A stretch of DNA of 64,000 nucleotides from an uncultured Syntrophobacter sp. GTDB lineage: Bacteria; Desulfobacterota; Binatia; UBA9968. Under the pieces are notes generated by a model that ran no database searches, was not told where the DNA came from, and was given only the letters and a program-made list of their open reading frames with translations. The position numbers and the translations under genes are program-made. Below are positions 1 through 64,000 of the stretch, piece after piece. How positions within the stretch are numbered: position 1 is the stretch's first letter; every line of letters starts with the position of its first letter. The stretch spans positions 6,065-70,064 of the forward strand of contig CAYZJE010000017.1 of NCBI GenBank assembly GCA_964478485.1, written 5' to 3'.

Positions 1-328
1 GACTTAGCGATGCTGACCACAGTGGTGGGCCGCAAAACCAATTTATCGACCGGCACTTCATCAAGCCGCGCGGTCTTGCGAAACGCTTCAAACACCGAAG
101 GAAGTGTCAGGCACGTGCCCGAGTCGCTACCGATAACCATTCCCTTTTCTTGATGATTCTTGGGTCCGAGAAAGAACTTTACTGATGTCGGCAAGACATC
201 GTCCGGCATCCATTGATGATTCAATGGCATCGTCAATTCAAGGAATTTCATAATCCTCCCATCCTAACGTCAGAAATTTTCGCCCTGTCTTAAATGAATG
301 TTGATCTCATTCTAGATGAAGCAAAAGG

Positions 329-1447
329 TTACATGGCCAAAACCCGCATCCGGTCAGCGGGCAGTTCCACCCAGACATGCTGCCCCTTTTTTAATTCCGC
401 CACGTACGGACTTGTTTCCGCGCGGATATGAAATTCTCCGCTATCGATTTCGTATCCCACTCGGTTTCCCGTAAATACCGCGCTCTTCACCGTACCGGGG
501 AAGAGATTGTCACGCGCCTCGCCCTGTTCCGTATGGACCATTACGGCTTCCGGCCGGAACATCACAGAAACCGGCTGACCCGCCTTTATACCCGGCGGCA
601 GCGGGCAGCGAAGCGGTCCGAGGGAAGTCTCCACACGGCCGAAATCATTTGGCTCGTTCGACAAGGCGCGCCCTTGAATCACATTGGTCGTACCGACAAA
701 TCCCGCGACGAATAAATTCGCCGGCTCTTTGTAGATCTCCATCGGCGCGCCCAGTTGGACGACCTGCCCGCCGTGCATGACCGCGATGCGGTGCGATAAG
801 ACCAGGGCCTCCTCCTGATCGTGGGTGACGTACAACGCGGTGAGCTTCAATCTCTCGAAGAGATCGCGCAACTCATGGCGCATCTCTACCCGGAGCTTGG
901 CGTCCAGGTTGCTCAAAGGTTCGTCGAAAAGCAGCAGCTGCGGCTGAGCGACCAAAGCTCGCGCCACAGCCACGCGCTGCTGCTGCCCGCCGCTCAGCAG
1001 CGAGGCAGGACGTTTTCCTAACTCGCCCATCTGAACGAGTTGCAAGATTTCTTTGACCCGTTGGGCGGTTTCACTTTTTGTTAGCCGATGCCGGCCATGT
1101 GTGAGCGGGTAACCGACATTCTGCGCAACGCTCATATGAGGCCACACGGCATAGGATTGAAACACCATGCCGATTTCTCTCTCATGAACCGGAATCAGCA
1201 AACCTTTCTTGCTCGAGAAAACCGGCTTATCGTTGATCCAAATCTCTCCAGAGTCGGGAATCTCCAAACCCGCAATGCATCGGAGCGTCGTTGTTTTGCC
1301 GCAGCCGGAAGATCCCAACAGCGCGAAAAACTCGCCCGTTTTTACCTCGAAGGAGACATCGCGAACCGCGTCAACCTTGCCCTCTCCGGTAACGAAAGCC
1401 TTATTGAGTCCCTCTACGCGTAACATTGAAAACCCTTTTAGCGACAT
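329..1447 (-). CDS. ABC transporter ATP-binding subunit (PotA/FbpC/MalK-like with C-terminal TOBE-type domain)
   Basis: Walker A GSSGCGKTT, ABC signature LSGGQQQRVAVARAL, Walker B LLLFDEP; last gene of a permease-SBP-ATPase operon. Confidence 0.9.
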   Translation of the reverse strand: MSLKGFSMLRVEGLNKAFVTGEGKVDAVRDVSFEVKTGEFFALLGSSGCGKTTTLRCIAGLEIPDSGEIWINDKPVFSSKKGLLIPVHEREIGMVFQSYAVWPHMSVAQNVGYPLTHGRHRLTKSETAQRVKEILQLVQMGELGKRPASLLSGGQQQRVAVARALVAQPQLLLFDEPLSNLDAKLRVEMRHELRDLFERLKLTALYVTHDQEEALVLSHRIAVMHGGQVVQLGAPMEIYKEPANLFVAGFVGTTNVIQGRALSNEPNDFGRVETSLGPLRCPLPPGIKAGQPVSVMFRPEAVMVHTEQGEARDNLFPGTVKSAVFTGNRVGYEIDSGEFHIRAETSPYVAELKKGQHVWVELPADRMRVLAM

Positions 1448-1486
1448 TAAGTAGATTGCGGCGCAGGCTTTTCCAAATACTCGCTC

Positions 1487-2608
1487 CTAAGGCATGAGAG
1501 CCTGGAGAGCCTTTCTGACCTTGTCGCGCTGCCCGGCGATGATCTCTTCCGGAGTCCATTCCAATATTTTCGCCGTCGGCATGGCTTTGAGCGTTTTCGC
1601 AAGCTGGGAGCGTGGATCAGCAAAAGTGCCCTCGCCGTTTATCCGCTCAACCAGCGGCAACCCGTCCTCTAAAATAAAAGCAAGATAGAGCAACGCCAGG
1701 TTCGGGCTCTTGGCACCCTTCGGAATCGTAAGGCCGATCGAGCCAAGGATCATCACATCCTCGAATAATTTGGTCTGGATCGGATAGCCTTCCTTCCTTA
1801 AACCTTCAGTGCCGCCGATATTAGCCGCCGCCGCCGCCACTTCTCCCAGGGCCACAGCCATGCGCACGTCGCCGCTGCTGCGCTTGATCAGCGGCTTGTT
1901 GGCGAGAAGCATTTGCAGAACTTTCTTCTGCTTCTCTATATCCCAGAACCCTTGGATCGCCATATCCGCGAGCGGGCTGGCGGGTCCGATGGTATTGATA
2001 GCAAAGTTGCCTTTCCATTTCGGGTCGGCAAAACCCTTGCCTTCGGCAAATTCTGCGTAGGTCCGCGGCAATTGATCGGCGCTGGTTCTCTTCGTATTGT
2101 AGACAATGCCTGATGCCAGCGTTGTCACGTCCACCGAATAGGGACGTTTCCACGCCGCGACGTTTTTGAGAACTCCTTCGAGCCCCTTAAATTTCGGGCT
2201 AAAAATCTTGACCAGCGGAGTATCGATATCCTCGAAAAGCGCGAGCCTCTCAGGCCGTCCTGCGATATCGCTCGCGCCCGCATAAAGCAGGTCGGCGTCG
2301 ACACGCCCCACTTTAACTTCAGTCAGGAACCTAAGTATTGAATCGGGATTGGTGACAGGTGTCAGACTCACGCGCGGCGCGAATCCGAAGCGCTTCTTGA
2401 AAGCCGCCTCGAACTGCTCTCCCAGGCCTCGTTCGCCCGGCACTTCCCACCACAGGCGCAACTCTCCTTCTTTCTTGGCTCGGTCCAATATTTCCTCATA
2501 GGTCTTGCCGAATACCTGAGCCACTGCAGGCACCGCGGCGAGCAAAAGAACCCCGAAACAAAGCACACCTGCAACAAATTTTCTCCGATCATCGATCTTC
2601 ATGTTCAC
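1487..2608 (-). CDS. ABC transporter periplasmic substrate-binding protein (extracellular solute-binding family 1, iron(III)/polyamine/thiamine type)
   Basis: N-terminal signal peptide (hydrophobic run ending AVPAVAQ); size and position between ABC permease and ATPase. Confidence 0.75.
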   Translation of the reverse strand: MNMKIDDRRKFVAGVLCFGVLLLAAVPAVAQVFGKTYEEILDRAKKEGELRLWWEVPGERGLGEQFEAAFKKRFGFAPRVSLTPVTNPDSILRFLTEVKVGRVDADLLYAGASDIAGRPERLALFEDIDTPLVKIFSPKFKGLEGVLKNVAAWKRPYSVDVTTLASGIVYNTKRTSADQLPRTYAEFAEGKGFADPKWKGNFAINTIGPASPLADMAIQGFWDIEKQKKVLQMLLANKPLIKRSSGDVRMAVALGEVAAAAANIGGTEGLRKEGYPIQTKLFEDVMILGSIGLTIPKGAKSPNLALLYLAFILEDGLPLVERINGEGTFADPRSQLAKTLKAMPTAKILEWTPEEIIAGQRDKVRKALQALMP

Positions 2609-2644
2609 TCCTTTGTCGACTAAAGTATTTTTCGATAACTGACT

Positions 2645-4360
2645 CTAACCCACTTCCCAACCCGCCTTTGTTCTCTGTCGTTGATCCATGTAGCGCGCGG
2701 CGATCGTCACGAAAACAAATCCGCACATATAGACAGTGCCAAGCGCAGCCGTGCCTGAGATATCAGGAACATTCCACAAAACCCACATCGCCGAAGGCAA
2801 TACCATATTCCGACCTGTCATTAGAAAGATCGCGAAAGTAAAATCTCTCAGCGTAGCGGAAAAGGCCCATAGCCAGCCATTCACCACCGCGGGCAAAATC
2901 AGAGGCACGGTGACCGTGCGTAGAGTTCGAGCCGTAGTCGCGCCGGTGACGTGCGCCGCTTCCTCCAACTCCTTGTGCAGTTGCAGCAGCGCCGCGCTCA
3001 GCACCCGGGTAGTAAAAGGCAAATGGGCGATAATATGCGCGATGATCAAAACCCAGATGCTGCCGTGGATCGGCGTCATGACATAGATCAGGAAGAGCGC
3101 GAGCGCCAGGACGACGTTGGGAACCCCCATGGGCGTTATCGCGAAAACTTCTACCCATCGCATCTTCCGCTTTACCGATAACCAACTGGCGCAAAACGCG
3201 AGAAAGACCGCGAGCGTCGGCGCGATCACCATGAGCGTCAATGTATTCGCCGCGCTTTGCTGCACCAGCGGATTGGCCAGCGTGCGGAAATAGCTTTGCA
3301 GGCTTACCTGGCTCAACGCTTCGAAAGAAGGCGCTTGGTAAACTTTCACCAGGCTCGCCCAAACCAAGATCAGCATCGGCATGGCGTAGCAGGCAATAAC
3401 AATCACCACAAACGAAAACGCGATGTATTTCCAACTGCCTAACTTGAGCTGGCGCGGCCTGAAGGATTTCCCGGTGACGACGCTGAATTGATCTTGCTGG
3501 CGGGTTAGCCAGAAATAGACTCCCATCAGCGACAGCGCGAGCAGCAGCAAAACGACGCCGAAGGCCGCCGCCAGACCGTACAAAGGAATGCCGTCTTCCG
3601 CCTTGGTTAATAAATAGATGTGCACGCTGAGCACGCGGATTCCGCCGGGCACACCGATCGCAAGCGCGGTTTCCATCACCTGAACCAATACCATTCCGAA
3701 GTAGATCACAGCGGATAAGAGACCGGGCAATAAAAGCGGCAGCGTCACTTTGCGCAGCACAGTGAACGCTTTACTGCCCGACGTTTGTGCCGCTTCTTCA
3801 AATTCGGGATTCATCTGTCGAAACAGCGGGCTCAGCATTAAAAAAGCGTTGTTGCTGAGCCCAATGCCGGTGACAAATATCATTCCGGTCATTGTGTAAA
3901 TATTGAGAGGCCCACTTGCCCCTTCCAGGCCGAAACCTTGGCGCAGCAAATGATTTATCCATCCGAGTCCCGGCGACAAAAGCAGCACCCAGCCGAATGC
4001 TTTCAACATCGTCGGCACCGCGAGTGATACAAGCATCGCTGTGTATATCGCGGAACGAAACGGTATATCAGTCCGCTCTACCAAAAAAGCTATGATCGCG
4101 CCCAAGATAAGCGACAAGAAAAGTGCACCGGCACCGTAAATGACGGTGTTCGCCAATACTTTAGCCATCCTTGGATTAGAAAAAATCGTTGCAAAATTTT
4201 CGAGCGATATACCTGGATCGAGGGGAAGGGCGGAAGGGGGACGTAGACTAGTAATGAATAATACGACGAGCGGAGCTCCAAGCAGAAGAACGACTACAGC
4301 TGCAATGACGATTGTCAGCAGCCGGCCTTGGCCGCTAAATCTGGCCGGACTATCCACCAA
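2645..4360 (-). CDS. ABC transporter permease, fused two-domain type (FbpB/ThiP-like, 571 aa, about 12 TM helices)
   Basis: two repeats of the polytopic MetI-like permease fold, highly hydrophobic; first gene of the operon. Confidence 0.85.
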   Translation of the reverse strand: MVDSPARFSGQGRLLTIVIAAVVVLLLGAPLVVLFITSLRPPSALPLDPGISLENFATIFSNPRMAKVLANTVIYGAGALFLSLILGAIIAFLVERTDIPFRSAIYTAMLVSLAVPTMLKAFGWVLLLSPGLGWINHLLRQGFGLEGASGPLNIYTMTGMIFVTGIGLSNNAFLMLSPLFRQMNPEFEEAAQTSGSKAFTVLRKVTLPLLLPGLLSAVIYFGMVLVQVMETALAIGVPGGIRVLSVHIYLLTKAEDGIPLYGLAAAFGVVLLLLALSLMGVYFWLTRQQDQFSVVTGKSFRPRQLKLGSWKYIAFSFVVIVIACYAMPMLILVWASLVKVYQAPSFEALSQVSLQSYFRTLANPLVQQSAANTLTLMVIAPTLAVFLAFCASWLSVKRKMRWVEVFAITPMGVPNVVLALALFLIYVMTPIHGSIWVLIIAHIIAHLPFTTRVLSAALLQLHKELEEAAHVTGATTARTLRTVTVPLILPAVVNGWLWAFSATLRDFTFAIFLMTGRNMVLPSAMWVLWNVPDISGTAALGTVYMCGFVFVTIAARYMDQRQRTKAGWEVG

Positions 4361-5180
4361 GTTTCTCCGTTTCTAAAAGGCCGAATACGTCAAAGCTTAG
4401 TATTACTTCGGAAAACTACCAAAAGTCCTGGTGATCTTGGTTATAACAGTCACCTATCTTTTATTGGCTTGAGCATTCGGTGAGATCTCAAATTTTTGGA
4501 GTCATATATCTCGTGGGTTCATCCAAAAAAAAGTCAACGCTTTGTTTCTACTACTGCACACGATCAAAGTAAATCTATCGTTGGCATCCCAGTTAGCAAG
4601 TATATTTTGTGCTAACACAACTCGACAAACACTGCGGGCATTGTTGGTCTGTGCGCCCCTACAGCCGTGAAAAAACTGGCAGCAGTCTGATATTCTTTCG
4701 CAGGATTGGATTGAACGACACTTCAATTCACTCGTGGATAAATGATTGATCACTTGATTGGTAATCAATCGGCCGGATAGATACTACATAATTGTGCGTT
4801 CACCATAACATCCCTCAAATTCCTTGCTCGGTGCCCATCTTGGATGCTACCTTCAGCGGCACCGATAGTGTCGGATGGAGCACCATGCGGAGATCGCCGA
4901 TCATGTTTTTGCGGAGTAAGGGACCGGCGCGAATGGGCTCGCGTGGCGCACGGCCTGAGCCGCTGAGACGTCGAAAGTTATATCACCTGATGATTTTTCC
5001 ACTCGTACGTTGGACACTGCACGAATTTTCATGAGCAGTCGACCCGCTGATGGCTTGACATTACTAACGCCTTGTCTTAGATGCGAGGACGACAGATATG
5101 TTCAATTCAATCGCATTTTTGCAAAAGAGAGTTTAATACGAAAATATCAGAACGAATCGAAATCACTTTAAGCTGAACGC

Positions 5181-6140
5181 ATGACTAATATCCGCCTTTC
5201 GTTATCCTGCGGCGACTACGACCGGACACGGCCGCTTATTGACGGCACTGTTCCTACTCCGGGTTTAGATCTAACGATCATACCCCTTCCGTCCGCCGAG
5301 CGTCACGCCCGATTCGTTCGCCACTTGGAATTCGACGTCTGCGAGCTTCAGATCGCGCAGTACCTAGGTTTAAAAAGCCGAGGAGTACCGATCACTGCGA
5401 TTCCCGTGTTTCCTCATCGCCGATTCAATCATAGCTGCGTCATGATACGCATGGACTCCAATATCGCGCGGCCGGAGGATCTGCGCGGCCGCCGCGTTGG
5501 CGTACATGGTCATTTCAATCCGATCGCGCTCTGGATTCGTGGTCTGCTGCAACATGAGTTCGACTTGCCGCCGCGCGAGATCCATTGGGTCGCGGACGGG
5601 TCCGAGGATATGCCGGACTGGGCTCCACCGCCGTGGCTCCGCTTTGAGCGCGCACCTGCCGGTCGAAATATGCAAGATTTGCTGAAGACGGGCGAATTGG
5701 ACGCTCAAATCCTTTCGGATAGTGGGGCTGACGCTTCTACCATCAACAAAGTCGTGCGTCGGCTCTGGCCCAACTACCGCGAAGTCGAGGCCGAGTACTT
5801 TCGCCGCACCGGTATTTTTCCGATTCGCCATCTTGTCGTCGTCAAAGACGAAGTGCTCCAGCATAATCCCGCCGTAGCGACATATCTCGTAAACGCTTTC
5901 GACGCCGCCAAGCAACAAGCTTATCGATATTGGGCTGACCACCGTCGCTCCTCTCTGGCCTGGTTCGGCGCCGAACAGGAAGAGGAGCGCGCCCTGCTCG
6001 GTATCGATCCCTGGCCCTACTCGATCGAGAAGAACCAAGTCGTCCTTGAAACGCTGCTGGATTATGCCTTTGAGCAAGGGCTTACCGAGCGCCGCCTAGA
6101 CATCAAGGAGATATTTGCGCCGAGCACACGGAACAGTTAA
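5181..6140 (+). CDS. PhtD/Pht5-like protein (4,5-dihydroxyphthalate decarboxylase family, cytoplasmic PBP-fold)
   Basis: N-terminal LSLSCGDYDRTRPL motif recalled from the 4,5-dihydroxyphthalate decarboxylase family; no signal peptide; paralog of 43492-44487. Confidence 0.55.
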   Translation: MTNIRLSLSCGDYDRTRPLIDGTVPTPGLDLTIIPLPSAERHARFVRHLEFDVCELQIAQYLGLKSRGVPITAIPVFPHRRFNHSCVMIRMDSNIARPEDLRGRRVGVHGHFNPIALWIRGLLQHEFDLPPREIHWVADGSEDMPDWAPPPWLRFERAPAGRNMQDLLKTGELDAQILSDSGADASTINKVVRRLWPNYREVEAEYFRRTGIFPIRHLVVVKDEVLQHNPAVATYLVNAFDAAKQQAYRYWADHRRSSLAWFGAEQEEERALLGIDPWPYSIEKNQVVLETLLDYAFEQGLTERRLDIKEIFAPSTRNS

Positions 6141-6241
6141 CAGATGAGAATAACCCTCAAGATTACACGCGAGATAGGTCCCGCGAACATCAATAGTCTC
6201 AATAGGATCCGGTCGCTTAACGAAGGGCTGAGGAAAAGCAA

Positions 6242-6493
6242 ATGAGCCTTTACCAAGTCGATAAGCTTCTATTCGCTTTGTTCAATGATTTGGAACTGCA
6301 ACAAAAATACCAAGAGGACCCCAGTGAAGTTCTCAAACGCTATGACTTGCAGGACTTCGAGCTGAAGGCGCTGCGAGACGTCAATGCCGGTGAACTTTAC
6401 CGGATGGGCGTGCACAGCTTTCTGCTCTGGCAGTTTTCGCGGCTGATGGATCTCAAACCAGCGATCTATTTCAAGCAAGTACGAGGAGAATAG
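6242..6493 (+). CDS. LigA-like small subunit of a LigAB-type extradiol ring-cleavage dioxygenase (unusually short, 83 aa)
   Basis: pattern LN-F-x-SL...ER..F..D..AY.....L......AV..RD...M...G.N.YFL.KL resembles the protocatechuate 4,5-dioxygenase alpha subunit; 4-nt gap to the LigB-like gene. Confidence 0.55.
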   Translation: MSLYQVDKLLFALFNDLELQQKYQEDPSEVLKRYDLQDFELKALRDVNAGELYRMGVHSFLLWQFSRLMDLKPAIYFKQVRGE

Positions 6494-6496
6494 TTT

Positions 6497-7333
6497 ATGG
6501 GTAAAGTCATCCTGGGGCTCGCCGCGCCGCACAATCCCAATATCACGTCGCACCCGGACAAGATGTCGCCCGAGGTTCAGAGCAAGCTCGACTCTGCGTT
6601 CGGTCATTTGAAAGGGCGCTTGTCGGAAGCTTCTCCCGATTGTCTGTTAATATTGACCAGCGATCACGTGACCAACTTTTTCTACAACAACGCGCCGATG
6701 TTTTGTCTCGGCGTCTCCGACACCTGCACCGGCCCCGCGCCCAAGGAATTGTCGGAGCTGAACATTCCTCGCGCCACTTTGAAAGTGGACACAACGATGG
6801 CTAAAGGACTGCTCAACTACGGCATCGAAAGCGGCATAGACTTCAGTTACTCCAGGGAAATGATCCTGGACCATGCCTTCATGGTACCGTTGAGTCTGCT
6901 GACACCGCACATGGACCTACCGATCGTGCCGTTGCATATCAATGGCATGCTGCCGCCCCGACCCACTGCCGCGCGATGTTTTCGCCTCGGCGAGCAAATC
7001 GGCGGATACATCCGCAATCACTACGAAGGTAACGTCGCGGTGCTGGCGAGCGGCAGTTTTTCCGGAGATATCGGCGGACCCAAGATGGGCTCCATCGACA
7101 CCGCGCTGGACTTGGAGTTCCTCGATTTAGTCAAAGACGCCAAGGGTCAAGAGATGGTCAACAAAGCCACTACGGAGACTCTCGAACGGGCGGGAGTGGC
7201 CAATGAAATCCTGATTTGGATCACGCTTCAGGGCGTGCTCGGCAATCTGAAACCTTCTTTCACGGACTATATTTGCGGCAAAGATTGGTCCACCGCGGCA
7301 ACTCTGGCGACATGGCAGCCAACCTTGCGCTAG
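6497..7333 (+). CDS. Extradiol ring-cleavage dioxygenase class III catalytic subunit (LigB family)
   Basis: matches LigB blocks: LLILTSDHVTNF (cf. VILVYNDHASAF), DHAFMVPLSLL (cf. DHGCTVPLSMIF), VAVLASGSFSG (cf. VHVWGTGGMSH). Confidence 0.8.
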   Translation: MGKVILGLAAPHNPNITSHPDKMSPEVQSKLDSAFGHLKGRLSEASPDCLLILTSDHVTNFFYNNAPMFCLGVSDTCTGPAPKELSELNIPRATLKVDTTMAKGLLNYGIESGIDFSYSREMILDHAFMVPLSLLTPHMDLPIVPLHINGMLPPRPTAARCFRLGEQIGGYIRNHYEGNVAVLASGSFSGDIGGPKMGSIDTALDLEFLDLVKDAKGQEMVNKATTETLERAGVANEILIWITLQGVLGNLKPSFTDYICGKDWSTAATLATWQPTLR

Positions 7334-7419
7334 CCGTAGATCTAAGAAACACACAAAAAAGTTGATCGACGTTCCCGACAAACCGCCGGACCTAGTTGGC
7401 GCGATCCGGAATCCGCAAG

Positions 7420-8457
7420 TCAAAAATCGTATTTTGCCACGACCAATTTAACCCTCTCGTACGCAGGCTGAAGCTCCGGCCGCTTGAGAAGGTCTTGAAA
7501 AGCTTTTTTGACAGCGGAATCGCGGAGCAAAGATTCCACGTCGATGGGGGCCTTTAGATCTCCTATCGCCGTCATTCCCTGAATGATCCCTTTCAAACTA
7601 TCAGCGGTAACTCCTCCATCGATGGGCAGCGCCCAACCATCGACTTTTTCCAAACTGGTCACAATGAATAATTCGCGTTCTTCGTCATTATGGCTTTCGC
7701 TGCGAAGGCGGCTTTCGAGCTTGCGAAGATAATCGAAATTCGCCGTATCACGCATAAACCAGAATGCGCGAATCATGCCCCGAAAATACGCTCGAAGCTC
7801 ATCCGCACGGGACTCGATGGCCCTTTTCGTGGCCACAGTCACTTTTCCCGGTCTGCGCGGAAATACCACACGAGGGTCCATTAAAACAGGAAACCCTTCG
7901 CTCTCGATCTGCTTGGAAAAAGGCGGAAATGACGGCATGGCATCGACCACCCTATTGCGGAGCATGTCGACATGCTTGGGATCGTTGCCGTAACCAAACA
8001 CCGGGTCAAACACCCATGTGACTTCCTTTTCCGGATCGATCCCGGCTTGCAACAACAGAGTGGCCATGAAGCCGTAAACAAGTCCTTCCTTTTCACGAAT
8101 ACCCAGTCGGCGCCCTTTCAATTGGCGGATATCAGAAATGCCTTTTTGGCTGTACCATTTTAGATCCGGATCGTAGCGCCATCCGCCCACGATATAGACA
8201 TCGGCGCCTAAAGATCTCTGATAAATCGCCGCGGAAATATCGACCGCCGTTGCGATGTCCACGCCGTGCTCGACCATTGCCGGGCCGAGTCCTTGTTTCT
8301 CGATCGTCGCCGGGATCAAGCCGCGGCCATCGTAGTCGAATTTCTCGAGTCCTTCCTCTTTGAAGTAGCCCTGTTCCTTGGCCACGTACACAGCAATTTG
8401 TTGTCCCACGTGGTAATTACTATTGGCAATCAGCAAGGGCTGGCCGGCGGTACTCAT
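7420..8457 (-). CDS. NMT1/SsuA-like PBP-fold protein, cytoplasmic (no signal peptide)
   Basis: family resemblance to NMT1/THI5/SsuA periplasmic-binding fold; 55-60 % identical paralog at 10789-11838 (shared LLIAN-NYHVG, GADVYIVGGWRY, DP-VFPRRPGKVTVA). Confidence 0.55.
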   Translation of the reverse strand: MSTAGQPLLIANSNYHVGQQIAVYVAKEQGYFKEEGLEKFDYDGRGLIPATIEKQGLGPAMVEHGVDIATAVDISAAIYQRSLGADVYIVGGWRYDPDLKWYSQKGISDIRQLKGRRLGIREKEGLVYGFMATLLLQAGIDPEKEVTWVFDPVFGYGNDPKHVDMLRNRVVDAMPSFPPFSKQIESEGFPVLMDPRVVFPRRPGKVTVATKRAIESRADELRAYFRGMIRAFWFMRDTANFDYLRKLESRLRSESHNDEERELFIVTSLEKVDGWALPIDGGVTADSLKGIIQGMTAIGDLKAPIDVESLLRDSAVKKAFQDLLKRPELQPAYERVKLVVAKYDF

Positions 8458-8569
8458 GCTGGGTTCTCCTCATTGAGAAAAAATTGTTCGGCCCTTACAG
8501 GAGCCGTGCTGCCTGTGAGTCCGTGCGCTACGTTGACTGATTTCGGAATTTCTGACCGGACGCCTAGAA

Positions 8570-9535
8570 CTAGCTACCGGTTTCCTGTTCGACGCGCTTG
8601 AGATAGCTGTTATCGACAAACTCCGTTAGTTTTAAGCCGCGCAGAGTTGGATTCGCCTCGGTCAAATAAGAGAGGAAAATACGCAGGTCTTCGACATTGG
8701 TATACGGATAGACCGGAATCGGCTCCACGTTTCGACGATACAGATGATCCATGAAGGAAGGATCCGTGCTGGGGAGATAGCGATTGTATATCCGTAGGAC
8801 TTCTTGGCGGTTTTTCGGGTCCTTAGCCCACCGTCGGCCTTGTACCAACGCCCTCATCGTACGTAGGACCACTTCCTTATTTTGGTCGCGAAAACTTCGT
8901 GTCGTGAGATAAGAATTCCCCATGACTTTGATGCCCATTTCCATCGCGTCGGCCAAAGCATAATAAGGAATCTTTAATTGCTCGAAGCGGTCGGTGGCCG
9001 TGACCACACCCGAGACAAGCCCTGATTTGAATGCCGCTACTCTCTGATTTCCCCCACCCCCAACTTGTACGAGTTCGACATCGCCGGTCTTCAAGCCGAC
9101 CTTTTCAAGTATTTGGAGCGAAATATAGTAGCTCGTGCCGCCGACCCGGTCGACGACGATCTTTTTGCCTTTTAGATCTTTGGCCGTTTGGACACCTGGT
9201 TGGGTGATCAGTTTGTATTCGATCGGCTCTGCGGTGGCCAAAGCGACCAGGTCAGAACCTCTGGCAGCTGCCAGCGCCGCAGAGTCGACGCCGCCAAGAT
9301 AGAACTGAAGCTCGCCGGCGATGAGAGCTTGTGTCCCTTGGACGCCCGGCGTGATGATAACTTCCGCGGCGAGACCGTTTTTCCTGAAAAAACCCATATC
9401 GTTGGTAACCCAAAGCGCAATGCGGCTGCTGGATATAGATGAATAGCCCATGCGAATCCGGTCAAGTTTCTCAGCAGAAACCGCCTGCAGTGCGCTGCCG
9501 AAGATAACAAGTGCAACAATTATTAAGGACAACAT
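8570..9535 (-). CDS. NMT1/SsuA/TauA-like ABC substrate-binding protein, periplasmic (start taken at internal Met MLSLIIVALVIFGSA, GGGAG RBS upstream)
   Basis: signal peptide; Gly-rich loop VQVGGGGN and overall NMT1-like pattern; paralogs at 9794, 12033 and 36224. Confidence 0.7.
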   Translation of the reverse strand: MLSLIIVALVIFGSALQAVSAEKLDRIRMGYSSISSSRIALWVTNDMGFFRKNGLAAEVIITPGVQGTQALIAGELQFYLGGVDSAALAAARGSDLVALATAEPIEYKLITQPGVQTAKDLKGKKIVVDRVGGTSYYISLQILEKVGLKTGDVELVQVGGGGNQRVAAFKSGLVSGVVTATDRFEQLKIPYYALADAMEMGIKVMGNSYLTTRSFRDQNKEVVLRTMRALVQGRRWAKDPKNRQEVLRIYNRYLPSTDPSFMDHLYRRNVEPIPVYPYTNVEDLRIFLSYLTEANPTLRGLKLTEFVDNSYLKRVEQETGS

Positions 9536-9793
9536 ACACACTCCCGTTGTTTTTTTGCTCGCATTGTCCCTTGTATCCGCGCTTGCCCGCCGGGTCAAGC
9601 AATCGCGTGTTCGGTACATGTTTCTGGTTTTTTGTTAACTGAAAAATAGAAACTGAATATTCACGAATCAGTTTGACCGCGGTTGGGCTAAGCGATAAAG
9701 AGACATTGTAAACTATTCACGCCGATATCATTGGCAGTCATAGTCGCTCGATCGGAAATGAACCGAAGTAATTGGCAACCCAGGGGGGGCTCC

Positions 9794-10792
9794 ATGGAGT
9801 TTAGGCCCAAAGCAAAGCGCTCGCGCGTAACATTGCTCATAGTTTTGACGCTGGCATTTGGCTTAAGCGACAACCGCGTCTCCTTCGCTTTGGACGAAGC
9901 GAAAATTCATGTGGCTGGCACGCCGAACATCACCAGCTTCGTCTACCACGTCGGCAAAGAAAAAGGCTTCTACAGAGAAGAAGGTATCGAGCTTCAACCG
10001 ATCATGGCGGGAATGCTCCAGGGGATTCAGGGGCTGATCGCCGGAAGCTTCGACTACAGCCAGATGCTCGGGGCAGGCGGTGGCGCCATCATGAGAGGTG
10101 CGCCGCTCAAGATCATCATGGCCTTCGATACTCGTCCGTCGTGGTTCGTCCTCGGGACGAAAAATATGAAAAGCATCCAGGATCTCAAAGGCAAGCAATT
10201 AGCGGTTTCCAGTTTTGGCGCCGCGCTGGATCAGATGACCCGTGAGCTGCTACCCCGATTCGGCATGGAACCCATGCGGGACGTCATTCTGCGCGCCATC
10301 GAGCCGCCTCCCAACAGACTCGCTGCTCTCTTGAGCGGCGCGGTAGACGCGGCGGTCTTGACTCACCCTGAAACGATCGTTGCGCGCAGGCAGGGCTTCA
10401 AGGAATTGCTTTTCTTCGGCGACCATATCGAGTTTGTCTCGGCAGGCGTGGTGGCGACGGAGAGAAATATTTCTCAGAAGCCGGATTTCGTCCGGCGTTT
10501 CATACGCGGCGCCCTCAAGACGTTTTACTGGCTCAAGGCCAACGAAAAGGAAGTCGTCGCCAGGCTGGCCAAAGCCACGAAGTCTTCCGAGGCCGATGGC
10601 CTGGAGCTCTACAGGACCGGGCTCAAGCTTTTTTCACAAGACGGCTCCATACCGCGAAGACTCCAGGAGACAATGATCTCGCTGCAGAGAAAAGTCTTGA
10701 ACGTAGAAAAAGAAGTCCCGCCGGAGAGCGTCTATGACTTCAGTTTTGTCCACACTGGAAACAAGGAACTAGGAAAAGGAGAATCGTCATGA
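9794..10792 (+). CDS. NMT1/SsuA-like ABC substrate-binding protein, periplasmic (start taken at MEFRPKAK)
   Basis: signal peptide RVTLLIVLTLAFGLS; about 50 % identical to 12033-13016; divergent from 8570-9535. Confidence 0.7.
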   Translation: MEFRPKAKRSRVTLLIVLTLAFGLSDNRVSFALDEAKIHVAGTPNITSFVYHVGKEKGFYREEGIELQPIMAGMLQGIQGLIAGSFDYSQMLGAGGGAIMRGAPLKIIMAFDTRPSWFVLGTKNMKSIQDLKGKQLAVSSFGAALDQMTRELLPRFGMEPMRDVILRAIEPPPNRLAALLSGAVDAAVLTHPETIVARRQGFKELLFFGDHIEFVSAGVVATERNISQKPDFVRRFIRGALKTFYWLKANEKEVVARLAKATKSSEADGLELYRTGLKLFSQDGSIPRRLQETMISLQRKVLNVEKEVPPESVYDFSFVHTGNKELGKGESS

Positions 10793-11838
10793 GCACTTTG
10801 GATCAACCGCTTCTCATCGCTAACGTCAACTACCACGTCGGCCATTGGGTCGCCATTTACGTCGCCGAAGAACAGAGCTTTTTCAAACAGGAAGGTCTCA
10901 CCCGCTATAAATACGAGCGCGGCGGGCTCCTGCCGGGTCCATCGGAAAGCCAGACTCTCGGACTCGCAATAAAAGAACACGGCGTGGACATCGCCACCGC
11001 GGTAGACACGGAATCGGCCATCAGTCAGCGGGTTCAAGGCGCCGATGTCTACATCGTTGGCGGCTGGCGCTACACGCCATTTCTCAAATGGTATGGCTCC
11101 AAACATATCACCGACATGAGCAAACTCCGCGGCGGCAAGATCGGCGTGCGGGAGAATTCAGCCGACGGCGGCGGCCTCGTCGAATTTTTCATCGAAGAGG
11201 CTCTAAAAGAAGCCGGCGTCAACCCGGAGACCGAGGTAGAAATGGTCCAAGACCCGGTGTTCGGCTACCGCAACAACCCGGCCCACATCGATATGCTTCG
11301 CTCCGGAAAAGTAAACGCGATCACGTCGTCGCCGCCCTTCTCAGATGAATTGGAGAAAGAAGGTTACCCGGTCATCCTCGACCCCAACAAGGTCTTTCCA
11401 CGGCGTCCAGGCAAGGTCACCGTGGCGCCGCGAAGAACTATTGAACAGCGCGGCGATGAGCTGAAAGCTTATTGCCGGGCCATCACTCGCACATTCTGGT
11501 TTATGCGCGACGTGAAGAACTTCGAATATCTCCACGACCTCGAAGCAAGATTAAGAAAGCTCACTCATAATGACGACGAGCAGCGCCTCTTCATTGCATC
11601 AGCGCCGGACAGAGTTGACAGTTGGGCGCTTCCTATGGACGGAGGCATAGAGCGACACGCGCTCGAACGAATTATTCAAGAGATGGTCAAGAGAGGCAGG
11701 TTGGAACGTCCCATTCCTGTCGGGGACGTATTCAAAGACGATGCCGTGCGCGATGCTTACCGTGACGTCAGCACCCGGGCAGAGCTCAAGCCCGTCTTTA
11801 ATACGGCCATGGCGACGTTCGAGAAATATGGATTTTGA
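10789..11838 (+). CDS. NMT1/SsuA-like PBP-fold protein, cytoplasmic; paralog of 7420-8457
   Basis: ATGA overlap with the upstream SBP gene; no signal peptide; strong identity to 7420-8457. Confidence 0.55.
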   Translation: MSTLDQPLLIANVNYHVGHWVAIYVAEEQSFFKQEGLTRYKYERGGLLPGPSESQTLGLAIKEHGVDIATAVDTESAISQRVQGADVYIVGGWRYTPFLKWYGSKHITDMSKLRGGKIGVRENSADGGGLVEFFIEEALKEAGVNPETEVEMVQDPVFGYRNNPAHIDMLRSGKVNAITSSPPFSDELEKEGYPVILDPNKVFPRRPGKVTVAPRRTIEQRGDELKAYCRAITRTFWFMRDVKNFEYLHDLEARLRKLTHNDDEQRLFIASAPDRVDSWALPMDGGIERHALERIIQEMVKRGRLERPIPVGDVFKDDAVRDAYRDVSTRAELKPVFNTAMATFEKYGF

Positions 11839-12032
11839 AAAGTGAACGAGCTTCGGCTGGACGACAAGCGAGGATTTCTAAACTCGCAAAAAAATCACCA
11901 CGGAGGCGCGGAGCGCACCGAGGGAAAAGTGTCTTGTCAGGAAATATTTGGAACTCTGAGTCTCTGTGGTGAAAGGTCTTTTTTAACTTCTGCTGCGGCG
12001 TTGCCGCGCCAGGTGCTTCGTCGCGAAAGTCT

Positions 12033-13016
12033 TCATTTTCCTTTACTCCTCTCACTCAGAAGTGACTGCAAAAAACCGAAATTAAAGACTCGCTGCGACG
12101 GGACGTCTTTATCAACTTTCACTTCCTTCTTGTGAAAGTTGATGATCCGCTCTTGGGCGGCCGGCGTCAACGTGCCGTCCTCGGTAAATGCTTTCACGGA
12201 TGCGCGATAAACGCTGAGAGCGTCGTCCTCCGGCACTTTGCTGAACCGGGCGAACATTTTTACCGCCTCTTTCTCATTTCTTTTGAACCACTGAAAGGTT
12301 TGCAGCGTGCCGGCTAAAAACCGCCGAACGAAATCCGGCCGCTCCGCCAGCATCTTCTCCGTAACGGCGACACCGCCGCTCGAATATTCGAAATGGTCTC
12401 CGTAAAAGGCCAACTCGTTGAAGCCCATCTTATTGGCGCGGGTTCGCTCCGGCGCGTTGACCACCGTCGCGGCGACTCCCCCGCTGCCTAAGGCGGCCAG
12501 CCGCCCTTCCAACGGTATGACGTGAATCTTCACATCGCGCTGCGGGTCGATGCCGTTTTTATTGAGGAGCTCACGGGTCATGTGGCCGCTTGCGCCGCCA
12601 ATAGTTTGAATCGCGACGGTTTTTCCCTTGACGTCTTGAAGAGTCTTTATTTCCGGTGCGCCGAAGAGCCAAAATTGCGGCTTGCTATCGAAGACCATCA
12701 CAATTTTAAGGCCGATCCCTTGCATTATGGCGGTCGTGCTCGCACCGAGTATCTGGCTGAAGTCGAAACTCCCGCCGATCAAGCCCTGCACTCCGACTTG
12801 GGGTTGCGCCATGATAGTCAGCGTATCGAGACCATTGTCTCTATAGAATCCCTTGTCGACCCCCGCGACAAAGATAAACGCGTTGGGGCTGCCGATTCCG
12901 GTTCGGTGCACCTTTGCGGTATCCGCAGGGACCGCGACCTGGACTGAAACGGCAGAGCCTGAAACGAGTGTAAGACAGAAGGCAAGAAATATTCTGTTTG
13001 TGCTCACTGGAAACAT
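12033..13016 (-). CDS. NMT1/SsuA-like ABC substrate-binding protein, periplasmic
   Basis: signal peptide FLAFCLTLVSGSAVSV; paralog of 9794-10792; downstream of the Rieske oxygenase gene in the same orientation. Confidence 0.7.
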   Translation of the reverse strand: MFPVSTNRIFLAFCLTLVSGSAVSVQVAVPADTAKVHRTGIGSPNAFIFVAGVDKGFYRDNGLDTLTIMAQPQVGVQGLIGGSFDFSQILGASTTAIMQGIGLKIVMVFDSKPQFWLFGAPEIKTLQDVKGKTVAIQTIGGASGHMTRELLNKNGIDPQRDVKIHVIPLEGRLAALGSGGVAATVVNAPERTRANKMGFNELAFYGDHFEYSSGGVAVTEKMLAERPDFVRRFLAGTLQTFQWFKRNEKEAVKMFARFSKVPEDDALSVYRASVKAFTEDGTLTPAAQERIINFHKKEVKVDKDVPSQRVFNFGFLQSLLSERSKGK

Positions 13017-13045
13017 CTCCTTTGGTACTCACGAGGCGACTGTCT

Positions 13046-14203
13046 TTACGCGGTCTCGAAGTCCGCACGCGATAGCGTCTTCCACCGCTTGGTTGGCCGG
13101 GCCTCGGAAAGCGCCCGTAGTTCCCGTTCCCAAATCTTTCGGAACAGGATCACCACCGCGTCGTTACGCCCCAGGTGAAACTGGCTTTGGTCGGCCATCG
13201 CTCCCTGGCCGACTTGCGCCACATAGTCTTCGATGCGCGTCAGTTCGTAGTTGTCCGCGCCGGTCATATGCTTGATCTTGGCCTTACCGCGCAGAACGCT
13301 TTCGCCCAACTCGACATGGCTCGGGCCGGTCGGCTCGCTTTCCGAACGGTGCTCAAGAAATTTACTTCTAGCCTTTTCACTTTCCAGATGCACGATATCG
13401 ACGCCGAGCCCCAAGCAGCGGTCGTTCTCGATCGGCACGCGCCACAGGAATCGATCCACCGATCCGCCGCCGAGGCCATGGTCAGTTAATCCTTTGATCC
13501 GCAACGGATGCCGCAAGTGATTCATGTTCGGCATGAGAATGTAACGGGCTTCGGTTTTCCCCGCAGCCAACTTGCGCGTCAACTTGATGCCGACATCGTT
13601 TTCCTCCGCCAACAACTCTTCTGGCACGGCTACGTCGATACCGATTCTGCGCCGCGACTCACGATGCGTGAACGGCACGTGAACCGGGTCGCCCAGGTTG
13701 TCAAGCCGATTGAAATAGTTACACGGCCATTCCTCGCTCAGCAGCACGTCGACGATGCCGCCTTGGTCGAGATCCGAGTAGCGCGGCAACGGCGGCGCGG
13801 CGCCCTCGCCGAGAAACGCAAAGATAAGCCCCAGATATTCTTCGGTCGGATGGCTGCGGATCGTGATCTTCGACTTGAACGACGCGTCTTCGCCGGGCTG
13901 CTCGACGCATTGCCCGGACGATTCATATTTCCAGCCGTGATAGAAACAGCGAATACAATCGCCCTCCACCCATCCTGCCGAGAGCTGCGTCCCGCGGTGT
14001 GCACAGCGAAACGCGACCACGTGCGGGATTCCGGTTTCACCGCGGTAAAGAGTAAAATCCTCACTCATGATCCGCAGCGGTACAGCTTCTCCCGCCGGCA
14101 AGTCTTTGGCCCGGTAAACCGGTTGCCAAAACAACCGGAGGTAGCGTCCGGCGAGGCTGCCGGGTTCGGTGCGAAAAATGTCTATTCCATTCTCGGTGCC
14201 CAT
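13046..14203 (-). CDS. Rieske [2Fe-2S] non-heme iron aromatic ring-hydroxylating oxygenase, alpha-only type (phthalate dioxygenase/VanA-like)
   Basis: Rieske motif CAHRG...(17)...CFYHGW; 385 aa as in PDO/VanA-type oxygenases; mononuclear-iron region with conserved His/Asp. Confidence 0.8.
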   Translation of the reverse strand: MGTENGIDIFRTEPGSLAGRYLRLFWQPVYRAKDLPAGEAVPLRIMSEDFTLYRGETGIPHVVAFRCAHRGTQLSAGWVEGDCIRCFYHGWKYESSGQCVEQPGEDASFKSKITIRSHPTEEYLGLIFAFLGEGAAPPLPRYSDLDQGGIVDVLLSEEWPCNYFNRLDNLGDPVHVPFTHRESRRRIGIDVAVPEELLAEENDVGIKLTRKLAAGKTEARYILMPNMNHLRHPLRIKGLTDHGLGGGSVDRFLWRVPIENDRCLGLGVDIVHLESEKARSKFLEHRSESEPTGPSHVELGESVLRGKAKIKHMTGADNYELTRIEDYVAQVGQGAMADQSQFHLGRNDAVVILFRKIWERELRALSEARPTKRWKTLSRADFETA

Positions 14204-14229
14204 CGTTATCTCCCTTTTAATGATTCACT

Positions 14230-15063
14230 TCACTTCGTGTAACCGATGATTTTCGCCAAAAGCTGTTGGGTCAGAGCGGTGCCCGGGAGAGAAACTCCAA
14301 AATCATTGGCGCACTCCAGCGCCACGGACAGAGTTTTGTACAAACCTTCCCATTGATGGCGCAGCGCCTCCGGTGATTGCGACACGCGCTCGATGCGCTC
14401 AAACCAATGGTCTGCCATGTAACTTTGCCCGGCGCTATGGTGAATTACCTGCTGTACCGACGGCAAATCCAAACCGGCTTTCTGCGCGATCGAAACGCCC
14501 TCGAACATCGCCAGCATGTTGATGCAGACGAGAATTTGATTGATGATCTTCGCTGCCGTCCCGGCGCCGATCTCGCCCAGATGCAAGATCTCGGCCCCAG
14601 AGGTAGCGAAAACTTCGCGGCACTTCGCTACAGCATCCCTCGAACCCCCGACCATGTAACAGAGTCTCTTTTCGTAGGCGCCAGTTTCACCACCGCTGAT
14701 CGGCGCATCGACGATGATGATGTTTTTTGCCGCAGCTTTATCGGCAATCGCTTTCAGCGTTTTCGGCAAGACGGTGCTGTGAATCGCAATCATCGTCTCT
14801 GACTTGGCTCCGCTAAAAACACCACCGTCGCGAAAGAAGACCGATTCGACTTGCGCATCGTCAAGCACGGCGATTTCGACGAGTTCGGCGTATTCAGCGA
14901 CTTCTTTGGCCGTGTGAGCAACCTTTGCGCCCAATTGGGCGAGATCCCGGACCGGCTCCTCGCGAACATCGTACACTGTCAAATCAAAACCGGCTTTGGC
15001 GATATTTATCGCCATCGGCTTTCCCATCGTACCGAGACCGATAAATCCAACTTTGTGAATCAT
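14230..15063 (-). CDS. NAD(P)-dependent 3-hydroxyisobutyrate dehydrogenase family oxidoreductase (HIBADH/2-hydroxy-3-oxopropionate reductase-like)
   Basis: N-terminal Rossmann motif KVGFIGLGTMGKPMA; conserved family blocks in the second half (GEIGAGTAAKIINQIL; DL). Confidence 0.85.
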   Translation of the reverse strand: MIHKVGFIGLGTMGKPMAINIAKAGFDLTVYDVREEPVRDLAQLGAKVAHTAKEVAEYAELVEIAVLDDAQVESVFFRDGGVFSGAKSETMIAIHSTVLPKTLKAIADKAAAKNIIIVDAPISGGETGAYEKRLCYMVGGSRDAVAKCREVFATSGAEILHLGEIGAGTAAKIINQILVCINMLAMFEGVSIAQKAGLDLPSVQQVIHHSAGQSYMADHWFERIERVSQSPEALRHQWEGLYKTLSVALECANDFGVSLPGTALTQQLLAKIIGYTK

Positions 15064-15447
15064 AACTTGCTTGACCTATTCTATATGTAAATTAAAGCGA
15101 CTACAGAGTTCATGGCAATCGGTTTTGTGAGCACCTGCGTTTTTACGTCCGATACGCCACCAACGTTTGCCGTCCAGCGATAAAATTCGACGCGAATAGC
15201 ATCGGGCATCGGGCAAATTAGCCGAAGAATGTCTTGTCTGCCTTCCAACGAGCTACAATAGAAACGTGTGGAAACCGGGAAAAGGCAGGCGTACCCTTTC
15301 GTAACCGGTGAAATGAAAGGCTGTCTGTTGAAGCAGGCCGGGAAAGGATGCGCTAGTGAAAGAGAAACACATTGGGGGGGATGAATCAAAGGGAATTTTC
15401 TACGAGGGGCCGGAGGGAATTGCGCGGGAGAGAAACTTATTGAGTAG

Positions 15448-15717
15448 CTAATCGGTAACAATCAGGCACGGCAACTGAGATTCTCCGCCAAAGTCGAGCA
15501 GGTCTTTTGCCGTTTCTAAATCGACGACAGCGTAGTTGTCCTCCGGGCCGTCCACGACTACACAACACGCCGGATCCTTGCTGTTGAGTCCGCGATTGAC
15601 TTCGCGGCAGGCGGCAATGGCTTCCTCTTCAGTGTCGAAAAATTCACAATAATCCATCATGGGCTCAGTATACTTTTTCATGACATAGGTAAACCTTTGA
15701 CACCAGTCTCTAAGCAA
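15448..15717 (-). CDS. small hypothetical protein (Cys-rich, acidic)
   Basis: ORF only; plausible start at MKKYTEPMM; no recognisable family. Confidence 0.3.
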   Translation of the reverse strand: MLRDWCQRFTYVMKKYTEPMMDYCEFFDTEEEAIAACREVNRGLNSKDPACCVVVDGPEDNYAVVDLETAKDLLDFGGESQLPCLIVTD

Positions 15718-16237
15718 GAACCACGACCTGCCCCGGTCCCTCGTCCGGCTTTACACGATTTCAAAGGAGCGTAGCGATGCAACGTTTTGAACGGCTTGAA
15801 CGGTTAGTGTCTTACTGGTCTCGTGGATGCAATCAACTGATCGTCGCACTTCAGCAATTTTATCTGGCCATTATTGCTCGGTGATCTGAGTGTGTAAAAA
15901 AACACTAGAAAAAAACGGGAATCGAAAGATTGTAGTCATTGTTATGTCAGACCCCAAATCGGCGGTCACCCAGATACTGGGCGTTTCGATGCGACCGTGG
16001 TCGGCCAGGTCGTGCCTGACGAAGTGGAATTGTCTTCGATCCAGAAAGATCAGGGCCATCTCTTCCAGCAGCGTGGCTTGATGGGCTTTGACGGTGCAGT
16101 GGTAGTGGGCCTGGGGTTTGACAACCCAGTACTTGGCCAGTTTGGGTTGGGTCTGCAGGGCGTCGGCGCTATGGAAACATTTCGGGCAAAAAGAGACGCC
16201 AGAGGAGAAAGCGGCGCTGCAAGTTATTGAAAAAAAC

Positions 16238-16313
<76 letters not shown>

Positions 16314-16619
16314 TCATGTGGGTTTGAGAAAGTTGATGATCGCCGCGATAAAAAATGATCCAATAAAAGCGGCAATCAGTTCGATAATTACGCGAAGCTC
16401 ACGAAGACCGTTGAGATACTCATTCGAGCCAGCGTACGTTAGCATGAAGTGGCTAAGGAAGAAACCAAACAGTCCAATGATCGTAAAGCCAATGACGCCT
16501 GGCCGGCGCTCGGCGGCAACGAGTCTGGTGGACAGAAACCCGGCGAGGATCACAATAAAAAGCGTCGAAATTGGATGGTTGATGACGTAAATCAGTGACT
16601 CGAGGGCGTTTTCCTGCAT
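16314..16619 (-). CDS. small membrane protein (3 predicted TM helices), probably co-transcribed with thiE
   Basis: starts 4 nt after the thiE stop; stop codon abuts the tRNA-Thr 5' end; hydrophobic segments; no family recognised. Confidence 0.4.
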   Translation of the reverse strand: MQENALESLIYVINHPISTLFIVILAGFLSTRLVAAERRPGVIGFTIIGLFGFFLSHFMLTYAGSNEYLNGLRELRVIIELIAAFIGSFFIAAIINFLKPT

Positions 16620-16623
16620 CGAG

Positions 16624-17250
16624 TTACCTCGCTAACATGGCAACAATCGTTTTCGCTGCGACCGTCGGGTTCCGTGCGCTCATGATCGCTGAGATGAGCG
16701 CGACACCGTGAATGCCGGTAGTCATCGTTACCGCTAGATTCGTAGCATTAATACCGCCGATAGCATAAACAGGTAGTGCGACTTTTTCCACTATTTCTTT
16801 TAGAGCCGCAACTCCCTGGGGCGCACCGTAAGCAGCCTTTGATGGCGTGAAATGAACCGGACCAAACAAGATAAAATCGGCGCCGTTGCGCTCGGCTTCT
16901 TTGGCCTCATCCGGAGAATGGGTCGAATACCCAATCAATTTTTCCGCGCCAAGCAGAGCGCGCGCGGTCTCGATCGGCAAAGAAGTTTTGCCGAGCTGAA
17001 CGCCGGCGGCGTCGACCACGAGCGCGACATCGATTCGGTCATTAACAAAAAGTTGGGCGTTGTAACGCTGACAGAGCAGGGAGATCTTATCGGCGATCTC
17101 GAAGATCTCTTTACCGTCGAGATCTTTTTCTCGCAATTGAATCGCCTTAACACCGCCGTCCAGCGCCCGTTCAAGGACGGCGCAAAGATCGCGCCCCCGA
17201 GTTAGCTTTCGATCGGTGATCAGATAGAGGTCGAAGTTCGGTTGTGGCAC
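16624..17250 (-). CDS. thiE: thiamine-phosphate synthase
   Basis: N-terminal DLYLITD motif, length 208 aa, position in thiS-thiG-thiE operon. Confidence 0.9.
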   Translation of the reverse strand: MPQPNFDLYLITDRKLTRGRDLCAVLERALDGGVKAIQLREKDLDGKEIFEIADKISLLCQRYNAQLFVNDRIDVALVVDAAGVQLGKTSLPIETARALLGAEKLIGYSTHSPDEAKEAERNGADFILFGPVHFTPSKAAYGAPQGVAALKEIVEKVALPVYAIGGINATNLAVTMTTGIHGVALISAIMSARNPTVAAKTIVAMLAR

Positions 17251-17259
17251 GGCAACGCG

Positions 17260-18033
17260 TTAGTTGAGGATTCCTTCTAAAGGACTGGATGCCGTGGCGT
17301 AGAGTTTTCTTGGTATTCTTCCCGCGAGATAAGCTTTCCGTCCCGCCTCGACGCCCTGGCGCATCGCTTCCGCCATTAAAATAGGATCTTTCGCGCTGGC
17401 AATAGCTGTGTTCATCAAGACACCGGCACAGCCCATCTCCATGGCGACCGCGGCGTCGGATGCAGTCCCGACGCCGGCGTCGACGATGACCGGAACCTTG
17501 GCATGTTCCAAGATGATGCGGAGATTATATGGATTCCTAATGCCCAAGCCCGAGCCGATGGGGGCCGCCAGCGGCATCACCGCGGCGCAGCCGATGTCTT
17601 CGAGCTTTCGCGCCGTGATCGGATCGTCGGTGATGTAGGGCAACACGACGAAACCTTCCTTGACCAGAATTTTCGCCGCGTCGAGGGTCGCCGGCACGTC
17701 GGGGAAAAGCGTGCGGTCGTCGCCGATCACTTCGAGCTTGACCAGTTTTCCGACGCCGGCTTCTCGGGCGAGGCGGCAGGTGCGCACGGCGTCGTCGGCG
17801 TTGTAGCAGCCCGCGGTGTTGGGCAAAATGGTATATAGTTTCGGATCGAGATAGTCGAGCAGGTTCTCTTTGTTGGGATCGGTGATGTTGACCCGGCGCA
17901 CCGCGACGGTGACGATCTCAGCGCCGGACGCTTCGATGGCGCGCTTGGTTTCGGCGAAGTCCTTGTACTTTCCGGTGCCGACAATCAAGCGCGAACGAAA
18001 TTTAGTTCCCGCTAACTCGAAAAAATCTTCCAC
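17260..18033 (-). CDS. thiG: thiazole synthase
   Basis: strong ThiG family resemblance ([30 protein letters not shown]), 257 aa. Confidence 0.9.
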
Positions 18034-18036
18034 GTT

Positions 18037-18237
18037 TCATCCTCCGCCGACGAAATGAACGATCTCCAGCACATCACCTTCGGCCAGCCCGGTGGCGCCG
18101 AATGAATCACCCGGGACAATCTCCCGGTTTCGTTCCACGACCACCCGGCCGGGCCGAATTTGTAGGGATTCAAGCAGTCCGATCAGGCTTAGCCCGTCGG
18201 CGATCTGTTTTTCTTCACCGTTAATTTTAATCTTCAT
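18037..18237 (-). CDS. thiS: sulfur carrier protein ThiS (start taken at MKIKINGEE; 66 aa ending GG)
   Basis: C-terminal Gly-Gly, beta-grasp size, immediately upstream of thiG. Confidence 0.8.
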
Positions 18238-18299
18238 GAGCATTAAAAAACCGCATTCACAGACCACCTAATCGGTAGCCAGGGAATACGGTTTCAAGT

Positions 18300-18425
18300 G
18301 CAACCCGCGAGGCGGTTCCGCAGGATTTCGACTTTCACGCTTCCCTACGCCGGCGCGACCCGGATCAGGTTCAAAGGGTTACCTGTTTTTCAGGCTCTCA
18401 GTCTGACGTGGGCAGACACCCCTAG
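18300..18425 (-). promoter_or_regulatory. TPP (THI-element) riboswitch in the 5' leader of thiS-thiG-thiE
   Basis: minus-strand sequence GGGGTGTCTGCCCACGTCAGACTGAGAGCCTGAAAAACAGGTAACCCTTTGAACCTGATCCGGGTCGCGCCGGCGTAGGGAAGCG carries the conserved CUGAGA, ACCUGAUC, GG...GCCGGCGUAGGGAA blocks. Confidence 0.8.
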
Positions 18426-18541
18426 CAATGGAGCATGCTTAACAAAGCGCTGGTGGCAAGTCAAATTGGCGGATCGAATCGATTAAACCGTTCAAGTCGA
18501 AGGTCATTTGGTATGGCGAAGAAGATGAATCCAAGCGCGGT

Positions 18542-19375
18542 TTAAAGTTCCAACGCCACGCTGGCGTAACCGACGACTTTGCGCATCGGCGTGACATCCC
18601 CCGAGTGACAGTGTTTGAGCAGCGTGGCGCGCTTAACACCGAGCGCCTTGGCGGCAAAGAGCGTGACGGCGGTCGGGATCACGCCGCACATGGTGATGTT
18701 TTTCGCTTCCGTAATCTGTAAAAGTCCTTGCGGATTCATGGCCAACACTTGGTCGAGCGCGAGCCGATCGAGCGCGTCAGTTTCTTTGGGCGAAAGATAG
18801 TGGCTCAAATCGCTGCTGGCGAGGATTACCGTCGTTGCGCTAGTTCCACAGTAAGCCGCGATCGCCTCTCCGAGTTCAGCACATTCATCTAACGAGATAT
18901 GCGCGAGCGAAATTGGCGTGAAAGTGAACTGGCCGAGCATCCGCTGCAGAAATGGCAGCTGTACTTCGATGCTGTGCTCTTCAGCGTGGGCGGAGGGCTC
19001 GCGCTTAATGAATTTGACCTGCGATTCGAGATACTCATTCAGTTTTTCATCGACAGTGACTTCACCCAAAGGCGTGCGCCAGGTTTTCCATGGGCTCAGC
19101 GCTGCTCGATGGCCGCGTGCCCAGTGGTTAACGCCGATTAAAACCACCCGCTCAATCGTTTGATCGAGGCGCGCGTAAAGATGGGCGGCGCAAGGGCCAG
19201 AGTAAATCGGCCCGGCGTGGGGCACTATACCGGCGATTAAATCGGTCGAAGGCGTGAAAATGCCACGCGGTCCGAGCGGGCTCTTGCCAAAACAGTCGTC
19301 GAGAAGCGTATTAAGTTCGTCCGCAGTAGCCGGATAGAAGGATCCAGCTACCGCAGTCGGTCGGGCGGAGGTCAT
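18542..19375 (-). CDS. MEMO1-family protein (AmmeMemoRadiSam system protein B-like), start taken at MTSARP
   Basis: AGSFYP motif near the N-terminus and HAGPIYSG block typical of the Memo family. Confidence 0.7.
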   Translation of the reverse strand: MTSARPTAVAGSFYPATADELNTLLDDCFGKSPLGPRGIFTPSTDLIAGIVPHAGPIYSGPCAAHLYARLDQTIERVVLIGVNHWARGHRAALSPWKTWRTPLGEVTVDEKLNEYLESQVKFIKREPSAHAEEHSIEVQLPFLQRMLGQFTFTPISLAHISLDECAELGEAIAAYCGTSATTVILASSDLSHYLSPKETDALDRLALDQVLAMNPQGLLQITEAKNITMCGVIPTAVTLFAAKALGVKRATLLKHCHSGDVTPMRKVVGYASVALEL

Positions 19376-19391
19376 GGGATCACTCGTTTGT

Positions 19392-19503
19392 TGTTGACCA
19401 CGCTGATTCCAGCGTGGACCATTAAATGGGGTTTCCAAAGGGGGCGAGCATCCCCTTTGGTTAAGGGCGGGGTCAATACCCCGCCCGCGAAGTGCCTTCG
19501 TTT
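19392..19503 (-). repeat. copy A of a roughly 115-bp three-hairpin intergenic repeat (forward form on the minus strand)
   Basis: minus-strand reading ...GGCACTTCGCGGGCGGGGTATTGACCCCGCCC..CCAAAGGGGATGCTCGCCCCCTTTGGAAACCCCATTTAATGGTCCACGCTGGAATCAGCGTGGTCAACAA, near-identical to copies at 46956, 50265, 54753 and 59622. Confidence 0.85.
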
Positions 19504-19510
19504 AATTGAA

Positions 19511-20455
19511 TTATGGTGCGACGATTTCCACTTGCAGCGTGCCGATGCCTTCGACTTCGCCTTCGACCTTGTCGCCGGGATTCAAAAATACCGGCGGAGT
19601 GCGCGCGAAGCCGACGCCGGAAGGTGTTCCGGTGCTGATGATATCGCCGGGCTCAAGCGTCATGCCGCCGGATAGCGATTCGATAATCGTCGGGATGTCG
19701 AAGATCATGTCTCTGGTGTTGCCGTCCTGCATGACTTGGCCGTTCACCCGGCAGATGAGCCGCACCTGTTGCGGGTCGGGCATGGCGCTCTTGTGCACGA
19801 TCCACGGACCGAGCGGGCACAGGGTGTCGAGCGCTTTGCCTTTGAACCACTGGCCATGGATGCGCTGCAGCTCGCGGGCGGTCATGTCGAGACAGACCGT
19901 GTAGCCAAAGACATAATCATAGGCTTTGGCTTTCGGGATATCGCGGCCCTTTTTACCGATGATCACGGCGAGCTCGACTTCCCAGTCCAGTTTGTCGGTG
20001 ACTTTATGCTTGATGACCTTGCCGTTTTGGCCGATCACCGAAGTCGCCGGCTTGGTGAAAAATACCGGGTAGTCGGGATACTTGATCTCCAACTGGCGCG
20101 CCCGGGCGCCTTCGTCGACATGCTCGCGGTAGTTGATGCCGAGCATGACGCAGTTCTTTCTCGGTGTCGGAATCGGTGAGATGATTCTCGCCTGATTAGG
20201 TTTTACCAAGGCTGCGGCGGCGACCAATTTTTTCTGCTCATCGGAGTTTTTCCCGGCGACATATTTTTCCGCTTTGCGGGCGACTTGGATCGCCTTTGCA
20301 CCGGCTTCGATGAACGCCTGCATGCTGGCTAAGAACGGCGCGCTGCCGCCTTTAAGATAGCGCCGATTGACCTCGGCGAGATCGATGATCTGGTCCTGCG
20401 GCCCCATGAGGCCAAGGCGCTGTTGGTTCTTGCGGGTAAAAGTGACGAGTCTCAT
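19511..20455 (-). CDS. fumarylacetoacetate hydrolase (FAH) family protein
   Basis: C-terminal FAH-fold blocks (GDIISTGTPSGVG, metal-binding E/D pattern), 314 aa. Confidence 0.8.
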   Translation of the reverse strand: MRLVTFTRKNQQRLGLMGPQDQIIDLAEVNRRYLKGGSAPFLASMQAFIEAGAKAIQVARKAEKYVAGKNSDEQKKLVAAAALVKPNQARIISPIPTPRKNCVMLGINYREHVDEGARARQLEIKYPDYPVFFTKPATSVIGQNGKVIKHKVTDKLDWEVELAVIIGKKGRDIPKAKAYDYVFGYTVCLDMTARELQRIHGQWFKGKALDTLCPLGPWIVHKSAMPDPQQVRLICRVNGQVMQDGNTRDMIFDIPTIIESLSGGMTLEPGDIISTGTPSGVGFARTPPVFLNPGDKVEGEVEGIGTLQVEIVAP

Positions 20456-20483
20456 TATGCCTCCAAATCCAATAATTCAGCCT

Positions 20484-21479
20484 TTATATTCCGATACCTA
20501 AAAGCCGCTGCGCATTCGCATGGGAAATTGCTGCCAATTCATTAGCGCCGATCTTGGTCCGGTGCAATGACTGCACCGGCTCGGGATCGCCCATGTCATA
20601 GGGATAGTCGCTGCCCAAGAGCACTTTATCGGCGCCGAAGTTCGCGACCAAATATTCGAGCGCCATGGCGCTGTGCGTGATCGTGTCGAAGTGGAGCAGC
20701 TTGATGTACTCGCTCGGCGGCTTGGATATCCTTGACGTTGTCGAATCTTGAATTCGATAGCCGCGGTCGAGTCTGCCCCAAGTATAAGGCAAAAAACCGC
20801 CAGCATGGGCAACTAAGAATTTTAACCGGGGGTAGCGTTCGAGCACGCCGCCGAAGATCAGTTTGGCAAAGGCTAAGGAACTGTCGGTTGGGTTGCCGAT
20901 CAAATTGGCGAGATTGAAGTCTCTCATGCGATCGGCGCCGACCACCTGATTGGGATGCACGAAGATCAAGGCATCGAGCGCTTGCGCCGCTTCCCAGAAC
21001 GGCAGGAAGCCGGGATCGTCGAAATAGCGGCCGTTGATATTGCTGGCGACTTCGACGCCGCGTAGACCAAGTTTGGTCATCGCCCGTTCCATTTCCAGCA
21101 CGGCTTTGGCCGGCTCTTGCAGCGGCACCGAGCCGAGCGCCACGAATCGCTTTGGATGTTTAGCGACCGCTTCAGCCAGGCGGTCGTTGAGCCAGCGCGC
21201 GTACTCCAATGATTGCTCTGCCGGCATCCAATAGAAAAAATAGCTACTGGCGGGTGACAGCAGCTGCATGTCGACGCCTTGGGAATCCATGATCGACAAG
21301 CGCAGCTCGAGATCGGAAAATTCCGCCTTGGGCTGACTCAAGTATGGTTTGCCGTCGCGCGTGACGATGTCGCGACCGCGCTCGTTCTTGGCAAGCTTGA
21401 GGCCCTGGCGTTGGCCGATCTCGCTGGCGACTCGCAAGCTGTCGGCCGGGACGAAGTGGGCGTGGACGTCAACGTTCAT
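20484..21479 (-). CDS. amidohydrolase-2 family protein (ACMSD/LigW-type metal-dependent decarboxylase/hydratase family)
   Basis: N-terminal HAH motif MNVDVHAHFVP, conserved His/Asp pattern of PF04909 proteins, 331 aa. Confidence 0.75.
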   Translation of the reverse strand: MNVDVHAHFVPADSLRVASEIGQRQGLKLAKNERGRDIVTRDGKPYLSQPKAEFSDLELRLSIMDSQGVDMQLLSPASSYFFYWMPAEQSLEYARWLNDRLAEAVAKHPKRFVALGSVPLQEPAKAVLEMERAMTKLGLRGVEVASNINGRYFDDPGFLPFWEAAQALDALIFVHPNQVVGADRMRDFNLANLIGNPTDSSLAFAKLIFGGVLERYPRLKFLVAHAGGFLPYTWGRLDRGYRIQDSTTSRISKPPSEYIKLLHFDTITHSAMALEYLVANFGADKVLLGSDYPYDMGDPEPVQSLHRTKIGANELAAISHANAQRLLGIGI

Positions 21480-21638
21480 TTTGACATATCGGAATGAGGC
21501 TTCTGGGAGAGCTATCGGAGGGCTGGCGCAATGTCAAGCTCAACAGCACGCAAATGGCGACAGAACGCCTGGGCAAACCACTTCGATTGAACATGCATAA
21601 CCATTGCCTGGCGCAATGGGCGATGGTAGCTTGAGCCC

Positions 21639-21875
21639 ATGAACGGTAGGCGACCGAGAAAAGAAAACCGCGTGACCATGCGCGAAGGCGACCGGATTCT
21701 CATCAACAAGGGCATCTCGAAAAAAGTCATGATCATCGCCCGCACTGAAGTTCCCCATTCGATGGAAAGGATTTTCGTCACCAAGTCTGGCGGCAAGTAC
21801 ACGATCGGTTTAAAAGTGTGGAGGTCGGACTACGTCTGGAATGACAAAAACCAGATGTGGATGGCCAAACATTAG
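21639..21875 (+). CDS. small hypothetical protein
   Basis: ORF only; possible start at MREGDRIL. Confidence 0.3.
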   Translation: MNGRRPRKENRVTMREGDRILINKGISKKVMIIARTEVPHSMERIFVTKSGGKYTIGLKVWRSDYVWNDKNQMWMAKH

Positions 21876-21936
21876 TGAGCGAAGCTCGCAGCGGCTTGCC
21901 ATCGCGCCGCAGCGCTATTCCCATCCATAATACGCC

Positions 21937-23307
21937 GTGAAACGCGATTTCCCGACTGTTCTCGCCGAGCTCAAAAACGGCAAGGCGCCGCGCCTACTGC
22001 TGCTTTTCGGCGACGATCTCCAGGTTCAAGAAAGCTCCAAGAGGGTGCTCGATCTGGTCGTACCGGCGGATCAAAGAGGATTTAACTTCGAGCGTTTCGA
22101 CGGCCGGAGCGCGCCCTGGGACCAAATCGAGGCGTCGCTCATGACGCCGCCGTTCTTACCTGGGAAAAAACTTCTGTGGGTCGACAACGCGCCGTATTTC
22201 TTTTCGCGCGAGCAGAAAGGCGAGCTCGGCGAAAAGCTGCTCGAACTTTGGCGCGACGGCAAGCGCGACGACGCGGTGAAACTTTTGATCGACCTGCTCG
22301 TGCTCGAGGGCTGGACGCAAGAGCAATGGGACCGCCTTGAGCCGTCATCGGCAAAAGCGCTGTCGGCACTGCTCGACGCCGACGGCGGCGAAGCGCAAGA
22401 AGAAGTGGCGGCGCTACTTAGCTACTGCAAGAGCCGCGACGTTGATCTTTCTAAACGCAAAGGCTCCCAAGCGCATCGGCTGGCTACGTTGCTCGACGAA
22501 GGCTTACCCGAATGGGGATTCTTGTTGCTGACCGCGGTGCAGGTCGACCGGCGCACCCGGCTGTACAAGCGCTTCGAAGAGATCGGCGCGGTGCTTTATC
22601 TCGGTTTGGAACGGGACCGCAGCGGCAAGATCAGCCGGGAAAGCTTGCTCGAATTCGTTAACCAACGGCTCGGCCAGAGTGGCAAGAGCGTCGAGCCCCA
22701 AGCGCGCGAGATGATTCTCGCCCGCGCCGGCGATGAACTGCGCGGTTTGCAGCAAGAATTGGACAAGCTCGTGCTGTTCGTCGGCGAGCGGTCGGCGATT
22801 CGCGCCGGCGATGTCGAGATGATCTTCGCCGACCAGGGTGAAGGTTGGATCTTCGATCTCACCCGGGCGATCGGCGAGCGCGACGCGGCCGGCGCACTGG
22901 CGCAGTTGGCGCGGCTGCTGGCGCAGGGAGAACATCCGCTGCGCCTGTTAGGCACCGTCGCATCCGAGGTGCGCCACTTGTTATCGGCGCGCCAACTGCT
23001 GGAAACGGACTTCGCACGGGTCTGGAAACATGGCATGAGCTATCAACAGTTTCAGCAAACCGTCTTGCCCCAAGGCGCGCCGCTGCTCACCCGTAACCCC
23101 TACGCCGATTATATGTGCTTTCAACGGGCCGAGCGCTTTTCGCTCACTGATTTGCGCGCTTACATGGAGGGTATCTTCGACGCCGATTTCCGCTTGAAAT
23201 CGAGCGGCGGCCAAGCGCGCTTGGTGTTGGAGAAATTGCTCCTCGGCATGTGCCTCGGCGGACAAAAAGCCAAACAACCGAGCCCAGCGCGAGTTGGCCT
23301 ATCATGA
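21937..23307 (+). CDS. holA: DNA polymerase III delta subunit, long form with a roughly 100-aa insertion
   Basis: N-terminus LAELKNGKAPRLLLLFGDDLQVQESSKRVLDLV aligns with E. coli HolA LRAQLNEGLRAAYLLLGNDPLLLQESQDAVRQV; C-terminus SLTDLRAYMEGIFDADFRLKS aligns with SQTQLRQAVQLLTRTELTLKQ. Confidence 0.65.
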   Translation: MKRDFPTVLAELKNGKAPRLLLLFGDDLQVQESSKRVLDLVVPADQRGFNFERFDGRSAPWDQIEASLMTPPFLPGKKLLWVDNAPYFFSREQKGELGEKLLELWRDGKRDDAVKLLIDLLVLEGWTQEQWDRLEPSSAKALSALLDADGGEAQEEVAALLSYCKSRDVDLSKRKGSQAHRLATLLDEGLPEWGFLLLTAVQVDRRTRLYKRFEEIGAVLYLGLERDRSGKISRESLLEFVNQRLGQSGKSVEPQAREMILARAGDELRGLQQELDKLVLFVGERSAIRAGDVEMIFADQGEGWIFDLTRAIGERDAAGALAQLARLLAQGEHPLRLLGTVASEVRHLLSARQLLETDFARVWKHGMSYQQFQQTVLPQGAPLLTRNPYADYMCFQRAERFSLTDLRAYMEGIFDADFRLKSSGGQARLVLEKLLLGMCLGGQKAKQPSPARVGLS

Positions 23308-23837
23308 CGCGCGCGGCGGCGGTTTGCTTTCTATTTGCTATTCTCATCTCAGTGAATGGCAACGCCGAAATGGTCGTCCAGGCGTGTTTTAGTCCCCAGG
23401 GAAAATGTTCGGCGCATATCCGGCGCGAAATCGACCAGGCCAAGAAAGAACTATTGGTCGCCGTCTACGCTTTTACCAATGACGAGCTGGCGCAGGCATT
23501 GGTGCAGGCGAAAAAACGCGGCGTAACGGTGCAGGTGGTGATCGATCGCGAATTTGACGCCGGCAACGCTCGGTCGCAGGGCAAATTTTTCGAGGCGCAG
23601 AAAATCCCGCTGCGCCGACTGTCCGGGCATCGCTCAACGACGCAGGACAAAGAGGCCGGGCTGATGCACCAAAAATTCGCCGTCATCGACCGCCGCATTG
23701 TATTCACCGGCTCCTACAATTGGACCCACTCGGCGGACAGTTCAAACGATGAGAATTTGCTGCTCTTTCGTGACGCCGGGCCGCTGGCTGAGGAGTACCG
23801 CAAAGCCTTTCTCAATCTCTGGGAGCGCAAATCATGA
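23304..23837 (+). CDS. phospholipase D-family endonuclease (Nuc-like, single HKD motif), secreted; start taken at MTRAAAV
   Basis: HKD motif HQKFAVIDRRIVFTGSYNWT; signal peptide AAVCFLFAILISVNG; ATGA overlap with holA. Confidence 0.75.
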   Translation: MTRAAAVCFLFAILISVNGNAEMVVQACFSPQGKCSAHIRREIDQAKKELLVAVYAFTNDELAQALVQAKKRGVTVQVVIDREFDAGNARSQGKFFEAQKIPLRRLSGHRSTTQDKEAGLMHQKFAVIDRRIVFTGSYNWTHSADSSNDENLLLFRDAGPLAEEYRKAFLNLWERKS

Positions 23838-24373
23838 TCGGCCGCAGCGCGACCCTTATCGTTGCCGTTTTAGCCGCGTACATTGCCGGCTTGTTCACCC
23901 ATGTGCTTTATCAACGCTGGAACCCGCCACCGGCGGATATCGCCCTGTCGCTTGCCGTCGGACAAAGGCCGCCGTTATCCGACCTCCCAGGTAACCAAGG
24001 CCACCCGGTGCGGTTTGCCCTTTTGCCAGAGCCAGCGGCGGCGGAAAAAGCGCTCGATCTGCCCGTCATTGTCGCGCGCGACGTCGAAAAAATCCGTGCC
24101 CTTGCCGGCCGCCAAGCGCGCATTCGTGGCCGGGTGTTTCGCGTCGGCCACTCGGCGAAAAGCAACACATACTTTCTCAATTTCGGGCCATCGCGCGAGG
24201 CGCTCACCGCGGTGATCTTCGCGAGCAGTGTCGAGCTGTTTGAAAAGACCCGGCAGGCACCGAAAAATTTTGAAAACAAAGAAGTCGAAATGACCGGCCA
24301 AATAAAAGATCATCCCCAATACGGTTTGGAAATGGTTCTCGACAGCCCCGAACAAATAAAAATCTTGCCTTGA
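23834..24373 (+). CDS. hypothetical membrane-anchored protein
   Basis: N-terminal TM helix LIVAVLAAYIAGLFTHVLY; ATGA overlap with the upstream gene; no family recognised. Confidence 0.45.
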   Translation: MIGRSATLIVAVLAAYIAGLFTHVLYQRWNPPPADIALSLAVGQRPPLSDLPGNQGHPVRFALLPEPAAAEKALDLPVIVARDVEKIRALAGRQARIRGRVFRVGHSAKSNTYFLNFGPSREALTAVIFASSVELFEKTRQAPKNFENKEVEMTGQIKDHPQYGLEMVLDSPEQIKILP

Positions 24374-24403
24374 GTAATTGGCAAACGATTAGTTTTAAGT
24401 AGA

Positions 24404-24592
24404 ATGACACCTATGAGCGAGTCAGTGAAAAAATGTATGATCTGCGCCAAACCTATGGAACTGCTCAAGGGTGGCATCTGCGAGCCTTGTCAGGAGCGCA
24501 TTCGGCGCGAAGCGATGGGTGAGCAATCGGGGATCGCCGAGCGGGCCGAGCGAGAAATATCCCGTCACGGAATTGCGCCGACCAAGAAATAG
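24404..24592 (+). CDS. small zinc-ribbon protein (CxxC...CxxC)
   Basis: CMICAKP...CEPC pattern in a 62-aa ORF. Confidence 0.3.
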   Translation: MTPMSESVKKCMICAKPMELLKGGICEPCQERIRREAMGEQSGIAERAEREISRHGIAPTKK

Positions 24593-24895
24593 CTCGGTGC
24601 CGATCGAGATCCCGTTAAATCGTAAATTTTCATTCCACGGCAGCACATGGTTCGCCAAGAGCCAGCAAATTTCTATGCTTAAAATGTGAAATATGTTATA
24701 AAGTAGTTCTATTTTGGCGCCAACAGAGCCAAAATTGGTTTCAAACAACAAGCAACCGGGAGGTTCGAAGCTCTGCGCGCCTGGAAATCGATTGTCGCTG
24801 GTATAATTCTAGCCGTCCTCTACCTAGCTTTTGCGGTTAAACCGGCCCTAGCATTTGATCCTGACGAGAACCTAACCGCGCGCGCGGCGCTCCTG

Positions 24896-25990
24896 ATGGA
24901 CGCCAGCACCGGTAGGATTCTCTATCAGAAAGAGGCGGACATGCGCCTGCCACCGGCGAGCACCACCAAGGTGATGACGGCGATTCTGACCTTGGAAAGC
25001 GGCCATAAACTCAGTGAATCTTTGACTGTCTCCAAAGACGCCACTCGCATGCCGGCGTCGAAGCTCTATCTTCGGCCGGGACAGACGATGACCGTCGAAG
25101 AGTTGCTGTACGGCATCCTGCTGGCCTCGGCCAACGACGCCAGCGTCGTGTTGGCCGAAGGTCTCAGTGGTTCGGTCGAAAACTTTACCGAGCTAATGAC
25201 TAAAAAAGCCCATGAGATCGGCGCCACCAACTCCAATTTCACCAATCCCCATGGGCTGACCGCGCCGGATCACTATTCCACGGTGCGCGATCTGGCGGTT
25301 CTGTTTCGCTACGCGATGCGCAATGCGCTGTTTCGCGAGATCGTCCAAACCAAGTTTAGCTCGGTGAGCAGCACCGCGATGGTTCGAAAGAAAGTAGTGC
25401 CGCGGCGCATCTCGGTGCGCAACCATAACCGTTTACTGTGGGATTTCGACGGCGCGTTGGGCGGTAAGACCGGTTATACCGTGGCGGCGCAGAAATGTTT
25501 CGTCGGCGCGGTGCAGCGCAATGGGACCACGCTCATCGTCGCGATCCTGGGCGCCCGCGATCAGTGGGGCGACACCAAGCGGCTGTTGGGTTATGGCTTC
25601 GATAATTACGAAGCGCTGAAAGCGGCACCGCCGGCGGCGGGAAAAACCGCCTGGGTCGAAGCGCCGATTGGCGTACGCGGCGAGCGGCTCTCAGGAGTGA
25701 TGGTTCTGCCACCGGAGTTTCGCGCCAAGCCGGCTGACGGGTATATTCTCCAAGTCGCCTCTTTCCGCGAACGCGACCGGGCCGAACTGCTGGCCCAGCA
25801 AATCCGTGAAAAAGGTTTTGAAACGTCCATCGAGCCGGTCGCTCTGGGCCGGGGTGAATCGTCGTTTCGCGTCCGTGTCGGACCCTATGCCGATCTCAAC
25901 GCGGCCCAGGAAGTCGCCCAGGAAATCCTCGCTAAAAGCGGCCACCGGGCGTTGATTCTCCCCTGGCAGACGGCGCGCCAAGCGAGCTGA
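24896..25990 (+). CDS. D-alanyl-D-alanine carboxypeptidase (serine peptidase S11, DacA-like) with C-terminal SPOR domain; true start probably upstream and non-canonical
   Basis: active-site SxxK PASTTKVMT near the N-terminus, SGN/KTG blocks, C-terminal SPOR block ILQVASFRERDRAELLAQQIREKGF...FRVRVGPYADLNAAQ; an in-frame signal-peptide-like segment IVAGIILAVLYLAFAVKPALA lies upstream of the ATG without an ATG/GTG/TTG. Confidence 0.8.
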   Translation: MDASTGRILYQKEADMRLPPASTTKVMTAILTLESGHKLSESLTVSKDATRMPASKLYLRPGQTMTVEELLYGILLASANDASVVLAEGLSGSVENFTELMTKKAHEIGATNSNFTNPHGLTAPDHYSTVRDLAVLFRYAMRNALFREIVQTKFSSVSSTAMVRKKVVPRRISVRNHNRLLWDFDGALGGKTGYTVAAQKCFVGAVQRNGTTLIVAILGARDQWGDTKRLLGYGFDNYEALKAAPPAAGKTAWVEAPIGVRGERLSGVMVLPPEFRAKPADGYILQVASFRERDRAELLAQQIREKGFETSIEPVALGRGESSFRVRVGPYADLNAAQEVAQEILAKSGHRALILPWQTARQAS

Positions 25991-26005
25991 CGCGGCGCGC
26001 GCAGA

Positions 26006-26740
26006 CTAAACCTCGATCACCATGCCATCGGCGGCGACCTGCACGGCCAATTCGTGCCGGTGTGCGAGCATCTCCTCGCCGAGGTGAGTGAGGATCAGCC
26101 GGCGGCATTGCAGGCGCGCTAGATTGGCCTCTAACGCTTGGTAATAGACATGCATGCCGGGTTGTTCGCGGTAAAACGAACACTCGCAGAGAAACAAATC
26201 GACGCCGCGCGCCTGGTCGATAAAACTTTCCGTCCACAGCGAGTCGCCGGAAAAGAGAATTTGCTTTCCTTCGTAGCTGACTTTTAGCGCCAGAGAAATC
26301 GCTTCGCTCTGGTGCGGCACGCGGAACGGAAAAAAATCGGCGCCGGCGACGCGCGCCGGCTGATTCGGGTGCAACACTTGAAAGACTGTCGGCGGCAGCG
26401 CTTTGTCACCGCCCGCCGCGCCATACATTAGATTAAAAAGTTGGCGTACTTTTGCTTCCGTGCCGGGCGGTCCGGCGATCAATAGCGGATCGTTTTTGGG
26501 CTGACGGTAAAGATAATCGATTAGAAAGAACGGCAGGCCGCCGAAGTGATCGCCATGGAGATGGCTGAGTATAATCGCGTCTAGTCGCCGCGGGTCGAAG
26601 CCGGCCCGCTTCATCGCTAACAGCGCCGTCGCCCCGCAATCGAGCAAGAACAGCCGGTCGTTGGCTTCGACCAGATAGCTGCTCTGAAGGCGCCCGCCGC
26701 TGCCGAAGGCGTCACCGCAGCCAAGAATATGCAGTTTCAT
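26006..26740 (-). CDS. MBL-fold metallo-hydrolase (RNase Z/ElaC-like), start taken at MKLHILGCGDA
   Basis: HxHxDH motif SHLHGDHFGG; beta-lactamase fold blocks; divergent from the MarR gene. Confidence 0.75.
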   Translation of the reverse strand: MKLHILGCGDAFGSGGRLQSSYLVEANDRLFLLDCGATALLAMKRAGFDPRRLDAIILSHLHGDHFGGLPFFLIDYLYRQPKNDPLLIAGPPGTEAKVRQLFNLMYGAAGGDKALPPTVFQVLHPNQPARVAGADFFPFRVPHQSEAISLALKVSYEGKQILFSGDSLWTESFIDQARGVDLFLCECSFYREQPGMHVYYQALEANLARLQCRRLILTHLGEEMLAHRHELAVQVAADGMVIEV

Positions 26741-26849
26741 TGTCTTGCCCCGATTATTATTTGAGCCGGCGGCGAGCGTCAACATTTTCACAGGGCAATG
26801 GATGCCTTCGCGCGCTCGATCGATCGATTGATGTGAGCCTGGCTCTAAT

Positions 26850-27338
26850 TTGCTTTTTTCACCCTGTACGACTAAAGTTGACAACGTGGCAGTTTTCAAG
26901 CGTCCTTTCTTTACGTCATTTACCACTAGCCTTTGGGTTCGCTTTCTCCGTTTCAGCTTGCAGTCGCACAAGAAACTCGAAGATGATTTAGCGAAGGCCG
27001 GATTAACGCCGCCGCAGTTTTACGTGCTCGCGACCATCGGTTACGCCGGCGGTCTGCCGTTCGGCGAGATCGGCGCCAAAATGATGGTGACGGTAAGTAA
27101 TTTGACCGGCATCGTCGATCGGCTCGAGGAAAAAAAGCTGGCGGTGCGCCAGCGCGACGCCCACGACCGGCGGGTGGTTCACGTGGTGCTGACGGACAAG
27201 GGCACGAAGCTTTACAAAACCACGATTCCGCTCTTCGAAAAGAGCGTCGAGAAGATCTTCCTCGGCCTCGGTAAACCTGACCAGAAGGAGCTAGCGGCGA
27301 TCTTCCGTAAGCTCAATCAAGATTCCACCGTTAACTAG
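26850..27338 (+). CDS. MarR family transcriptional regulator
   Basis: winged-HTH block LTPPQFYVLATI...VSNLTGIVDRLEEKKLAVRQRDAHDRRVVHVVLTDKG. Confidence 0.75.
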   Translation: MLFSPCTTKVDNVAVFKRPFFTSFTTSLWVRFLRFSLQSHKKLEDDLAKAGLTPPQFYVLATIGYAGGLPFGEIGAKMMVTVSNLTGIVDRLEEKKLAVRQRDAHDRRVVHVVLTDKGTKLYKTTIPLFEKSVEKIFLGLGKPDQKELAAIFRKLNQDSTVN

Positions 27339-27397
27339 CCCGGTCGCGCCGCGGCGCGGGCATGGCAGATTCCAAATTACAGATTTCAGATTACCAA

Positions 27398-27422
27398 CTG
27401 CGGCAGCGGCCGCAGTTTTTCC
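27398..27422 (+). terminator. rho-independent terminator after the MarR gene
   Basis: CTGCGGCAGCGGCCGCAG hairpin followed by TTTTT. Confidence 0.55.
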
Positions 27423-27524
27423 CGCTGTTTCGCAATGCGTCTCGGGCAGCGCTGATTGACAGCGGATATTGGCGGGTTATAAATGGTTAACGTTTCAACC
27501 TTTCTCGACGGGTAAAAGTTTTAC

Positions 27525-28748
27525 GTGAACGACGATAGCAAAAAACCCATCGGGCTCGAAAGAGTCAAACCGTGGCTTTACGCCAAGGGGCTCGACCAGC
27601 GGAGCAGCGGATGCGTGCTGTGCGGTTCGTGCTACGGCCATGGGCCGGCCAATCCGATGGAAGACCTGCCTGGGCCGAAAGAAAAGTGTCCGCCCTACGA
27701 ATTCTACAAATTCCAACGCCACACGCCGAAGTCGCGTTGGCTGATGGCGCAGCGGGTTTTTCACGGCCTCGATCCGATCACGCCGGAACTAAAAGAAGTC
27801 ATCTACGCCTGCACCAACTGTCTCATGTGCCAGGAACTTTGCGGCGTGCGCGGCGACGGCTACGGTCCCTGGGATATCACGGTGGCCATGCGCGAGGAAA
27901 TCACCGAGAAAGACGGTCCGCTTCCAGCGCATCGACCGATCTACGACGGACTCAAGCAGCATGACAATCCTTGGTCGCAGCCAAAGGATGAGCGCGGCGC
28001 GTGGGCCAGCGGGTTGGCATTAAAGAAACTAGGTGAGTCGAAATCTTCGACACTGCTGTTCGCCGGCTGCTCGGCGGACCGCGACAGCGGCCGCAGCGGC
28101 GCGGTCGCCCTGGCACAGTTGATGAAACGAGCCGGCGACGATTTCGTGATTTTAGGCGACGCGGAAAAATGCTGTGGACTCTATGCTTTCGATCTCGGCT
28201 TTCGCCGCGAATTCGAGCGGCTGAAAGAGGACAATCTGGCGACGCTCGAGAATGCCGGAATTACCCGTGTCGTCGTTGCTTGCGGCAGCTGCCAGAGAAT
28301 CTGGCGCGAATATAAGAAAGAAGCCGGCGCTGATTTTCAAGTTATTCATGGCGTCGAATATGTCGAGCAGATGGTGCGGTCGGGGCAATTAAGATTTCCC
28401 AAGCCGATCGGCAAAAAAGTCACGTACCATGACTCCTGTCATCTCGGCCGTGGCTGCGGCGTTTACACGGCGCCGCGAACTATTTTGGGCGCGATACCCG
28501 GTGTCGAGCTGGTCGAGATGGCACGCAATCAGCGCTGGGCTTGGTGTTGCGGCGGCGGCGGTGGGGTGCCGGAAGCCGACCCGGAGTTGGCCGAGTGGAA
28601 TGCAGCGGATCGCATGCGCGAAGCCGAGGAGACCGGCGCGGAACTGATGCTTACTTCGAGCGCGCTCTGCCAGCGGTCGTTCGCCGATTTGAAAGTAGCC
28701 GCACTGCCAGTGCAAGATTTGCTCGAATTCGCGCTTCAGGCTATTTAG
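27525..28748 (+). CDS. (Fe-S)-binding protein with 2x[4Fe-4S] ferredoxin motifs and two CCG domains (HdrD/GlcF/GlpC-like)
   Basis: CVLCGSCY and CTNCLMCQELCGV cluster motifs; CCG motifs KCCGLYAF and WCCGGGGG. Confidence 0.8.
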   Translation: MNDDSKKPIGLERVKPWLYAKGLDQRSSGCVLCGSCYGHGPANPMEDLPGPKEKCPPYEFYKFQRHTPKSRWLMAQRVFHGLDPITPELKEVIYACTNCLMCQELCGVRGDGYGPWDITVAMREEITEKDGPLPAHRPIYDGLKQHDNPWSQPKDERGAWASGLALKKLGESKSSTLLFAGCSADRDSGRSGAVALAQLMKRAGDDFVILGDAEKCCGLYAFDLGFRREFERLKEDNLATLENAGITRVVVACGSCQRIWREYKKEAGADFQVIHGVEYVEQMVRSGQLRFPKPIGKKVTYHDSCHLGRGCGVYTAPRTILGAIPGVELVEMARNQRWAWCCGGGGGVPEADPELAEWNAADRMREAEETGAELMLTSSALCQRSFADLKVAALPVQDLLEFALQAI

Positions 28749-28750
28749 TC

Positions 28751-29485
28751 ATGGTCAAAGAACCGCATTTTACACCGCAGCGAATGCTCAACATGCTTGG
28801 GCTCAAGCCGGATTCGCTCGGCCCCTACGCGCTCGTACCGGGTCCGAAGGAACGCAGCGAATTGCTGCTCAAACTTTTGGATAGTCCGCAAAAGAGTTTC
28901 ACCTTTCTCGACTACGAGATGCATACCGGCGCGCTTGATGGAAAGCGGGTTAGCATCGGCAACGGCGGACGTTACGCGCCGGACACGGCGATCACGACGG
29001 AGATTCTCTGCGGTGCCGGGGCCGAGACATTGATTCGGGTCGGCAGCTGCGGCTCGCTGCAGGACGACATCAAAATCGGCGATCTGGTCATCGTCACCGG
29101 GGCGCTTCGCGGCGACGGCACATCGCGTTACTACGTGGCGGAAAATTTCTCGACCGTCGCCCATGGCGATATCGTCAACGCGCTTAAGCACGCGGCCGAC
29201 GAACTCAACGTGCGCTACCATTTGGGCTGGATTTTTACCACCGACGCGTTGTTTCAAGAAACCCCCGAGCTGATTCAACAACTCAACCAACAACATGTTT
29301 CCAGCATCGACATGGTGACTTCGACCTTTCTGACCATTGCTCAAGTGCGCGGCAAAAAAGCCGGCGCGGTGTTGGCGGTTTCGGATGAATGCTTGCACGG
29401 CAAGTTTGGCTTTCGCGATCCGGCGTTCTTCGAAGCCGAGCAAAAAACCATCGAAGTGGCGCGCCAAGCGCTAAAATATCTCTGA
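28751..29485 (+). CDS. PNP/UDP-family nucleoside phosphorylase (DeoD/MTA-phosphorylase-like)
   Basis: family blocks (ETLIRVGSCGSL; IVTGALRGDGTSRYY); ATG 3 nt after the upstream stop; first gene of the mtnA-aldolase cluster. Confidence 0.7.
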   Translation: MVKEPHFTPQRMLNMLGLKPDSLGPYALVPGPKERSELLLKLLDSPQKSFTFLDYEMHTGALDGKRVSIGNGGRYAPDTAITTEILCGAGAETLIRVGSCGSLQDDIKIGDLVIVTGALRGDGTSRYYVAENFSTVAHGDIVNALKHAADELNVRYHLGWIFTTDALFQETPELIQQLNQQHVSSIDMVTSTFLTIAQVRGKKAGAVLAVSDECLHGKFGFRDPAFFEAEQKTIEVARQALKYL

Positions 29486-29513
29486 CGGTTGCAAGTCGGT
29501 CTGTGCAAAAAAG

Positions 29514-31031
29514 ATGAGCGCTGTAGAAAGCCCGCTGTTCGAACCGGTGCACTGGCAAGGCGCGGGCTTCGAAATTCTTGACGAGATCCAAGTTCCCGAG
29601 AAGATCGAGTACATCCAGGTGACCGAAGTCGCTCAGGCGATCGAGGCCGTGCGCGAGATGAAGACCCGCGCCTACGGCCAGGTGCTCACCTTTCTCTACA
29701 GCGCCGCGCTCGTGGCGCAGCAATACCAGGGAAATGAGCCGGCGCGGCTGCGCGAACGGCTAGCGTTGCTGACGCAGCAGTTTTGCGACGTGCGGCCAAC
29801 CTTCGATTTTCGCGGGCTCGGCAGTCACGTCGAGGAGTTTTTTGAGAAGTTACCGGCTAACGGCTCGGTTGGCGAGTCCATCGCGCGCCAGGCGCGCGAG
29901 TTCGGTGCGCAAATCACGCAGGCGCGGAGGGGCCGCGCCAAACGCACCGCTGCCGTGCTGCCCAATCCGGCGCGCGTGCTGACTCATTGCAATGTCAGCG
30001 GCGAGCTGGTCGCGGTAGCGTATTATTGTAAAGAGTTGGGCAAGGAATTCTCGGTCATCGCCACGGAGACTCGCCCCTATCTGCAGGGGGCGCGCTTGAC
30101 CGCGTGGGAGCTGGCGCAAGCGGGGGTTGACGTCGCGCTGATCCCCGACTGCGCGGTGGCGCAAGTGATGGCGAAAGGCGAGGTCAATGCCGTCATCGTC
30201 GGTGCTGACCGCTCGGCGCAAAACGGCGATGTCATCAATAAGGTCGGCACCTATCCGATCGCGCGGCTGGCCAAGGAATACGGCTTGCCCTTTCACGCGC
30301 TGGTGCAGGATCCGCGCGGGCTCGAACGTGGCGGCGATGTGCCGATCGAAGAGCGACCGGCGCCAGAGCTGCTGACTTTTCGGGGCAAACCGCTGATCGC
30401 CGGAAGCTATTCAACACTCATGTCGCGTTACCCGTCTTTCGATGTGACGCCGGCAGCGTTGATTACTCATCTCATCGGCTTCGACAATCTCTACACGCCG
30501 GAAACTTTTCGGCAGAAGTATCAGGCGCAGGGAGGCGGCTTAAACGGCAAGCCCGTGGCACGCGGAAAATATCTTTTGCTCTACGGTGTGCCGCCGAAAA
30601 GCCAATACGTTTTTTTGTTAAAGACCTTAAAGGCGGTGCAGGCGGAGAGCCTGCTTGTCCCTGAGATGCGGCCGGAGCTTTGGGGCGCCCAGGTGGTCGC
30701 TCGCGACCTGCTGGCGTTGAACGCACCGGTGACGCTGATCTCCGACAACATGATGGGGACAATGTTCGCGCACGGCGAGATAAGTAAGCTATGTTTCTTC
30801 TATAACCGGGTGGCTGAGATTGGGCCGACCGGCATAGTCGGTTCGCTGCTGGCGGTGCAGCTGGCACGTTTACATGGCGTGCCGATTGAACCGTTGAGCG
30901 GTGTCGAGTGGGTTTCCGCCGCCTCTGACAATGATGTCTCGACCTTCATGGGCAAGAATATTTGTCCAGCCGGGGTTTCGATCCACTTGGTTGAACCGGA
31001 AGTGGTGCCGTGGCGGTTGTTGAAAGATTAG
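29514..31031 (+). CDS. mtnA: S-methyl-5-thioribose-1-phosphate isomerase (MtnA, eIF-2B family) fused to a degenerate second eIF-2B-like half-domain
   Basis: ETRPYLQGARLTAWELAQAGVDVALIPD...VIVGADRSAQNGDVINKVGTY...IPIEERP...FDVTPAALI aligns with B. subtilis MtnA; extra roughly 150-aa C-terminus repeats the pattern in degenerate form (ELWGAQVVARDL, TLISDNMMGTMF). Confidence 0.8.
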   Translation: MSAVESPLFEPVHWQGAGFEILDEIQVPEKIEYIQVTEVAQAIEAVREMKTRAYGQVLTFLYSAALVAQQYQGNEPARLRERLALLTQQFCDVRPTFDFRGLGSHVEEFFEKLPANGSVGESIARQAREFGAQITQARRGRAKRTAAVLPNPARVLTHCNVSGELVAVAYYCKELGKEFSVIATETRPYLQGARLTAWELAQAGVDVALIPDCAVAQVMAKGEVNAVIVGADRSAQNGDVINKVGTYPIARLAKEYGLPFHALVQDPRGLERGGDVPIEERPAPELLTFRGKPLIAGSYSTLMSRYPSFDVTPAALITHLIGFDNLYTPETFRQKYQAQGGGLNGKPVARGKYLLLYGVPPKSQYVFLLKTLKAVQAESLLVPEMRPELWGAQVVARDLLALNAPVTLISDNMMGTMFAHGEISKLCFFYNRVAEIGPTGIVGSLLAVQLARLHGVPIEPLSGVEWVSAASDNDVSTFMGKNICPAGVSIHLVEPEVVPWRLLKD

Positions 31032-31043
31032 CAAGAGCGATCC

Positions 31044-32036
31044 GTGGCCAAGCTTGAAAACGACATGATGCGCTGGGGCAAGCTACTCTTCGAGCGGCGG
31101 CTGATCAGCGGCTGGGGCGGCAACTTAAGTTGTCGTGCCGGTAAAAACACTTTCCTGATCACCGGCCAACACGCGCCACTGGCTTTTCTTACGCTGAAAG
31201 ATTTGGTACGGCTGAATTCTGACGGCAAGCCGGTGCGCAAGGAACAGCGCGCCTCAAGCGAGACGCCGATGCACATGGCGGTGTATTCAGGGACCGAGGC
31301 GCGAGCGATCGTGCACGTGCACCCGCCCATGGTGCTGGCTTTTTCTCTGACTCATGAAAGCTTCGTGCCGGTAAGTTTTGAAGAGAAATACACCATCGGC
31401 GAGGTGCCGATTATCGCGCAGGATACGCCGACTGTCACCAAGCCAGAAAAAGTCGTCGAAGCGCTGCGATATCATCCGGTGGCGATTATCAAAGGGCACG
31501 GCACGGTGGCCATCGGCAAAACTTTTCAAGAAGCGTTTTTGTTGACGGACTTGCTCGAGGAGGCGGTGCATTGCCAATTTTTCAAGGACGGAGTTGCCGC
31601 TAACCGAGAATCGGCGACTGACCCGGCGAAACAAGAGAGCGTGGCGCCCGACGGCAAGCGGTATCCACTATTTTCCAAAGAGCATATGACCGCGCTGGTC
31701 GAGAGCGCAAACGGCGATCAGGATTTTCGCAAGTTCGGCGGCGAGACCAGCTTGACGACTTCGTTGACACTGCATATGGAAGAAAATAACACGGCGTGGA
31801 CGGTGAAATTTCTTTCCGGCGAAATTGCCGAATTGAATCAGCGAAGCGACGGCGATTTTCTGATCAGCGGCAACGCCGAGTGGTGGAACGCGGTGTTCAG
31901 TAACAAGATCGACGCGTTTTTGGCGACCCAGCAGGGCAAGTTAAAACTCAAGCGTGGCGAGCTGGCAGAGCTGTCGCGCTGGTACAAACCATTTCAAAGG
32001 GCATTCGCGCTATGGCAAACCATACCGATTCAGTAG
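31044..32036 (+). CDS. class II aldolase (MtnB/Ald2/FucA-like) fused to a C-terminal SCP2-like domain
   Basis: aldolase blocks ETPMHMAVYSG, IVHVHPPMVLAFS, KGHGTVAIGKTFQEAF; C-terminal about 130 aa with the SCP2-like pattern DGDFLISGNAEWWNAVFSNKIDAFLATQQGKLKLKRGELAELSRW. Confidence 0.75.
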   Translation: MAKLENDMMRWGKLLFERRLISGWGGNLSCRAGKNTFLITGQHAPLAFLTLKDLVRLNSDGKPVRKEQRASSETPMHMAVYSGTEARAIVHVHPPMVLAFSLTHESFVPVSFEEKYTIGEVPIIAQDTPTVTKPEKVVEALRYHPVAIIKGHGTVAIGKTFQEAFLLTDLLEEAVHCQFFKDGVAANRESATDPAKQESVAPDGKRYPLFSKEHMTALVESANGDQDFRKFGGETSLTTSLTLHMEENNTAWTVKFLSGEIAELNQRSDGDFLISGNAEWWNAVFSNKIDAFLATQQGKLKLKRGELAELSRWYKPFQRAFALWQTIPIQ

Positions 32037-33541
32037 GCTTTTTCGCGGCGGAAGTGTTGGACGTAACCGCGGCGCGCCAAGCGCAAAAGACCGCGCTCAT
32101 CACGAAAGAGGAAGAGCTCAGCTTCGGCGCGCTCAACCAACGGGTGCATGCGCTCGCCGGCCACTTACAGCAAGAAGGCATTCGCCAGGGCGACCGAGTC
32201 GGCGTGCTGTTGCCGAACTCCACCGCCATTCCACTGAGCTACTTCGCGACGCAGAAGATCGGCGCCGTGACCGTTATCCTCGACGCGCGCTTAAAAGGCA
32301 AAGAGCTCGAGGGCGTATTGAAAGACGCCGATCTTAAATTGCTCGTCGTGCATAGCCAGCTATTCGCCGAGGTCGAAGAGGTATTCACGGCGATGGCCCC
32401 GGTGCCGATGTGGATCGTCGGCGCGGATGGCGCGCGCGCTTTTGAAAAACGCTTCGCGGCGCCCGCCGGCGCGTTGACGCTGGCGAAATTGAATGCTGGC
32501 GACGATGCGTTGATTCTCTACACTTCAGGAACCACCGGCGAGCCCAAGGGCGTCGTGTTGAGCTATGTCAATTTAGCGCAATATCCGATGGTGATGGGAG
32601 AAATGCGGGTCACCGACTCCTCGACCATGCGCGGTTGTATCCTGCCGATGTCACATATCGTCGGCCCGGTGGTGTGTAACGAATTGGCCGACAGGGGCTA
32701 CACCTTGGTGATCTTCGATCAGATCAATCCGGTGACGCTCCTCGAAGGCATCCAAAAATATCGCGTCAATGTTTTCGAGAGCGTGCCGATCGTCTTTCAA
32801 CTTCTCCTCGGCGTGAAAAATCTCGCCAGCTACGATACCAGCAGCATGAAGATCGCGGCGATGATGGGCACGAGTATTCCCATGCCTTTGCTGCGCGCGT
32901 TCCAAGCGGCCGAGCCCCATATCAAAGTCATTCAAGGCTATGGGCTGACCGAGACCTCGCCGATGATTACGCTGGTTGAGCCGGACCGGGCCGAAGCCAA
33001 GATGGGCAGCATCGGCCGCGCCGTGCCGCGGGTCGAAGTGAAGATCGTCGACGAAAACGATAAGGAAGTTCCGCTCGGCGAAGCCGGCGAGATCATCACC
33101 CGCGGTCCCCATGTCATGAAAGGTTACTTTCGTCGGCCCGACGCCACCGCCGAGCGGATTCGTAACGGTTGGCTCTACACAGGCGATGTTGGCAAGGTCG
33201 AAGCGGACGGCTACTACTATCATCTTGGCCGGCGTGACGACATGATCATCACCGGCGGTTTGAATGTTTATCCCGCCGAGGTGGAGAATTTGCTTTACAC
33301 TTATCCCGGCGTGCAGGAGACCATCGTATTCGCCGTGCCCGATCCAAAGCGCGGCCATTTGATCGGCGCCGCCGTGGTGCCGCGCCCCGGCAGCAGCATT
33401 GTCGAGAAAGAATTGTTGACGTTCCTGCGCGGCAATCTGGCCAATTTCAAAGTTCCCGACCGGATCGTCATCCGCGAGTCGTTACCGCACACCTCGTCGG
33501 GCAAAACGGTTCGCGATGCGGCGACGTTGCTGGCGAGTTAA
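32012..33541 (+). CDS. AMP-dependent acyl-CoA synthetase/ligase (ANL superfamily)
   Basis: AMP-binding motif LYTSGTTGEPKGVVLS, GYGLTETSP, C-terminal lysine block SSGKTVRD; 25-nt overlap with the upstream gene. Confidence 0.85.
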   Translation: MANHTDSVGFFAAEVLDVTAARQAQKTALITKEEELSFGALNQRVHALAGHLQQEGIRQGDRVGVLLPNSTAIPLSYFATQKIGAVTVILDARLKGKELEGVLKDADLKLLVVHSQLFAEVEEVFTAMAPVPMWIVGADGARAFEKRFAAPAGALTLAKLNAGDDALILYTSGTTGEPKGVVLSYVNLAQYPMVMGEMRVTDSSTMRGCILPMSHIVGPVVCNELADRGYTLVIFDQINPVTLLEGIQKYRVNVFESVPIVFQLLLGVKNLASYDTSSMKIAAMMGTSIPMPLLRAFQAAEPHIKVIQGYGLTETSPMITLVEPDRAEAKMGSIGRAVPRVEVKIVDENDKEVPLGEAGEIITRGPHVMKGYFRRPDATAERIRNGWLYTGDVGKVEADGYYYHLGRRDDMIITGGLNVYPAEVENLLYTYPGVQETIVFAVPDPKRGHLIGAAVVPRPGSSIVEKELLTFLRGNLANFKVPDRIVIRESLPHTSSGKTVRDAATLLAS

Positions 33542-33658
33542 TTTTCATCACAACGGACCCAGCGCGGCGAAGCCGCAAGCGAAAATCGGCATGTCCCGCG
33601 TCCTTTGGGTCAAGCTCTGTACGCGAGGTTCGAACATCTCTGTGACATTGGTTAATTC

Positions 33659-34390
33659 ATGACATCCTGGCCTCAACCGCCTGTCGCGCTGCCGGCGCTT
33701 GAAACAAGCGTCCATGTTTGGGCCGTGCGGCTTGACGACGCGAGTGCCGATCTTGAGCGCGGCCGTAATTTGCTTTCCCCCGATGAGCGAGACCGAGCGG
33801 CGCGCTTCATATTTGAGCGAGATCGCCGGCGCTATTTGGCCGCGCATGCCGGGCTGCACGAAATTCTTAGCCGCTATCTGGCCATCGAACCGGCGCAATT
33901 GAGCTTTGATCTTGGCACTAACGGCAAGCCCAATGTTGCCCAAGCGTTGGCGCCGGGCGGCATCGAGTTCAACCTTTCCCACTCCAACGAAGTGGCCTTG
34001 GTCGCGGTCACCCTCGGACACGAGGTCGGCGTCGACATCGAACATGTCAGGGAGAAATTTGAGTTTCAGGACGTTGCCGATCGGTTTTTTACGGCCAAAG
34101 AAGTTGCCGCAATGCGTGGCTTGCCGTCGACACTGCAACGCCAGGCGTTCTTCAGATGCTGGACCAGTAAAGAAGCCTTTCTCAAAGCCAAAGGCACGGG
34201 TCTGTCCGGTGCGCTGGATGAAGTGAAAATTTCATTAGGCAGCGACGAGCAGGTTCGCGTCGCCGCCAATGTGCCGAATTGGTGGTTGTTCGAATTGGAC
34301 CCAATCGAAGGCTACGAGGCTGCACTTGTTTTAGCTAGTGAGCGAGCGCCGATTCGCTGCTACCAATGGCGGCCCAGGTTACCGGTTTGA
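33659..34390 (+). CDS. 4'-phosphopantetheinyl transferase (Sfp/EntD type)
   Basis: FNLSHSNEVALVAV, GVDIEHV and FFRCWTSKEAFLKAKGTG motifs. Confidence 0.8.
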   Translation: MTSWPQPPVALPALETSVHVWAVRLDDASADLERGRNLLSPDERDRAARFIFERDRRRYLAAHAGLHEILSRYLAIEPAQLSFDLGTNGKPNVAQALAPGGIEFNLSHSNEVALVAVTLGHEVGVDIEHVREKFEFQDVADRFFTAKEVAAMRGLPSTLQRQAFFRCWTSKEAFLKAKGTGLSGALDEVKISLGSDEQVRVAANVPNWWLFELDPIEGYEAALVLASERAPIRCYQWRPRLPV

Positions 34391-34468
34391 TCCTCCTCAA
34401 GGGACTGCGGACTGCTTATCGCTCGCGAAAAGCTCGCACAGAATAAATCCTGACGAATCATAGTGGCA

Positions 34469-35911
34469 TCATTTCATCCGAAAACTCGGCGGGACGACTT
34501 CGTCGATTGGTTTTCCGGTCCAGTGCCATTTGGCGACGCTATCCCAGACCTGCTCGCCTTTGGCTTGGACTTTTTCCAATAGCTCGGCTTCATTTAGGCG
34601 TAAATATTTGCCGTTGTCGACAAGCGTTTCGCCGTCGACGATGACCGTGCGCACGTCGCGGCTGACGGCGGTTTCCATCAGTGATCTGATCGGATCGCGC
34701 ACGGCGCCGAAGGCGATGTCGAGGAGATTGACGATGGTGATGTCGGCTTTGGCGCCCTTTTGTAATCTGCCCAAGTCGTCGCGGCCGAGCATCCTCGCGC
34801 CGCCGAGAGTGATCGAGTTGAAAACATCGCGCGGATGGCCGGCAAGAAAGCTTTTGTCGGCGACTCTCGACGCGATCGCGGCGTAGCGCATGTCGGAGAG
34901 AATGTCTTTGGGAAAAGTGTCGGTGCCGATGCCCATGTTGATGCCGGCCTGGCGATACTTATCGAACGACTCCATTAAAATGCCGAGCTTTAGGTATTTT
35001 AACGGGCTATACGCGACCGACGCGCCGGAGTCGGCGATGATTTTCAAATCGTCGCCGTAAGGATAGGCGAGCCAGCTATGGCCGCTGACGAAGATGCAAT
35101 GTGACAGCGACACTTCGGGATCGAGGAAGCTAAGCTTTTTTAACAGTTCAATCGGTGTGCAGCGCTCGCGCTGCATCACGGTGTGGAATTCAACCAGATT
35201 GATCGTCGCGTGAATCTGCACGCGCACTCCGGTGTCCCGCGCCGCTTTCCTGGTCTCTTTGAGCAGCGCCGGCGTGCAGGAGTCGACGTGGCCGGGATAG
35301 AGCAGCGCCGTCATGCGGCCACTGCACGCGCCGTTGAATTTCTTGGCGAAGTCGACGGCGGTTGCTAATCCCTTGCTGCCGCGCTCGTCGTTCCAGTCGT
35401 ATTCCAGCCTGCCTTCTTTGTCGTGAAAGAACGAAACGTTTTTGTAGCTCGGGCCGGCGGCGCAGCGAATGCCGACCTGATCGATCATGTCGACGTAACG
35501 CTCCGGCTCGCCGCCGGCGCCGCCGATGTCGAAGGTCGTCGTCACGCCGCTCTTGAGCACGTGAATCAACGAGTAGCGCTGGCCGATGTCAACGTCTTTG
35601 AGATGCGCCGAATGCGCGCCCGCGCGGGTCGGACCGCCGTGGGCGAGGTAGTTCGACGCGAAGAAATCGGTCTTGGTCGAGTCGTTGAGAATGTAGTCGC
35701 TAGCGTTGATGCCGGAGTGAAAGTGGGTGTCGATGAAACCGGGCGATACCAAGCAGCCTTTGGCGTCGACCTTTTTATCAACCGGGTGGGGGTATTCTTT
35801 GCCGACGAACTCGACGCGATTGCCGTCGTAGACGACTACCCCATCTTTGATCACTTCATGTTCTCGGCCGTCGAAACCAACGACCCAGCCGCCTTGGATA
35901 AGAGTTTTCAT
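34469..35911 (-). CDS. amidohydrolase-1 family metal-dependent hydrolase (TRZ/ATZ/MtaD/SsnA-like)
   Basis: N-terminal GFIDTHFH metal-binding motif, conserved His/Asp pattern, 480 aa. Confidence 0.75.
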   Translation of the reverse strand: MKTLIQGGWVVGFDGREHEVIKDGVVVYDGNRVEFVGKEYPHPVDKKVDAKGCLVSPGFIDTHFHSGINASDYILNDSTKTDFFASNYLAHGGPTRAGAHSAHLKDVDIGQRYSLIHVLKSGVTTTFDIGGAGGEPERYVDMIDQVGIRCAAGPSYKNVSFFHDKEGRLEYDWNDERGSKGLATAVDFAKKFNGACSGRMTALLYPGHVDSCTPALLKETRKAARDTGVRVQIHATINLVEFHTVMQRERCTPIELLKKLSFLDPEVSLSHCIFVSGHSWLAYPYGDDLKIIADSGASVAYSPLKYLKLGILMESFDKYRQAGINMGIGTDTFPKDILSDMRYAAIASRVADKSFLAGHPRDVFNSITLGGARMLGRDDLGRLQKGAKADITIVNLLDIAFGAVRDPIRSLMETAVSRDVRTVIVDGETLVDNGKYLRLNEAELLEKVQAKGEQVWDSVAKWHWTGKPIDEVVPPSFRMK

Positions 35912-36223
35912 TGGCCGCGCCTTTCAGATTTTCAAATACGAATCAGTGGCAGGACTAACAAAAGAGCATAACTAAGACAAGCACCGTAGCCGGAGAACGA
36001 TTATCGAGACGGCGGCGCAATTCACTTCCCGCACAACTCTCGGTGAATGCCGCTTCTTTCTAAGTGAGCGGCGAAACCCTTGTCGTAAAGCGTTTCCGCT
36101 TTTCGCCGCACCGGGAGTCAGAGAACGAGCCGCTGTTTGGATATGCAAGAATAGATTTGGGAGCGGCAGCGCCAGAGGCCAAGATGCGCTTTGCTCCTTT
36201 CGCCTCACTTACCCTTCACTGAT

Positions 36224-37297
36224 TCATCGTCCCCACAACTCGCGCTGAAAACCGCTTTTCTCTAAATTGTTGACGAAGCTGTTGTCGTAGAGATCTTCCG
36301 CGCGGCGCTTGACCGGCACGCCCTGGGAACGCAACAGCTCGATCGAGTCATGAACCGTTTGGCCCGGCACGATCATGCGCCGGTCGACGATGTCTTTGGT
36401 ATAGACGTTGTACGAGACTTGCAGCGCTTCTTCGTCCTTGGTGCGCATGACTTTGGCGATCGCCGCCTTAGTCTTGACGGGATTCTTGTCGACGTAGTGG
36501 ATCGCCTCGGCGAATGCCGCGACCATGCGCTGAACCATCTCTGAACGCTCGCGCACCGCCCGCGAGCTGGCGTGCAGCGAACTGTAAATGAAAGGAATAT
36601 CCAGGTCGATCAAACGATAGGTCACGTTGTATCCGTCATTCTTGGCGCGCACATCGATCGGCGGCGTGATGACGACTCCTTGAACGACGTTCATCGCCAT
36701 CGCCTGGTAGCGCTCGTTTTGGCTGCCGCCGATGGGCCGCAGGGTTACGTCGGGTACGTTGAACTTTTTGATCAGCGCGCGCGATAACCGGTCGCTTAAA
36801 TCTCCCGCTCGCGCCACCCCCAGTGCTTTACCTTTCAAATCCTCGATGCGGCGAATCTCTTTGCGGGTGATCAACACATAAGGCAGCTTGACCAGCGGCG
36901 CCGCAACCAGCTTGGCGTCGACACCGCCGGCCAGTGACGGTAGCGTCGCATCCGCGGCGCAATAGAGGAATTGAATCTCATCCGCCAACAGCGCGGTTAA
37001 GGCCGGTCGGCTACCGCGGATAAACACATGCTCCATCCTGAAGCCGTATTTATCGAAAAGATTATTCTCCAGCGCCGTGTAAAGATGCGCGAAGCCGCCT
37101 GAGACCGCGCAGGTGGCTATGCGAATGTTGATTGGCCGCTCGCCCGGGCGTGCCAGATATGGATTTGGCTGCGCTCGAACGAAAGCGTCTCCATAGGCGA
37201 TGAAAGCGAGTACTAACAAAATCGGCTTTGCCAGCGCGCGTCGGCCGATGGTCTGCCAGAATCGGACGGAGGATTGATGCGACCAACCCATCACCAT
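36224..37297 (-). CDS. NMT1/SsuA-like ABC substrate-binding protein with N-terminal membrane anchor/signal
   Basis: hydrophobic N-terminus AKPILLVLAFIAYG; family resemblance to the other NMT1-like SBPs in the window. Confidence 0.65.
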   Translation of the reverse strand: MVMGWSHQSSVRFWQTIGRRALAKPILLVLAFIAYGDAFVRAQPNPYLARPGERPINIRIATCAVSGGFAHLYTALENNLFDKYGFRMEHVFIRGSRPALTALLADEIQFLYCAADATLPSLAGGVDAKLVAAPLVKLPYVLITRKEIRRIEDLKGKALGVARAGDLSDRLSRALIKKFNVPDVTLRPIGGSQNERYQAMAMNVVQGVVITPPIDVRAKNDGYNVTYRLIDLDIPFIYSSLHASSRAVRERSEMVQRMVAAFAEAIHYVDKNPVKTKAAIAKVMRTKDEEALQVSYNVYTKDIVDRRMIVPGQTVHDSIELLRSQGVPVKRRAEDLYDNSFVNNLEKSGFQRELWGR

Positions 37298-37427
37298 GAG
37301 CTTCTCCTTGTGCTCAAGAACTTTAGCCGGAGCGAATTTAGCTAATTATCGTAGGTCGCTCAATATTTACATTACCGCCGCCAACGGCGGGTTGGAGTCA
37401 AATCGTTGGTAGCTAGACCGGCCGGCA

Positions 37428-38462
37428 TCACACCGCGAAGCGAAAGTGCGCTATGTCCGCGTCTTTGACGACATATTCTTTGCCTTCCAAGCGCAGTTTG
37501 CCGGCTTCCTTACACTTCGCCTCGCTGCCGTAAACGAGAAAGTCATCGTAGGCGACCACTTCGGCGCGGATAAAACCGCGCTCGATGTCACTGTGGATCT
37601 TGCCTGCCGCGTTCTTCGCCACCGTGCCTTGGGTGATCGTCCAGGCGCGCACTTCGTCTTCGCCGGCGGTAAAAAAGCTGATTAGGTCGAGCAATGCGTA
37701 AGCGGCGCGGATGAAACGGTCGCGGGCCGGCTCGGCGATACCGATTTCTTTGAGAAAGGCGGCGCGGTCGGCTTCGTCCAGCTGGGCGATTTCCATCTCG
37801 ACCTTGCCGGCAAGGCCAAACCCTTCCAATCCGCGCTGCTTGAGCTCAGCTTGATAATTGGCGTCGAGCGCTTTGCCGGCCTTTTCATCGGCTTGATTGA
37901 AAATCACCAACAACGGCTTACGGCTCAGAAAGCCGAAGCCGGACGCGAGATTTTCCTCGTCGGCGCTGAACGTCAACGTGCGCAGGCTCGCTTCATTCTC
38001 CAACGCCTTGGCGCAGCGCTCGAGCAAGGCTTCTTCGAGCGGCCGGGCCTTCTCTTTTTTCAGCCGGCTCTGCCGGTTCTCCACCACGGCGAGATCGGCG
38101 AGGATCATCTCGGTCAACAGGTCGTTCAACTCTTTCAACGGTTTGGCGTCGCCGCCGAAGTCCCGTAGAACCAGTGTAATGGCGTCGACCTCGCGCATTT
38201 GCGTCACCAGCGCCTGGTTCGATTTGAGATTGTCCTCACCTTGGCTCGGTGGAAAATCGGTGAAGCGGATCTCCGCGTAGGTGGTTTTTTTCGGCTTATA
38301 GATCCGCGACAGTTTGTCGATGCGCGCGTCGGGCACTTTGATGACGCCAAGGTGGACCTCTTCCTTGCCAGCGAAGCCGCCGACTTGCGCCTGCAAGCCG
38401 GTCAGCATGTTAAAAATCGTCGTCTTGCCGGCGCCGCGATGGCCGATTAAACCAACTTTCAT
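37428..38462 (-). CDS. YchF/OLA1-family P-loop NTPase (Obg-like ATPase) paralog
   Basis: C-terminal half aligns with E. coli YchF (GEDEVRAWTITQGTVAKNAAGKIHSDIERGFIRAEVV...KDADIAHFRF vs [37 protein letters not shown]...KDGDVMNFLF); Walker A GHRGAGKTT. Confidence 0.8.
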   Translation of the reverse strand: MKVGLIGHRGAGKTTIFNMLTGLQAQVGGFAGKEEVHLGVIKVPDARIDKLSRIYKPKKTTYAEIRFTDFPPSQGEDNLKSNQALVTQMREVDAITLVLRDFGGDAKPLKELNDLLTEMILADLAVVENRQSRLKKEKARPLEEALLERCAKALENEASLRTLTFSADEENLASGFGFLSRKPLLVIFNQADEKAGKALDANYQAELKQRGLEGFGLAGKVEMEIAQLDEADRAAFLKEIGIAEPARDRFIRAAYALLDLISFFTAGEDEVRAWTITQGTVAKNAAGKIHSDIERGFIRAEVVAYDDFLVYGSEAKCKEAGKLRLEGKEYVVKDADIAHFRFAV

Positions 38463-38629
38463 TGACTAGCCTCTCGTGATGGGGAATTCAAAGCATGCAA
38501 TCTAGCAGGAATATGTGACGGATTAAATCCACCCAAAGCTGAAAGCCAGTATCGTCTTCGCCTAAATAAAAGAACGCGCAGCACGGCGAAATCAACCGGC
38601 TGCGCGTAAATGACCAGCGTAGAGTGAAC

Positions 38630-40102
38630 TTACCGTTTGAGGGCGAGAAATAAACTGCTCTGGCCGCGCCGCACCAAGAGCAACACCGACTTCGCCTTCT
38701 CGCTGCGTGTCAGTTCGCGGTTGTAATCGGCCAAGTTCTTGATCGGTTGGCGATTGATCTCGGTGATCACGTCGCCGGATCGGAGTCCGGCTTCCTCGGC
38801 GGCGCTGCCGCGCTTGACCGCGGTGATGACCAGCCCTTCGGCGCGCTCCAAGCCGAGATTCTCGGCGAGCTGCGGCGTCACCGGCTGAACGGTGAGGCCG
38901 AAATCTCCCTCTTGCGTGGAGGCGACGACCTCGCTTTCTTTCATTTCCCCGACCGTAAGCGGCAAGGTCACTTCTTTACCATCCCGTAAGACTTTAATTT
39001 GGACTGACATACCGGGCGCGACGCGCGCCACTTGGAGAGGCAGGTCGGAAGAATCTTTGATCTCCTTGCGGTCGAACTCGACGATGATATCGCCAGACTT
39101 GAGCCCGGCGCGCTCGGCCGGACCGCCCTTAATGACGTCGGCGACCAAAGCACCGCGGACTTGTTTCAAACCCATTGACTCGGCGATTTCCGCAGTGACC
39201 TTCTGTACCGAAGTACCAATGAAGCCGCGCACCACTTTGCCCTTGTCGCGGAGCTGCGGCAGCAGTTCTTTGACGGAATTGGCGGGGATCGCGAAGCCGA
39301 TACCGATATTGCCACCGGACTGGCTGAAGATCGCGGTGTTGATGCCGACCACTTCGCCGCGCAGGTTGATCAGCGGCCCGCCGGAGTTGCCGGGATTGAT
39401 CGACGCGTCGGTTTGAATGAAGTTGTCATAGGGTCCGGCGCCGATGTTTCTTCCCTTGGCGCTGACGATGCCGGAGGTAACCGAATGGTCGAGGCCAAAC
39501 GGATTGCCGATCGCCATCACCCACTCGCCGACTTCGAGGCGGTCGGAGTCGCCAAGATTGGCGGCCGGCAGAGCGTGGCCAGCGTCGATCTTAATTACCG
39601 CGATGTCGGATTTCTGATCTTTACCGATGACCTTGGCGTTATGGCTTTTGCCGTCAGCCAGCGTCACGACGATTTTCTGCGCGCCGTCGACGACATGATA
39701 GTTGGTTAAAATCGTGCCGTCGTTGTCGATAATGAAACCCGAACCCTGGCCGCCGCGCCGCTGTGGACCGCGCGGCGCCGGGGCGCCAAAGAAGCGCTCA
39801 AAAAACTGCCCCATTTGATCGTCACCCGAGCCCGGCCCTTCTTGGGTCGCCTTGCGGATCTCCGTGGTCGAGACGTTAACCACCGAGGGGCCAAGTTTTT
39901 TTACCAAGCTAATAAAATCCGGCAACCCTTGTGGCGCGACGATTGGCGCCGCACTGCTAGCGGCGTTGGCAGGTTGGACGCCTGGGTGACGACGTTCGAT
40001 GGCGCCAGAAAGCGCCATTCCCGCCAACACCGAAACCAAGCTGGCTACCGCCACGGGCGCGAGTCTCGATTTAGCTTTTCGTTGGCCGCCTTGAGTGTCC
40101 AT
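38630..40102 (-). CDS. periplasmic serine endoprotease DegP/HtrA family with two PDZ domains
   Basis: catalytic triad blocks TNYHVV, D, GNSGGPLINLRGEVVGINTA; signal/anchor N-terminus; 490 aa. Confidence 0.9.
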   Translation of the reverse strand: MDTQGGQRKAKSRLAPVAVASLVSVLAGMALSGAIERRHPGVQPANAASSAAPIVAPQGLPDFISLVKKLGPSVVNVSTTEIRKATQEGPGSGDDQMGQFFERFFGAPAPRGPQRRGGQGSGFIIDNDGTILTNYHVVDGAQKIVVTLADGKSHNAKVIGKDQKSDIAVIKIDAGHALPAANLGDSDRLEVGEWVMAIGNPFGLDHSVTSGIVSAKGRNIGAGPYDNFIQTDASINPGNSGGPLINLRGEVVGINTAIFSQSGGNIGIGFAIPANSVKELLPQLRDKGKVVRGFIGTSVQKVTAEIAESMGLKQVRGALVADVIKGGPAERAGLKSGDIIVEFDRKEIKDSSDLPLQVARVAPGMSVQIKVLRDGKEVTLPLTVGEMKESEVVASTQEGDFGLTVQPVTPQLAENLGLERAEGLVITAVKRGSAAEEAGLRSGDVITEINRQPIKNLADYNRELTRSEKAKSVLLLVRRGQSSLFLALKR

Positions 40103-40211
40103 CGATTATTTGTCCTCCGTTGACATTAGACGCCGCCATTGAAGATTGGTTCGCCATGCAAAAACGCATGGAACGGACCAACGCAGCGTCAGTTGTTGGT
40201 AATTATGGTCG

Positions 40212-40667
40212 CTAGCCAGCCAGCGGATTGGCTTGTTGTTTTACCCCAGGCCGCTCGATAGCCGCTTCTTTCCAGCGGAACAGCCCGGCACGCATGTAAT
40301 CGGGATCATAGCCAAGCGATTCACAGAGGACTTCGAACGAGAACAGATGAGAGCGGTCGCGATCGAGAATCCACTCCTCCGCTTCGAGGTGGAGCGAGCG
40401 TTTCGGCCCCTTGCGCACGCCGACATGATCCTGATAGCAGCTCACCGCGTCACGCAGCACCGCCAGCATGAGCACCCGCTCCGGATCCATCGGCAGCTGG
40501 CGGGTCTGGGTCGATTGATACTGGCTCTCGATCAGCACGTCGGGCTGAAACACCGCCAGCGCTTTTTCCTCCATCGGCGCCCGCGGCGGATTTACCGCCT
40601 GGGTCCAAAACGGTTGCCGCTCACGGTTTGCTTTAGGCTTTGAATATTCCCCTTTTTTTCTCCTCAC
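40212..40667 (-). CDS. conserved hypothetical protein; paralog of 59244-59615
   Basis: shared blocks with the second copy: LMLAVLRDAVSCYQ / LMIAILKDAVECLE and AEEWILDRDRSHLFSFEVLCESLGYDPDYMRAGLF / AIEWVEDTGTEWLFSFTNICDLLGFDPHYMREVLL. Confidence 0.5.
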   Translation of the reverse strand: MRRKKGEYSKPKANRERQPFWTQAVNPPRAPMEEKALAVFQPDVLIESQYQSTQTRQLPMDPERVLMLAVLRDAVSCYQDHVGVRKGPKRSLHLEAEEWILDRDRSHLFSFEVLCESLGYDPDYMRAGLFRWKEAAIERPGVKQQANPLAG

Positions 40668-40809
40668 GAGACACCCCCTAGATACCTTAGACGTTCAAAG
40701 AGCGGGCAAGGTTCCCAAGATTTCATCAATTTATCGATTTCGAGCCCCGGCCAAGGATTCGCTTGCCGAACAAATGTCGAAATCCGCAGGGTGAGACGAA
40801 CGGAGAAAT

Positions 40810-41187
40810 TTAGCCAAAGCGGGGAAGCAGGCCGCCCAACCAAACCGCGGCGATGCCGAGAAAGGCTTGCAGACCGACGTTCAGCCATGCGCCAACCAGC
40901 CCCTCGTCGCGCAGCAGTGTGGCGGTTTCGTAGGCGAACGCTGAGAACGTGGTGAAGCCGCCGAGGATGCCGACAAAGACGAACAAGCGAATCTGCGGGT
41001 CGAAAACACGGCGCTGCTCGGCCAAACCAGCGAGAAGCCCGATCAGCAAACAACCGAGCAAATTGACCGCCAAGGTTCCCGCCGGAAACCAAGGCCGATC
41101 GAAGATTCGAAACACCCAAGTGGAAAACCAATAGCGTAAAACCGAACCGATAAAACCACCGGCGCCGACAAGCAAGATCGTTTTCAT
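40810..41187 (-). CDS. crcB: fluoride ion channel CrcB/FluC (start taken at MKTILLV)
   Basis: GGFIGSVLRY..., LGGFTTFSAF and overall alignment to E. coli CrcB; about 125 aa, 4 TM. Confidence 0.8.
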   Translation of the reverse strand: MKTILLVGAGGFIGSVLRYWFSTWVFRIFDRPWFPAGTLAVNLLGCLLIGLLAGLAEQRRVFDPQIRLFVFVGILGGFTTFSAFAYETATLLRDEGLVGAWLNVGLQAFLGIAAVWLGGLLPRFG

Positions 41188-41314
41188 TAAAGTATCACCC
41201 AAGATTTTTGGCGCACCCTATGGCAATGCCGGAATTTTTGCAATCGCCGCCGCGGCCCGTCCGACTCGGATGGTTCGGTTGACCGCCTCGGGCAAGATGG
41301 TAAAGTACCTGCCC

Positions 41315-42493
41315 ATGCCATTAGCGACTATTGAAGAAGCGATCGAAGACTACCGTCGCGGTAAATTGGTCATCCTGATGGATGACAAGGACCGCGAAAA
41401 CGAGGGTGATCTCTGCATGGCCGCCGAGAAGGCCACGCCGGCGGCGATCAATTTCATGGCGACCTATGGCCGTGGGCTGATTTGCCTGGCGTTAACCGAA
41501 GAGCGCGTCAAGCACCTGGGCCTAGCGATGATGGTATCCGACAATACTTCGCCCTTCGGCACGGCATTCACCGTCACCGTCGACGCCTCGGCGGGAATTA
41601 CCACCGGCATTTCCGCCGCCGACCGGGCCAAGACGATTCTTGACGCCATCGCCGACGATGCCAAGCCATCGGATCTGGTTTCGCCCGGCCATATTTTTCC
41701 ACTGCGCGCGCGCAACGGCGGCGTCCTGGTTCGCGCTGGCCAAACCGAAGGATCGGTGGACCTCGCGCGCCTCGCCGGGCTCAAGCCGGCCGGCGTGATC
41801 TGCGAGATCATGAAGGACGATGGCACCATGGCGCGCCAGCCTGACCTCATGCGCTTCGCCAAGAAGCATAAGCTCAAAGTGGTCACCAACGCCGATCTAA
41901 TTCAGCATCGCTTGAGCTATGACTCGCTGGTCTATAAAGCCGCGTCAGCGCCGCTGCCAACCCGCGTTGGCGGCGACTTCCAGGCCATCGTCTATAACAC
42001 CCACGTCGACAACAACGAGCATCTGGCGCTGATCAAAGGAAACATTTCAGCGAAGGAAGAAACCTTGGTGCGGGTGCACACCAAATACGTGCCCGGCGAT
42101 GTTTTTGGTTTCGAGCTGCTCAATACCGGCACGGTCATTCAGCGCTCCATGGAGATCATTGCCAAGGAAGGCAAAGGGGTCATTTTATATCTGCAGCCCA
42201 AGCAGAAGGCGCACCATCCCACCATGATGGCCTATCCGAAAGTCGACGGTAAACAGCAAAAGGCGATGAACCGTTCCTTTGTCTACCAGGCGGACTTCAA
42301 AGAGTACGGCATCGGCGCGCAGATCCTACGCGACCTCGGCGTGCGCAAGATGCGCTTGCTGACCAACAACAAAAAACATCTGGTCGGCCTGCGTGGCTAC
42401 GGCTTGGAAGTGACGTCGTTGGTGCCGATTCCGAGAGAGAATCCAATCCGTGAAGTGCCCAAGCAGACCAAAGCGAAAGCCAAGCGCGCCTAG
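41315..42493 (+). CDS. ribB: 3,4-dihydroxy-2-butanone 4-phosphate synthase fused to a GTP cyclohydrolase II-like domain that lacks the three zinc-binding cysteines
   Basis: RibB N-terminus [18 protein letters not shown]; C-terminal half aligns with RibA but HSECLTGD...RCDCG is replaced by HTKYVPGD...LLNTG. Confidence 0.8.
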
Positions 42494-42502
42494 CCCTGCG
42501 GG

Positions 42503-42600
42503 ATAGCGAATCTCAGATTTCAAATTTCAGATTCCACAATTCGGATCGGTAATTTGATATATGGAATATGGAATTTGTAATCTGAGATTCCGAGCGAAGC
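42503..42600. repeat. AT-rich inverted-repeat element built from CAGATTY/CAAATTT heptamers
   Basis: GAATCTCAGATTTCAAATTTCAGATTCC ...(35 nt)... GGAATTTGTAATCTGAGATTC; related motifs at 27366-27400 and 63787-64000. Confidence 0.6.
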
Positions 42601-42608
42601 GAGGACCG

Positions 42609-42818
42609 ATGCCGATCTTTGAATATAGCTGCCGCTGCTGCGAGCACCAGTTTGAAACCATCGTGCGCTCAAACCGCGAAAAAGTAAATTGCCCCAAGTG
42701 CGACAGCCGGGCGGTGGCAAAGCAGCTGTCGGTGTTCAGCTCGCTGGGATCGGCCAAAGAGAGCGAGACAATTGGCGGCGGCTGCGCTTGCACGCCGGCG
42801 ACCTGTGGCTACCATTAG
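42609..42818 (+). CDS. FmdB-family zinc-ribbon putative regulatory protein (start taken at MPIFEY)
   Basis: MPIFEYSCRCCEHQFE...CPKCDS... and C-terminal GGCACTPATCGYH, typical of CxxC_CxxC_SSSS zinc ribbons. Confidence 0.6.
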   Translation: MPIFEYSCRCCEHQFETIVRSNREKVNCPKCDSRAVAKQLSVFSSLGSAKESETIGGGCACTPATCGYH

Positions 42819-42932
42819 GCGCTTACGCAGAAATTTCACGTGAAAATTATCTTCGAGGATTGAGGATGGCGATCTTCGATCCTCCATCATCGATCCTCGA
42901 CCTTTATGGCGCAGATATCTCTCAGTGAATCG

Positions 42933-43451
42933 CTAAGTCTCTACCGGCGGGTTCAGATAGCTCGGCAAATCCGGGCGAATCCGTTTGAGCGCTTCGCCCA
43001 CGTTGGAAAACACCCGCTCTTCGATCAACTGTCCGTTCACCCAGTAATCGAGCGACGGCGCGTCGACGAAGTTGATATCGACGTAGCGTTCACCGACCGG
43101 CGCGCCGGTGATGATCACTCGCACGGAAAAACCGGCATCGATCACGATGCCTCTTGTTCCGGCCGGTAACGGCAAGCTGCTTTTGATCTTGGCTAACTTC
43201 TCCGTGGGGTAGGTGCCAACTTCGAGGGAGTAATAGCCCCATTCGCCGGGCGCGATGGTGAGCCCTTTGAATATTCTCAGATTGATGTCGACAAGATTCT
43301 TGGCGGCCTCGTCCTGATTGTAATTCTTAAGCAGGTCAACCGCCCACTTCTCGATAATTCCTTTGACCGGTTCGGCGGACTTGTCCCGCTCCTTGACCGG
43401 TCTGCGGTCAATCCACCACTTGGTTTCTTCGAATGGTTTTTCGTCGGCCAT
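42933..43451 (-). CDS. hypothetical protein
   Basis: ORF of 172 aa with plausible coding composition; no family recognised. Confidence 0.45.
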   Translation of the reverse strand: MADEKPFEETKWWIDRRPVKERDKSAEPVKGIIEKWAVDLLKNYNQDEAAKNLVDINLRIFKGLTIAPGEWGYYSLEVGTYPTEKLAKIKSSLPLPAGTRGIVIDAGFSVRVIITGAPVGERYVDINFVDAPSLDYWVNGQLIEERVFSNVGEALKRIRPDLPSYLNPPVET

Positions 43452-43491
43452 AGAAGTGCGTGGAATCTTTACTTTCGGAATTTAGCTCTAA

Positions 43492-44487
43492 CTAAATCTT
43501 GAACTCTTCAAGCGTGCTCTTGGCGAACAGCGAACCGACGTCGAGCTTCTTGCTGATCAACCCTTGCTCGTGAGTGTACTGCACCAGGGTCTCCAAGATA
43601 TGTCGGTTTGCTTCCAATCCGTAAGCCCAGGGATCGGGGCCGAGCAGCTCGCGCTCCTTTTCCATTTCGTCGATGGACCATGCCAGCATGTATTTGAGCG
43701 CGGAGAATTCGTACATCGCTTCTTGGCAAAGCCGCTTCGATTCGTCAAAGGCCTTGAACAGGCTCTGGGCGATCCACGGATGTTGCTCGTAAACCTCTTC
43801 GCGGATGACTATCGTGTGCATGATCGGAAAAATCTGCGTGCGCTTGAAATAGTCCGCTTCCACTGCGCGAAAGTTGGGGATCAAACGCTCGACCTTGGGA
43901 TGGCGGCGCACGAACGGCGACGGTATGTGCGCCGAGATCATGGCGTCGATCTCGCCGCGCTCGAGCATGCCGGAGAGTGTCTTGTCACTAGGGATTGCCT
44001 GGATATCGATGTTGGGGGGCAATTTGTGCTGGACTTTGTCTTGGCGGCCGGGATGCTCCTCGCCGCCGGTGAACCATTTCATTTTTTCCGGGAGCACGCC
44101 GTACTCATGCTGCAAGATGCCGCGCGCCCAAGTCGCCATGGTGATTTGATATTCGGGCACGCCGACGCGCTTGCCCGCCATGTCCGCCGGTTTCTTAATG
44201 CCGGAGTCGGTGTTGATGTAAATACACGAGTGGCGAAAAGTCTTCGACGGAAAAACCGGGATGCCGATCAGCCGCGGCGCGCCTTTGTCGCGCGACATCA
44301 AGAACGAGCCGGTCGACATTTCCGCCACGTCAAACTCGCCGTAACGCAGCATGCGCCAAAAAGTTTCTTCGACCCGCAGTGGCAAATAAGTCAGATCGAC
44401 GCCTTCGACTTCGACGCGGCCCTCTTGTAAGGCACGCGTCCGGTCGTAGTCCCAACAAGCCAGTGTCAAGCGAATTTTGCCCATCAA
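43492..44487 (-). CDS. PhtD/Pht5-like protein (4,5-dihydroxyphthalate decarboxylase family), paralog of 5181-6140
   Basis: N-terminal LTLACWDYDRTRAL motif and collinear similarity to 5181-6140 (GIPVFP, RHSCI, KRVGV, ILQHE, WF-GE, YFKRT-IFPI-H). Confidence 0.55.
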   Translation of the reverse strand: MMGKIRLTLACWDYDRTRALQEGRVEVEGVDLTYLPLRVEETFWRMLRYGEFDVAEMSTGSFLMSRDKGAPRLIGIPVFPSKTFRHSCIYINTDSGIKKPADMAGKRVGVPEYQITMATWARGILQHEYGVLPEKMKWFTGGEEHPGRQDKVQHKLPPNIDIQAIPSDKTLSGMLERGEIDAMISAHIPSPFVRRHPKVERLIPNFRAVEADYFKRTQIFPIMHTIVIREEVYEQHPWIAQSLFKAFDESKRLCQEAMYEFSALKYMLAWSIDEMEKERELLGPDPWAYGLEANRHILETLVQYTHEQGLISKKLDVGSLFAKSTLEEFKI

Positions 44488-44512
44488 TAGCTCCCCACGT
44501 TGATTTGCGGAA

Positions 44513-44713
44513 TTAAGAACTCACGCCAGCGAGAAACTGGTTGGCGCTGATGATAAACTGCTCTTTCTCGCCCTCAAGTACCACCGCCGCTTCGCCCGAA
44601 GCGAGGGTGGTGCGGCGCTGAATCTTGTACAGCTTGCCTTTGAACCTCACCTCGGCCCCAGGCTTAAACGGTTCCAGCCTCAGGTGATCCCGCTGTGCGT
44701 CGATCTTTTCCAT
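44513..44713 (-). CDS. small hypothetical protein
   Basis: ORF only. Confidence 0.25.
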   Translation of the reverse strand: MEKIDAQRDHLRLEPFKPGAEVRFKGKLYKIQRRTTLASGEAAVVLEGEKEQFIISANQFLAGVSS

Positions 44714-44833
44714 GTGTCCAGTTTAATAACATATCGGTGCGCGAGCTTAAACCGGCGGGCGCTCAGCCGGATAGGTCGGAAATTGACATCGCGCACAGCC
44801 AAGATTACAGTCGCGCCCAATGGGAGCGAAACC

Positions 44834-45763
44834 ATGCGGATCGCGGTAATGGGCAGCGGCGCAGTGGGCGGTTACTTCGGCGCCAAACTGGCGGCAGCCG
44901 GAAACGAAGTTGCGTTCATCGCCCGCGGCAACCATTTAGCGGCGCTGCAAGCGAAGGGCCTGCGGGTTAACAGCCCCGCCGGCGATCTCTCGGTTTGCCA
45001 AGCGCTATTCACCGAATCACCGGCGCGAGTGGGACCTGTCGAGCTGATCCTCTTTTGCGTGAAATCTTATGATACCGAAAGCGGCGCGGCAGCGATTGGG
45101 CCGATGGTGGCCGAGCGAACGCAGATTTTATCTTTGCAAAACGGCATCGATAACCCGGAGAAACTGGCGCGAGTTTACGGCGCGGTTCGAATTCTGCCCG
45201 CGGTCGTCTACGTCGGCGCCCAGCTATCCGCGCCGGGGGTGATCACCCACTCAAACGGCGGTAGAATTATCTTCGGCCAGCTGGACGGCGCCGTCGCTGA
45301 CCCAACAAAAATTCTGGCGCAGACGCTGACCGCGGCGGGAATTCCCAGCGAAGCGAGCGCGGAAATTCGCCGGGTCCAATGGACCAAGCTTTTGTGGAAC
45401 GCGCCGTTCTGCGCTATCAGTTGTCTGACCCACGCGAACACGAAACAGATCGTCGAGTCGGAATCGCTCACCCAACTCACTCTCGATTGCATGGCCGAAG
45501 TCGAGGCCGCGGCGCGGACTCAGGGAATTGAGTTGCCGCGCCAGCTGTTCGACGAGGTGTTGAGCTTTTCGCGCGGCTTGGGTGAATTCAAACCATCCAT
45601 GCTGCAAGACTTGGAAGCCAACAAGCCGCTGGAATATGACGCGTTCAACGGCATCGTCGTAAAGCTGCTCGAAGCGAATCGCCAACCGGCGCCTATCAAT
45701 CAAACTTTCTATCGTGCGTTAAAATTCCTCGACCAACGGATTCGTGGGGAGGTCAAGCGATAG
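44834..45763 (+). CDS. panE: 2-dehydropantoate 2-reductase (ketopantoate reductase, ApbA/PanE family); start at MRIAVMGSG
   Basis: N-terminal Rossmann MRIAVMGSGAVGGYFGAKLAAAG; conserved K-LWNAPF..S and C-terminal SMLQDLEANKPLEYDAFNGIV blocks. Confidence 0.8.
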   Translation: MRIAVMGSGAVGGYFGAKLAAAGNEVAFIARGNHLAALQAKGLRVNSPAGDLSVCQALFTESPARVGPVELILFCVKSYDTESGAAAIGPMVAERTQILSLQNGIDNPEKLARVYGAVRILPAVVYVGAQLSAPGVITHSNGGRIIFGQLDGAVADPTKILAQTLTAAGIPSEASAEIRRVQWTKLLWNAPFCAISCLTHANTKQIVESESLTQLTLDCMAEVEAAARTQGIELPRQLFDEVLSFSRGLGEFKPSMLQDLEANKPLEYDAFNGIVVKLLEANRQPAPINQTFYRALKFLDQRIRGEVKR

Positions 45764-45948
45764 CGTTATTGAAATCGGCAACCAAACCCGATGCCGACAA
45801 CATTCAGGGGCTGATGTACGAAGTGGTCCAAGGCGTCGGTTACGGTTACAAGGACACGACCAAGGCAGACGCCTGGCCATCGCCGACTTTATCAAATCGC
45901 TTCCGGCGATTGAGCACTAGGTGAAGTAAGGCCAAGCGATACTCTCGC

Positions 45949-46935
<987 letters not shown>

Positions 46936-46955
46936 CACACTCCCTTTCTGATTTG

Positions 46956-47078
46956 TCGTCGACCACGCTGATTTTAGCGTGGAACCCGTAACTGGGATTT
47001 CCAAAGGGGGCGGGCATCCCCTTTGCGATATTAAAATTGGCGCCGGGGTCAATACCCCGGCCGCGAAGTGGCTTCGTT
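46956..47078 (-). repeat. copy B of the three-hairpin intergenic repeat (forward form on the minus strand)
   Basis: contains CCACGCTGATTTTAGCGTGG, CCAAAGGGGGCGGGCATCCCCTTTG and GGCGCCGGGGTCAATACCCCGGCCGCGAAGTGGCTTCG. Confidence 0.85.
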
Positions 47079-47081
47079 GAT

Positions 47082-48473
47082 TTATCGAATGATGCCGCGG
47101 TACTCGAGCGGCATTTGCTGTTTCTCGGTCGCCGCGTTGGGCACGTGGGCCGGTAGTGGCACATTGCTCACGGGGACTTGCGAACGCCCTCGGTTGCCGG
47201 TTCCTTCTTTGGTCGCTTTGCTTTCCCCTTTGCCATCCGCCGCAACCTCTTCCGGCAACTGCACGGTGACATAGCGCGCGCCTTTGAGGCCATCCTTGCC
47301 CTCGCCCGCCTGGTAGAAACGCTCCGCTGGCGGCGCGCCCTGCGGCGGTTCTTCCGACGCTTGGTTTTTACCACCGCCTTCCTTCGAACCGCCTTGGCCC
47401 TTACCTCCCCCATCCTTATTTGGTTCCTTGCCCGGCCGGTTCGGGTCGGCTTGATTTCCCTTGGCGTCACCTTGGTGCTGTTGATTCTTGTCTTGGCCCG
47501 GCTCCTTCGGATTTCCCCCCGCTGACTTGCCTTGCCCCATGTCCTTGCTCAATTGTGCGCTCATTTTTTCCTGGCCGTCGCCTCCGCTGCCTTGACTCTG
47601 CTTGCCTTCGCCTTGACCCTCTTGGGGCAAGTTGCTCTGGAGATTGCCACCGCCCTGGGATTGATTTTTTTGCTGCTCCTGTCCGCTCGCTGACTGTTGT
47701 TGCTCTGCTCCCTTCAACTCATCGGCCGCTTGACTGAGCAGATCGCGATTCTTACTTTCATGCTCTTTTTTTTGCAGCTCTTTGGTTTTTTGCTCGAGCT
47801 CTTGCACTGCCGCCTGTTTTTCTTCCGGATGAATTTTTGCATCCTCTAGCTTCGCGGCGAGGGTTTTTAACTGCTCGGCTAGTTCTTTTAGCCGCGGTGC
47901 CTGCGCCATTTTTTCCGCTAACTCACGCAGCCGTTGGGAAGCCAGCACTGGATGTAACATGGCACCAGCGGGCGGTAAGAGAAAATACAGCAGCAGCACC
48001 GCAAACAGCGAACTCCCTGCCGACCAGTACATAGGAGTTTTCACCCTATAGGGAAAATCGCGCTTGAGCTCGACTCGGCCGACCAGGTCCCCTGCGTCCT
48101 GGCGTAGCCGGGAAAGCAATGGCTCGGCGCAACTTTCCGGATCGATGGTCGCCAAAGTAAGAAAATGATCCTTCGCACCAGCGCGTTGGTCGACGAGTTG
48201 CGCCGCTTGAGGCAAATTAGGAATCCGCTTGCGGTGGCGCAGCGTGACCGCAAGCGAGCCAAGGCCAATTGCTATCACAGCGATCGCTGAGGCGATCATC
48301 GGACTAACCCAAACGCCTTGCGCTAGGAAGTAAGCGGCGCAGAGCGACGCCAAAACCGGTGGAACGAATATCAGTAAAGCATCCCAAAGGGAGTGATCGC
48401 CGAGCCGGGCCCTTAACCTAAGGACCACGGCTTCAGGCCGTGTGCGCGCTTCAAGGTGGGACGATAACGCCAT
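47082..48473 (-). CDS. membrane protein with N-terminal TM helices, a coiled coil and a long G/Q/K/E-rich disordered tail
   Basis: hydrophobic segments near the N-terminus; low-complexity GQEQQKNQSQGGG...KGQGGSKEGGGKNQ region; immediately upstream of MoxR. Confidence 0.5.
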   Translation of the reverse strand: MALSSHLEARTRPEAVVLRLRARLGDHSLWDALLIFVPPVLASLCAAYFLAQGVWVSPMIASAIAVIAIGLGSLAVTLRHRKRIPNLPQAAQLVDQRAGAKDHFLTLATIDPESCAEPLLSRLRQDAGDLVGRVELKRDFPYRVKTPMYWSAGSSLFAVLLLYFLLPPAGAMLHPVLASQRLRELAEKMAQAPRLKELAEQLKTLAAKLEDAKIHPEEKQAAVQELEQKTKELQKKEHESKNRDLLSQAADELKGAEQQQSASGQEQQKNQSQGGGNLQSNLPQEGQGEGKQSQGSGGDGQEKMSAQLSKDMGQGKSAGGNPKEPGQDKNQQHQGDAKGNQADPNRPGKEPNKDGGGKGQGGSKEGGGKNQASEEPPQGAPPAERFYQAGEGKDGLKGARYVTVQLPEEVAADGKGESKATKEGTGNRGRSQVPVSNVPLPAHVPNAATEKQQMPLEYRGIIR

Positions 48474-48519
48474 AAGCGAAAATATAACACGTCGGCAGAG
48501 CGGCTTAAACGTAAGCGGG

Positions 48520-49554
48520 TCAGTGTCGCGCGGCGACTTTCCTCGGAGTTTGAGAGTTTTGCCGGACCGGCTGATAGGTTTTTACCGCACGGTTGTGCGC
48601 CTCGATGGTTTCGGAAAATAGATGAGTGCCATCGTTTTTCGATACGAAGTAAAGATACGGCACGTTGGCCGGCTGTAGCGCTGCTTTGATCGACGCAACA
48701 CTCGGGTTGCAGATCGGCCCCGGCGGCAGAGCAGCGATCCGATAGGTGTTATAGGGATTGGCATCCAGCAAATCTTTGCGCGTCAAATTACCGTTGAAAT
48801 CCTTGATGCCGTAAATCGCCGTCGGGTCGCTTTGCAGCGGCATTTGTTGCTTGAGTCGGTTGTGAAAGACGGCGGAGACTAACGCGCGCTCTTCCTGAAC
48901 ACCGGTCTCTTTTTCAATGATCGACGCCAGTGTCAGGATCTCGTGGGAAGTCAGCCTTATACTGTTCGGTCGTTGCGCCAAGACCGGCTGCGACACTTTA
49001 CGAAACTGTTCGGCCATGGCGATGATGATGTCTTTTTCGGCGGTCGCCGGCGTGAAATGGTAGGTGCTCGGAAACAGATAACCTTCGAGGCCTTTGCCTT
49101 GCAGGCCGAAATTTGCCAGCAAACTCGGCTTGGCCGCTTCCGTGACAAACTTCTCCTGATCGGCGATCTGCATCTTGTCCAGCAAGACGGCGATCTCTTT
49201 GACGGTCAAGCCTTCGGGAATGGTCACGCTGTGGAAGACACCCTTGCCAGTAATCAATCTTTCCAAAACTTCCCGTGGCGCCACGCCGCTATCGAAACGG
49301 TAGAGGCCTTGATGGATGCGCTTCTCCGCGCCCCGGACCCGCGCCCACAACGAAAAGAACCAGCCATTGGTGATAACCTTCTGCTCGCGCAGTTTACGAG
49401 TCACGGAGGCCAAGGAGTCACCCGGCTCCACCCGCACCTCAGCCGGAACCGGCCCGATGACGGGAATGGAATAATTAATGTCGTAAAATAGCAAACCGGC
49501 AGCAACCGCAACGGCAGTGGCAATACTAGCGAGGCTGCGAAATAGAGTTGTCAC
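48520..49554 (-). CDS. mltG: endolytic murein transglycosylase MltG (YceG family)
   Basis: N-terminal TM anchor, YceG blocks GLYRFDSG, TIPEGLTVKEIA, ASIIEKETG, conserved Glu. Confidence 0.8.
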   Translation of the reverse strand: MTTLFRSLASIATAVAVAAGLLFYDINYSIPVIGPVPAEVRVEPGDSLASVTRKLREQKVITNGWFFSLWARVRGAEKRIHQGLYRFDSGVAPREVLERLITGKGVFHSVTIPEGLTVKEIAVLLDKMQIADQEKFVTEAAKPSLLANFGLQGKGLEGYLFPSTYHFTPATAEKDIIIAMAEQFRKVSQPVLAQRPNSIRLTSHEILTLASIIEKETGVQEERALVSAVFHNRLKQQMPLQSDPTAIYGIKDFNGNLTRKDLLDANPYNTYRIAALPPGPICNPSVASIKAALQPANVPYLYFVSKNDGTHLFSETIEAHNRAVKTYQPVRQNSQTPRKVAARH

Positions 49555-49603
49555 GATTGGATGTTGGAAGCTTCTGTGAATCTGAAGATTAATCTGCGCG
49601 CAA

Positions 49604-50173
49604 TTAATTTTCCGTCAGATTAACCTTCATCCAGCCTTCTATTTGCCGCAAGAATCCGGCAAATGGATCTTCGCCCGGCGCGGTGGCGAAACAGGCCTTG
49701 CGCAGGTAATCAAGCGCGCCGGAGTAGTATTCGAATTTACTCGCGAGCTCCTGAAACAGAAAATAGCCGGTGCGGTAGAGCGACAGATCGAGCTCGGAGA
49801 CCGTCCAATAGGAGCGGCTTCCTTCTTGAAGGTAATAATCGAGAGAGCCTCTGCCCTCGACATGTTGGCGGAAAATGCCGCTCATGAACAGCGCGTAATC
49901 GCCGACATATTTTCGCCGCGAGCGCTCTCGCAGCACATCGCTTTCATCGGCCAACGTTGGCGACTCCTGGGTGAGCATTTCCACCACGCTATCCACCTTG
50001 CGGCCGTTGCGCGCGCGCACTTTGTAGAGATTTTCCGAACGGGCAAAGTCGGTTAAAACATCGGCGACATATCTCGCAACCGTCGCGTCGTGGATCCCCA
50101 ATTGCCAAAAGCTCTGGCGCACCGACTGGTGAAAAAAGCCGCGTAATTGATTATCCGCTACTTGAATTTCCAT
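49604..50173 (-). CDS. hypothetical protein
   Basis: 189-aa ORF; no family recognised. Confidence 0.4.
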   Translation of the reverse strand: MEIQVADNQLRGFFHQSVRQSFWQLGIHDATVARYVADVLTDFARSENLYKVRARNGRKVDSVVEMLTQESPTLADESDVLRERSRRKYVGDYALFMSGIFRQHVEGRGSLDYYLQEGSRSYWTVSELDLSLYRTGYFLFQELASKFEYYSGALDYLRKACFATAPGEDPFAGFLRQIEGWMKVNLTEN

Positions 50174-50264
50174 AAGCGTAGACCCATGATACCAAGTTTG
50201 CGATTTTGTGAAAAGATATGTTTTTGTGTCGGCGCGGAATGGCTGTTTCCGCGGTCAATTAACG

Positions 50265-50418
50265 TAGCCACTTCGCGGCCGGGGTATTAACCCCGACGCC
50301 AATTAAATTATCGCAAAGGGGATGTTCAACCTCCTTTGGAAACCCCATTTAATGGTTCCACGCTGAAATCAGCGTGATCAACAATAAGTGGTTCCAGGCT
50401 ACAAGCAGCGTAGTCAAC
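50265..50418 (+). repeat. copy C of the three-hairpin intergenic repeat, with the third hairpin module tandemly duplicated
   Basis: GCCACTTCGCGGCCGGGGTATTAACCCCGACGCC..CAAAGGGGATGTTCAACCTCCTTTGGAAACCCCATTTAATGGTTCCACGCTGAAATCAGCGTGATCAACAA plus a second GGTTCCAGGCTACAAGCAGCGTAGTCAAC. Confidence 0.85.
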
Positions 50419-50510
50419 CTAAATTAACTAACACTGGCGTATTTTGCCACCAGGGTTATAATAGCGGAAATTTGGTAGCGTGATGGAATATGAGCTGAGC
50501 GGAGGAAAGC

Positions 50511-51026
50511 ATGGCAAGAGATCTCAAAGAAGACTTTTTTCGCCTCGACGGTGCGTGGGCTTCCTTCGAGCTGATGTCGATTCGCCGCCGCGAAGATTAT
50601 CTCAACCCGTTCCGGGTGCTACGCTGTAAAATTGACGATCAAGTCGACTTCCAGGCCCCTCAACCGCTGCAAACAAAAACCGAGGCAACCGTCTTGATCG
50701 AAATCTTCGGTGACGAGGAGCTAGTTGCCGCCAGCGGACGCGGACCGGTTCATGCCGTCGACAACGCCATGCGTAAGATCCTCGAAAAACACTATCCGCA
50801 ACTTTCCGAGGTTCGACTGGAGGAGTTCGACGTCCGTCTAATGCACGGTGTCGTGCCGGAAGACGACGAAGGCGGTGCGGGTGCCCTGGTCCGAGTATTA
50901 GCGATCTTCGCGGATGGCAACGAAAGATGGGGCACGGTGGGTGTTGCCGCCGATATTCTTCAAGCGAGCGTCGAGTGTATCATCGACGGTATGGAATGGA
51001 AGCTTCGCGGCGAACACAAGCATTAG
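50511..51026 (+). CDS. stand-alone LeuA-type allosteric/dimerisation domain protein (2-isopropylmalate/citramalate synthase C-terminal regulatory domain-like)
   Basis: resemblance to the LeuA_dimer domain (GRGPVHAVDNAMRKIL, VRLEEFDV...); no catalytic TIM-barrel part present. Confidence 0.5.
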   Translation: MARDLKEDFFRLDGAWASFELMSIRRREDYLNPFRVLRCKIDDQVDFQAPQPLQTKTEATVLIEIFGDEELVAASGRGPVHAVDNAMRKILEKHYPQLSEVRLEEFDVRLMHGVVPEDDEGGAGALVRVLAIFADGNERWGTVGVAADILQASVECIIDGMEWKLRGEHKH

Positions 51027-51898
51027 CTGAAAAATTGCGCGACGCCGCTGTTTTCAGGTGGTCCGGCGCTACCGTGCCGTTCAGTTATACTTTCGCGACA
51101 ATTTTACTCGCGGCCTTTGCGCTCATGGGTTGCCGGATCGAAGACCAATTCATCTTTCATCCCAGCGCAGCGATCGTCCAAACGCCGCTTCAAGTTGGCT
51201 TACAGTTCCAAGATCACTTCTTTACTACCGCTGATGGCGTTCGACTCAATGGCTGGTTTGTCCCGCACCACGACGCCCGTGCCACGCTGGTTTGGTTTCA
51301 CGGTAACGCGGGCAACATCAGCCATCGAGTCGAAAACCTAAAACTGCTGCACGACAAAGTTAAAATTAATGTCTTCATTTTTGACTACCGTGGCTACGGC
51401 CGTAGCGCAGGCAGCGCTTCCGAAGAAGGCACCTATCGCGACGGCACAGCGGCACTCGACTTTGTTCGCCAGCGGCTCGGCGTCGACGCGACGAATCTGA
51501 TTATTTTCGGTCGCTCTTTGGGCGCTGCCGTGGCGGCTGAAATGGCGCTTCGATTCGCCTGCCGGGGGTTGATTTTGGAAAGCCCTTTCACGTCGATCCG
51601 CGACATGGCCAAAACGGTTTTCCCGGTATGGCCGATCGGACCGCTGTTACACACACGTTTCGACGTTTTGGAGAAAATCTCTAAGGTTAAAGTGCCGCTG
51701 CTGGTGCTGCACGGCGACCGCGATGGTCTGGTTCCCTATGAACAAGGCCAGAAGGTTTTTGCCGCGGCACGCGCCCCCAAGGAGTTCTATACGATCCGTG
51801 GCGCCACGCACAACGACACTTACCTCGTCGGTGGAGACGCTTATTTTGAGCGCCTACGCGGCTTTGTCGATTCGGTGCTTTTTTCGACCGAGCCGTAG
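50996..51898 (+). CDS. alpha/beta-hydrolase fold protein (Bem46/S33-like serine hydrolase) with N-terminal TM helix; start uncertain
   Basis: HGNAGN oxyanion block, nucleophile elbow GRSLG, C-terminal HGDRD...H; the track ORF begins at 50927, overlapping the upstream gene. Confidence 0.7.
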   Translation: MEASRRTQALAEKLRDAAVFRWSGATVPFSYTFATILLAAFALMGCRIEDQFIFHPSAAIVQTPLQVGLQFQDHFFTTADGVRLNGWFVPHHDARATLVWFHGNAGNISHRVENLKLLHDKVKINVFIFDYRGYGRSAGSASEEGTYRDGTAALDFVRQRLGVDATNLIIFGRSLGAAVAAEMALRFACRGLILESPFTSIRDMAKTVFPVWPIGPLLHTRFDVLEKISKVKVPLLVLHGDRDGLVPYEQGQKVFAAARAPKEFYTIRGATHNDTYLVGGDAYFERLRGFVDSVLFSTEP

Positions 51899-51948
51899 AA
51901 CGACGAGAGCTGTCCCCCCAGGAGTCACAAACAAACCCGTGACGGAAT

Positions 51949-53676
51949 TTAATCCAAAAATTGCGAGGACGGATTCCTGGCATTCTGGTAAGCATTTCTC
52001 ACGTACTGTGAGACCATGCGTTGGGTGTTGAAAAAAGAGCCGTTAAGCGCAATAGCAGAGCGCATCACCTGAGCGAATTTGTCAGGCTCTTTGTAGTAGA
52101 GAGGCAAGATCACTCCCTGAAGCTTTTCGTAGAGCGACGCGGCTTCCGCCATAGAGTCATTTTCCGAGGTGTTGGCTTCGCCGATCGACCAGCCGGTAAC
52201 GCCCTCGATATGCCCTTCGATCCACCAGCCGTCGAGCACGCTCAAACTCGGCACACCGTTGAGCGCCGCCTTCATGCCGCTGGTGCCAGAAGCTTCTTGC
52301 GGCCGTAGCGGCGTATTGAGCCAAACGTCGACGCCGGAGCACAACAGTTGGCCCAACGCCATGTCATAGTTTTCCAGGTACACCACTCGGACGTCGCCGG
52401 CGAGGGTGGCAGCAGCCTCGAAAATGCGTCGAATGATGGCTTTGCCGCCATCATCCCGGGGATGCGCTTTGCCGGCGTAAATCAATTGCAACGGCCCGGC
52501 TTGGCGCGCAATCTGTTTGAGCCGCTCCAAATCGGTAAATAATAAATCGCCGCGTTTATATCCGGTGGCGCGACGGGCAAAACCTAGGGTGAAAACATTT
52601 TCGTCGAGTTGGCCGCCGGTGAGCCAGCGAACCTGTTGCAGCAGTGCTTTTTTCGCTTGACCATGGGCTTGCCGAATTTCCGATAAAGGAGTGCCGATGG
52701 CGTAGCGGAGAAAGCAATTGTCGCGGCGCCATTCCGGAATGAGCCGATCGAATAATGCCGCCATTGGCGCCGCGGTCCAGGTTCCTGCATGCACGCCGTT
52801 GGTGATCGCGTCGATATTGTGGTTCGGAAACATCGCCCGGGAGACCTCGCCGTGACGCATCGATACGCCATTGACGAATCCAGAAAATCTCAGCGCCAGC
52901 TCGGTCATGTTGAGCGAGCCGTTCATAACGCGCAGCTGGTTCAGAACGCCGACGCGCCGTTCACCAAGCACACGACCCACTAATTCGGGATTGAAGCGGT
53001 CGTGACCGGCGGGCACGGGCGTATGCGTGGTAAAGGCGCATTGCCGGCGCACCCCCTCTACTTCGTTTTCCGAGAAACGGTATTGGGGCTGCTGTCGGGC
53101 CCGCTCTTCCATTAAAGCGAGGGTGGCCAAGGCTGAATGTCCCTCATTCATATGAAACACCCGAATCTCGTAATACCCGAGCGCACGCAGCATCGCGACC
53201 CCGCCAAGACCTAATATCGCTTCTTGGCATAGGCGATAACGTTCATCGCCGCCATAAAGAAAATCGGTAAAGCTGCGATCCGCGGCGCTATTTTCCTCCA
53301 GATCGGTATCGAGAAAGAGCAAAGGAACCGTATGTCCGGTGATGCCGACGAAGCGGTATTGCCAGGCGCCGATGCGTACTTCGCGTCCTTCGAGCAACAC
53401 GGATACTTTAGGTGCTAGTCGCGTCAGGTGATTTTCAGGCGACCACTTCGATGGGCTTTCCAACTGGTTACCACGGGAATCGAGCCGCTGATCGAAATAG
53501 CCTTTGCGGTGCAGCAATGAAACCGCCACCATCGGGATTTCCAAATCAGCCGCTGAGCGCAACATGTCGCCAGCTAAAACGCCTAAACCACCGCTGTAGG
53601 TGGGAATGGCGACGTTAGCCGCAACGTCCATAGAAAAATAGGCAATGGTGCCCATCTTAGGCAAAACGTTACTCAT
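51949..53676 (-). CDS. alpha-glucan phosphorylase (GT35 family, short GlgP/MalP-like form)
   Basis: N-terminal AYFSMDVA...PTYSGGLGVLAGD block and PLP lysine region typical of alpha-1,4-glucan phosphorylases. Confidence 0.8.
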   Translation of the reverse strand: MSNVLPKMGTIAYFSMDVAANVAIPTYSGGLGVLAGDMLRSAADLEIPMVAVSLLHRKGYFDQRLDSRGNQLESPSKWSPENHLTRLAPKVSVLLEGREVRIGAWQYRFVGITGHTVPLLFLDTDLEENSAADRSFTDFLYGGDERYRLCQEAILGLGGVAMLRALGYYEIRVFHMNEGHSALATLALMEERARQQPQYRFSENEVEGVRRQCAFTTHTPVPAGHDRFNPELVGRVLGERRVGVLNQLRVMNGSLNMTELALRFSGFVNGVSMRHGEVSRAMFPNHNIDAITNGVHAGTWTAAPMAALFDRLIPEWRRDNCFLRYAIGTPLSEIRQAHGQAKKALLQQVRWLTGGQLDENVFTLGFARRATGYKRGDLLFTDLERLKQIARQAGPLQLIYAGKAHPRDDGGKAIIRRIFEAAATLAGDVRVVYLENYDMALGQLLCSGVDVWLNTPLRPQEASGTSGMKAALNGVPSLSVLDGWWIEGHIEGVTGWSIGEANTSENDSMAEAASLYEKLQGVILPLYYKEPDKFAQVMRSAIALNGSFFNTQRMVSQYVRNAYQNARNPSSQFLD

Positions 53677-53974
53677 AGGGAATTACATGGTCGAATTGGC
53701 AATCGTCTATTCTTTTTGGGATAATTGGTGAAAGGATAGTCTTGGCAAGGGTTTCTGATCCGATCAGATTGATAGCCATAGTAGCATGACGAGGTGACAG
53801 CATCAATTCTCCGCGCGATTGGGGGATTTTGAATGCAAGCGCGATGCCGTCAACGAATTCGCGGACGCACGATGACATCAAACTGAGCAGGCGCGAACGG
53901 TTTTGGCAAAAAAAGGTAAGGTCGAGCTTTTGTGTCTATCGGGATGATTTCGTGATCAGGGAATTGTCCTGGTG

Positions 53975-54703
53975 CTAACTCAATTGAAACGCTTGACTCA
54001 GCGCATTCCAGGAACCATGGGCGGCTAAAGTGCGCAATACTGCGACAGTCGGCGGCATCATGGGAAAATTGCCCGATTGCAAGCCTGCTAGCGCGTTGTC
54101 GGCCGAGATCCATAAGCTTTCCGAAACTTCCTCGGAGCTCTGCAGCGGAATTTGGCGCGGCGGTAATGCCGCTAGATAGAAGTGTGTGTCGAAGCGCACG
54201 GGGTAATGCTCTGGGGTGACGCGGTGATAAAAGTAAGTGAGCCGAGCTAAGTCGCAGCAGAGACTCTCAGCCGCCAAGAGGCTGGCAAGATCGATCGTGC
54301 CGCGCTGGAGAAGGGCGCGCTGTACGGCCAATCGTTCGGACAATTCAACTTCCGCCACAGGGACCGAAGCGCCGTTTTGGGGAACGAAAAAATGCACCCC
54401 CGCTTCCTCGTACAATTCTCTAACCGCGGCGACCCAGTGGCCGACGCAAAGTTCCGGTTCCAGCGCGCTGCCCATTTTCTGCTGCGCTTGCGCGGCCGTC
54501 AGCCCTTGGATCAACCCCAACATTTCTGGTGAGTAGTCGGACTTTTCGACCCGCCCGCCGGGAAAAACATAAATACCAGCATAGACTTCGATCTTGTCCG
54601 GCCGGCGGTTCATAAAAATTTCAAAACCACCGGCTTGAGCCGGCCGCACTAACACCACGGTTGAAGCGGGCAGAGGAGTTGCTGGTTGTGCCACGTTTTT
54701 CAA
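53975..54703 (-). CDS. NUDIX hydrolase
   Basis: Nudix box GHWVAAVRELYEEAGV preceded by a PGG motif. Confidence 0.7.
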   Translation of the reverse strand: MKNVAQPATPLPASTVVLVRPAQAGGFEIFMNRRPDKIEVYAGIYVFPGGRVEKSDYSPEMLGLIQGLTAAQAQQKMGSALEPELCVGHWVAAVRELYEEAGVHFFVPQNGASVPVAEVELSERLAVQRALLQRGTIDLASLLAAESLCCDLARLTYFYHRVTPEHYPVRFDTHFYLAALPPRQIPLQSSEEVSESLWISADNALAGLQSGNFPMMPPTVAVLRTLAAHGSWNALSQAFQLS

Positions 54704-54752
54704 TTCGCTTTCTCTTACGTCCGACTTGATTCTCTAATCAACAATATAAACG

Positions 54753-54863
54753 CAGCCACTTTGCGGGCGGGGGTATTAACCCCGCTCTTAACCAAAGGGG
54801 ATGCTCGCCCCCTTTGGAAACCCCATTCAAAGGTTTCACGCTGCAAGCAGCGTGATCAAGCTC
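54753..54863 (+). repeat. copy D of the three-hairpin intergenic repeat
   Basis: GCCACTTTGCGGGCGGGGGTATTAACCCCGCTC..CAAAGGGGATGCTCGCCCCCTTTGGAAACCCCATTCAAAGGTTTCACGCTGCAAGCAGCGTGATCAAGC. Confidence 0.85.
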
Positions 54864-54869
54864 GATTTC

Positions 54870-55658
54870 TCAGCCACGCGGCGACGGTTTGCCAATATGA
54901 ATATGCGCGCCAGTGGCCGCACCTGGCACGGCATTTCTAAAGGCGATAAATGGTATCCCTGTCTGGCGCAAGTAACTTAACAAGCTCTGTCCTTCTCTGC
55001 TGTCGGGATGAAGCGCCACATCGATCGCATTGCGATGATCGAAGCGCAATCGATCGTGCGTTGCGGTCTGGCCGAAAGCGCTGATCGGCATCGCCCGGCC
55101 AAAGGTCTGGGCAAAGAAACTTTCGATCTTCGATGAATCGACCAGCGACCAAGCTGCGCCGCCGTTAAAACGCAGCAGTGTATTTGATTCGCTATAGCCA
55201 CCGATGGAGAGGGTTGGCAGCCTTAGCAATTCGTCGCGCATGCTATATTCCGTCAGCGCCATGTCGGTTTCTGCCAGCCAGCGCTTGTCCTCATCCACGC
55301 GAAGTATCGCCTCCGCCAAAGCACTTTCCGCTTGCAGCACTTCGTTGCGCGCAATCAGTCCCGTATAGTACTGCTCGCGCCTTTGTTCATAGAGCTCGGT
55401 GGCACGCAACCGCTCGGTTTCATGTAGCGCGAGTAATTTTTCCGCACCGGCGCGGGTTTCTTTGATTTTTTGGATGACATCGGCGCGTACGCGGGTCAAT
55501 TCCGAATCGCTCGCTACGGTTCGACGGCTAGACGGAGCCTTGCGACTTTCCTGCGGGTAGCCGGGTTGACGGAAAAAGAGGAGCAGCGAGACGCAGCTAA
55601 GAACCCCAGCGCTCACGATCGCTGTCATGCAGCGATATTGCCACGGTCGAGAGAACAT
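54870..55658 (-). CDS. membrane-anchored coiled-coil protein with C-terminal domain carrying an M15/LAS-like HxxxAxD...HxH motif; tandem paralog of 55721-56479
   Basis: N-terminal TM helix, coiled-coil middle, conserved C-terminus RFNGGAAWS...FAQTFGR..P..A.GQ..THDRLRFDHRNAIDVALHPDS...GAHIHIG shared with the neighbour. Confidence 0.5.
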   Translation of the reverse strand: MFSRPWQYRCMTAIVSAGVLSCVSLLLFFRQPGYPQESRKAPSSRRTVASDSELTRVRADVIQKIKETRAGAEKLLALHETERLRATELYEQRREQYYTGLIARNEVLQAESALAEAILRVDEDKRWLAETDMALTEYSMRDELLRLPTLSIGGYSESNTLLRFNGGAAWSLVDSSKIESFFAQTFGRAMPISAFGQTATHDRLRFDHRNAIDVALHPDSREGQSLLSYLRQTGIPFIAFRNAVPGAATGAHIHIGKPSPRG

Positions 55659-55720
55659 TTTAAAAAGTTTAGGAATTTAGCCGTGCCGGGTCAAGCCATT
55701 AGTTCCGTAAAGGTTGAATT

Positions 55721-56479
55721 CTAGCGCCCGAGTCGGGCTGAAGGTCTACCGATATGAATATGCGGGCCGGTGGCGGTGCCGGGAACCGCTTGTCTGAACG
55801 CCAGGAACGGGATACCCGACCTGCGCAGGTAATCGATCAAGGTCCGGCCTTCGGCGCTGTCCGGGTGAAGCCCAATGTCGATGGACTCGCGATGATCGAA
55901 GCCGAGGCGGTTGTGCGTGTGCGACTGACCCAGGGCCGTGACGGGAAGGCTGCGGCCAAAAGTTTGCGCGAAAAATTTTTCGATTCGTGGAGCTTCTTTG
56001 ATCGACCACTTGAAGCCGCCGTTGAAACGGGTAAGCTCAGCGGTTTGCGTGAAACCGCCCACCGGTAGCACCGGCATGCGCAGAACCTTCTCACCCAGGA
56101 TCGCTTCAGTAATCGCGATATCAGCCTCGGTTACCGTATGGCGCAACTCATGTACGCGCTTGAGCGCGGCGACGAATAACTGTTCAGCTGCGACGACCTG
56201 AGCCTTGTCAATTTGTCCATCCTGAAATGACTTACGCAGCCTGATCACTTCAGTCCTGAGAGTGGCTTGATCTCTTTCGTAAACCATCAACAAACGACGG
56301 TCTTCGGCCAGCGATTTCTGCAAATCTTCCGCGGCGATAGGAGCCGTGCCGTCGCTCACCGAGGTTCTAATGCCAGCGCGCGGGTTCCAACCGTTGATCG
56401 CAAAATACACCATCACCAGCAGCGGCGGCATCACCGCGGCCATGAGCACCAGCCGGGATTTCAGAGCTTCTGCGACCAT
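55721..56479 (-). CDS. membrane-anchored coiled-coil protein, tandem paralog of 54870-55658
   Basis: same architecture; C-terminus THNRLGFDHRESIDIGLHPDS...GPHIHIG. Confidence 0.5.
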   Translation of the reverse strand: MVAEALKSRLVLMAAVMPPLLVMVYFAINGWNPRAGIRTSVSDGTAPIAAEDLQKSLAEDRRLLMVYERDQATLRTEVIRLRKSFQDGQIDKAQVVAAEQLFVAALKRVHELRHTVTEADIAITEAILGEKVLRMPVLPVGGFTQTAELTRFNGGFKWSIKEAPRIEKFFAQTFGRSLPVTALGQSHTHNRLGFDHRESIDIGLHPDSAEGRTLIDYLRRSGIPFLAFRQAVPGTATGPHIHIGRPSARLGR

Positions 56480-57057
56480 GAAACCGAAAGTCTACGGGCT
56501 TAGGGCAGAACGGTCAAGCTAAATTGCCCGTATCATCGGCCGGTGTTACGGGCAAATTTCCGAATCCTGCAATTTACCGGTCTGCGTCGTTTGTCAGATC
56601 TACAGCGCAAAGGCCATACCAGTTTCGCGTTTGACTGGTGATAGTGAGTTAAGCTGTTGTAGTAACGACAGAAAGATTATCGGCTCGGTTTGGCTAAGAT
56701 GATCGCCAATGAAAACTTAGCCCGGATTATTCACGCCAGGCCGCGATCGAGGTGCAACCCTTCCGGAACGAAGGCAATGGAGTTGTGCCTTGAAGAGGCA
56801 AGCGGGGCAAGTCATCTCTGAAATCACCCGTGGGAAGTTCAAGCATCGTGCCGAGCGCCGAGAATACGGTGAAACATTTGCGCTGGTGCCTTCGCTCCTC
56901 CAGGGTCGCACCTCGATTGCCACAGTGTAGTGAGTTTCCCTCGTAGCATGAGTAATCCGGGTTAGGTGTAGCAAGTTCGCTACACCCTGTAGTCGTTTTG
57001 CTACTCGAAAAGGGGGCGACGAGCAAACCGACGCGAGCTAGGTTTGCTTCTGGATTT

Positions 57058-57270
57058 GTTGCCGAAGCTAAACCAGCGCTCGCAGCTGGGATACCAATTT
57101 CTCCGCTTCGTCAAACCCCTTCTGCCAAAATTGCGCTTCGTGAATGTTCACACCGAGCGGTTCGAGCAGCTCCTCAGGTGGAGCTGATCCGCCGGCTTCT
57201 AGCAGCGCGAGATATTTTGGCACGAAGCTTTTTGCCTTGGTCTTTGCACATACGATAAAGCGCGAGGACC
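57058..57270 (-). pseudogene. remnant of an M3B oligoendopeptidase F (pepF) gene, C-terminal roughly 60 codons only
   Basis: minus-strand translation ...TKAKSFVPKYLALLEAGGSAPPEELLEPLGVNIHEAQFWQKGFDEAEKLVSQLRALV* matches the conserved PepF C-terminus (KYLELLSAGGS..P.ELL...GVD...FWQ...); no upstream body or start. Confidence 0.5.
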
Positions 57271-57319
57271 AAGAGCGGGCCGAGGACGTAGCTGTGGCAT
57301 TAGAAACGGTAGTAAATTT

Positions 57320-57580
57320 TCACACTCTAGGCCAGAACAGATTTAGGTACTCGATTTCATCTCGATCGGTAACGCGGTAATGAACTAGGATAGTACGGGA
57401 CCGGTAAAGGTAACTTGGGGAAGTCGGATTGTAAAAACTCGGAACTCTACCGGGTAAATCGGGGTTTCGAACGATTGCGGCCAATGTTTCTTCGAGATTG
57501 GTTAGATCGCCAGCACTAACTGATTTTTCGAAGACTGAAAGTTCCTCAAGAAATTTTTTTGAGAGAAGGTAGTGAGTCAC
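57320..57580 (-). CDS. RelE/ParE-superfamily toxin of a type II TA pair (start taken at GTG, VTHYLL...)
   Basis: about 87 aa, immediately downstream of and overlapping a Phd/YefM antitoxin gene; C-terminus RTILVHYRVTDRDEIEYLNLF fits the RelE/ParE pattern. Confidence 0.5.
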   Translation of the reverse strand: MTHYLLSKKFLEELSVFEKSVSAGDLTNLEETLAAIVRNPDLPGRVPSFYNPTSPSYLYRSRTILVHYRVTDRDEIEYLNLFWPRV

Positions 57581-57875
57581 GAAGGAGCCCTTTTTTCCGA
57601 GCCGCGGACAGGATTCTTTGGACCGTTGGTGCACCTGAAAGTTTGAGCACTTTCCCGGTTTTCACGTCATCCAACGATTTGCGCATGGCCCGCAACGCTT
57701 CCGGGTCTTGCCATAGTCGAGCGACAGCCTTCAAAGTTTGCAGATGCTCAAAGTTGACAATCACAGCTTTCGGTTTTCCTTGCTTTGTGACGATTACTTG
57801 ATCGCCATCTTCGACTTCCTCGACCAGGCGGAGGAATTTTTGTCTAGCTTCGCTTGTGGTTATGTAGCGGTCCAT
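57546..57875 (-). CDS. Phd/YefM-family type II antitoxin
   Basis: N-terminus MDRYITTSEARQKFLRLVEEVEDGDQVIVTKQGKPKAVIV typical of Phd/YefM. Confidence 0.75.
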   Translation of the reverse strand: MDRYITTSEARQKFLRLVEEVEDGDQVIVTKQGKPKAVIVNFEHLQTLKAVARLWQDPEALRAMRKSLDDVKTGKVLKLSGAPTVQRILSAARKKGLLRDSLPSLKKIS

Positions 57876-58119
57876 AGATTACCTCACTGACAAAGAAGTG
57901 TACAAAGAGATGCGACCATGAGCAAGGCTAGCGGTTGCGTCAATTGCTACGAGGGCTGAGTTTCGAGCGATAGCTTTTTGCGCCATGAGCGCTCCTTTCG
58001 ATTGTTTGTGATGCTGCTTATTTCACGGTGATCCAGGCTGGTGTCAAGTTGCGCCGCAGCGATTTCAGTGTATATGATGGCCGGAATTTTTCTGGAACAA
58101 TCAAGGAGGAAAAGTTTTT

Positions 58120-58830
58120 ATGGCCGAATTAACTGAACTCAAAAAGATTCTAGCGATGTCGTCGCGCATGCTCTTTAACTCTGGGCTGGTCGATTACAGC
58201 GGGCATATCAGTGTGCGCATTCCGGGTTCCGATCACTTGCTGATCCTGCCGCACCCCGTGAGCCGGGCGACCGTCAAACCAGACGACATGGTGGTGACCG
58301 ATTTCGAAGGCAAAGTGATCGAAGGGAAGTACAGAGCGCCCTCGGAAGTGTACATGCATGCGCGCGCCTACAAAGCGCGCAGCGACGTGCATAGCGTGGC
58401 GCATCTGCATAATCACATGGTGGCGACGCTCAGCATGGTCAACAAGCCTTTTTACCCGGCGTCTTCGAATCCGGGAGCGTTCTTTGGACCGGGCGCGCTG
58501 CCGCTCTACATGGACCCGGCATTGATTCACACGATCGAACAAGGCGATGCCGTGGCCAAGACACTGGGCCAAGCCGATGCCGTCATGTTGCGCGGTCACG
58601 GGTCGATGGTCGTGGCGCAATCGATCGAATGGGTGTTTGCCGCCTGCGTTGACTTGGAAGAAGCCGCATCGCGTTTCTACAAAGCATCGCTGCTCGGACC
58701 CGTGATGGTTTACAACGACGATGAAACCCAGCGGGTCATGAAAGGGCGGCGCAAGGATTCCGTTGTCCAGAAAGTTTGGGATCACAACGTTGCCAAAACC
58801 AAACTGGCCGGTCTAATGGATGGAATTTAG
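58120..58830 (+). CDS. class II aldolase/adducin family protein
   Basis: class II aldolase blocks (GHISVR, YMHARAYKARSDVHSVAHLHN, RGHGSMVVAQS); second member of this family in the window. Confidence 0.8.
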   Translation: MAELTELKKILAMSSRMLFNSGLVDYSGHISVRIPGSDHLLILPHPVSRATVKPDDMVVTDFEGKVIEGKYRAPSEVYMHARAYKARSDVHSVAHLHNHMVATLSMVNKPFYPASSNPGAFFGPGALPLYMDPALIHTIEQGDAVAKTLGQADAVMLRGHGSMVVAQSIEWVFAACVDLEEAASRFYKASLLGPVMVYNDDETQRVMKGRRKDSVVQKVWDHNVAKTKLAGLMDGI

Positions 58831-58880
58831 CGATTTTTCCGAAGTGGCCGGCTAGCATTCACGGGACAGACCTTCGAAGT

Positions 58881-59034
58881 GATTCTGCTGAAAAACCCTG
58901 CGTTCATCCTTCGAGAGCCTCAGAGCCCGTCCTGAGCTTGACGAAGGAACGAACGGGGAGGGGATTGATAACATTAAGAATTTTCCGTTCATGCTGAGCC
59001 CGTCGAAGCATTCCTAGGGGTTTTTCAGCAGATT
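58881..59034. mobile_element. MITE-like element: 17/18-bp terminal inverted repeats, roughly 7-bp flanking direct repeat, highly structured interior
   Basis: left TIR GATTCTGCTGAAAAACCC (58881-58898), right TIR GGGTTTTTCAGCAGATTC (59017-59034); flanking CGAAGTG / CGAAGTGG on both sides; internal repeats GTTCATCCTTCG...CGAAGGAACGAAC. Confidence 0.45.
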
Positions 59035-59243
59035 CCGAAGTGGCGGCGGTAGCGGCTTGGGCGCGCGTCGAATTCGCAGCGTCCGAGCCTAGCCCTTTTC
59101 ATCCAAGGCCGGATTGGCTTGGCCCAAGATCGTCAATGATGACGAGATTCACCAATATCTATAAGTTGGGGATTTTTTTCTTGCGTGGTACTAGGCCCTG
59201 TGGTATAGAATCCGACTTAAGTTGACGAGGAGATTGTACTCAA

Positions 59244-59615
59244 ATGTACGATGATTTCTTAGCAAGGATTCTAGAACCGGATATTTTTCTACCCTCGCAG
59301 TTTTACGGCTCGGGCGGGCTGTCGCGCAGGCTTGAGGGCGAAAAGCGGCTGATGATCGCGATACTCAAGGACGCGGTCGAGTGTTTGGAAAAATATCGCG
59401 ACGCGAGCAATGGACTAGGCCGCATCCAGTATCAAAACGCCATCGAATGGGTCGAGGATACCGGCACGGAATGGCTGTTTTCGTTCACTAACATCTGCGA
59501 TTTGTTGGGATTCGATCCGCATTATATGCGTGAAGTGCTGCTCAAACGAGAGAACCGATACATCAAGCCAGCGCGCACCCGAACGGTTTCCTTCGCCGCG
59601 ATGATGGCGCAATAA
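59244..59615 (+). CDS. conserved hypothetical protein; paralog of 40212-40667
   Basis: see 40212-40667; 123 aa. Confidence 0.5.
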   Translation: MYDDFLARILEPDIFLPSQFYGSGGLSRRLEGEKRLMIAILKDAVECLEKYRDASNGLGRIQYQNAIEWVEDTGTEWLFSFTNICDLLGFDPHYMREVLLKRENRYIKPARTRTVSFAAMMAQ

Positions 59616-59621
59616 TAATCG

Positions 59622-59723
59622 CAGACACTTCGCGGACGGGGCGTTGACCCCGTAGTTGACCAAAGGGGATGCTCGCCCCCTTTGGAAACCCCATTTAACG
59701 GTTCCCCGCTGCGACCAGCGGGG
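59622..59723 (+). repeat. copy E of the three-hairpin intergenic repeat, with a variant third hairpin
   Basis: CAGACACTTCGCGGACGGGGCGTTGACCCCGTAG..CAAAGGGGATGCTCGCCCCCTTTGGAAACCCCATTTAACGGTTCCCCGCTGCGACCAGCGGGG. Confidence 0.85.
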
Positions 59724-59739
59724 CCGACGTAGAGTAGGG

Positions 59740-61161
59740 CTATCTCGTTCTACTTTTTAAGGCTTTTAGCTCTTCGCTGATCACTTGCCCACGCGGGGTG
59801 TTGGCGCCGCTGAACTTGAGCGCCCGTTCAAAATCGGCAATCGCTCTTTCATCCTCGTCCTGCAGTAGATTCGCCCGGCCGAGATAATAGTAGCCATCGC
59901 CGAGCCGGTCGAGCTTGCCATAAACAAGGCCGAGCCGATACGGTGGCCGATCCCAAAGCGGAGCGACGTTTTGTGCGTTCAGATAAGCCCCCGCCGCGCC
60001 CCGCAGGTCGCCGGATTTCTCCAGCATCTCCCCAAGATAGAGAAATGTTAGCGGCTCGTTGGGGTCAAGGGCGATGGCCCGATCGAACGCCGCCCGCGCG
60101 GCGGCAAAATCATTTGCCTGGGTGAACAACTGGCCAAGATCTCTGTGCAATGCCGGATAATCCGGTCTTAATTGCCGCGCCCGCTCGTAATTCCGTTGGG
60201 CCGTGGGTAAATCGCCGGCGAGCTGCTGAGCGAAGGCTAGTAAGTGAAGCAGTTCGGCGTTCTTTGGACTCTGCTGAACGAGTTTCTCATACTCGCTGAC
60301 GATGTTGTCTTGGACGGCGCGATCCAAGCGGAGAATGATCTGGACTTTTTTCAAAGCCACCGGATCGTCAGGCCGCGGTTGCGTCGGTCCGAGAGACTTG
60401 ACGACCAGCTCGGCGTTAGCGACCCGCTCTTGGGTGATCGGATGACTTAAGATGTAGGCCGGCACATCGATCGGATTGAGCGCTCGCTCTTGCTCCATGG
60501 TTTTCAGAAATCCGATGGTGCCCTTGGGATCGAAGCCCGCCGCCACCATATATCTCACGCCGAGCGTATCGGATTCCAATTCCAGCTGTCGGCTATAGGA
60601 GGCCTGGCGCGTCGCCGCCACGGCTTGACCGATCATCCCCACGGCTTGAGCGCCGCTGCCGCTGCGTGCCAAGAGCGCCATACTCAAAAGGCTTAAGAGC
60701 GAGATGGCGTCGGGTCCGGACGAGCGCGCCATATGCCGGCCTTTGACATGGACGATTTCATGGCCAAGCACGCCGGCTAATTCATCAGTGGTCTTGGCAC
60801 GCTCGATTAGACCCGTGAAGATGTAAATAGATCCGCCAGGGACGGCAAAGGCGTTGAGCTGGTTTTCTTCGATGACAAAAAAACGATAGTCGAAAGACAG
60901 CGGCCCAGTGGCGGCGAGAATGCGCCGGCCGATGCGGTCGACGTATCGCTCGACTTCCGGATTATTAGAAAATTTAAATTGCTTCTTGGCCTCGCGGCGA
61001 AATTCGCGGCTGATTCGTGTTTCCTCATCTTCGCTGGGCGGACCGATCGAAGGGATGCTCGGCAGCGCAAAGGAACTACAGCCGGTCATGAGTAATGAAA
61101 CTATTACCACCGACGCACAATGCGCTTGCCATGGGCGGCGCGCGGTAGCTAGGCGAGTCAT
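59740..61161 (-). CDS. M48-family zinc metallopeptidase with C-terminal TPR repeats (BepA-like), lipoprotein (start taken at MTRLATARR)
   Basis: HEIVH zinc motif in VLGHEIVHVKGRHMA; lipobox-like LLMTGCSS; TPR-like repeats in the C-terminal half. Confidence 0.8.
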   Translation of the reverse strand: MTRLATARRPWQAHCASVVIVSLLMTGCSSFALPSIPSIGPPSEDEETRISREFRREAKKQFKFSNNPEVERYVDRIGRRILAATGPLSFDYRFFVIEENQLNAFAVPGGSIYIFTGLIERAKTTDELAGVLGHEIVHVKGRHMARSSGPDAISLLSLLSMALLARSGSGAQAVGMIGQAVAATRQASYSRQLELESDTLGVRYMVAAGFDPKGTIGFLKTMEQERALNPIDVPAYILSHPITQERVANAELVVKSLGPTQPRPDDPVALKKVQIILRLDRAVQDNIVSEYEKLVQQSPKNAELLHLLAFAQQLAGDLPTAQRNYERARQLRPDYPALHRDLGQLFTQANDFAAARAAFDRAIALDPNEPLTFLYLGEMLEKSGDLRGAAGAYLNAQNVAPLWDRPPYRLGLVYGKLDRLGDGYYYLGRANLLQDEDERAIADFERALKFSGANTPRGQVISEELKALKSRTR

Positions 61162-61293
61162 TGAGGAATTATAGAGAGTCGAGTGGGCCCATTCAATACT
61201 GATGCTCGGCGACGGTGGTTTCCGGGTTGACGGCAGTTGACGACCGCGAGCTGAGTCCCTATTCTCTGCGCTAGTAACAACCGTGAGGCATGG

Positions 61294-63744
61294 GTGATGA
61301 CGACAAAATTTGAAGTTCCGGCCGACAAACTGACCTGGCACTGCGATCTATCCTTCTTGCCATTTACTTGCACGGCGGAGATGACACCGCTGGAAGATTT
61401 TATCGGCCAAGACCGCGCTATCCGCGCCATCGAATTCGGCCTCGGCGTCAACCGGCCCGGCTTCAACATCTTCGTCACCGGCCTGACCGGCACGGGCAAG
61501 ACCAGCATCATTAAGGCGTTCTTGAAAAAAATTACCAGCGACCGGGGCATTCTGCCGGCCGATGCGCCGTCGCCGGAGGATTGGTGTTACGTTTACAATT
61601 TTAGCGACGCCGACCGGCCGCAAGCGCTCAAGATTCGCCGGGGTTGGGGCAAGCGACTCAAGGCGGATATGGAGCAGTTGGTGCAGAATCTCCAGCGCGA
61701 AGCGAAAAAAATGTTTGAGAGCGACGACTACGCGCACCAACGCCAGGGGATGATCGAACAGATCCAGAAACGCCAGCAAGAGATGATGGAAGGGTTGATG
61801 GAAGAAGCTCGCCAAGTTGGCTTCGCTCTGCGCATGACTCCGTCCGGCATCGTGTTGCTGCCGACCAAAGACGGCAAGCCGATGCAGGAGGCGGATTATC
61901 TCGCGCTGTCGAGCACGGAAAAACGGCGATTGGAGGAACAACGCGGCGCGATCGAAAAGAAGGTCGAAGATACCCTGCGCGAAGGTAAAAAACTCGAACG
62001 GGAAATCGCCGAAAAGCTGGAATCGGCGGAAACCCAGGCGGCGGATTATTTGGTGCGCACTCCGCTGGCCGACTTGAAAGAAAAATATCAAGACTACCCC
62101 AAGGTGGTCGGCTATCTCGACGGTGTACGCGATCACATCATCAAAAACCTGCAACGTTTCAAAGGTGGCGACGCTTCCACGGCGATGGGTTCCATGCCCG
62201 GCATGCAATTTGGTGAACCGCCCGGCGATCCCTTTCTGCCGTACCGCGTCAACGTGTTTGTCGATAACAGCGACAGCCAGGGCGCGCCGATCATCGTCGA
62301 AACCAATCCCACCTTTCACAATCTTTTTGGTGTGATCGAGAAAAAGCCCATCATGGGAGGTTACATCACTGACTTCACGCTGGTTAAAGCCGGTTCCATT
62401 AGCCGAGCCAACGGCGGTTACTTGGTTCTTTATGACCGGGAAGTGCTGGCCAATTCCGGGGTCTGGGAAGCGTTACAAAGGGTGATCAAAAACCGCGAGC
62501 TGAGAATTGAGGAGCCGAGCGCCTTCTTCGGATTCGTACCGCCGCAGGGACTTCGCCCGGAACCGATCCCGACCGATACCAAGGTGATCATGATCGGCGA
62601 TCCTTCTCTGTATCGGACGCTGGCAACTTTGGACCCCGATTTCCGTGAGACCTTCAAGGTCAAAGCCGATTTCAATTTCGAAATCGACCGGTCGCAAGAG
62701 AACATCACGGCGTTCGCCTGTTTCATCAGTGACTATTGCAAGCGCGAAGGGATGCGCCACTTCGATAGCGAGGGCGTCGCGCGGGTCATCGAACAGTGCG
62801 CCCGGCAGGTCGAAGACCAAAACAAACTGTCGACCCGATTCAGCGACATGGTCGATCTCTTAATCGAGTCCGACTATTGGGCTGAAAAGGATCACGCGGA
62901 GCTGGTTTCAGGAAAGCATGTCGAGCGCGCCATCGTCGAGAAGATTTTTCGCTTGAACCTGATTGAAAAGCGGCTGCAAGAATTGATCGCCGAAGGCACC
63001 GTGTTAGTCGATGTCGACGGCGCGGCGGTCGGCCAGGTGAACGGGTTAGCCGTTTATCAGATGGGCGATTTCAGTTTCGGCAAGCCGTCGCGCATCACGG
63101 CGAAGACATTCATGGGGCGGGGCGGCATCGTCAACATCGAGCGCGAGTCGAAGCTGAGCGGCAAGAGTCACGACAAAGGCGTGCTGATTCTCGGCGGCTA
63201 CCTGGGCGGCAAGTACGCCCAGCAGAGCCCGCTCTCGTTATCGACGAGCGTATGCTTCGAGCAATCTTATGACGGCGTCGACGGCGACAGCGCGTCATCG
63301 ACCGAGCTCTACGCGATTGTTTCAAGCCTTGCGGAAATTCCCATCAAGCAAGGCATCGCGGTCACCGGTTCAGTTAACCAGAACGGCGAAGTTCAAGCCA
63401 TCGGTGGGGTCAATTACAAGATCGAGGGCCACTACGATGTTTGCCGTCTCAAGGGATTCGCAGACGGGCAAGGCGTGATGATTCCTAGAGCCAACGTGCA
63501 TAATTTAATGCTGCGCGCCGATGTTGTCGACGCGGTGAAAGCTGGCAGGTTCCGCATTTACGCGGTAAGCACGATCGACGAGGGGATCGAGGTCTTGACC
63601 GGCGTCAGTGCCGGGGTGCGCAACGGCGACGGCAGTTACCCGGAGGGCTCGGTCAATGACCGAGTGCAGAAGAAACTACAGCTCTTCGCGGAGCAACAAA
63701 AAAAATTAGCGGCGCCGGGTAATTCGAGGGATGACGACCCGTGA
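61294..63744 (+). CDS. Lon-like ATP-dependent protease (AAA+ plus S16 domain, COG1067-type with coiled-coil insertion)
   Basis: Walker A GLTGTGKTS; S16 proteolytic-domain block GVDGDSASSTELYAIVSSLAEIPIKQGIAVTGSVNQNGEVQAIGGV with catalytic Ser and downstream Lys. Confidence 0.85.
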   Translation: MMTTKFEVPADKLTWHCDLSFLPFTCTAEMTPLEDFIGQDRAIRAIEFGLGVNRPGFNIFVTGLTGTGKTSIIKAFLKKITSDRGILPADAPSPEDWCYVYNFSDADRPQALKIRRGWGKRLKADMEQLVQNLQREAKKMFESDDYAHQRQGMIEQIQKRQQEMMEGLMEEARQVGFALRMTPSGIVLLPTKDGKPMQEADYLALSSTEKRRLEEQRGAIEKKVEDTLREGKKLEREIAEKLESAETQAADYLVRTPLADLKEKYQDYPKVVGYLDGVRDHIIKNLQRFKGGDASTAMGSMPGMQFGEPPGDPFLPYRVNVFVDNSDSQGAPIIVETNPTFHNLFGVIEKKPIMGGYITDFTLVKAGSISRANGGYLVLYDREVLANSGVWEALQRVIKNRELRIEEPSAFFGFVPPQGLRPEPIPTDTKVIMIGDPSLYRTLATLDPDFRETFKVKADFNFEIDRSQENITAFACFISDYCKREGMRHFDSEGVARVIEQCARQVEDQNKLSTRFSDMVDLLIESDYWAEKDHAELVSGKHVERAIVEKIFRLNLIEKRLQELIAEGTVLVDVDGAAVGQVNGLAVYQMGDFSFGKPSRITAKTFMGRGGIVNIERESKLSGKSHDKGVLILGGYLGGKYAQQSPLSLSTSVCFEQSYDGVDGDSASSTELYAIVSSLAEIPIKQGIAVTGSVNQNGEVQAIGGVNYKIEGHYDVCRLKGFADGQGVMIPRANVHNLMLRADVVDAVKAGRFRIYAVSTIDEGIEVLTGVSAGVRNGDGSYPEGSVNDRVQKKLQLFAEQQKKLAAPGNSRDDDP

Positions 63745-63786
63745 GAGATTAGATTCTTGCTTTTTGGCTGTTGAAGAAAACAACTT

Positions 63787-64000
63787 CAAGAATTTTCCTC
63801 GCGCCAAGCAAACCCTAATCAAAATCCCAAATTCGAAATCCGAAATTCGAAACAAACTCAAATGATCAAAAAACTACAATGTTCCAAACAGAAAGAATCG
63901 GATTCGGCGTTTTGGATTTGCCGAGTTTGAGATTTATTTGGCTTCGAGTTTGTTTCGAATTTCGATATTCGGATTTCGGATTTGCCGCTTTGTCTTTGCG
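63787..64000. repeat. AT-rich inverted-repeat element with tandem CGAAATY heptamers at the window edge
   Basis: AAATCCCAAATTCGAAATCCGAAATTCGAAACAAACTC ...(95 nt)... GAGTTTGTTTCGAATTTCGATATTCGGATTTCGGATTTG; low GC relative to the rest of the window. Confidence 0.6.

Follow-up and report, generated by a model that had tools for sequence, protein, structure and literature searches.

Binding proteins of the SsuA/TauA type (NitT/TauT) serve ABC importers, aromatic acids are among their known ligands, and the family includes the phthalate ABC systems OphFGH/PatABCD. Proteins of the same fold also act in the cytoplasm. PhtD/Pht5 (PDB 9JP7, a solved 4,5-dihydroxyphthalate decarboxylase) is a leaderless protein of the NMT1 superfamily with the periplasmic binding protein (PBP) fold and is encoded beside Rieske oxygenase and ring-cleavage genes. 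DszB, the 2'-hydroxybiphenyl-2-sulfinate desulfinase (PDB 2DE2/2DE3), is a cytoplasmic protein of SsuA-type fold that uses a catalytic Cys and removes an anionic group from an aromatic ring. Thi5 (HMP-P synthase) and ThiY, a periplasmic pyrimidine-binding protein, show that a cytoplasmic enzyme and a secreted binder can have the NMT1 fold in common. Finally, the C-terminal regulatory domain of NrtC/CmpC (PDB 9UAK, 9UAI, 8WM7, 9U9Z) resides in the cytoplasm, is homologous to the periplasmic binding protein of its own system, and is fused to the NitT/TauT-family ABC ATPase. Here, we describe a locus of an uncultured Binatia bacterium in which secreted and leaderless proteins of this fold are encoded side by side.

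The window, a 64-kb stretch of DNA, contains a catabolic island of about 15 kb for aromatic acids of the phthalate type, and the four genes under study, A to D, occupy its centre. The island encodes a PhtD-type decarboxylase, a LigAB extradiol dioxygenase, a Rieske oxygenase, a dehydrogenase, and several NMT1-type binding proteins. Gene F (5181-6140, plus strand) encodes the leaderless PBP-fold enzyme related to 4,5-dihydroxyphthalate decarboxylase and is a true homologue of 9JP7 (phmmer against the PDB, E 2.6e-52). The class III extradiol dioxygenase subunits are encoded on the same strand at 6242-7333 by a LigA-like gene (6242-6493) and LigB (6497-7333; Pfam LigB, 101 bits); matches to NCBIfam class III extradiol models fall short of the cut-offs, and LigA orthologues carry PF07746. 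On the minus strand (13046-15063) lie the genes for the Rieske oxygenase (13046-14203) and an NAD_binding_2 dehydrogenase of beta-hydroxyacid type (14230-15063), which are syntenic in the related loci L002, L003, L006, L014, L026, and L029. A tRNA-Thr(CGT) gene (16238-16313, minus strand) marks the island edge; at this junction a close relative carries a phage-integrase fragment, and its module is in the opposite orientation. A standard thiamine operon of the window, thiS, thiG, and thiE preceded by a TPP riboswitch, is a separate unit.

The first-pass annotation counted eight NMT1/PhtD-like proteins in the window, two of them PhtD-type decarboxylases, and both counts are confirmed; the second decarboxylase, G (43492-44487), is 42% identical to F. 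The NMT1/SsuA-fold proteins of the island are of three kinds: the PhtD-type F, the Sec-exported B, C, and E of two subfamilies, and the leaderless A and D. The supposed tie of the four genes to the aromatic-acid genes around them is supported.

The four open reading frames have the coordinates and strands first assigned to them: A at 7420-8457 and B at 8570-9535 on the minus strand, C at 9794-10792 and D at 10789-11838 on the plus strand. All four match Pfam NMT1/NMT1_2. On their own strands B precedes A and C precedes D, and a divergent spacer of 258 bp (9536-9793) separates the two pairs. Judged by their sequences, B and C appear to be ordinary secreted binding proteins of different subfamilies. 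B (321 aa; Pfam NMT1, 57.8 bits) belongs to a subfamily of its own; its N-terminus, MLSLIIVALVIFGSALQAVSA/EK, resembles a signal peptide, and its ATG at 9535 is conserved and preceded by GGGAG. C (332 aa; 65.1 bits) has a signal peptide with a K/R-rich n-region, its homologues are confined to the same lineage, and its subfamily is that of E (12033-13016, minus strand), a third secreted NMT1-type binding protein.

B, C, and E share with the SsuA/TauA-type proteins the fold, the signal peptide, and weak matches to SsuA_fam; these matches, however, score 62-76 bits against a curated cut-off of 163.5, and the cognate permease and ATPase are absent from the window and from related loci. No NitT/TauT-type permease or ATPase is encoded in the 64 kb or in about 50 related loci, where none stands beside the pair either. 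The earlier statement that ABC genes do not adjoin the four genes thus holds for this transporter family, but an importer of another family (329-4360, minus strand), consisting of an ATPase with a TOBE domain, an SBP_bac_8 binding protein, and a fused 571-aa permease, lies 3 kb away. This system has its own binding protein and recurs with the island in L002, L024, and L032; its fused double permease and TOBE-type ATPase presumably resemble those of ferric-iron (FbpABC-type) importers.

The four genes had been described as mirror-image, duplicated two-gene modules arranged palindromically. A recent inverted duplication of a binding protein together with a cytoplasmic protein, yielding a palindromic unit with a shared operator, would account for the symmetry of the locus, which is real and recurs in L003, L004, and two ERZ1305449 contigs, as well as for the 54.4% full-length identity of A and D (slightly below the 55-60% first estimated) and for inverted TTGACC-containing boxes in the intergenic region. 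We consider such an origin very improbable, for B and C are only 27% identical while C and E, its closest paralogue, are 44% identical, and the pairwise data exclude B and C as sister binding proteins. At the DNA level, inverted similarity consists of patchy stretches of 70-77% limited to the coding regions of A and D, and a DNA palindrome is absent. In the tree, A and D belong to separate deep clades, each with its own orthologues; close paralogy among the four is limited to A and D, and their split is old.

The internal architecture of the two pairs is also unlike. B and A are separated by 112 nt (8458-8569, minus strand) containing a terminator-like hairpin (8489-8506, from a consensus scan), a spacer that is contiguous and homologous in L003, L041, and L042, whereas the start of D overlaps the stop of C by 4 nt (ATGA). 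Aligning eight loci that share the B|C arrangement revealed three conserved boxes in the divergent intergenic region, GGTCAAGCAATC (9593-9604), CAGTTTGACCG (9669-9679), and GCTAAGCGATAAAGA (9687-9701). We read them as probable back-to-back TTGACC -35-like elements; they resemble two divergent -35 elements rather than the shared operator of an inverted duplication. A simple sigma-70 scan of this region did not call the boxes, and the region has no Rfam match. The head-to-head layout places two bicistrons of different build side by side, B-spacer-A and the overlapping C-D, and is not an inverted duplication.

The recurrence of the layout among relatives is partial, and the loss of A or C elsewhere likewise speaks against a duplicated unit. 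In the nearest relative, L024 (98% nucleotide identity), gene A is exactly absent, and the missing segment is flanked by CTAGC microhomology at 7331-7335 and 8570-8574. A is also missing in L006, L014, L018, and L056. C is missing from some relatives that retain D (L008, L026, L029, L041), and D is found without any NMT1 partner in these four and in L032. The A-D arrangement is one state of a variable island, parts of which have been gained and lost independently among relatives.

The predicted division between secreted and cytoplasmic members holds: the N-termini of B and C resemble signal peptides, and those of A and D do not. That all four are conventional ABC-transporter binding proteins, with A and D leaderless only through mis-called starts, would agree with public annotations, which name their homologues ABC transporter substrate-binding proteins, and with a Pfam NMT1_2 match above the gathering score (32.8 bits for A). 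This explanation has almost no probability left. Upstream of the ATG, an in-frame stop is found 4 codons away in A and 17 codons away in D, and no other start codon intervenes; A and D cannot carry a signal peptide because both reading frames are already maximal, the first possible start after the stop being the one used. In A this ATG is preceded by GAGGAG 8 nt upstream. The N-terminus MSTxDQP is conserved family-wide, neither protein has a hydrophobic N-terminal region, beta-strand 1 begins at residue 8 in the model, and the cognate permease and ATPase are absent. The close homologues listed are 345-349 aa long or fragments of that length, except for a few mis-called longer open reading frames.

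A (345 aa) and D (349 aa) are old paralogues in a distinct leaderless family, very strongly conserved from the first residue to the last. The AF2 model of A has the PBP fold (pLDDT 87.5). Common to the family are the motifs YHxxH, GGWR, FWFMRD, and a C-terminal KYGF; the first reads YHVGQ in clade A and YHVGH in clade D. About 100 residues, both termini included, are invariant across paralogues that are 55-60% identical, and the wider family retains Y15, H16, H19, W93, R94, R230, R252, and R326. Both proteins have their own orthologues in other Binatia assemblies (79-98% identity; 79-92% for A). D is 84-98% identical in the relatives compared, except in L002, which lacks a clade-D gene, and in most of these relatives it is the most conserved island protein, exceeding LigB and the Rieske protein. 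The family comprises at least five clades, is metagenome-only and mostly from Binatia, and is small: a search of 1.8 billion representatives yields only 476 clusters at 50% identity with E <= 1e-3.

Two kinds of gene are associated with the leaderless family: those for secreted NMT1 binding proteins and those for extradiol dioxygenases, the latter of two unrelated folds. In almost every case the leaderless gene neighbours a secreted NMT1 paralogue, the two overlapping or all but abutting; the pairing is seen in either gene order and extends to a relative of 40% identity. Clade X1 is found in an operon in which PhtD lies directly upstream of X, followed by a binding protein, LigA, and LigB. In clade 'o' the cytoplasmic gene is followed by LigA and LigB with no binding-protein gene between them, and such a gene follows LigB in two of three loci. 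Directly downstream of the gene for a relative of A (45% identical) lie a glyoxalase/VOC-fold gene (weak Pfam hit), taken here to encode an extradiol dioxygenase, and a VanA-like Rieske gene; binding proteins encoded nearby are of TctC type, not NMT1. Clades X2 and X3 are located away from any dioxygenase.

A "sensing or enzymatic module" had been proposed; its duplication is not borne out, and of the two functions we lean towards the enzymatic one. A and D are most likely cytoplasmic PBP-fold enzymes that feed ring cleavage, an assignment that we make tentatively. At canonical cleft positions their loops (NSNYHVGH, GGWRY, GxREKEGL, VFGYxNxPxH, FPRRPGK) contain many R, E, K, H, and Y residues, whereas S, G, and T abound in the same loops of the partner binding proteins; judged by position in the order of secondary structure, the conserved residues would line the cleft. 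The conservation of D, its occurrence without an NMT1 partner, the dioxygenase association of clades X1 and 'o' and of the 45%-identical relative of A, and the cytoplasmic enzymes Thi5, DszB, and PhtD as precedents for the fold also favour an enzyme. Counting against it are the dispensability of gene A in L024, the location of clades X2 and X3, and the lack of a catalytic signature or cofactor site in A and D.

Thi5 and ThiY are among the top structural matches (Foldseek, E about 1e-12) at only 14-19% identity. DszB is matched at E about 2e-9, but sequence similarity to it is undetectable and its catalytic Cys has no invariant counterpart in the family. A and D themselves match nothing in the PDB by sequence, 9JP7 included; assignment of the pair to the PhtD type was rejected, as profile-profile comparison reaches a probability of only 75%, its N-terminal register being unreliable, 9JP7 ranks low in Foldseek (TM about 0.5), and PhtD conserves GDYDRTRP in place of NSNYHVGH.

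The tight pairing with a secreted paralogue would also suit a two-compartment binding pair. A and D could then be non-catalytic ligand-binding proteins, intracellular counterparts of the secreted ones. They might take up the imported acid as a sink, escort it as a chaperone, or form a stand-alone regulatory module comparable to the NrtA-like C-terminal domain of NrtC/CmpC; we regard this as a possible but less probable function. The persistence of the pairing in both gene orders and in the 40%-identical relative agrees with it, and the cytoplasmic CmpC/NrtC regulatory domains are found by Foldseek (E about 5e-11) and also rank among the top sequence-profile hits, albeit without significance. 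Signal peptides or a lipobox occur in a few distant relatives with the motif, and therefore YHxxH may be a ligand-binding rather than a catalytic feature; the missing catalytic signature points the same way. A and D are, however, free-standing, with neither an ABC ATPase or permease of the matching family nor a DNA-binding domain attached or adjacent in the window and about 50 loci. The cleft-loop chemistry differs so sharply from that of the partners that the same ligand would not be bound in the same way. In addition, conservation that includes the termini is far above what is usual for binding proteins, and the family is found beside dioxygenases without an NMT1 partner.

A role in metal handling, such as the delivery or retention of Fe(II) for LigAB via a helix-borne HxxH pair, seems improbable. 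The YHxxH motif lies at the start of helix 1, the family adjoins iron-dependent extradiol dioxygenases of two folds, some proteins of this fold bind a metal or cofactor (3un6, which has zinc, and PqqT), and the ABC system with the fused double permease and TOBE-type ATPase accompanies the island. In clade A, however, the second His is replaced by Q, clades X2 and X3 have no neighbouring dioxygenase, a chaperone of this kind is without precedent, and three paralogues per island would be hard to justify.

In the enzymatic reading that we favour, B, C, and E would capture periplasmic aromatic acids on behalf of a transporter whose genes lie elsewhere or of the ABC system nearby, which belongs to a different family, and A and D would act in the cytoplasm as PBP-fold enzymes. 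By analogy to PhtD and DszB these may be lyase- or decarboxylase-like, possibly metal-assisted via the YHxxH pair. Their role would be to turn aromatic acids, imported or oxygenated, into the catecholic compound that the extradiol dioxygenase cleaves, or to act on the product of that enzyme.

The cluster consists of gene A (7420-8457, minus strand; 345 aa), gene B (8570-9535, minus strand; 321 aa), gene C (9794-10792, plus strand; 332 aa) and gene D (10789-11838, plus strand; 349 aa), all four of which were found where the first-pass annotation had placed them and match the Pfam families NMT1/NMT1_2. The longest reading frame of B reaches 9619, and the conserved start is the ATG at 9535, preceded by GGGAG. 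A phmmer search of all six-frame ORFs identified eight NMT1-superfamily proteins in the window, the others being the products of gene E (12033-13016, minus strand), an NMT1-type binding protein, gene H (36224-37297), and genes F (5181-6140, plus strand) and G (43492-44487), which encode a pair of PhtD-like proteins. The aromatic island opens with an ABC importer comprising an ATPase with a TOBE domain (329-1447), an SBP_bac_8 protein and a fused permease (329-4360 in all, minus strand), and continues in the order F, LigA and LigB (plus), A and B (minus), C and D (plus), then E, a Rieske oxygenase and an NAD_binding_2 dehydrogenase (all minus) and a tRNA-Thr; the window outside the island is occupied by housekeeping genes.

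The proposed division of these proteins between cytoplasm and periplasm is supported both by the reading frames of A and D, which are maximal, and by a crude hydrophobicity and cleavage-site test, used here rather than SignalP. The test detected signal-peptide-like N-termini in the products of B, C, E and H and in the SBP_bac_8 protein, but not in those of A, D, F or G. A and D are leaderless, and B, C and E are exported. In-frame stop codons lie 4 codons (A) and 17 codons (D) upstream of the first possible start codon, and neither ORF can be extended at its 5' end to an earlier start that would supply a leader. Since both genes begin at the first possible start after a stop, it is hardly credible that mis-called starts make A and D only seem leaderless. 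The close homologues listed are 345-349 aa long or fragments thereof, with a few mis-called longer ORFs, and share the N-terminus MSTxDQP; in the AlphaFold model of A (pLDDT 87.5) residue 8 is where the first beta-strand starts. Export of A and D by hitch-hiking with B and C through the Tat pathway was considered and rejected because the leaders of B and C are Sec-type and have no twin-arginine motif.

The gene order is symmetric about the B-C spacer and had been read as mirror-image duplicated two-gene modules. A and D are 54.4% identical over their full length (BLASTP), as would befit an inverted duplication, but B and C share only 27% identity and the closest paralogue of C is E (44%), so that reciprocal closest paralogy of both gene pairs fails. 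A repeat search revealed no palindrome at the DNA level: the inverted matches are weak (arms of 31-39 nt with 71-77% complementarity) and, like the blastn inverted similarity between A and D (approximately 69% over 150-240 nt), are confined to the A and D coding regions. The make-up of the pairs differs as well: between B and A lies a 112-nt spacer that contains a terminator-like hairpin, and A possesses its own ribosome-binding site (GAGGAG), whereas C and D overlap at an ATGA. Given the weak paralogy of B and C, the lack of a DNA palindrome and the unlike architecture of the pairs, the symmetry is real and the duplicated modules are not. A recent inverted duplication of a two-gene module is very improbable, and the mirror-image layout is ordinary operon shuffling. 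The exact arrangement recurs in the related loci L003 and L004 and in two ERZ1305449 contigs; several other relatives have no gene A.

The first-pass annotation had proposed searching the divergent spacer between B and C for shared operator motifs. An alignment of eight such spacers yielded three conserved blocks, GGTCAAGCAATC (9593-9604), CAGTTTGACCG (9669-9679) and GCTAAGCGATAAAGA (9687-9701), the first two of which present TTGACC in opposite orientations approximately 75 nt apart, each followed after 16-17 nt by an A/T-rich hexamer. We infer two divergent -35/-10 promoters in place of a shared operator; a simple consensus scan did not return the TTGACC boxes, and sigma-70 and terminator scans gave nothing above shuffled expectation. 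An Rfam scan found nothing within the four-gene region and, elsewhere, only a tRNA, a TPP riboswitch and a borderline match to the Vibrio antisense RNA V_AS9 (41414-41515, minus strand; 50.6 against a gathering score of 50), which lies antisense within ribBA and is probably due to chance. The TPP riboswitch (18325-18433, minus strand; 73 bits) is located upstream of thiG-thiE, at a position where a thiS ORF is annotated in a close relative; the thiamine unit is standard and unrelated to the nearby NMT1/THI5-like genes.

No NitT/TauT permease or ATPase is encoded in the 64-kb window or in approximately 50 related loci, in accord with the earlier remark that no cognate transporter adjoins the cluster. 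The ABC systems that are present are of other kinds: one combines a fused double permease with a TOBE-type ATPase, and further gene sets are suggested, by gene sizes only, to be Liv-like and Dpp-like. Compared with NitT/TauT binding proteins, A through D all have the NMT1/SsuA periplasmic-binding-protein (PBP) fold (by Pfam, and for A by an AF2 model), a signal peptide is present in B, C and E and absent from A and D, and linkage to a cognate permease and ATPase is absent from the window and the related loci alike. B, C and E are ordinary NMT1/SsuA-type binding proteins and seemingly orphans. The public annotation of the A/D family, "ABC transporter substrate-binding protein", is a mislabel, as the family fails the tests of both signal peptide and transporter linkage.

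The AF2 model of A adopts the two-lobe fold of SsuA/NMT1-type binding proteins, and its best structural matches are a Bordetella exported protein (3qsl), ThiY, Thi5, TauA and SsuA, with further matches to NrtA, the cytoplasmic regulatory domain of CmpC/NrtC, PqqT and DszB; 9JP7, a solved 4,5-dihydroxyphthalate decarboxylase of the PhtD type, stands further down the list. A PDB sequence search with A and the family profile as queries returned no significant match, and an NCBIfam scan gave only sub-threshold SsuA_fam matches. F matches 9JP7 with an E value of 2.6e-52, whereas neither A nor the A-family profile matches it in sequence, and the A-family and PhtD-family profiles align with 75% probability (E 2.6e-5, hhalign). 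F and G are predicted to be PhtD-type decarboxylases, the two such proteins noted in the first pass, and A and D are not of this type. In the comparison with the HMP-P synthase Thi5/NMT1, the Pfam NMT1 match is partial and weak (25-32 bits) and the structural match has 14% identity.

Searches of 1.8 billion representatives placed the family of A and D at 476 clusters at E <= 1e-3 and 39 clusters at E <= 1e-30; all ten distant clusters looked up came from metagenomes or metagenome-assembled genomes only, and among GTDB species genomes nearly all matching records bore the title Candidatus Binatia or "delta proteobacterium", a few others being Chloroflexota. Approximately 100 residues, including the first and last, are invariant across paralogues of 55-60% identity. 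Relatives down to approximately 27% identity keep Y15, H16 and H19 (YHxxH), W93-R94 (GGWR), R230, R252 and R326, together with a C-terminal aromatic-Gly-aromatic motif; in clade A the last His of YHxxH, H19, is replaced by Q. Loops at cleft positions differ sharply between A and D and their secreted partners: those of A and D abound in R, E, K, H and Y (NSNYHVGH, GGWRY, GxREKEGL, VFGYxNxPxH, FPRRPGK), those of B, C and E in S, G and T (GTPNITS, MAFDTRP, AVSSFGAA); that the A and D loops line the cleft is inferred from the topology of the modeled fold. A "YHVG" string found in both C and D (direct repeat D1) was rejected as a common binding motif since, measured from the GFFxEEG anchor, it is shifted by 8 residues. 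The YHxxH/GGWR family is a small, very conserved and uncharacterised offshoot of the SsuA/NMT1 fold.

Fifty-odd related loci were read, and a neighbour-joining tree divided the family into clades A, D, X1, X2, X3 and "o" plus one outlier. Each clade has its typical context. In clade A the gene follows B, and in clade D it follows C with a 4-nt overlap or stands alone (L008, L026, L029, L032, L041). Clade X1 lies between a PhtD gene and a binding-protein gene that is followed by LigA and LigB, clade X3 precedes a binding-protein gene, and clade "o", from Chloroflexota, Thermodesulfobacteriota and one uncultured delta-proteobacterium MAG, directly precedes LigA and LigB. Clade X2 is flanked on both sides by binding-protein genes in an operon headed by an MFS_3 gene and ending with a split TPP enzyme. 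A distant member of 40% identity is again followed, in an unrelated context, by an overlapping NMT1 binding-protein gene. Another, of 45% identity, lies directly upstream of a gene for a glyoxalase/VOC-fold protein (weak Pfam match), which we read as an extradiol dioxygenase, and of a VanA-like Rieske gene; the binding proteins at this locus are of the TctC type, not NMT1. These contexts yield two robust associations, one with a secreted NMT1 paralogue and the other with extradiol dioxygenases of two unrelated folds. They show the family to be linked to ring-cleavage genes with no matching ABC translocator nearby, and bear out the earlier proposal that the cluster is tied to aromatic-acid genes and is not a conventional transporter operon.

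Other transporter genes occur near some members. An ABC ATPase gene pair lies on the opposite strand just downstream of X3 in two of five loci (L020, L025), and in L020 gene sizes alone suggest a peptide-type system. In L032 (10001-15716) the clade D gene is followed on the same strand by genes for a 386-aa putative binding protein, a 614-aa fused permease and a TOBE-type ATPase, of the same family as the importer at 329-4360, so that there the leaderless gene heads an uptake operon of a different transporter family. The X2 operon is recurrent (L044, 7666-13302; also L009, L010, L011, L015 and L021); its split TPP enzyme falls slightly short of the cut-offs for sulfopyruvate decarboxylase alpha/beta and for phosphonopyruvate decarboxylase. 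Nearby genes encode a PhnD-like binding protein and a protein of 1034 aa that matches no Pfam family, and the operon may serve organosulfonate or phosphonate metabolism.

In most relatives compared D is the most conserved island protein (84-98%, leaving aside L002, which has no clade D gene), above LigB and the Rieske protein. The nearest relative, L024, is 95-99% identical at the protein level and 98% identical in nucleotides across B-C-D, and lacks window positions 7335-8569, which is exactly gene A: a clean single-gene presence/absence polymorphism. In L024 the LigB and B reading frames end in overlapping stop codons at CTAGC (L024 7780-7784), and in the window this microhomology stands on either side of the segment that L024 lacks (7331-7335 and 8570-8574). 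Because L003, L041 and L042 have a contiguous, homologous B-spacer-A stretch, the absence of A from L024 is most simply a deletion there. Gene A is also absent from L006, L014, L018 and L056.

At the island edge, the tRNA-Thr(CGT) gene occupies 16238-16313 (minus strand), with a flanking stretch at 15064-16237. In the ERZ1305449 contigs, which are 96% identical in C, the module from PhtD to the dehydrogenase is inverted relative to thiS, thiG and thiE, and a phage-integrase fragment lies at the tRNA-Thr-side junction; together these suggest a mobile or invertible genomic island, and no att-like repeat of tRNA-Thr was found in the window. Further along, an AmmeMemoRadiSam system protein B (Memo-like, 280 bits; 18542-19438, minus strand) adjoins FAA-hydrolase-family and Amidohydro_2 genes, with no radical-SAM partner among the ORFs scanned. 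A 463-aa protein with no Pfam match (47082-48473, minus strand), encoded downstream of a MoxR-type AAA ATPase, carries membrane segments near its N-terminus and a long low-complexity tail rich in K, Q, G and E, and its gene accounts for the strong AT-skew anomaly (-0.245) at 46-48 kb.

Our tentative preference, at somewhat less than even confidence, is for A and D as PBP-fold enzymes of the cytoplasm. On the analogy of PhtD and DszB they would act as lyases or decarboxylases, perhaps with a metal bound by the HxxH pair, and would either furnish the extradiol dioxygenase with its substrate or act on its product. The role of B, C and E would be to capture acids in the periplasm and pass them to a carrier whose genes lie elsewhere. 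A metal-handling role as such is quite improbable. The main rival, somewhat less probable than the enzyme reading, is that A and D are non-catalytic cytoplasmic binders analogous to the regulatory domain of NrtC/CmpC. The very tight pairing of the leaderless gene with secreted paralogues speaks for such a binder, as do the few distant exported relatives that carry the family motif; as with NrtC/CmpC, leaderless A and D adjoin secreted paralogues, B and C, although identity to C is only 22-23% and B gives no significant match to either (E 0.28 at best). The NrtC/CmpC domain is, however, fused to its ATPase, whereas A and D are free-standing, with no NitT/TauT ATPase nearby and no attached ATPase or DNA-binding domain, and the chemistry of their cleft loops differs from that of their secreted partners. 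An unlikely further reading is a two-compartment pair, in which the periplasmic protein captures a substrate that the cytoplasmic partner traps or senses after passage through a non-ABC or elsewhere-encoded carrier, for example the product of the MFS_3 gene that heads the X2 operon.

That a binding-protein scaffold can work in the cytoplasm is already known. Our literature search found no description of this clade, of its motifs or of the way it is coupled with secreted paralogues and dioxygenases, nor did it yield any paper dealing with the family, the 9JP7 structure or the binding proteins of Binatia. If A and D are enzymes, they would represent a fourth independent catalytic recruitment in this fold, after Thi5, DszB and PhtD, and would fill a step of aromatic-acid degradation in an abundant soil lineage; if binders, they would be the counterpart of the NrtC/CmpC regulatory domain in free-standing form. 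The two-compartment pair, if true, would amount to binding-protein-dependent uptake or sensing without a dedicated ABC, TRAP or TTT membrane component. On either view, some of the "orphan binding proteins" counted in these genomes are proteins that stay in the cytoplasm, and such counts are too high. What deserves to be retained is the YHxxH/GGWR family itself, found mostly in uncultured Binatia and tied to extradiol ring-cleavage genes.

Follow-up and report, generated by a model that had tools for sequence, protein, structure and literature searches.

The 64-kb stretch of DNA analysed here (the window) carries five copies, designated A to E, of a non-coding repeat of about 125 bp (115-135 bp per unit), with 4-27 kb between neighbouring copies and ordinary housekeeping genes around them. 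Four hairpins follow one another in each copy: P0, which is short and lies on the 5' side, the G+C hairpin P1, the central P2 and, on the 3' side, P3. The copies with their settings and, for copy A, the predicted hairpins are the following:

19383..19512, minus strand: copy A, full element (138 bits), located between a gene of the fumarylacetoacetate-hydrolase family (stop codon 19511-19513) and a Memo-like gene (start codon ATG at 19373-19375), both of which have its orientation
19488..19500, minus strand: hairpin P0 of copy A, CGAAG-GCA-CTTCG
19465..19486, minus strand: hairpin P1 of copy A, GGGCGGGG-TATTGA-CCCCGCCC, the stem of which covaries across sub-families
19421..19460, minus strand: hairpin P2 of copy A, CCAAAGGGG-ATGCTCGC-CCCCTTTGG, with the conserved single-stranded tail AAACCCCATTTAAT, near-invariant in sequence
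19386..19417, minus strand: hairpin P3 of copy A, CCACGCTG-GAAT-CAGCGTGG, with the A-rich tail TCAACAACAAAC
46947..47089, minus strand: copy B, full element with a 10-nt linker insertion, between a gene for a 463-aa Q/K/E-rich protein (its stop codon overlaps the 5' end of the element) and a MoxR ATPase gene
50252..50387, plus strand: copy C, full element with a linker insertion, in a divergent intergenic region
50383..50428, plus strand: extra 3' module on copy C, a second P3 with its tail
54740..54868, plus strand: copy D, full element, antisense between two minus-strand genes
59610..59739, plus strand: copy E, full element, between convergent genes

The whole 64-kb window was searched with a profile HMM (nhmmer --max, E values up to 50) and with a covariance model, and both detected exactly these five full copies, scoring 107-138 bits; the only other match within the 64 kb was the extra 3' module at 50383-50428. 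Independent repeat detection recovered the same five copies, and a 39-nt core pattern with up to three mismatches matched three times in the window and not once in 100 shuffles. The positions and orientations of five copies proposed in the preliminary description are thereby borne out, as are its order of modules and its palindromes, the predicted hairpins forming in every copy. The identity of 85-95% given there was too high, since pairwise values among the window copies are 81-92% over aligned columns and 74-86% with gaps counted. The linker insertion of 10 nt lies between modules 1 and 2 in both copies B and C. The only short open reading frame inside the element is not kept in frame across sub-families, because the length of the loop differs among them.

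Beyond the window, at least about 95 copies were found in approximately 0.47 Mb of DNA (72 stretches from 13 metagenome-assembled genomes, MAGs), and the MAGs with family members bear the labels Deltaproteobacteria, Thermodesulfobacteriota, Binatia, Fibrobacterota and Spirochaetota. The repeat is abundant in its hosts, which are uncultured bacteria from soil and sediment, and has a density of one copy per 5-13 kb both in the window and in relatives. In line with this abundance, a short-read contig of the window organism breaks inside copies B and C. Relatives with at most 58% protein identity had no family member in their syntenic DNA, of which about 237 kb was covered. A scan of all window copies against Rfam 15, an analysis suggested in the preliminary description, matched no family at the gathering score (the best E value around copy A was 2.5), riboswitches, ribozymes, sRNAs and IS605-orfB/HEARO-type RNAs included; six loci spanning the other sub-families likewise gave no match with E up to 1. 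The element matches no catalogued family and can be placed in a well-known class of selfish DNA, with no sign in it of a new type of gene or regulator.

All window copies fold into the predicted hairpins with z-scores of -3.0 to -6.0 relative to shuffles, and the opposite strand of each copy folds about equally well. P2 consists of CCAAAGGGG-loop-CCCCTTTGG followed by AAACCCCA and constitutes a perfect inverted repeat of 8-9 bp of fixed sequence, paired in 99.2% of alignment cells with hardly any variation, although part of this invariance across MAGs comes from the scan pattern itself. It bears two GGA motifs and its tail is C-rich. P2 and its tail are thus represented by one sequence, whereas P1 and P3 occur in several versions differing by compensatory changes. 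P0 is found in sub-families 1 and 2, and elsewhere the same TTCGCG stretch joins a longer P1; in part of the sub-families the P1 helix has 12 bp, is capped by a T-loop-like UUCGAA loop and stands directly before ACCA. The type of P1, the length of the linker, the type of P2 loop and the type of P3 combine in many ways, the modules having been reassorted between copies. P3 is missing in the loci L077, L024 and L064, copies truncated at the 3' side are about as frequent as those truncated at the 5' side, and fragments consisting of the 3' module only were found at 50383-50428 of the window and at L074:17947-17988.

In the family alignment 90.7-91.5% of cells are paired, with changes on both sides at 13-14 pairs; these pairing values were reached in 0-5 of 500 shuffle controls, and sliding the 3' partner by 1-3 columns left only 36-64% paired. 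The covariation in P1 concerns column pairs 34/56 and 35/55, each with double-sided changes in 25 sequences, and that in P3 column pairs 140/147 and 141/146 (39 and 29 sequences, respectively). Copy E differs from its sub-family by two pairing-preserving double changes, G-C to A-U in P1 and A-U to C-G in P3, as had been pointed out earlier. That P1 and P3 differ by compensatory changes demonstrates the importance of pairing in the source elements, and to this extent the conserved secondary structure argued for in the preliminary description stands. The covariation is mostly between sub-families, that is between source elements, not within individual copies, and therefore does not prove that each copy acts as a functional RNA. 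In the well-defined helices (P1 core, P2 and P3) G-U and A-C mismatches number 30 and 31, so neither strand is favoured.

A stop codon lies within about 10 nt of four of the five window copies, at the 5' end of A, B and E and at the 3' end of D, where it meets the stop codon of gene 54870-55658; over all loci 26 of 93 copies are within 10 nt of a flanking stop codon. The occurrence in both orientations reported initially is confirmed, while the absence of any fixed relation to gene ends needs some correction in view of these numbers. Of the copies between co-directional genes 27 run antisense and 17 sense, divergent regions hold a further 18 and convergent ones 8, and orientation relative to the genes is unbiased. 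No promoter or terminator signals are attached to the copies.

The fate of the element was followed in close relatives with 84-90% nucleotide identity to the window organism in the flanking DNA. Copy B is missing at the base-pair level from the same site in L074, L075, L076 and L078; the window and L077, a more distant relative, have the element at this site whereas these four closer ones do not, which implies either loss or two insertions at one site. Filled and empty versions of the site differ by a few extra bases, hence excision or insertion there was not perfectly clean. A 190-bp block with copy C (50229-50418) is missing from L075, L076 and L080, and L078 and L074 carry four copies at sites empty in the window, one of which interrupts the 5' end of a cytochrome-c-like open reading frame. 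The insertions are therefore polymorphic, and such polymorphism between close relatives shows that the element is mobile. In L077 the insertion falls within a TGA stop codon, and a new TAA arises with its AA taken from the element. Identity between orthologous copies is 58-86%, compared with 82-91% for their flanks; the orthologues of copy D are 86% identical in L074 and 70% in L078, and those of copy C in the same two relatives are decayed, with P2 deleted or destroyed. The second module 3 noticed in copy C at the outset is confirmed; each of its orthologues just mentioned holds a single P3, the counterpart of the second module of the window copy and not of the first. Orthologous copies thus diverge at least as fast as their flanks, and no selection acts on individual copies.

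The element probably belongs with REP, BOX and YPAL among the non-autonomous mobile DNA repeats, its hairpins serving copying and not roles at particular loci. A few source versions would have been copied many times into A/T-rich intergenic spots, often right at a stop codon. The inserted copies drift and break down at about the neutral rate. During copying or moving the hairpins may be recognised by an enzyme supplied in trans, P2 presumably serving as a sequence-specific handle and P1 and P3 as structural features near the two ends, and effects on neighbouring genes, such as a supplied stop codon or structure in the 3' UTR, would be by-products.

It seems unlikely that the element is instead a functional RNA module which mobility only spread, either a small-RNA family, as also envisaged in the preliminary description, or, more plausibly, a part of neighbouring mRNAs in which the hairpins would stabilise or destabilise transcripts or P2 with its GGA motifs and the C-rich tail would bind an RNA-binding protein. 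Stable folds are seen in all copies, but the two strands fold equally well; compensatory changes are found in P1 and P3, yet G-U pairs are no commoner than A-C mismatches. Many copies occupy a 3' UTR position directly after stop codons, and ERIC and Correia elements offer a precedent for effects on mRNA (PMC2229807), but the sense orientation is not preferred. Invariance such as that of P2 and its tail, which recur even in an unrelated 92-bp repeat of a Desulfovibrio MAG, is a mark of binding sites more often than of simple hairpins; orthologous copies nevertheless lose P2 and diverge faster than their flanks. The small-RNA version in particular finds no support in view of the unbiased orientation, the equal mismatch counts, the decay of orthologues and the lack of associated promoters, terminators and Rfam matches, and several hundred sRNA genes per genome would be implausible.

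Selection on chromosome organisation could also have been considered to maintain the copies as BIME-like DNA sites for a host factor (a nucleoid protein, gyrase, an IHF-type protein or a recombination/replication signal), with P2 as the dimer-binding site. The perfect inverted repeat of fixed sequence in P2, the density of one copy per 5-13 kb in window and relatives and the modular mosaic build, which is like that of BIMEs, accord with this, but copies are gained, lost and decayed among close relatives, P2 is destroyed in some of them, the next-closest relatives have no family member in the same syntenic region and no tie to a chromosomal landmark was seen, so that we regard such a role as quite improbable.

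The ends of the element bear on how a mobile DNA repeat of this kind could move. On the 5' side the conserved stretch opens with exactly the three nucleotides that precede AAACG, which among 44 copies are A (39), A or T (43) and T (41), position -4 and those further out being variable; AWT adjoins the 5' end in about 90% of copies and AAT stands at the 3' end, and the two could represent either a 2-3 bp duplication or a target preference. AWT may belong to the target or to the element. Terminal inverted repeats are absent, as inverted-repeat detection gave internal hairpins only and the 5' end (AAACGAAGCCACTTCG...) has at most a CCAC core in common with the reverse complement of the 3' end (ATTTGTTGTTGACCACGC...). 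Neither GTAG, CTAC, CGTC nor GACG occurs in the consensus of 81 copies. The insertion sites are A/T-rich (AWT, AATCAA), and in some copies flanking direct repeats of variable length (5-9 nt) are found. As to target-site duplications, proposed earlier as a point to check, AATCAA is present once in the empty and twice in the filled site of the cleanest filled/empty pair; in a comparison of flanks the longest match averaged 5.23 for own flanks vs 5.02 for foreign ones (p = 0.075), which gives no significant copy-specific repeat.

Proteins with features of a mobilising enzyme were sought in 0.87 Mb. No match to a Y1-transposase-like product was obtained by phmmer among 5,485 open reading frames, in a search of limited sensitivity with approximate IS200 TnpA and RAYT probes, and no TnpA, TnpB or RAYT-like frame was found in the DNA examined. 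The only multi-copy proteins near the copies are dehydrogenases, ABC ATPases and solute-binding proteins. Two window copies are on the minus and three on the plus strand and so give no sign of a simple replication-strand bias like that of IS200/IS605. We tentatively suggest, as a possibility still open to considerable doubt, that the most compatible chemistry is single-strand (HUH/Y1-type) transposition, as in REP/RAYT and IS200/IS605-derived elements, because of the lack of terminal inverted repeats and of a robust duplication, the hairpins near both ends and the AWT/AAT sequences.

Movement as a SINE-like retro-element, transcribed, recognised by a reverse transcriptase at P2 or P3 and inserted by target priming at A/T-rich sites, is very improbable. 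It would account for the A-rich 3' tails (CAACAACAAAT, ACATAGAAT), the A/T-rich insertion sites and the fragments of the 3' module, but truncation affects both ends about equally; the variable flanking repeats of some copies are not significantly copy-specific. The P1 helix, UUCGAA loop and ACCA are reminiscent of a tRNA minihelix, yet not all sub-families show this likeness and the CCA forms part of the P2 stem. Nor was any reverse transcriptase seen, and we know of no bacterial precedent for such an element. Integron attC sites comprise R''/R' core sites in one-orientation arrays of single-gene cassettes with intI nearby. That the copies are attC or other site-specific recombination targets, or an artefact of assembly, can practically be dismissed: size (~115-135 bp), imperfect palindromes and position between genes superficially resemble chromosomal attC sites (VCRs), but there is no cassette array, copies in both orientations being separated by 4-27 kb of housekeeping genes, no RYYYAAC/GTTRRRY core pair is visible on inspection of the consensus ends, and the copies differ in sequence, have unique flanks and, in the case of C and D, recur at orthologous sites of independently assembled relatives.

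Comparison with known repeats places the mobile DNA repeat described here close to several systems. Like the REP/BIME/REPIN sequences of E. coli, Pseudomonas and Stenotrophomonas, which are mobilised by RAYTs (Y1 HUH transposases) encoded in the same genome by a gene with the repeats on its flanks, it is a high-copy, extragenic, G+C-rich hairpin repeat without terminal inverted repeats, with mosaic modules, presence/absence polymorphism and a frequent position just past stop codons. REPs are single palindromes of 20-40 bp marked by GTAG or CGTC on one side (PMC3733652). The palindromes are imperfect and usually stand in inverted pairs. Here, in contrast, three or four different hairpins follow in fixed order in a unit of ~125 bp with no GTAG/CGTC, and the examined 0.87 Mb holds no RAYT-like frame. 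Having neither tag nor single palindrome, the element is not a REP or REPIN in the strict sense.

The BOX elements of Streptococcus pneumoniae (boxA-boxB-boxC) likewise consist of modules in fixed order, one of them variable in number, as is P3 here (two in copy C and none in the three loci named above), and resemble the present element in lying between genes in some hundred copies or more, in folds predicted to be stable and in the lack of a known mobilising enzyme. Their host belongs to another phylum and their terminal modules are mutually complementary, unlike the two ends of the present element; the resemblance to BOX, which PMC10969869 mentions briefly, is architectural only.

The atypical 'MITEs' YPAL/RU-2 of Yersinia and CIR of Caulobacter/Brucella were compared by description. 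YPAL has no TA termini, is not A+T-rich, has internal in place of terminal inverted repeats and makes duplications that vary in length from 3 to 26 bp (PMC2229807), its mobility having been deduced from filled and empty sites (Delihas 2008, PMC2229807), and CIR, without terminal inverted repeats, has 5' and 3' sections that fold independently (PMC2229807). All these traits agree with the observations made here, but the hosts are unrelated, insertion of our element is at A/T-rich sites (AWT, AATCAA) and not beside dyad symmetries, and its invariant central hairpin is common to a different repeat in another lineage. The classical MITEs Correia/NEMIS, ERIC and RUP have terminal inverted repeats of 7-24 bp, TA termini and TA duplications (PMC2229807), all of which our element lacks; shared with them are the small size, non-coding and multi-copy nature, intergenic position, strongly folded transcripts and insertion polymorphism. 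A MITE in the strict sense has terminal inverted repeats like those of its parent insertion sequence and a target-site duplication of constant length. The element therefore has the MITE traits of a small, non-coding, multi-copy sequence with filled and empty sites in relatives, but without terminal inverted repeats and a robust target-site duplication it is no strict MITE; what holds of the REP/MITE-type behaviour first proposed is that it is dispersed, non-coding, structured and mobile.

IS200/IS605 elements possess subterminal hairpins and no terminal inverted repeats, make no duplication and insert 3' of a fixed tetra- or pentanucleotide. The PATEs derived from them resemble our element in the lack of terminal inverted repeats, the hairpins near both ends and near-clean empty sites, and in short conserved sequences at the two ends, here AWT on the 5' side and AAT on the 3' side. 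Their two end hairpins are alike, whereas P1 and P3 are not; neither TnpA nor TnpB, nor a parent element with these genes and the same end hairpins, was found in the DNA examined, and the five window copies show no consistent orientation.

As a speculation to which we attach only a small chance, the invariant CCAAAGGGG-loop-CCCCTTTGG-AAACCCCA may be a sequence-specific handle for one conserved trans-acting protein, either a mobilising enzyme, DNA- or RNA-based, that has so far escaped recognition or an RNA-binding protein of global action; this handle would have been built into different repeats of several lineages. If so, the family would mark a new widespread element-enzyme system and not one more lineage-specific repeat. 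The lineages with this sequence are MAGs labelled Deltaproteobacteria, Binatia and Fibrobacterota, with the three-hairpin element, and the Desulfovibrio MAG with its 92-bp repeat.

The preliminary description, made from the sequence alone, reported a repeat of three hairpins present five times in the window. One common unit of about 115-135 bp, non-coding and intergenic, can be read at all five places upon inspection of the window sequence:

19383-19512, minus strand, copy A
46947-47089, minus strand, copy B
50252-50387, plus strand, copy C
54740-54868, plus strand, copy D
59610-59739, plus strand, copy E

The unit is composed of four hairpins in a fixed order:

P0, short hairpin, CGAAG-NNN-CTTCG
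P1, G+C hairpin, GGSCGGGG-TATTRA-CCCCGSCC
P2, central hairpin, CCAAAGGGG-ATGYYCR-CCCCTTTGG, followed by AAACCCCATTTAA
P3, 3′ hairpin, CCACGCTG-NNNN-CAGCGTGG, with the A-rich tail TCAACAACAAAT

The observation of five copies was confirmed by mechanical repeat detection, which recovered all of them, and by an unfiltered profile HMM search and a covariance model, each of which found exactly five full copies in the window (107-138 bits) and one isolated extra P3 module at 50383-50428. The 39-nt core gave three matches at up to three mismatches versus none in 100 shuffles. Over aligned columns the window copies are pairwise 81-92% identical, a little below the first estimate. Each copy is predicted to form the fold (z = -3 to -6), as is the complementary strand. 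The flanking genes are unrelated housekeeping genes (FAA hydrolase, Memo-like, MoxR, LeuA-dimer-domain, NUDIX and M48 peptidase), and four of the five copies contact a stop codon.

Outside the window, a scan for the P2 core with one genome per species yielded at least 72 stretches. Among the matches listed nearly all come from MAGs, labelled as Deltaproteobacteria, Syntrophobacter sp. SbD2, Thermodesulfobacteriota, Candidatus Binatia, Fibrobacterota and Spirochaetota, with dozens supplied by the single fragmented MAG JAERMN01; an HMM built from the fetched stretches detected approximately 95 copies in ~0.47 Mb of these listed matches. One of the fetched loci, L054 of MAG JAUYJC01, is syntenic with the 34.4-38.5 kb part of the window at 72-82% identity, and the window organism thus belongs to this ‘Deltaproteobacteria’-labelled group; as an empty-site comparison L054 was uninformative, its synteny stopping exactly at the element. 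The copies fall into sub-families which have P2 and the tail in common and differ in the stems of P1 and P3:

P3 stem types: CACGCTG/CAGCGTG; CCCGCCTC/GAGGCGGG; CCCGCAGC/GCTGCGGG; CCCCCACT/AGTGGGGG
P1 stem types: GGCCGGGG; GGGCGGGG; GGCGGTGG; 12-bp TCGCGAGCGGGG helix

The 12-bp helix takes up the conserved TTCGCG stretch that is elsewhere paired in P0. Modules are reassorted among copies: many different combinations of P1 type, linker length, P2 loop type and P3 type occur. Two copies lie in tandem, head-to-tail, at L067:4789-4920 and 4918-5024, and a close convergent pair is found at L031:2768-2871 and 2935-3081; such arrangements suggest insertion beside or into existing copies, or local duplication.

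The mobility of the repeat was assessed in relatives. A metagenome scan with the 463-aa protein encoded between copies B and C gave 35 syntenic loci, five of which share 84-90% nucleotide identity with the window, and the occupancy of sites differs as follows (L-numbers denote the compared loci):

Copy B site: filled in the window; empty in L074, L075, L076 and L078
Copy B site: filled in the window; P3-less copy at the same site in L077 (~75% identity)
Copy C block, 190 bp: filled in the window; absent from L075, L076 and L080; decayed copy in L074 and L078
L078:12680-12823, L078:14116-14251, L078:19450-19587 and L074:484-623: copies at sites empty in the window

At the empty copy B sites TTCGATGA is directly joined to CGAGAAAGG, and the window has 131 extra bases between them. 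The insertion in L077 splits a TGA stop codon, and the AA of the new TAA is supplied by the element. In the more distant relatives, at up to 58% protein identity, no copy was found in the corresponding region over ~237 kb. Copies gained and lost this fast, and distributed so patchily, mark the repeat as a mobile element. A cytochrome-c-like ORF is intact in L074, whereas in L078 the copy at 12680-12823 sits in its 5′ (signal-peptide) end; the start codon of the ORF reads ATT in L078 instead of ATG, and judging by sequence the gene is probably disrupted there. A separate hairpin, CGCGGAATGGCTGTTTCCGCG, lies at ~50236-50256, immediately 5′ of copy C and within the 190-bp block that L075, L076 and L080 lack; this indel therefore exceeds the element itself.

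The element has no terminal inverted repeats. Three nucleotides ahead of AAACG conservation sets in sharply: the consensus there is AWT (of 44 copies, 39 have A, 43 A or T and 41 T at the successive positions), and positions further upstream are variable. In all sub-families the 3′ end is AAT or ATT after the A-rich tail. In the cleanest filled/empty pair AATCAA is present once when the site is empty and at both ends when it is filled, and some copies are flanked by repeats of 6-9 nt. Since the flanks of a copy, tested against foreign flanks, gave no significant difference, the target may be either duplicated over 2-6 bp or a preferred A/T-rich word beside which insertion occurs without duplication. 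About 28% of copies are located within 10 nt of a stop codon, which fits a preference for TAA/AAT-like words, concentrated at gene ends in this 56% G+C genome, and also the harmlessness of such sites.

RNAalifold run on the raw alignment missed P3 because of gap placement, and the structure was therefore specified by hand and verified with pair counts on an alignment of 81 sequences. Paired cells amount to 90.7-91.5%, with 13-14 pairs altered on both sides and 144-145 compensatory cells; the observed pairing and covariation values were reached by 0-5 of 500 shuffles, and sliding the 3′ partners by 1-3 columns lowered pairing to 36-64%. Two P1 pairs and two P3 pairs hold most of the covariation, which chiefly distinguishes sub-families from one another. 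P2 is 99% paired with almost no variation, an invariance partly imposed by the scan pattern, which required the P2 core; copies located by synteny rather than by pattern likewise carry this one P2 version, interrupted solely by point changes without compensation.

Individual copies are not under selection, as three tests agree. Firstly, among ~90 copies with crude gene calls there is no preferred orientation with respect to adjacent genes: 27 copies lie antisense and 17 sense between co-directional genes, and divergent and convergent regions hold 18 and 8 copies, respectively. Secondly, single G-U and A-C mismatches in well-defined helices are equally numerous (8 and 8 in the P1 core, 17 and 22 in P3, 5 and 1 in P2), so that the protection expected for an RNA is seen on neither strand. 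Thirdly, orthologous copies diverge at the rate of their flanks or faster: identity to the two orthologues is 86% and 70% for copy D (flanks 82-90%) and 71% and 58% for copy C (flanks 84-91%), and the orthologues of copy C have lost 12 nt of P2 and the tail. No promoter-like or terminator-like sites are tied to the copies. The small RNA offered as one option in the preliminary description is unsupported on all these counts: unbiased orientation, equal mismatch types, decaying orthologues and no attached promoter or terminator. With no sign of selection on single copies and no such tied signals, the compensatory pattern would reflect a need of source elements rather than a role at each locus, compensatory changes presumably being kept because source elements require them in order to be copied. 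The sole hint against the absence of a locus role is provided by copy E with its two private compensatory changes; this copy may descend from an unsampled source.

The element works like interspersed structured repeats generally (REP/BIME, BOX, ERIC, Correia, YPAL, CIR). The initial assignment to a REP/MITE-type repeat with conserved structure was thus right in kind, but strict membership fails: classical MITEs have terminal inverted repeats and TA ends, which this element lacks, and unlike REP/REPIN it is not a single tagged palindrome. Neither is it an attC site or a member of any Rfam family, no family matching the window or representatives of all sub-families at gathering score or at permissive E-values. 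Plasmid and phage collections gave no match to the element, the sole viral-contig match being due to chance (inside an ORF, without flanking modules), and the literature search found nothing specific on the core sequence or on such a repeat. Compared by description, YPAL/RU-2 and CIR are nearest in behaviour, with halves that fold independently, duplications of variable length, filled/empty sites and no terminal repeats (Delihas, PMC2229807), and BOX is nearest in architecture only, with its fixed module order and variable module copy number. On this comparison by description with YPAL, CIR and BOX, the element is a new family of interspersed structured repeats, distinguished by one invariant hairpin between two covarying ones, the invariant one being common to another repeat. 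A tRNA-like minihelix is kept as a remark only: in some sub-families P1 is a 12-bp helix with a UUCGAA loop followed by ACCA, other sub-families are without it, the CCA is engaged in P2 pairing, and among Rfam families mascRNA-menRNA alone gave a tRNA-like match, an insignificant one (14.5 bits, E = 2.8). A small peptide inside P2 (ATG CTC GCC CCC TTT GGA AAC CCC ATT TAA) was rejected because sub-families differ by one base in the length of the P2 loop, which shifts the frame, and because a G-run abuts the ATG.

That other repeat, of ~92 bp, was found in the Desulfovibrio sp. MAG JAVBOI01 and has only the P2 hairpin and the GGAAACCCCATTT tail in common with the element:

L005:33-124, Desulfovibrio repeat
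L005:1171-1221, Desulfovibrio repeat
L061:5221-5312, Desulfovibrio repeat

Its neighbours are PolA, RDD, SpoIIM and DUF3300 genes, a housekeeping context with no mobile-element genes. Since P2 is both frozen and common to the two repeats, its sequence suggests specific reading by a putative trans-acting factor. No Y1-transposase-like ORF was detected in the 0.87 Mb examined with approximate probes of limited sensitivity, and among the proteins encoded near copies only dehydrogenases, ABC ATPases and solute-binding proteins are multi-copy. With a hairpin close to each end and no inverted termini, the element would best fit single-strand mobilisation of the HUH type, which we put forward tentatively and with low confidence. 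Truncated copies do not reveal a parent element, L024 and L064 showing only ordinary adjoining ORFs. A composite transposon was rejected, as copy pairs flank ordinary genes, the pair in L046 enclosing an ordinary-looking multi-pass membrane transporter.

The Logan contig SRR9952630_231702 (L073, 3247 bp, short-read) is 99.97% identical to window positions 47100-50242 and its ends fall inside copies B and C, so the repeat fragments short-read assemblies of the window organism. Each genome perhaps contains hundreds of copies, which break such assemblies, contigs ending within them, in an abundant, uncultured soil and sediment lineage. It remodels intergenic regions and occasionally coding DNA (stop codons replaced, one ORF interrupted) and may be used as a marker of strain-level variation. 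One frozen and two freely covarying hairpins constitute a natural experiment on what the copying machinery reads, a contrast which makes the mobilising enzyme a tractable target, given complete genomes. The present evidence reveals no new regulatory RNA and no new kind of genetic system.

Other features of the window are as follows:

16241-16313, minus strand, tRNA gene (71.4 bits)
18325-18433, minus strand, TPP riboswitch upstream of minus-strand genes (73.4 bits, gathering 54.3)
41414-41515, minus strand, borderline Rfam match to Vibrio antisense RNA AS9 (50.6 bits, gathering 50)
42508-42590, A/T-rich inverted repeat, 29-nt arms, 90% complementary, 25 nt apart
47082-48473, minus strand, gene of the 463-aa Q/K/E-rich protein, no Pfam match
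63822-63983, A/T-rich inverted repeat, 41-nt arms, 85% complementary, 80 nt apart

The riboswitch and the tRNA are ordinary annotations with no relation to the repeat. The AS9 match lies inside and antisense to the ORF 41270-42493 and may merely reflect conserved coding sequence. The 463-aa protein gene causes a strong local AT skew (-0.245); its product is kept at 47-83% identity in the 35 metagenome loci, with YceG- and MoxR-type genes among the neighbours. Cumulative GC skew has its minimum at ~14000-16000, where the skew turns from negative to positive, which could mark either the boundary of a rearrangement or an origin of replication; the five repeat copies all fall on the positive-skew side. 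Both A/T-rich inverted repeats are composed of GAAAT/CGAAAT-like units and may represent a second, unrelated class of intergenic hairpins.

Follow-up and report, generated by a model that had tools for sequence, protein, structure and literature searches.

The 64,000-nucleotide stretch of DNA analysed here (the window), from a soil bacterium of the class Binatia, carries a compact series of genes on the plus strand, and all ORFs of the first-pass annotation were confirmed in position and strand by an ORF check of the window. A gene for a MarR-family regulator (26850–27338; Pfam MarR/MarR_2) is located directly upstream of the operon, with a gap of 186 nt to the first operon gene, which encodes an HdrD/TfrB-like Fe-S protein (27525–28748; two CCG domains and Fer4_8). 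This is followed by genes for a nucleoside phosphorylase (28751–29485; PNP_UDP_1, E 6e-34), an MtnA-type isomerase (29514–31031; IF-2B at residues 61–321, E 5e-49), an aldolase (31044–32036; Aldolase_II at residues 7–178, E 2e-37) and an AMP-forming acyl-CoA synthetase, ACS (32012–33541; Pfam AMP-binding and AMP-binding_C, and NCBIfam). The gaps between the first four operon genes are 2, 28 and 12 nt, respectively, and the reading frames of the aldolase and the ACS share 25 nt (32012–32036), an overlap that suggests translational coupling. A gene for an Sfp/HetI-type phosphopantetheinyl transferase, PPTase, lies further downstream (33659–34390; Pfam ACPS and AASDHPPT_N, and NCBIfam).

The CCG protein had its best NCBIfam match to TfrB (141 bits, far under the cut-off), and the PDB sequence search returned only an "iron-sulfur-binding reductase" and HdrB. 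The PDB sequences nearest to the ACS were a feruloyl-/fatty-acyl-CoA synthetase (8wev/8weu) and FadD13, with Acs far down the list; an acetate enzyme was thus rejected in favour of a FadD/feruloyl-CoA-synthetase-like type. Both the ACS and the PPTase are present downstream as annotated. Of the 67 Binatia loci, however, only 29 have the PPTase downstream, and its distance varies; it is probably a variable neighbour rather than part of the unit. No carrier-protein gene is present in the operon.

The reported lack of enolase-phosphatase (MtnC) and acireductone dioxygenase (MtnD) genes held for the approximately 60 ORFs scanned in the window, and no RuBisCO-like protein (MtnW) was found among them. 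A riboswitch search revealed no SAM- or Met-related element at the locus.

Domain identities and the two fusions

The phosphorylase belongs to a distinct subfamily of DeoD/Udp/SsMTAP-like (hexameric-type) enzymes. Its best NCBIfam match was Udp, at 143 bits against a cut-off of 280; no match to the MtnP model was listed, and the HpnG and MqnB models scored only 23 and 18 bits. In the PDB sequence search, Udp, Sulfolobus MTAP (1jds) and PNP were equally distant from it, at 98, 91 and 87 bits, respectively. The alignment revealed that phosphate-binding and purine-N7 residues are retained (Arg24, Arg87, Ser90, Asp204 and His4 are kept), while Arg43 is replaced by Leu and Glu181 by Val. The module-linked homologues share a DMV motif (29 of 29), and Glu181 is replaced by Val or Ile in all module-linked copies. 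The enzyme is thus best described as a putative DeoD/Udp-type phosphorylase that has kept the purine-protonating Asp and lost the ribose-hydroxyl-binding Glu. An assignment as MtnP was rejected, and the MTA-type reading proposed earlier does not agree with this atypical sugar pocket.

The first 340 residues of the isomerase (29514–30533) scored 242.6 bits with NCBIfam model NF004326 (cut-off 271) and 224 bits with TIGR00512. The PDB sequence search matched MtnA 1t9k/2yrf (approximately 140 bits), the THCN and GADR..NGD..NK.GTY motifs falling into register, and the AF2 model (pLDDT 90) had B. subtilis MtnA 2yvk as the top fold match (TM 0.83). These catalytic Cys/Asp motifs suggest that the protein probably converts a 5-substituted ribose-1-phosphate to the corresponding ribulose-1-phosphate.

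The remainder of the protein (residues 341–505; 30534–31031) represents a duplicated Rossmann half, since an internal BLASTP search aligned residues 180–263 with residues 379–461 (31% identity, E 9e-9). In this extension, Pro occupies the position of the catalytic Asp and the Cys of the THCN motif is missing, consistent with a non-catalytic module. Stand-alone homologues of 141–176 residues adjoin the aldolase::SCP2 gene in loci L070 and L073–L077 and resemble residues 350–503 more closely than they do the catalytic half (E 1e-14 to 2e-23); the copy in L074 also matches PF01008 (E 7e-20). The isomerase and the half-domain were encoded by separate ORFs in all 28 metagenome loci. Thus, the second eIF-2B-like half was correctly recognized as a fusion, but rather than a degenerate relic it is a protein conserved in its own right, which was joined to the isomerase in Binatia.

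The aldolase domain (residues 1–185; 31044–31598) had its best NCBIfam match to the generic "aldolase" model NF006413 (137 bits). It retains the His3/Glu metal site of class II aldolases, and residues N27, S29, E73, H91, H93, E113 and H152 remain unchanged even at 23% identity. The PDB sequence matches were the FucA-like 2fk5 and DrdA 6btd, the latter a distant match (38 bits). The phosphorylase–isomerase–aldolase trio is thus present as annotated, with catalytic motifs and metal site.

After a linker that is variable among 30 Binatia sequences follows a highly conserved domain (residues 205–330; 31656–32036). The Pfam SCP2 match to this domain in the present protein is sub-threshold (18.4 bits against 21.3, E 0.003). 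However, the AlphaFold model of these residues (pLDDT 73–91) had the Thermus SCP2 structures 1wfr/2cx7 as top Foldseek matches in the PDB (E 2e-8, TM 0.70–0.81), followed by AF1534, alkylsulfatase SCP2 domains and UbiJ-SCP2, and distant aldolase homologues carry precomputed PF02036 matches. The annotated fusion to an SCP2-like lipid-binding domain is therefore confirmed by the predicted fold. Both fusions were full length in more than 100 protein clusters (68–91% identity) and are therefore not assembly artefacts; the aldolase::SCP2 fusion was retained down to 23% identity, and all complete aldolases from the metagenome clusters carried it. A literature search found no report of SCP2 fused to a class II aldolase.

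These results bear on two alternative pathways. If the operon were the first half of classical methionine salvage, with mtnC and mtnD elsewhere in the genome, the aldolase-fold protein would be an MtnB dehydratase, as the MtnA-like isomerase and weak MtnB matches might suggest. However, the MtnB models reached only 37–59 bits (cut-offs 137–281), well under the generic aldolase models, Glu73 of the FucA-type mechanism is invariant, mtnC/D/W are lacking from the window, and the aldehyde dehydrogenase (ALDH)/ACS context elsewhere implies an aldehyde product. This reading was already disfavoured, and we give it almost no credence.

General ribonucleoside catabolism is very unlikely as well. Here adenosine/inosine or uridine would be phosphorolysed, ribose-1-phosphate would be isomerised directly to ribulose-1-phosphate, and cleavage of the latter would yield DHAP and glycolaldehyde. 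This would shorten the haloarchaeal non-carboxylating pentose bisphosphate pathway, and glycolate would be the substrate of the GlcF/HdrD-like CCG protein. The Udp match of the phosphorylase, a 67-bit match of the aldolase to the haloarchaeal ribulose-1-phosphate aldolase model (cut-off 300) and the inclusion of glycolate/lactate oxidase Fe-S subunits among CCG proteins point in this direction, but all supporting scores are far under the cut-offs. The isomerase is MtnA-like rather than R15P-isomerase-like (243 versus 114 bits, NCBIfam), the Asp204-type purine site speaks against Udp, and the SCP2 domain, the FadD-like ACS and the radical SAM (rSAM)/KS-CLF context would be left without a role. 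A class II aldolase on nucleoside-derived ribulose-1-phosphate is shared with the haloarchaeal pathway, but that pathway runs via R15P and RuBP and uses a kinase, a phosphatase and an e2b2-type isomerase, all of which are missing here.

Conservation in Binatia and in distant lineages

The order MarR-CCG-phosphorylase-isomerase-aldolase-ACS was invariant in the 67 Binatia loci, with single genes missing in some. The MarR gene precedes CCG-phosphorylase in 54 of these loci, the CCG protein is present in 57 (and missing between MarR and the phosphorylase in 3), and the ACS follows the aldolase in 63. The synteny also takes in unrelated housekeeping genes (holA, PLD and S11 peptidase), and gene order inside Binatia therefore proves little. 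Neither an rSAM enzyme nor an ALDH was found within 10 kb of the module in Binatia loci. A Mo-hydroxylase gene was often observed a few kb downstream.

The decisive evidence comes from distant relatives (23–46% identity). In these, the phosphorylase, the isomerase, the half-domain protein and aldolase::SCP2 are again grouped, accompanied by an ALDH, an AMP-ligase and one orthologous B12-binding rSAM enzyme, usually inside a cluster of approximately 16 genes with KS/CLF/ACP and cyclases. Among the metagenome loci anchored on the rSAM gene, 33 had sufficient flanking sequence; 27 of these carried the module, at GC contents of 33–62%. The gene order was rSAM-phosphorylase-isomerase-half-aldolase(::SCP2)-ALDH in L074 and L077, and ACS-phosphorylase-isomerase-half-aldolase::SCP2-ALDH-rSAM in L075 and L076; aldolase::SCP2 adjoins the phosphorylase in L071 and the half-domain protein in L070. 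The ACS that heads distant clusters is 34–35% identical to that of the operon. The CCG protein was absent from the distant clusters examined and represents a Binatia-specific addition. The fusion to SCP2 and a second IF-2B half are universal in a clade that is elsewhere embedded in a B12-radical-SAM/KS-CLF-ACP cluster; we found no literature on the aldolase::SCP2 fusion or on a KS/CLF cluster carrying this module.

Since the module genes recur in rearranged orders in distant lineages, their linkage goes beyond shared ancestry. This argues against two unrelated units held together by inherited synteny, in which the phosphorylase and isomerase would be separate from an aldolase::SCP2-ACS pair acting on a non-nucleoside lipid substrate. 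Such an arrangement would fit the wide Binatia synteny, locus L003, which has kept aldolase::SCP2-ACS with phosphorylase remnants only and no isomerase, and locus L004, with a distant aldolase::SCP2 that lacks partner genes. The class II aldolase fold also includes oxygenases, and decarboxylases such as NovR and OtnC. However, the phosphate-binding and Glu73/His3 residues of the aldolase are invariant, and with the co-occurrence of all four proteins across lineages we consider separate units highly improbable.

A candidate nucleoside-trimming module

From the domain identities, the conserved catalytic residues, the fusions and the recurrent linkage we infer the reactions, the substrate and a role for the CCG protein. 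Our best explanation, to which we assign a probability of about one half, is that the operon (27525–33541) represents, in Binatia, a conserved "nucleoside-trimming" module. This would apply DHAP-shunt chemistry to a specialised compound, for which a purine (adenine-type) nucleoside with a bulky or hydrophobic 5' substituent is the most likely candidate. The phosphorylase would strip the purine base to yield a sugar 1-phosphate, which the isomerase would convert to the ketose 1-phosphate, with the fused Rossmann half as a built-in partner subunit. The aldolase would then split this into DHAP and an aldehyde, the tail of which may be held by the SCP2 domain. Outside Binatia, the clustered ALDH could oxidize the aldehyde to the acid, a step in which the CCG protein or a Mo-hydroxylase may take part in Binatia, and the acid would be activated by the ACS. 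A non-standard substrate is indicated because the SCP2 fold is universal on the aldolase clade, because Glu181 is replaced in all module-linked phosphorylases, because feruloyl-/long-chain acyl-CoA synthetases are the closest relatives of the ACS, and because ALDH and ACS flank the module elsewhere. The earlier idea that the aldehyde is bound by SCP2 and then CoA-activated fits these data. Counting against this explanation are the sub-cut-off NCBIfam scores of the isomerase and phosphorylase, the fact that SCP2 domains can be structural, the Binatia loci without a nearby rSAM or ALDH, which offer no candidate source of a special nucleoside, the class-wide Binatia synteny that takes in unrelated genes, the partnerless aldolase of L004, and the minority of rSAM orthologues that stand alone (L146).

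The known DHAP shunt for 5-deoxyribose salvage in R. rubrum, ExPEC E. coli and B. thuringiensis consists of MtnP or MtnN with MtnK/DrdK, MtnA/DrdI and Ald2/DrdA. Similarly, the operon would proceed from a nucleoside (or sugar) via the sugar 1-phosphate, an MtnA-type isomerase and an aldolase of class II to DHAP and an aldehyde, in one operon lacking enolase-phosphatase and dioxygenase. Unlike the DHAP shunt, it has a non-MtnP phosphorylase, an additional Rossmann half and an SCP2 domain on an aldolase only distantly matching DrdA; downstream steps are hard-wired into the cluster (ALDH elsewhere, ACS here), and relatives sit in the rSAM/KS-CLF-ACP cluster. There is precedent for such reactions, since 5-deoxyribose is a substrate of the phosphorylase/kinase–isomerase–class II aldolase trio and 5'-fluorodeoxyadenosine is processed in the same way (PMC6079011).

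The gene trio would also fit this published pathway (PMC6079011) as a plain DHAP shunt, yielding DHAP and (methylthio)acetaldehyde or acetaldehyde from MTA and/or 5'-deoxyadenosine; outside Binatia it would dispose of 5'-deoxyadenosine from the neighbouring rSAM, with ALDH and ACS leading to acetyl-CoA. The closeness of the phosphorylase to Sulfolobus hexameric MTAP, its purine-N7 Asp, the 5'-deoxyadenosine-producing rSAM enzyme adjoining the module in most distant loci and the lack of mtnC/D/W in the window are consistent with this. However, these aldehydes are small, yet every clade member carries the lipid-binding domain; the phosphorylase has lost its inter-subunit Arg along with the Glu that binds the ribose OH, the ACS is not Acs-like, five to six genes to clear the by-product of one enzyme would be unusual, Binatia retain the module with no rSAM gene nearby, and a SAM- or Met-related riboswitch is lacking. 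We therefore regard a plain shunt as possible but rather unlikely. Thus, of the original DHAP-shunt proposal the chemistry is well supported by inference, whereas the purpose of MTA/5'-deoxyadenosine salvage is not supported.

The nucleoside-trimming module also resembles other systems. In the Streptomyces cattleya fluorometabolite pathway, 5'-fluoro-5'-deoxyadenosine is converted by the PNP FlB, an isomerase, a fuculose-aldolase-like enzyme and, via fluoroacetaldehyde, an aldehyde dehydrogenase to fluoroacetate. This series, cited in PMC6079011, is likewise biosynthetic rather than salvage and turns a modified adenosine 5' end into a C2 acid, but SCP2 and the half-domain are not part of it, and no halogenase is present here, the upstream enzyme of the relatives being a B12-binding rSAM protein. 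Base removal after C-adenosylation by a radical SAM enzyme is known for the pairs HpnH/HpnG (adenosylhopane) and MqnE/MqnB (aminofutalosine) (PMC13459092). There, too, an rSAM enzyme has as its partner a PNP_UDP_1-family member that acts on lipid- or aryl-linked 5'-deoxyadenosine, which provides a rationale for a lipid-binding domain. However, those pathways lack the isomerase/aldolase trimming step, the phosphorylase is neither HpnG nor MqnB, and HpnH and MqnE differ from the linked rSAM, which resembles BchE/HpnJ, carries a B12 domain and is missing from the Binatia locus. In the alkylsulfatases SdsA1/Pisa1, in UbiJ/UbiT and in MFE-2/SCPx, an SCP2 fold also accompanies a catalytic domain, by fusion or as a partner, to hold a hydrophobic tail; the catalytic domain here is that of a class II aldolase. 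The unusual extra domains, and membership in a large uncharacterised biosynthetic gene cluster in many other bacteria, suggest that the module is probably not a device for plain by-product recycling.

Gene content of the operon and its surroundings

Analysis of the window recovered all six co-oriented ORFs at the positions proposed in the first-pass annotation. Identical and nearly identical homologues assign the window to a Candidatus Binatia MAG, although many of these entries carry the label "Deltaproteobacteria bacterium". The first five constitute the operon, all on the forward strand, and the Pfam searches returned the expected PNP_UDP_1, IF-2B/MtnA-family and Aldolase_II matches. The operon encodes a CCG protein (27525–28748; Fer4_8 and two CCG domains), a phosphorylase (PNP, 28751–29485; PNP_UDP_1), a 505-residue isomerase of the IF-2B/MtnA family (29514–31031), in which the Pfam match stops at residue 321, a 330-residue aldolase (31044–32036; Aldolase_II at residues 7–178) and an acyl-CoA synthetase (ACS, 32012–33541; AMP-binding ligase). 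The phosphorylase, the isomerase with its C-terminal half-domain and the aldolase with its SCP2 domain are referred to here as the module, to which the HdrD/TfrB-like CCG protein has been added in Binatia. The first three intergenic gaps are 2, 28 and 12 nt, and the aldolase and ACS genes overlap by 25 nt. A gap of 186 nt separates the operon from the upstream MarR gene (26850–27338), and a gap of 117 nt precedes the downstream gene for an Sfp-type PPTase (33659–34390; Pfam).

No kinase or phosphatase was found in the operon by Pfam, and no riboswitch or other Rfam element was found at it. A promoter and terminator scan of the region 26.7–36.1 kb gave no signal exceeding that of shuffled sequence, and no terminator was predicted within the operon. 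The initial observation that mtnC and mtnD are absent from the window held, as the 64 kb contain no ARD, HAD-enolase-phosphatase or RuBisCO-like ORF. Homologues of the B12-binding radical SAM enzyme (rSAM) and the aldehyde dehydrogenase (ALDH) of the distant clusters were found neither in the window nor in any of the 67 Binatia loci.

Two neighbouring genes were considered as pathway members and rejected. The presence and distance of the PPTase vary among the loci, and a gene for a carrier protein is absent. The convergent amidohydrolase gene (34469–35911), related to 5'-deoxyadenosine/MTA deaminase families, was present in none of the 67 other Binatia loci.

Elsewhere in the window, a second protein of the class II aldolase/adducin family (58120–58830, forward strand, 236 aa) stands alone, unlinked to the operon and without an SCP2 domain. 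Its top NCBIfam match is a ribulose-5-phosphate 4-epimerase-like subfamily (100 bits against a cut-off of 251), and it scores 38 bits with MtnB. A TPP riboswitch (18325–18433, reverse strand, 73 bits) is located upstream of a thiamine operon (ThiG 17260–18033, ThiE 16624–17250), which is followed by a tRNA-Thr(CGT) gene (16238–16313, reverse strand). Paralogues of NMT1/THI5-like periplasmic binding proteins are unusually many, at least eight (5181–13016, 36224–37297, 43492–44487), several of them in tandem and adjoining LigB dioxygenase, Rieske and ABC transporter genes. The gene at 47082–48473 (reverse strand), downstream of a MoxR AAA+ ATPase gene, encodes a 463-residue membrane-anchored protein with a long low-complexity tail rich in K, Q, G and E and without a Pfam or NCBIfam match; the AT skew of the window is strongest here (-0.245). 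A stand-alone protein of 171 residues (50511–51026, forward strand) consists only of the LeuA allosteric/dimerisation domain. The Rfam match "Vibrio RNA AS9" (41414–41515, reverse strand; 50.6 bits against a gathering threshold of 50), antisense within ribBA, is probably a coding-sequence artefact.

Domain architecture and active sites of the module

The THCN and NGD motifs of the isomerase align with those of the MtnA structures 1t9k and 1t5o, and both catalytic motifs are intact; in MtnA of B. subtilis, Cys160 and Asp240 are the catalytic residues. AlphaFold modelled the full-length protein with confidence (pLDDT 90, pTM 0.89), and the top fold match was B. subtilis MtnA (2yvk), with a TM score of 0.83. 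Scores with the NCBIfam MtnA models were slightly under their cut-offs (242.6/271 and 180.3/185.85), and the e2b2 model gave 113.7 against a cut-off of 314. The protein is assigned to the MtnA family as a predicted aldose-ketose isomerase with catalytic Cys and Asp.

The C-terminal extension of the isomerase had been described as resembling a second eIF-2B-like half, and this description was borne out. An internal BLASTP search of residues 1–340 against the last 165 residues aligned positions 180–263 with 379–461 at 31% identity (E 9e-9), and a stand-alone orthologue of the half-domain matches PF01008 with an E-value of 7e-20 over profile positions 124–271. These matches place the extension in the IF-2B/MtnA family, as a predicted Rossmann-like domain. 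The position of the catalytic Asp is occupied by Pro and the Cys of the THCN motif is absent; since the catalytic residues are not conserved, the extension is a non-catalytic member of the family.

The SCP2 match of the window aldolase is below the Pfam threshold (18.4 < 21.3), and PF02036 matches are carried by four of its homologues (P0264, P0255, P0263 and P0296). A first AF2 model of the aldolase had pLDDT values below 50 for residues 104–201, and the SCP2 part alone was used for the structural comparison. Residues 205–330 were modelled with pLDDT values of 73–91, and the best PDB matches were 1wfr and 2cx7 (E 2e-8, TM 0.70–0.81), with further fold matches to AF1534, the SCP2 domains of alkylsulfatases and UbiJ. 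The predicted SCP2 alpha/beta fold and the family-level sequence matches of the homologues agree with the earlier suggestion of a fused SCP2-like domain, a putative lipid-binding domain.

When 1.8 billion cluster representatives were searched for distant aldolases, the full-length fusion (approximately 320–340 aa, end-to-end alignment) proved to be kept down to 23–46% identity. Residues N27, S29, E73, H77, H91, H93, E113 and H152 are invariant to that divergence, and these include the phosphate-binding residues and the FucA/DrdA-type Glu (E73). The MtnB models scored far below their cut-offs (TIGR03328 59.3/137, NF006672 48/226, NF005244 37/281), generic aldolase models scored higher, and RU1PAldHalo reached 67 against a cut-off of 300. 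Glu73 is kept, but the active-site residues distinguish the protein only partially from the MtnB dehydratases. The C-terminal tail of FucA borders its active site on the side where the aldehyde binds, so that the position of the appended SCP2 domain would suit it for holding the hydrophobic moiety of an aldehyde.

The phosphorylase is of the hexameric NP-I type and lies at roughly the same distance from uridine phosphorylases, the hexameric MTAP of Sulfolobus and the PNP of Thermus. The best NCBIfam matches, Udp with 143 bits and DeoD with 98 bits, were both under their cut-offs, MtnN reached 41 bits, and no MtnP model was among the matches listed. HpnG (22.8 against a cut-off of 187) and futalosine hydrolase (17.6 against 125) scored lower still. 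The protein was aligned with PDB-derived fragments and with E. coli DeoD. The module-linked phosphorylases keep His4, Arg24, Arg87, Ser90 and the purine-N7-binding Asp204 ("VSD"). The inter-subunit Arg43 is replaced by Leu or Trp, and Glu181, which binds the 2'- and 3'-hydroxyls of ribose, by Val or Ile ("DMV" for "EME/DME"). The replacements were found in all metagenome copies (29/29). The pattern argues for a purine nucleoside with an unusual sugar environment, and both against Udp and against a textbook MtnP. An analogous function as MTA phosphorylase is possible, because the hexameric MTAP of Sulfolobus is a close solved relative.

Conservation in Binatia and in distant clusters

The conservation in Binatia was analyzed in 67 loci, of which 65 were obtained from a scan of species-representative genomes and 2 from metagenome contigs. 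The isomerase gene adjoins the aldolase::SCP2 gene in all 67. The complete string MarR-CCG-PNP-isomerase-aldolase-ACS was present in 48 loci; in the others it is interrupted by contig ends, except for three loci without the CCG gene. In a set of 30 Binatia sequences, the aldolase and SCP2 domains were strongly conserved and the linker differed in sequence and length. However, the neighbouring holA, PLD, S11 peptidase and MBL genes are just as syntenic as the operon, and the gene order in Binatia is therefore weak evidence of functional coupling.

The genes downstream of ACS vary, with an ORF of approximately 104 aa in 38 loci, the PPTase in 29 and a molybdenum hydroxylase in 16–18. The 104-aa ORF, which has no Pfam match and, although it often precedes the PPTase, no PP-binding signature, follows ACS in the Binatia loci L001 (12519–12836) and L002 (12512–12823) and also in the distant locus L003; it is missing from the window (33541–33659). 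The molybdenum hydroxylase (Fer2-MoCoBD-FAD_binding_5; aldehyde oxidase/xanthine dehydrogenase family) is encoded 2–8 kb downstream of ACS in L001, L002 and the 16–18 other Binatia loci. It recurs in L003, is absent from the window, and is a candidate for supplying the missing aldehyde-oxidising step in Binatia. Locus L003, which has a 46%-identical aldolase, was considered as a sign that aldolase and ACS form a unit of their own, separate from PNP and isomerase. This was rejected, as tblastn revealed PNP remnants and a truncated ACS. The phosphorylase is reduced to three short remnants (9469–9929) and the isomerase is gone, and the sequence of the locus points to an operon copy in decay.

In the distant loci, the half-domain is encoded separately. 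A 166-aa IF-2B-like gene overlaps the start of the aldolase gene in L070, and its product matches window residues 352–503 (E 1.5e-16) better than the catalytic half (E 1.4e-6). In L071, a 39%-identical phosphorylase is encoded 8 nt upstream of the aldolase. The order is rSAM-PNP-isomerase (321 aa)-half-domain (176 aa)-aldolase in L074, rSAM-PNP-isomerase-half-domain-aldolase::SCP2-ALDH in L077, and PadR-ACS-PNP-isomerase-half-domain-aldolase::SCP2-ALDH-rSAM-...-ApbA-KS-KS-ACP-cyclase-SRPBCC-MFS in L075 and L076. Identities to the window orthologues are 39–48% for PNP, 38–45% for the isomerase, 30–38% for the half-domain, 25–39% for the aldolase and 34–35% for ACS. The rSAM proteins are mutually orthologous (38–64% identity), BchE/HpnJ-like and B12-binding, and score far under every NCBIfam cut-off.

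A metagenome scan with an rSAM alignment identified at least 579 relatives, and the analysis was continued with the best 80 loci. An upstream flank of 6.8 kb or more was available in 33 loci; the module lies directly upstream of rSAM in 24 of these, and downstream, in a rearranged cluster, in another 3. Isomerase and half-domain are separate ORFs in 28/28 metagenome loci, and every complete aldolase extends through the SCP2 part. As the Cys/His/His triad is missing from the second KS, the KS pair is KS/CLF-like. The rSAM-anchored loci have GC contents of 33–62%, which indicates that the cluster, of approximately 16 genes, spans many lineages. It also encodes conserved small proteins, namely of approximately 95–99 aa and 150 aa, a TIGR04076-family protein and an ApbA/PanE-like reductase (L078–L157; examples are L075 14191–14490 and L076 15583–16206). 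A smaller share of the rSAM orthologues occur on their own. One subgroup (L080–L089, L146 and L152; 53–70% identity) has no partner genes in flanks of up to 8 kb, and the rSAM gene of L146 adjoins genes for CbiMNQO cobalt transport, TetR and a TonB receptor.

Proposed chemistry and substrate

By analogy, the best-supported chemistry for the operon would be phosphorolysis, aldose-ketose isomerisation of the 1-phosphate, aldol cleavage to DHAP and an aldehyde, oxidation and CoA activation. The analogies are the 5-deoxyribose/DHAP shunt and the fluoroacetaldehyde pathway, to which the same paper refers (PMC6079011). The MtnA-family isomerase with its catalytic residues is common to the shunt and the operon, whereas the first step would be taken here by the phosphorylase of the hexameric NP-I type in place of MtnP or of MtnN with MtnK/DrdK. 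The class II aldolase has the metal-binding His triad and Glu (E73, H91, H93, H152) and would produce DHAP and an aldehyde. An ALDH gene follows the aldolase gene in the distant clusters, which implies an aldehyde product. The window ACS is nearest to feruloyl- and fatty-acyl-CoA synthetases and FadD13, with acetyl-CoA synthetase lowest in the list.

Other known systems differ from the operon. Classical methionine salvage combines MtnB with MtnC/MtnD or MtnW/X, but the MtnB scores are low and these partners are absent in 64 kb. In contrast to the HpnH/HpnG and MqnE/MqnB systems, the locus encodes neither an HpnG/MqnB-type enzyme nor an adenosylating rSAM, and it does not correspond to the haloarchaeal ribulose-1-phosphate aldolase pathway (R1P kinase, e2b2-type R15P isomerase, RuBP phosphatase and Ru1P aldolase).

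The first-pass annotation had assigned the genes to a DHAP shunt for salvage of MTA or 5'-deoxyadenosine. The shunt chemistry stands as the best-supported reading, but the salvage purpose is poorly supported, because the SCP2 fusion is universal, a non-catalytic partner domain is conserved, the phosphorylase pocket is altered (Glu181Val), and the context consists of a FadD-like ligase and a cluster with B12-rSAM, ALDH and KS-CLF-ACP. These features fit better with a pathway devoted to a 5'-substituted purine nucleoside that is bulky and probably hydrophobic.

A more specific hypothesis, to which we give roughly one chance in five, is that the module does the trimming in a two-carbon homologation based on the ribose of SAM, and that Binatia have recruited the module together with the CCG protein. 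The partner B12-binding rSAM would act on a hydrophobic lipid or polyketide by attaching or tailoring a 5'-deoxyadenosyl unit, and C-adenosylation by radical SAM enzymes has precedents in HpnH and MqnE (PMC13459092). The phosphorylase, the isomerase with its half-domain and the SCP2-tethered aldolase would then remove adenine and C1'–C3' (as DHAP), leaving R-CH2-CHO. Oxidation and CoA activation of this aldehyde would follow and could, for example, supply the adjacent KS/CLF/ACP with a starter or re-entry unit. In Binatia, with no rSAM or PKS nearby, the module and the CCG Fe-S protein might process adenosyl-lipids made elsewhere or derived from soil, such as adenosylhopane-type compounds.

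No description of the class II aldolase-SCP2 fusion, the half-IF-2B partner or the 16-gene cluster was found in open-access and bioRxiv full text, and a report may exist elsewhere. Three uncharacterised protein families, each with a clear signature, are defined here: the aldolase::SCP2 fusion, the non-catalytic IF-2B Rossmann half, either stand-alone or fused, and the DeoD-like phosphorylase with "DMV" replacing "EME". The results also point to a widespread cluster that combines a B12-radical SAM enzyme, with at least 579 metagenome relatives, with the module, ALDH, ACS and KS/CLF/ACP, and they provide candidates with which a new fate of the 5'-deoxyadenosyl moiety could be tested. There is a realistic chance that the operon, which is universally conserved in Binatia, an abundant uncultured class of soil bacteria, represents a new biosynthetic logic. 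If the proposed pathway is right, the chemistry of the DHAP shunt would be more than a means of detoxification or salvage, namely a modular tool that, joined to a lipid-binding domain, has been built into biosynthetic or lipid-catabolic pathways.
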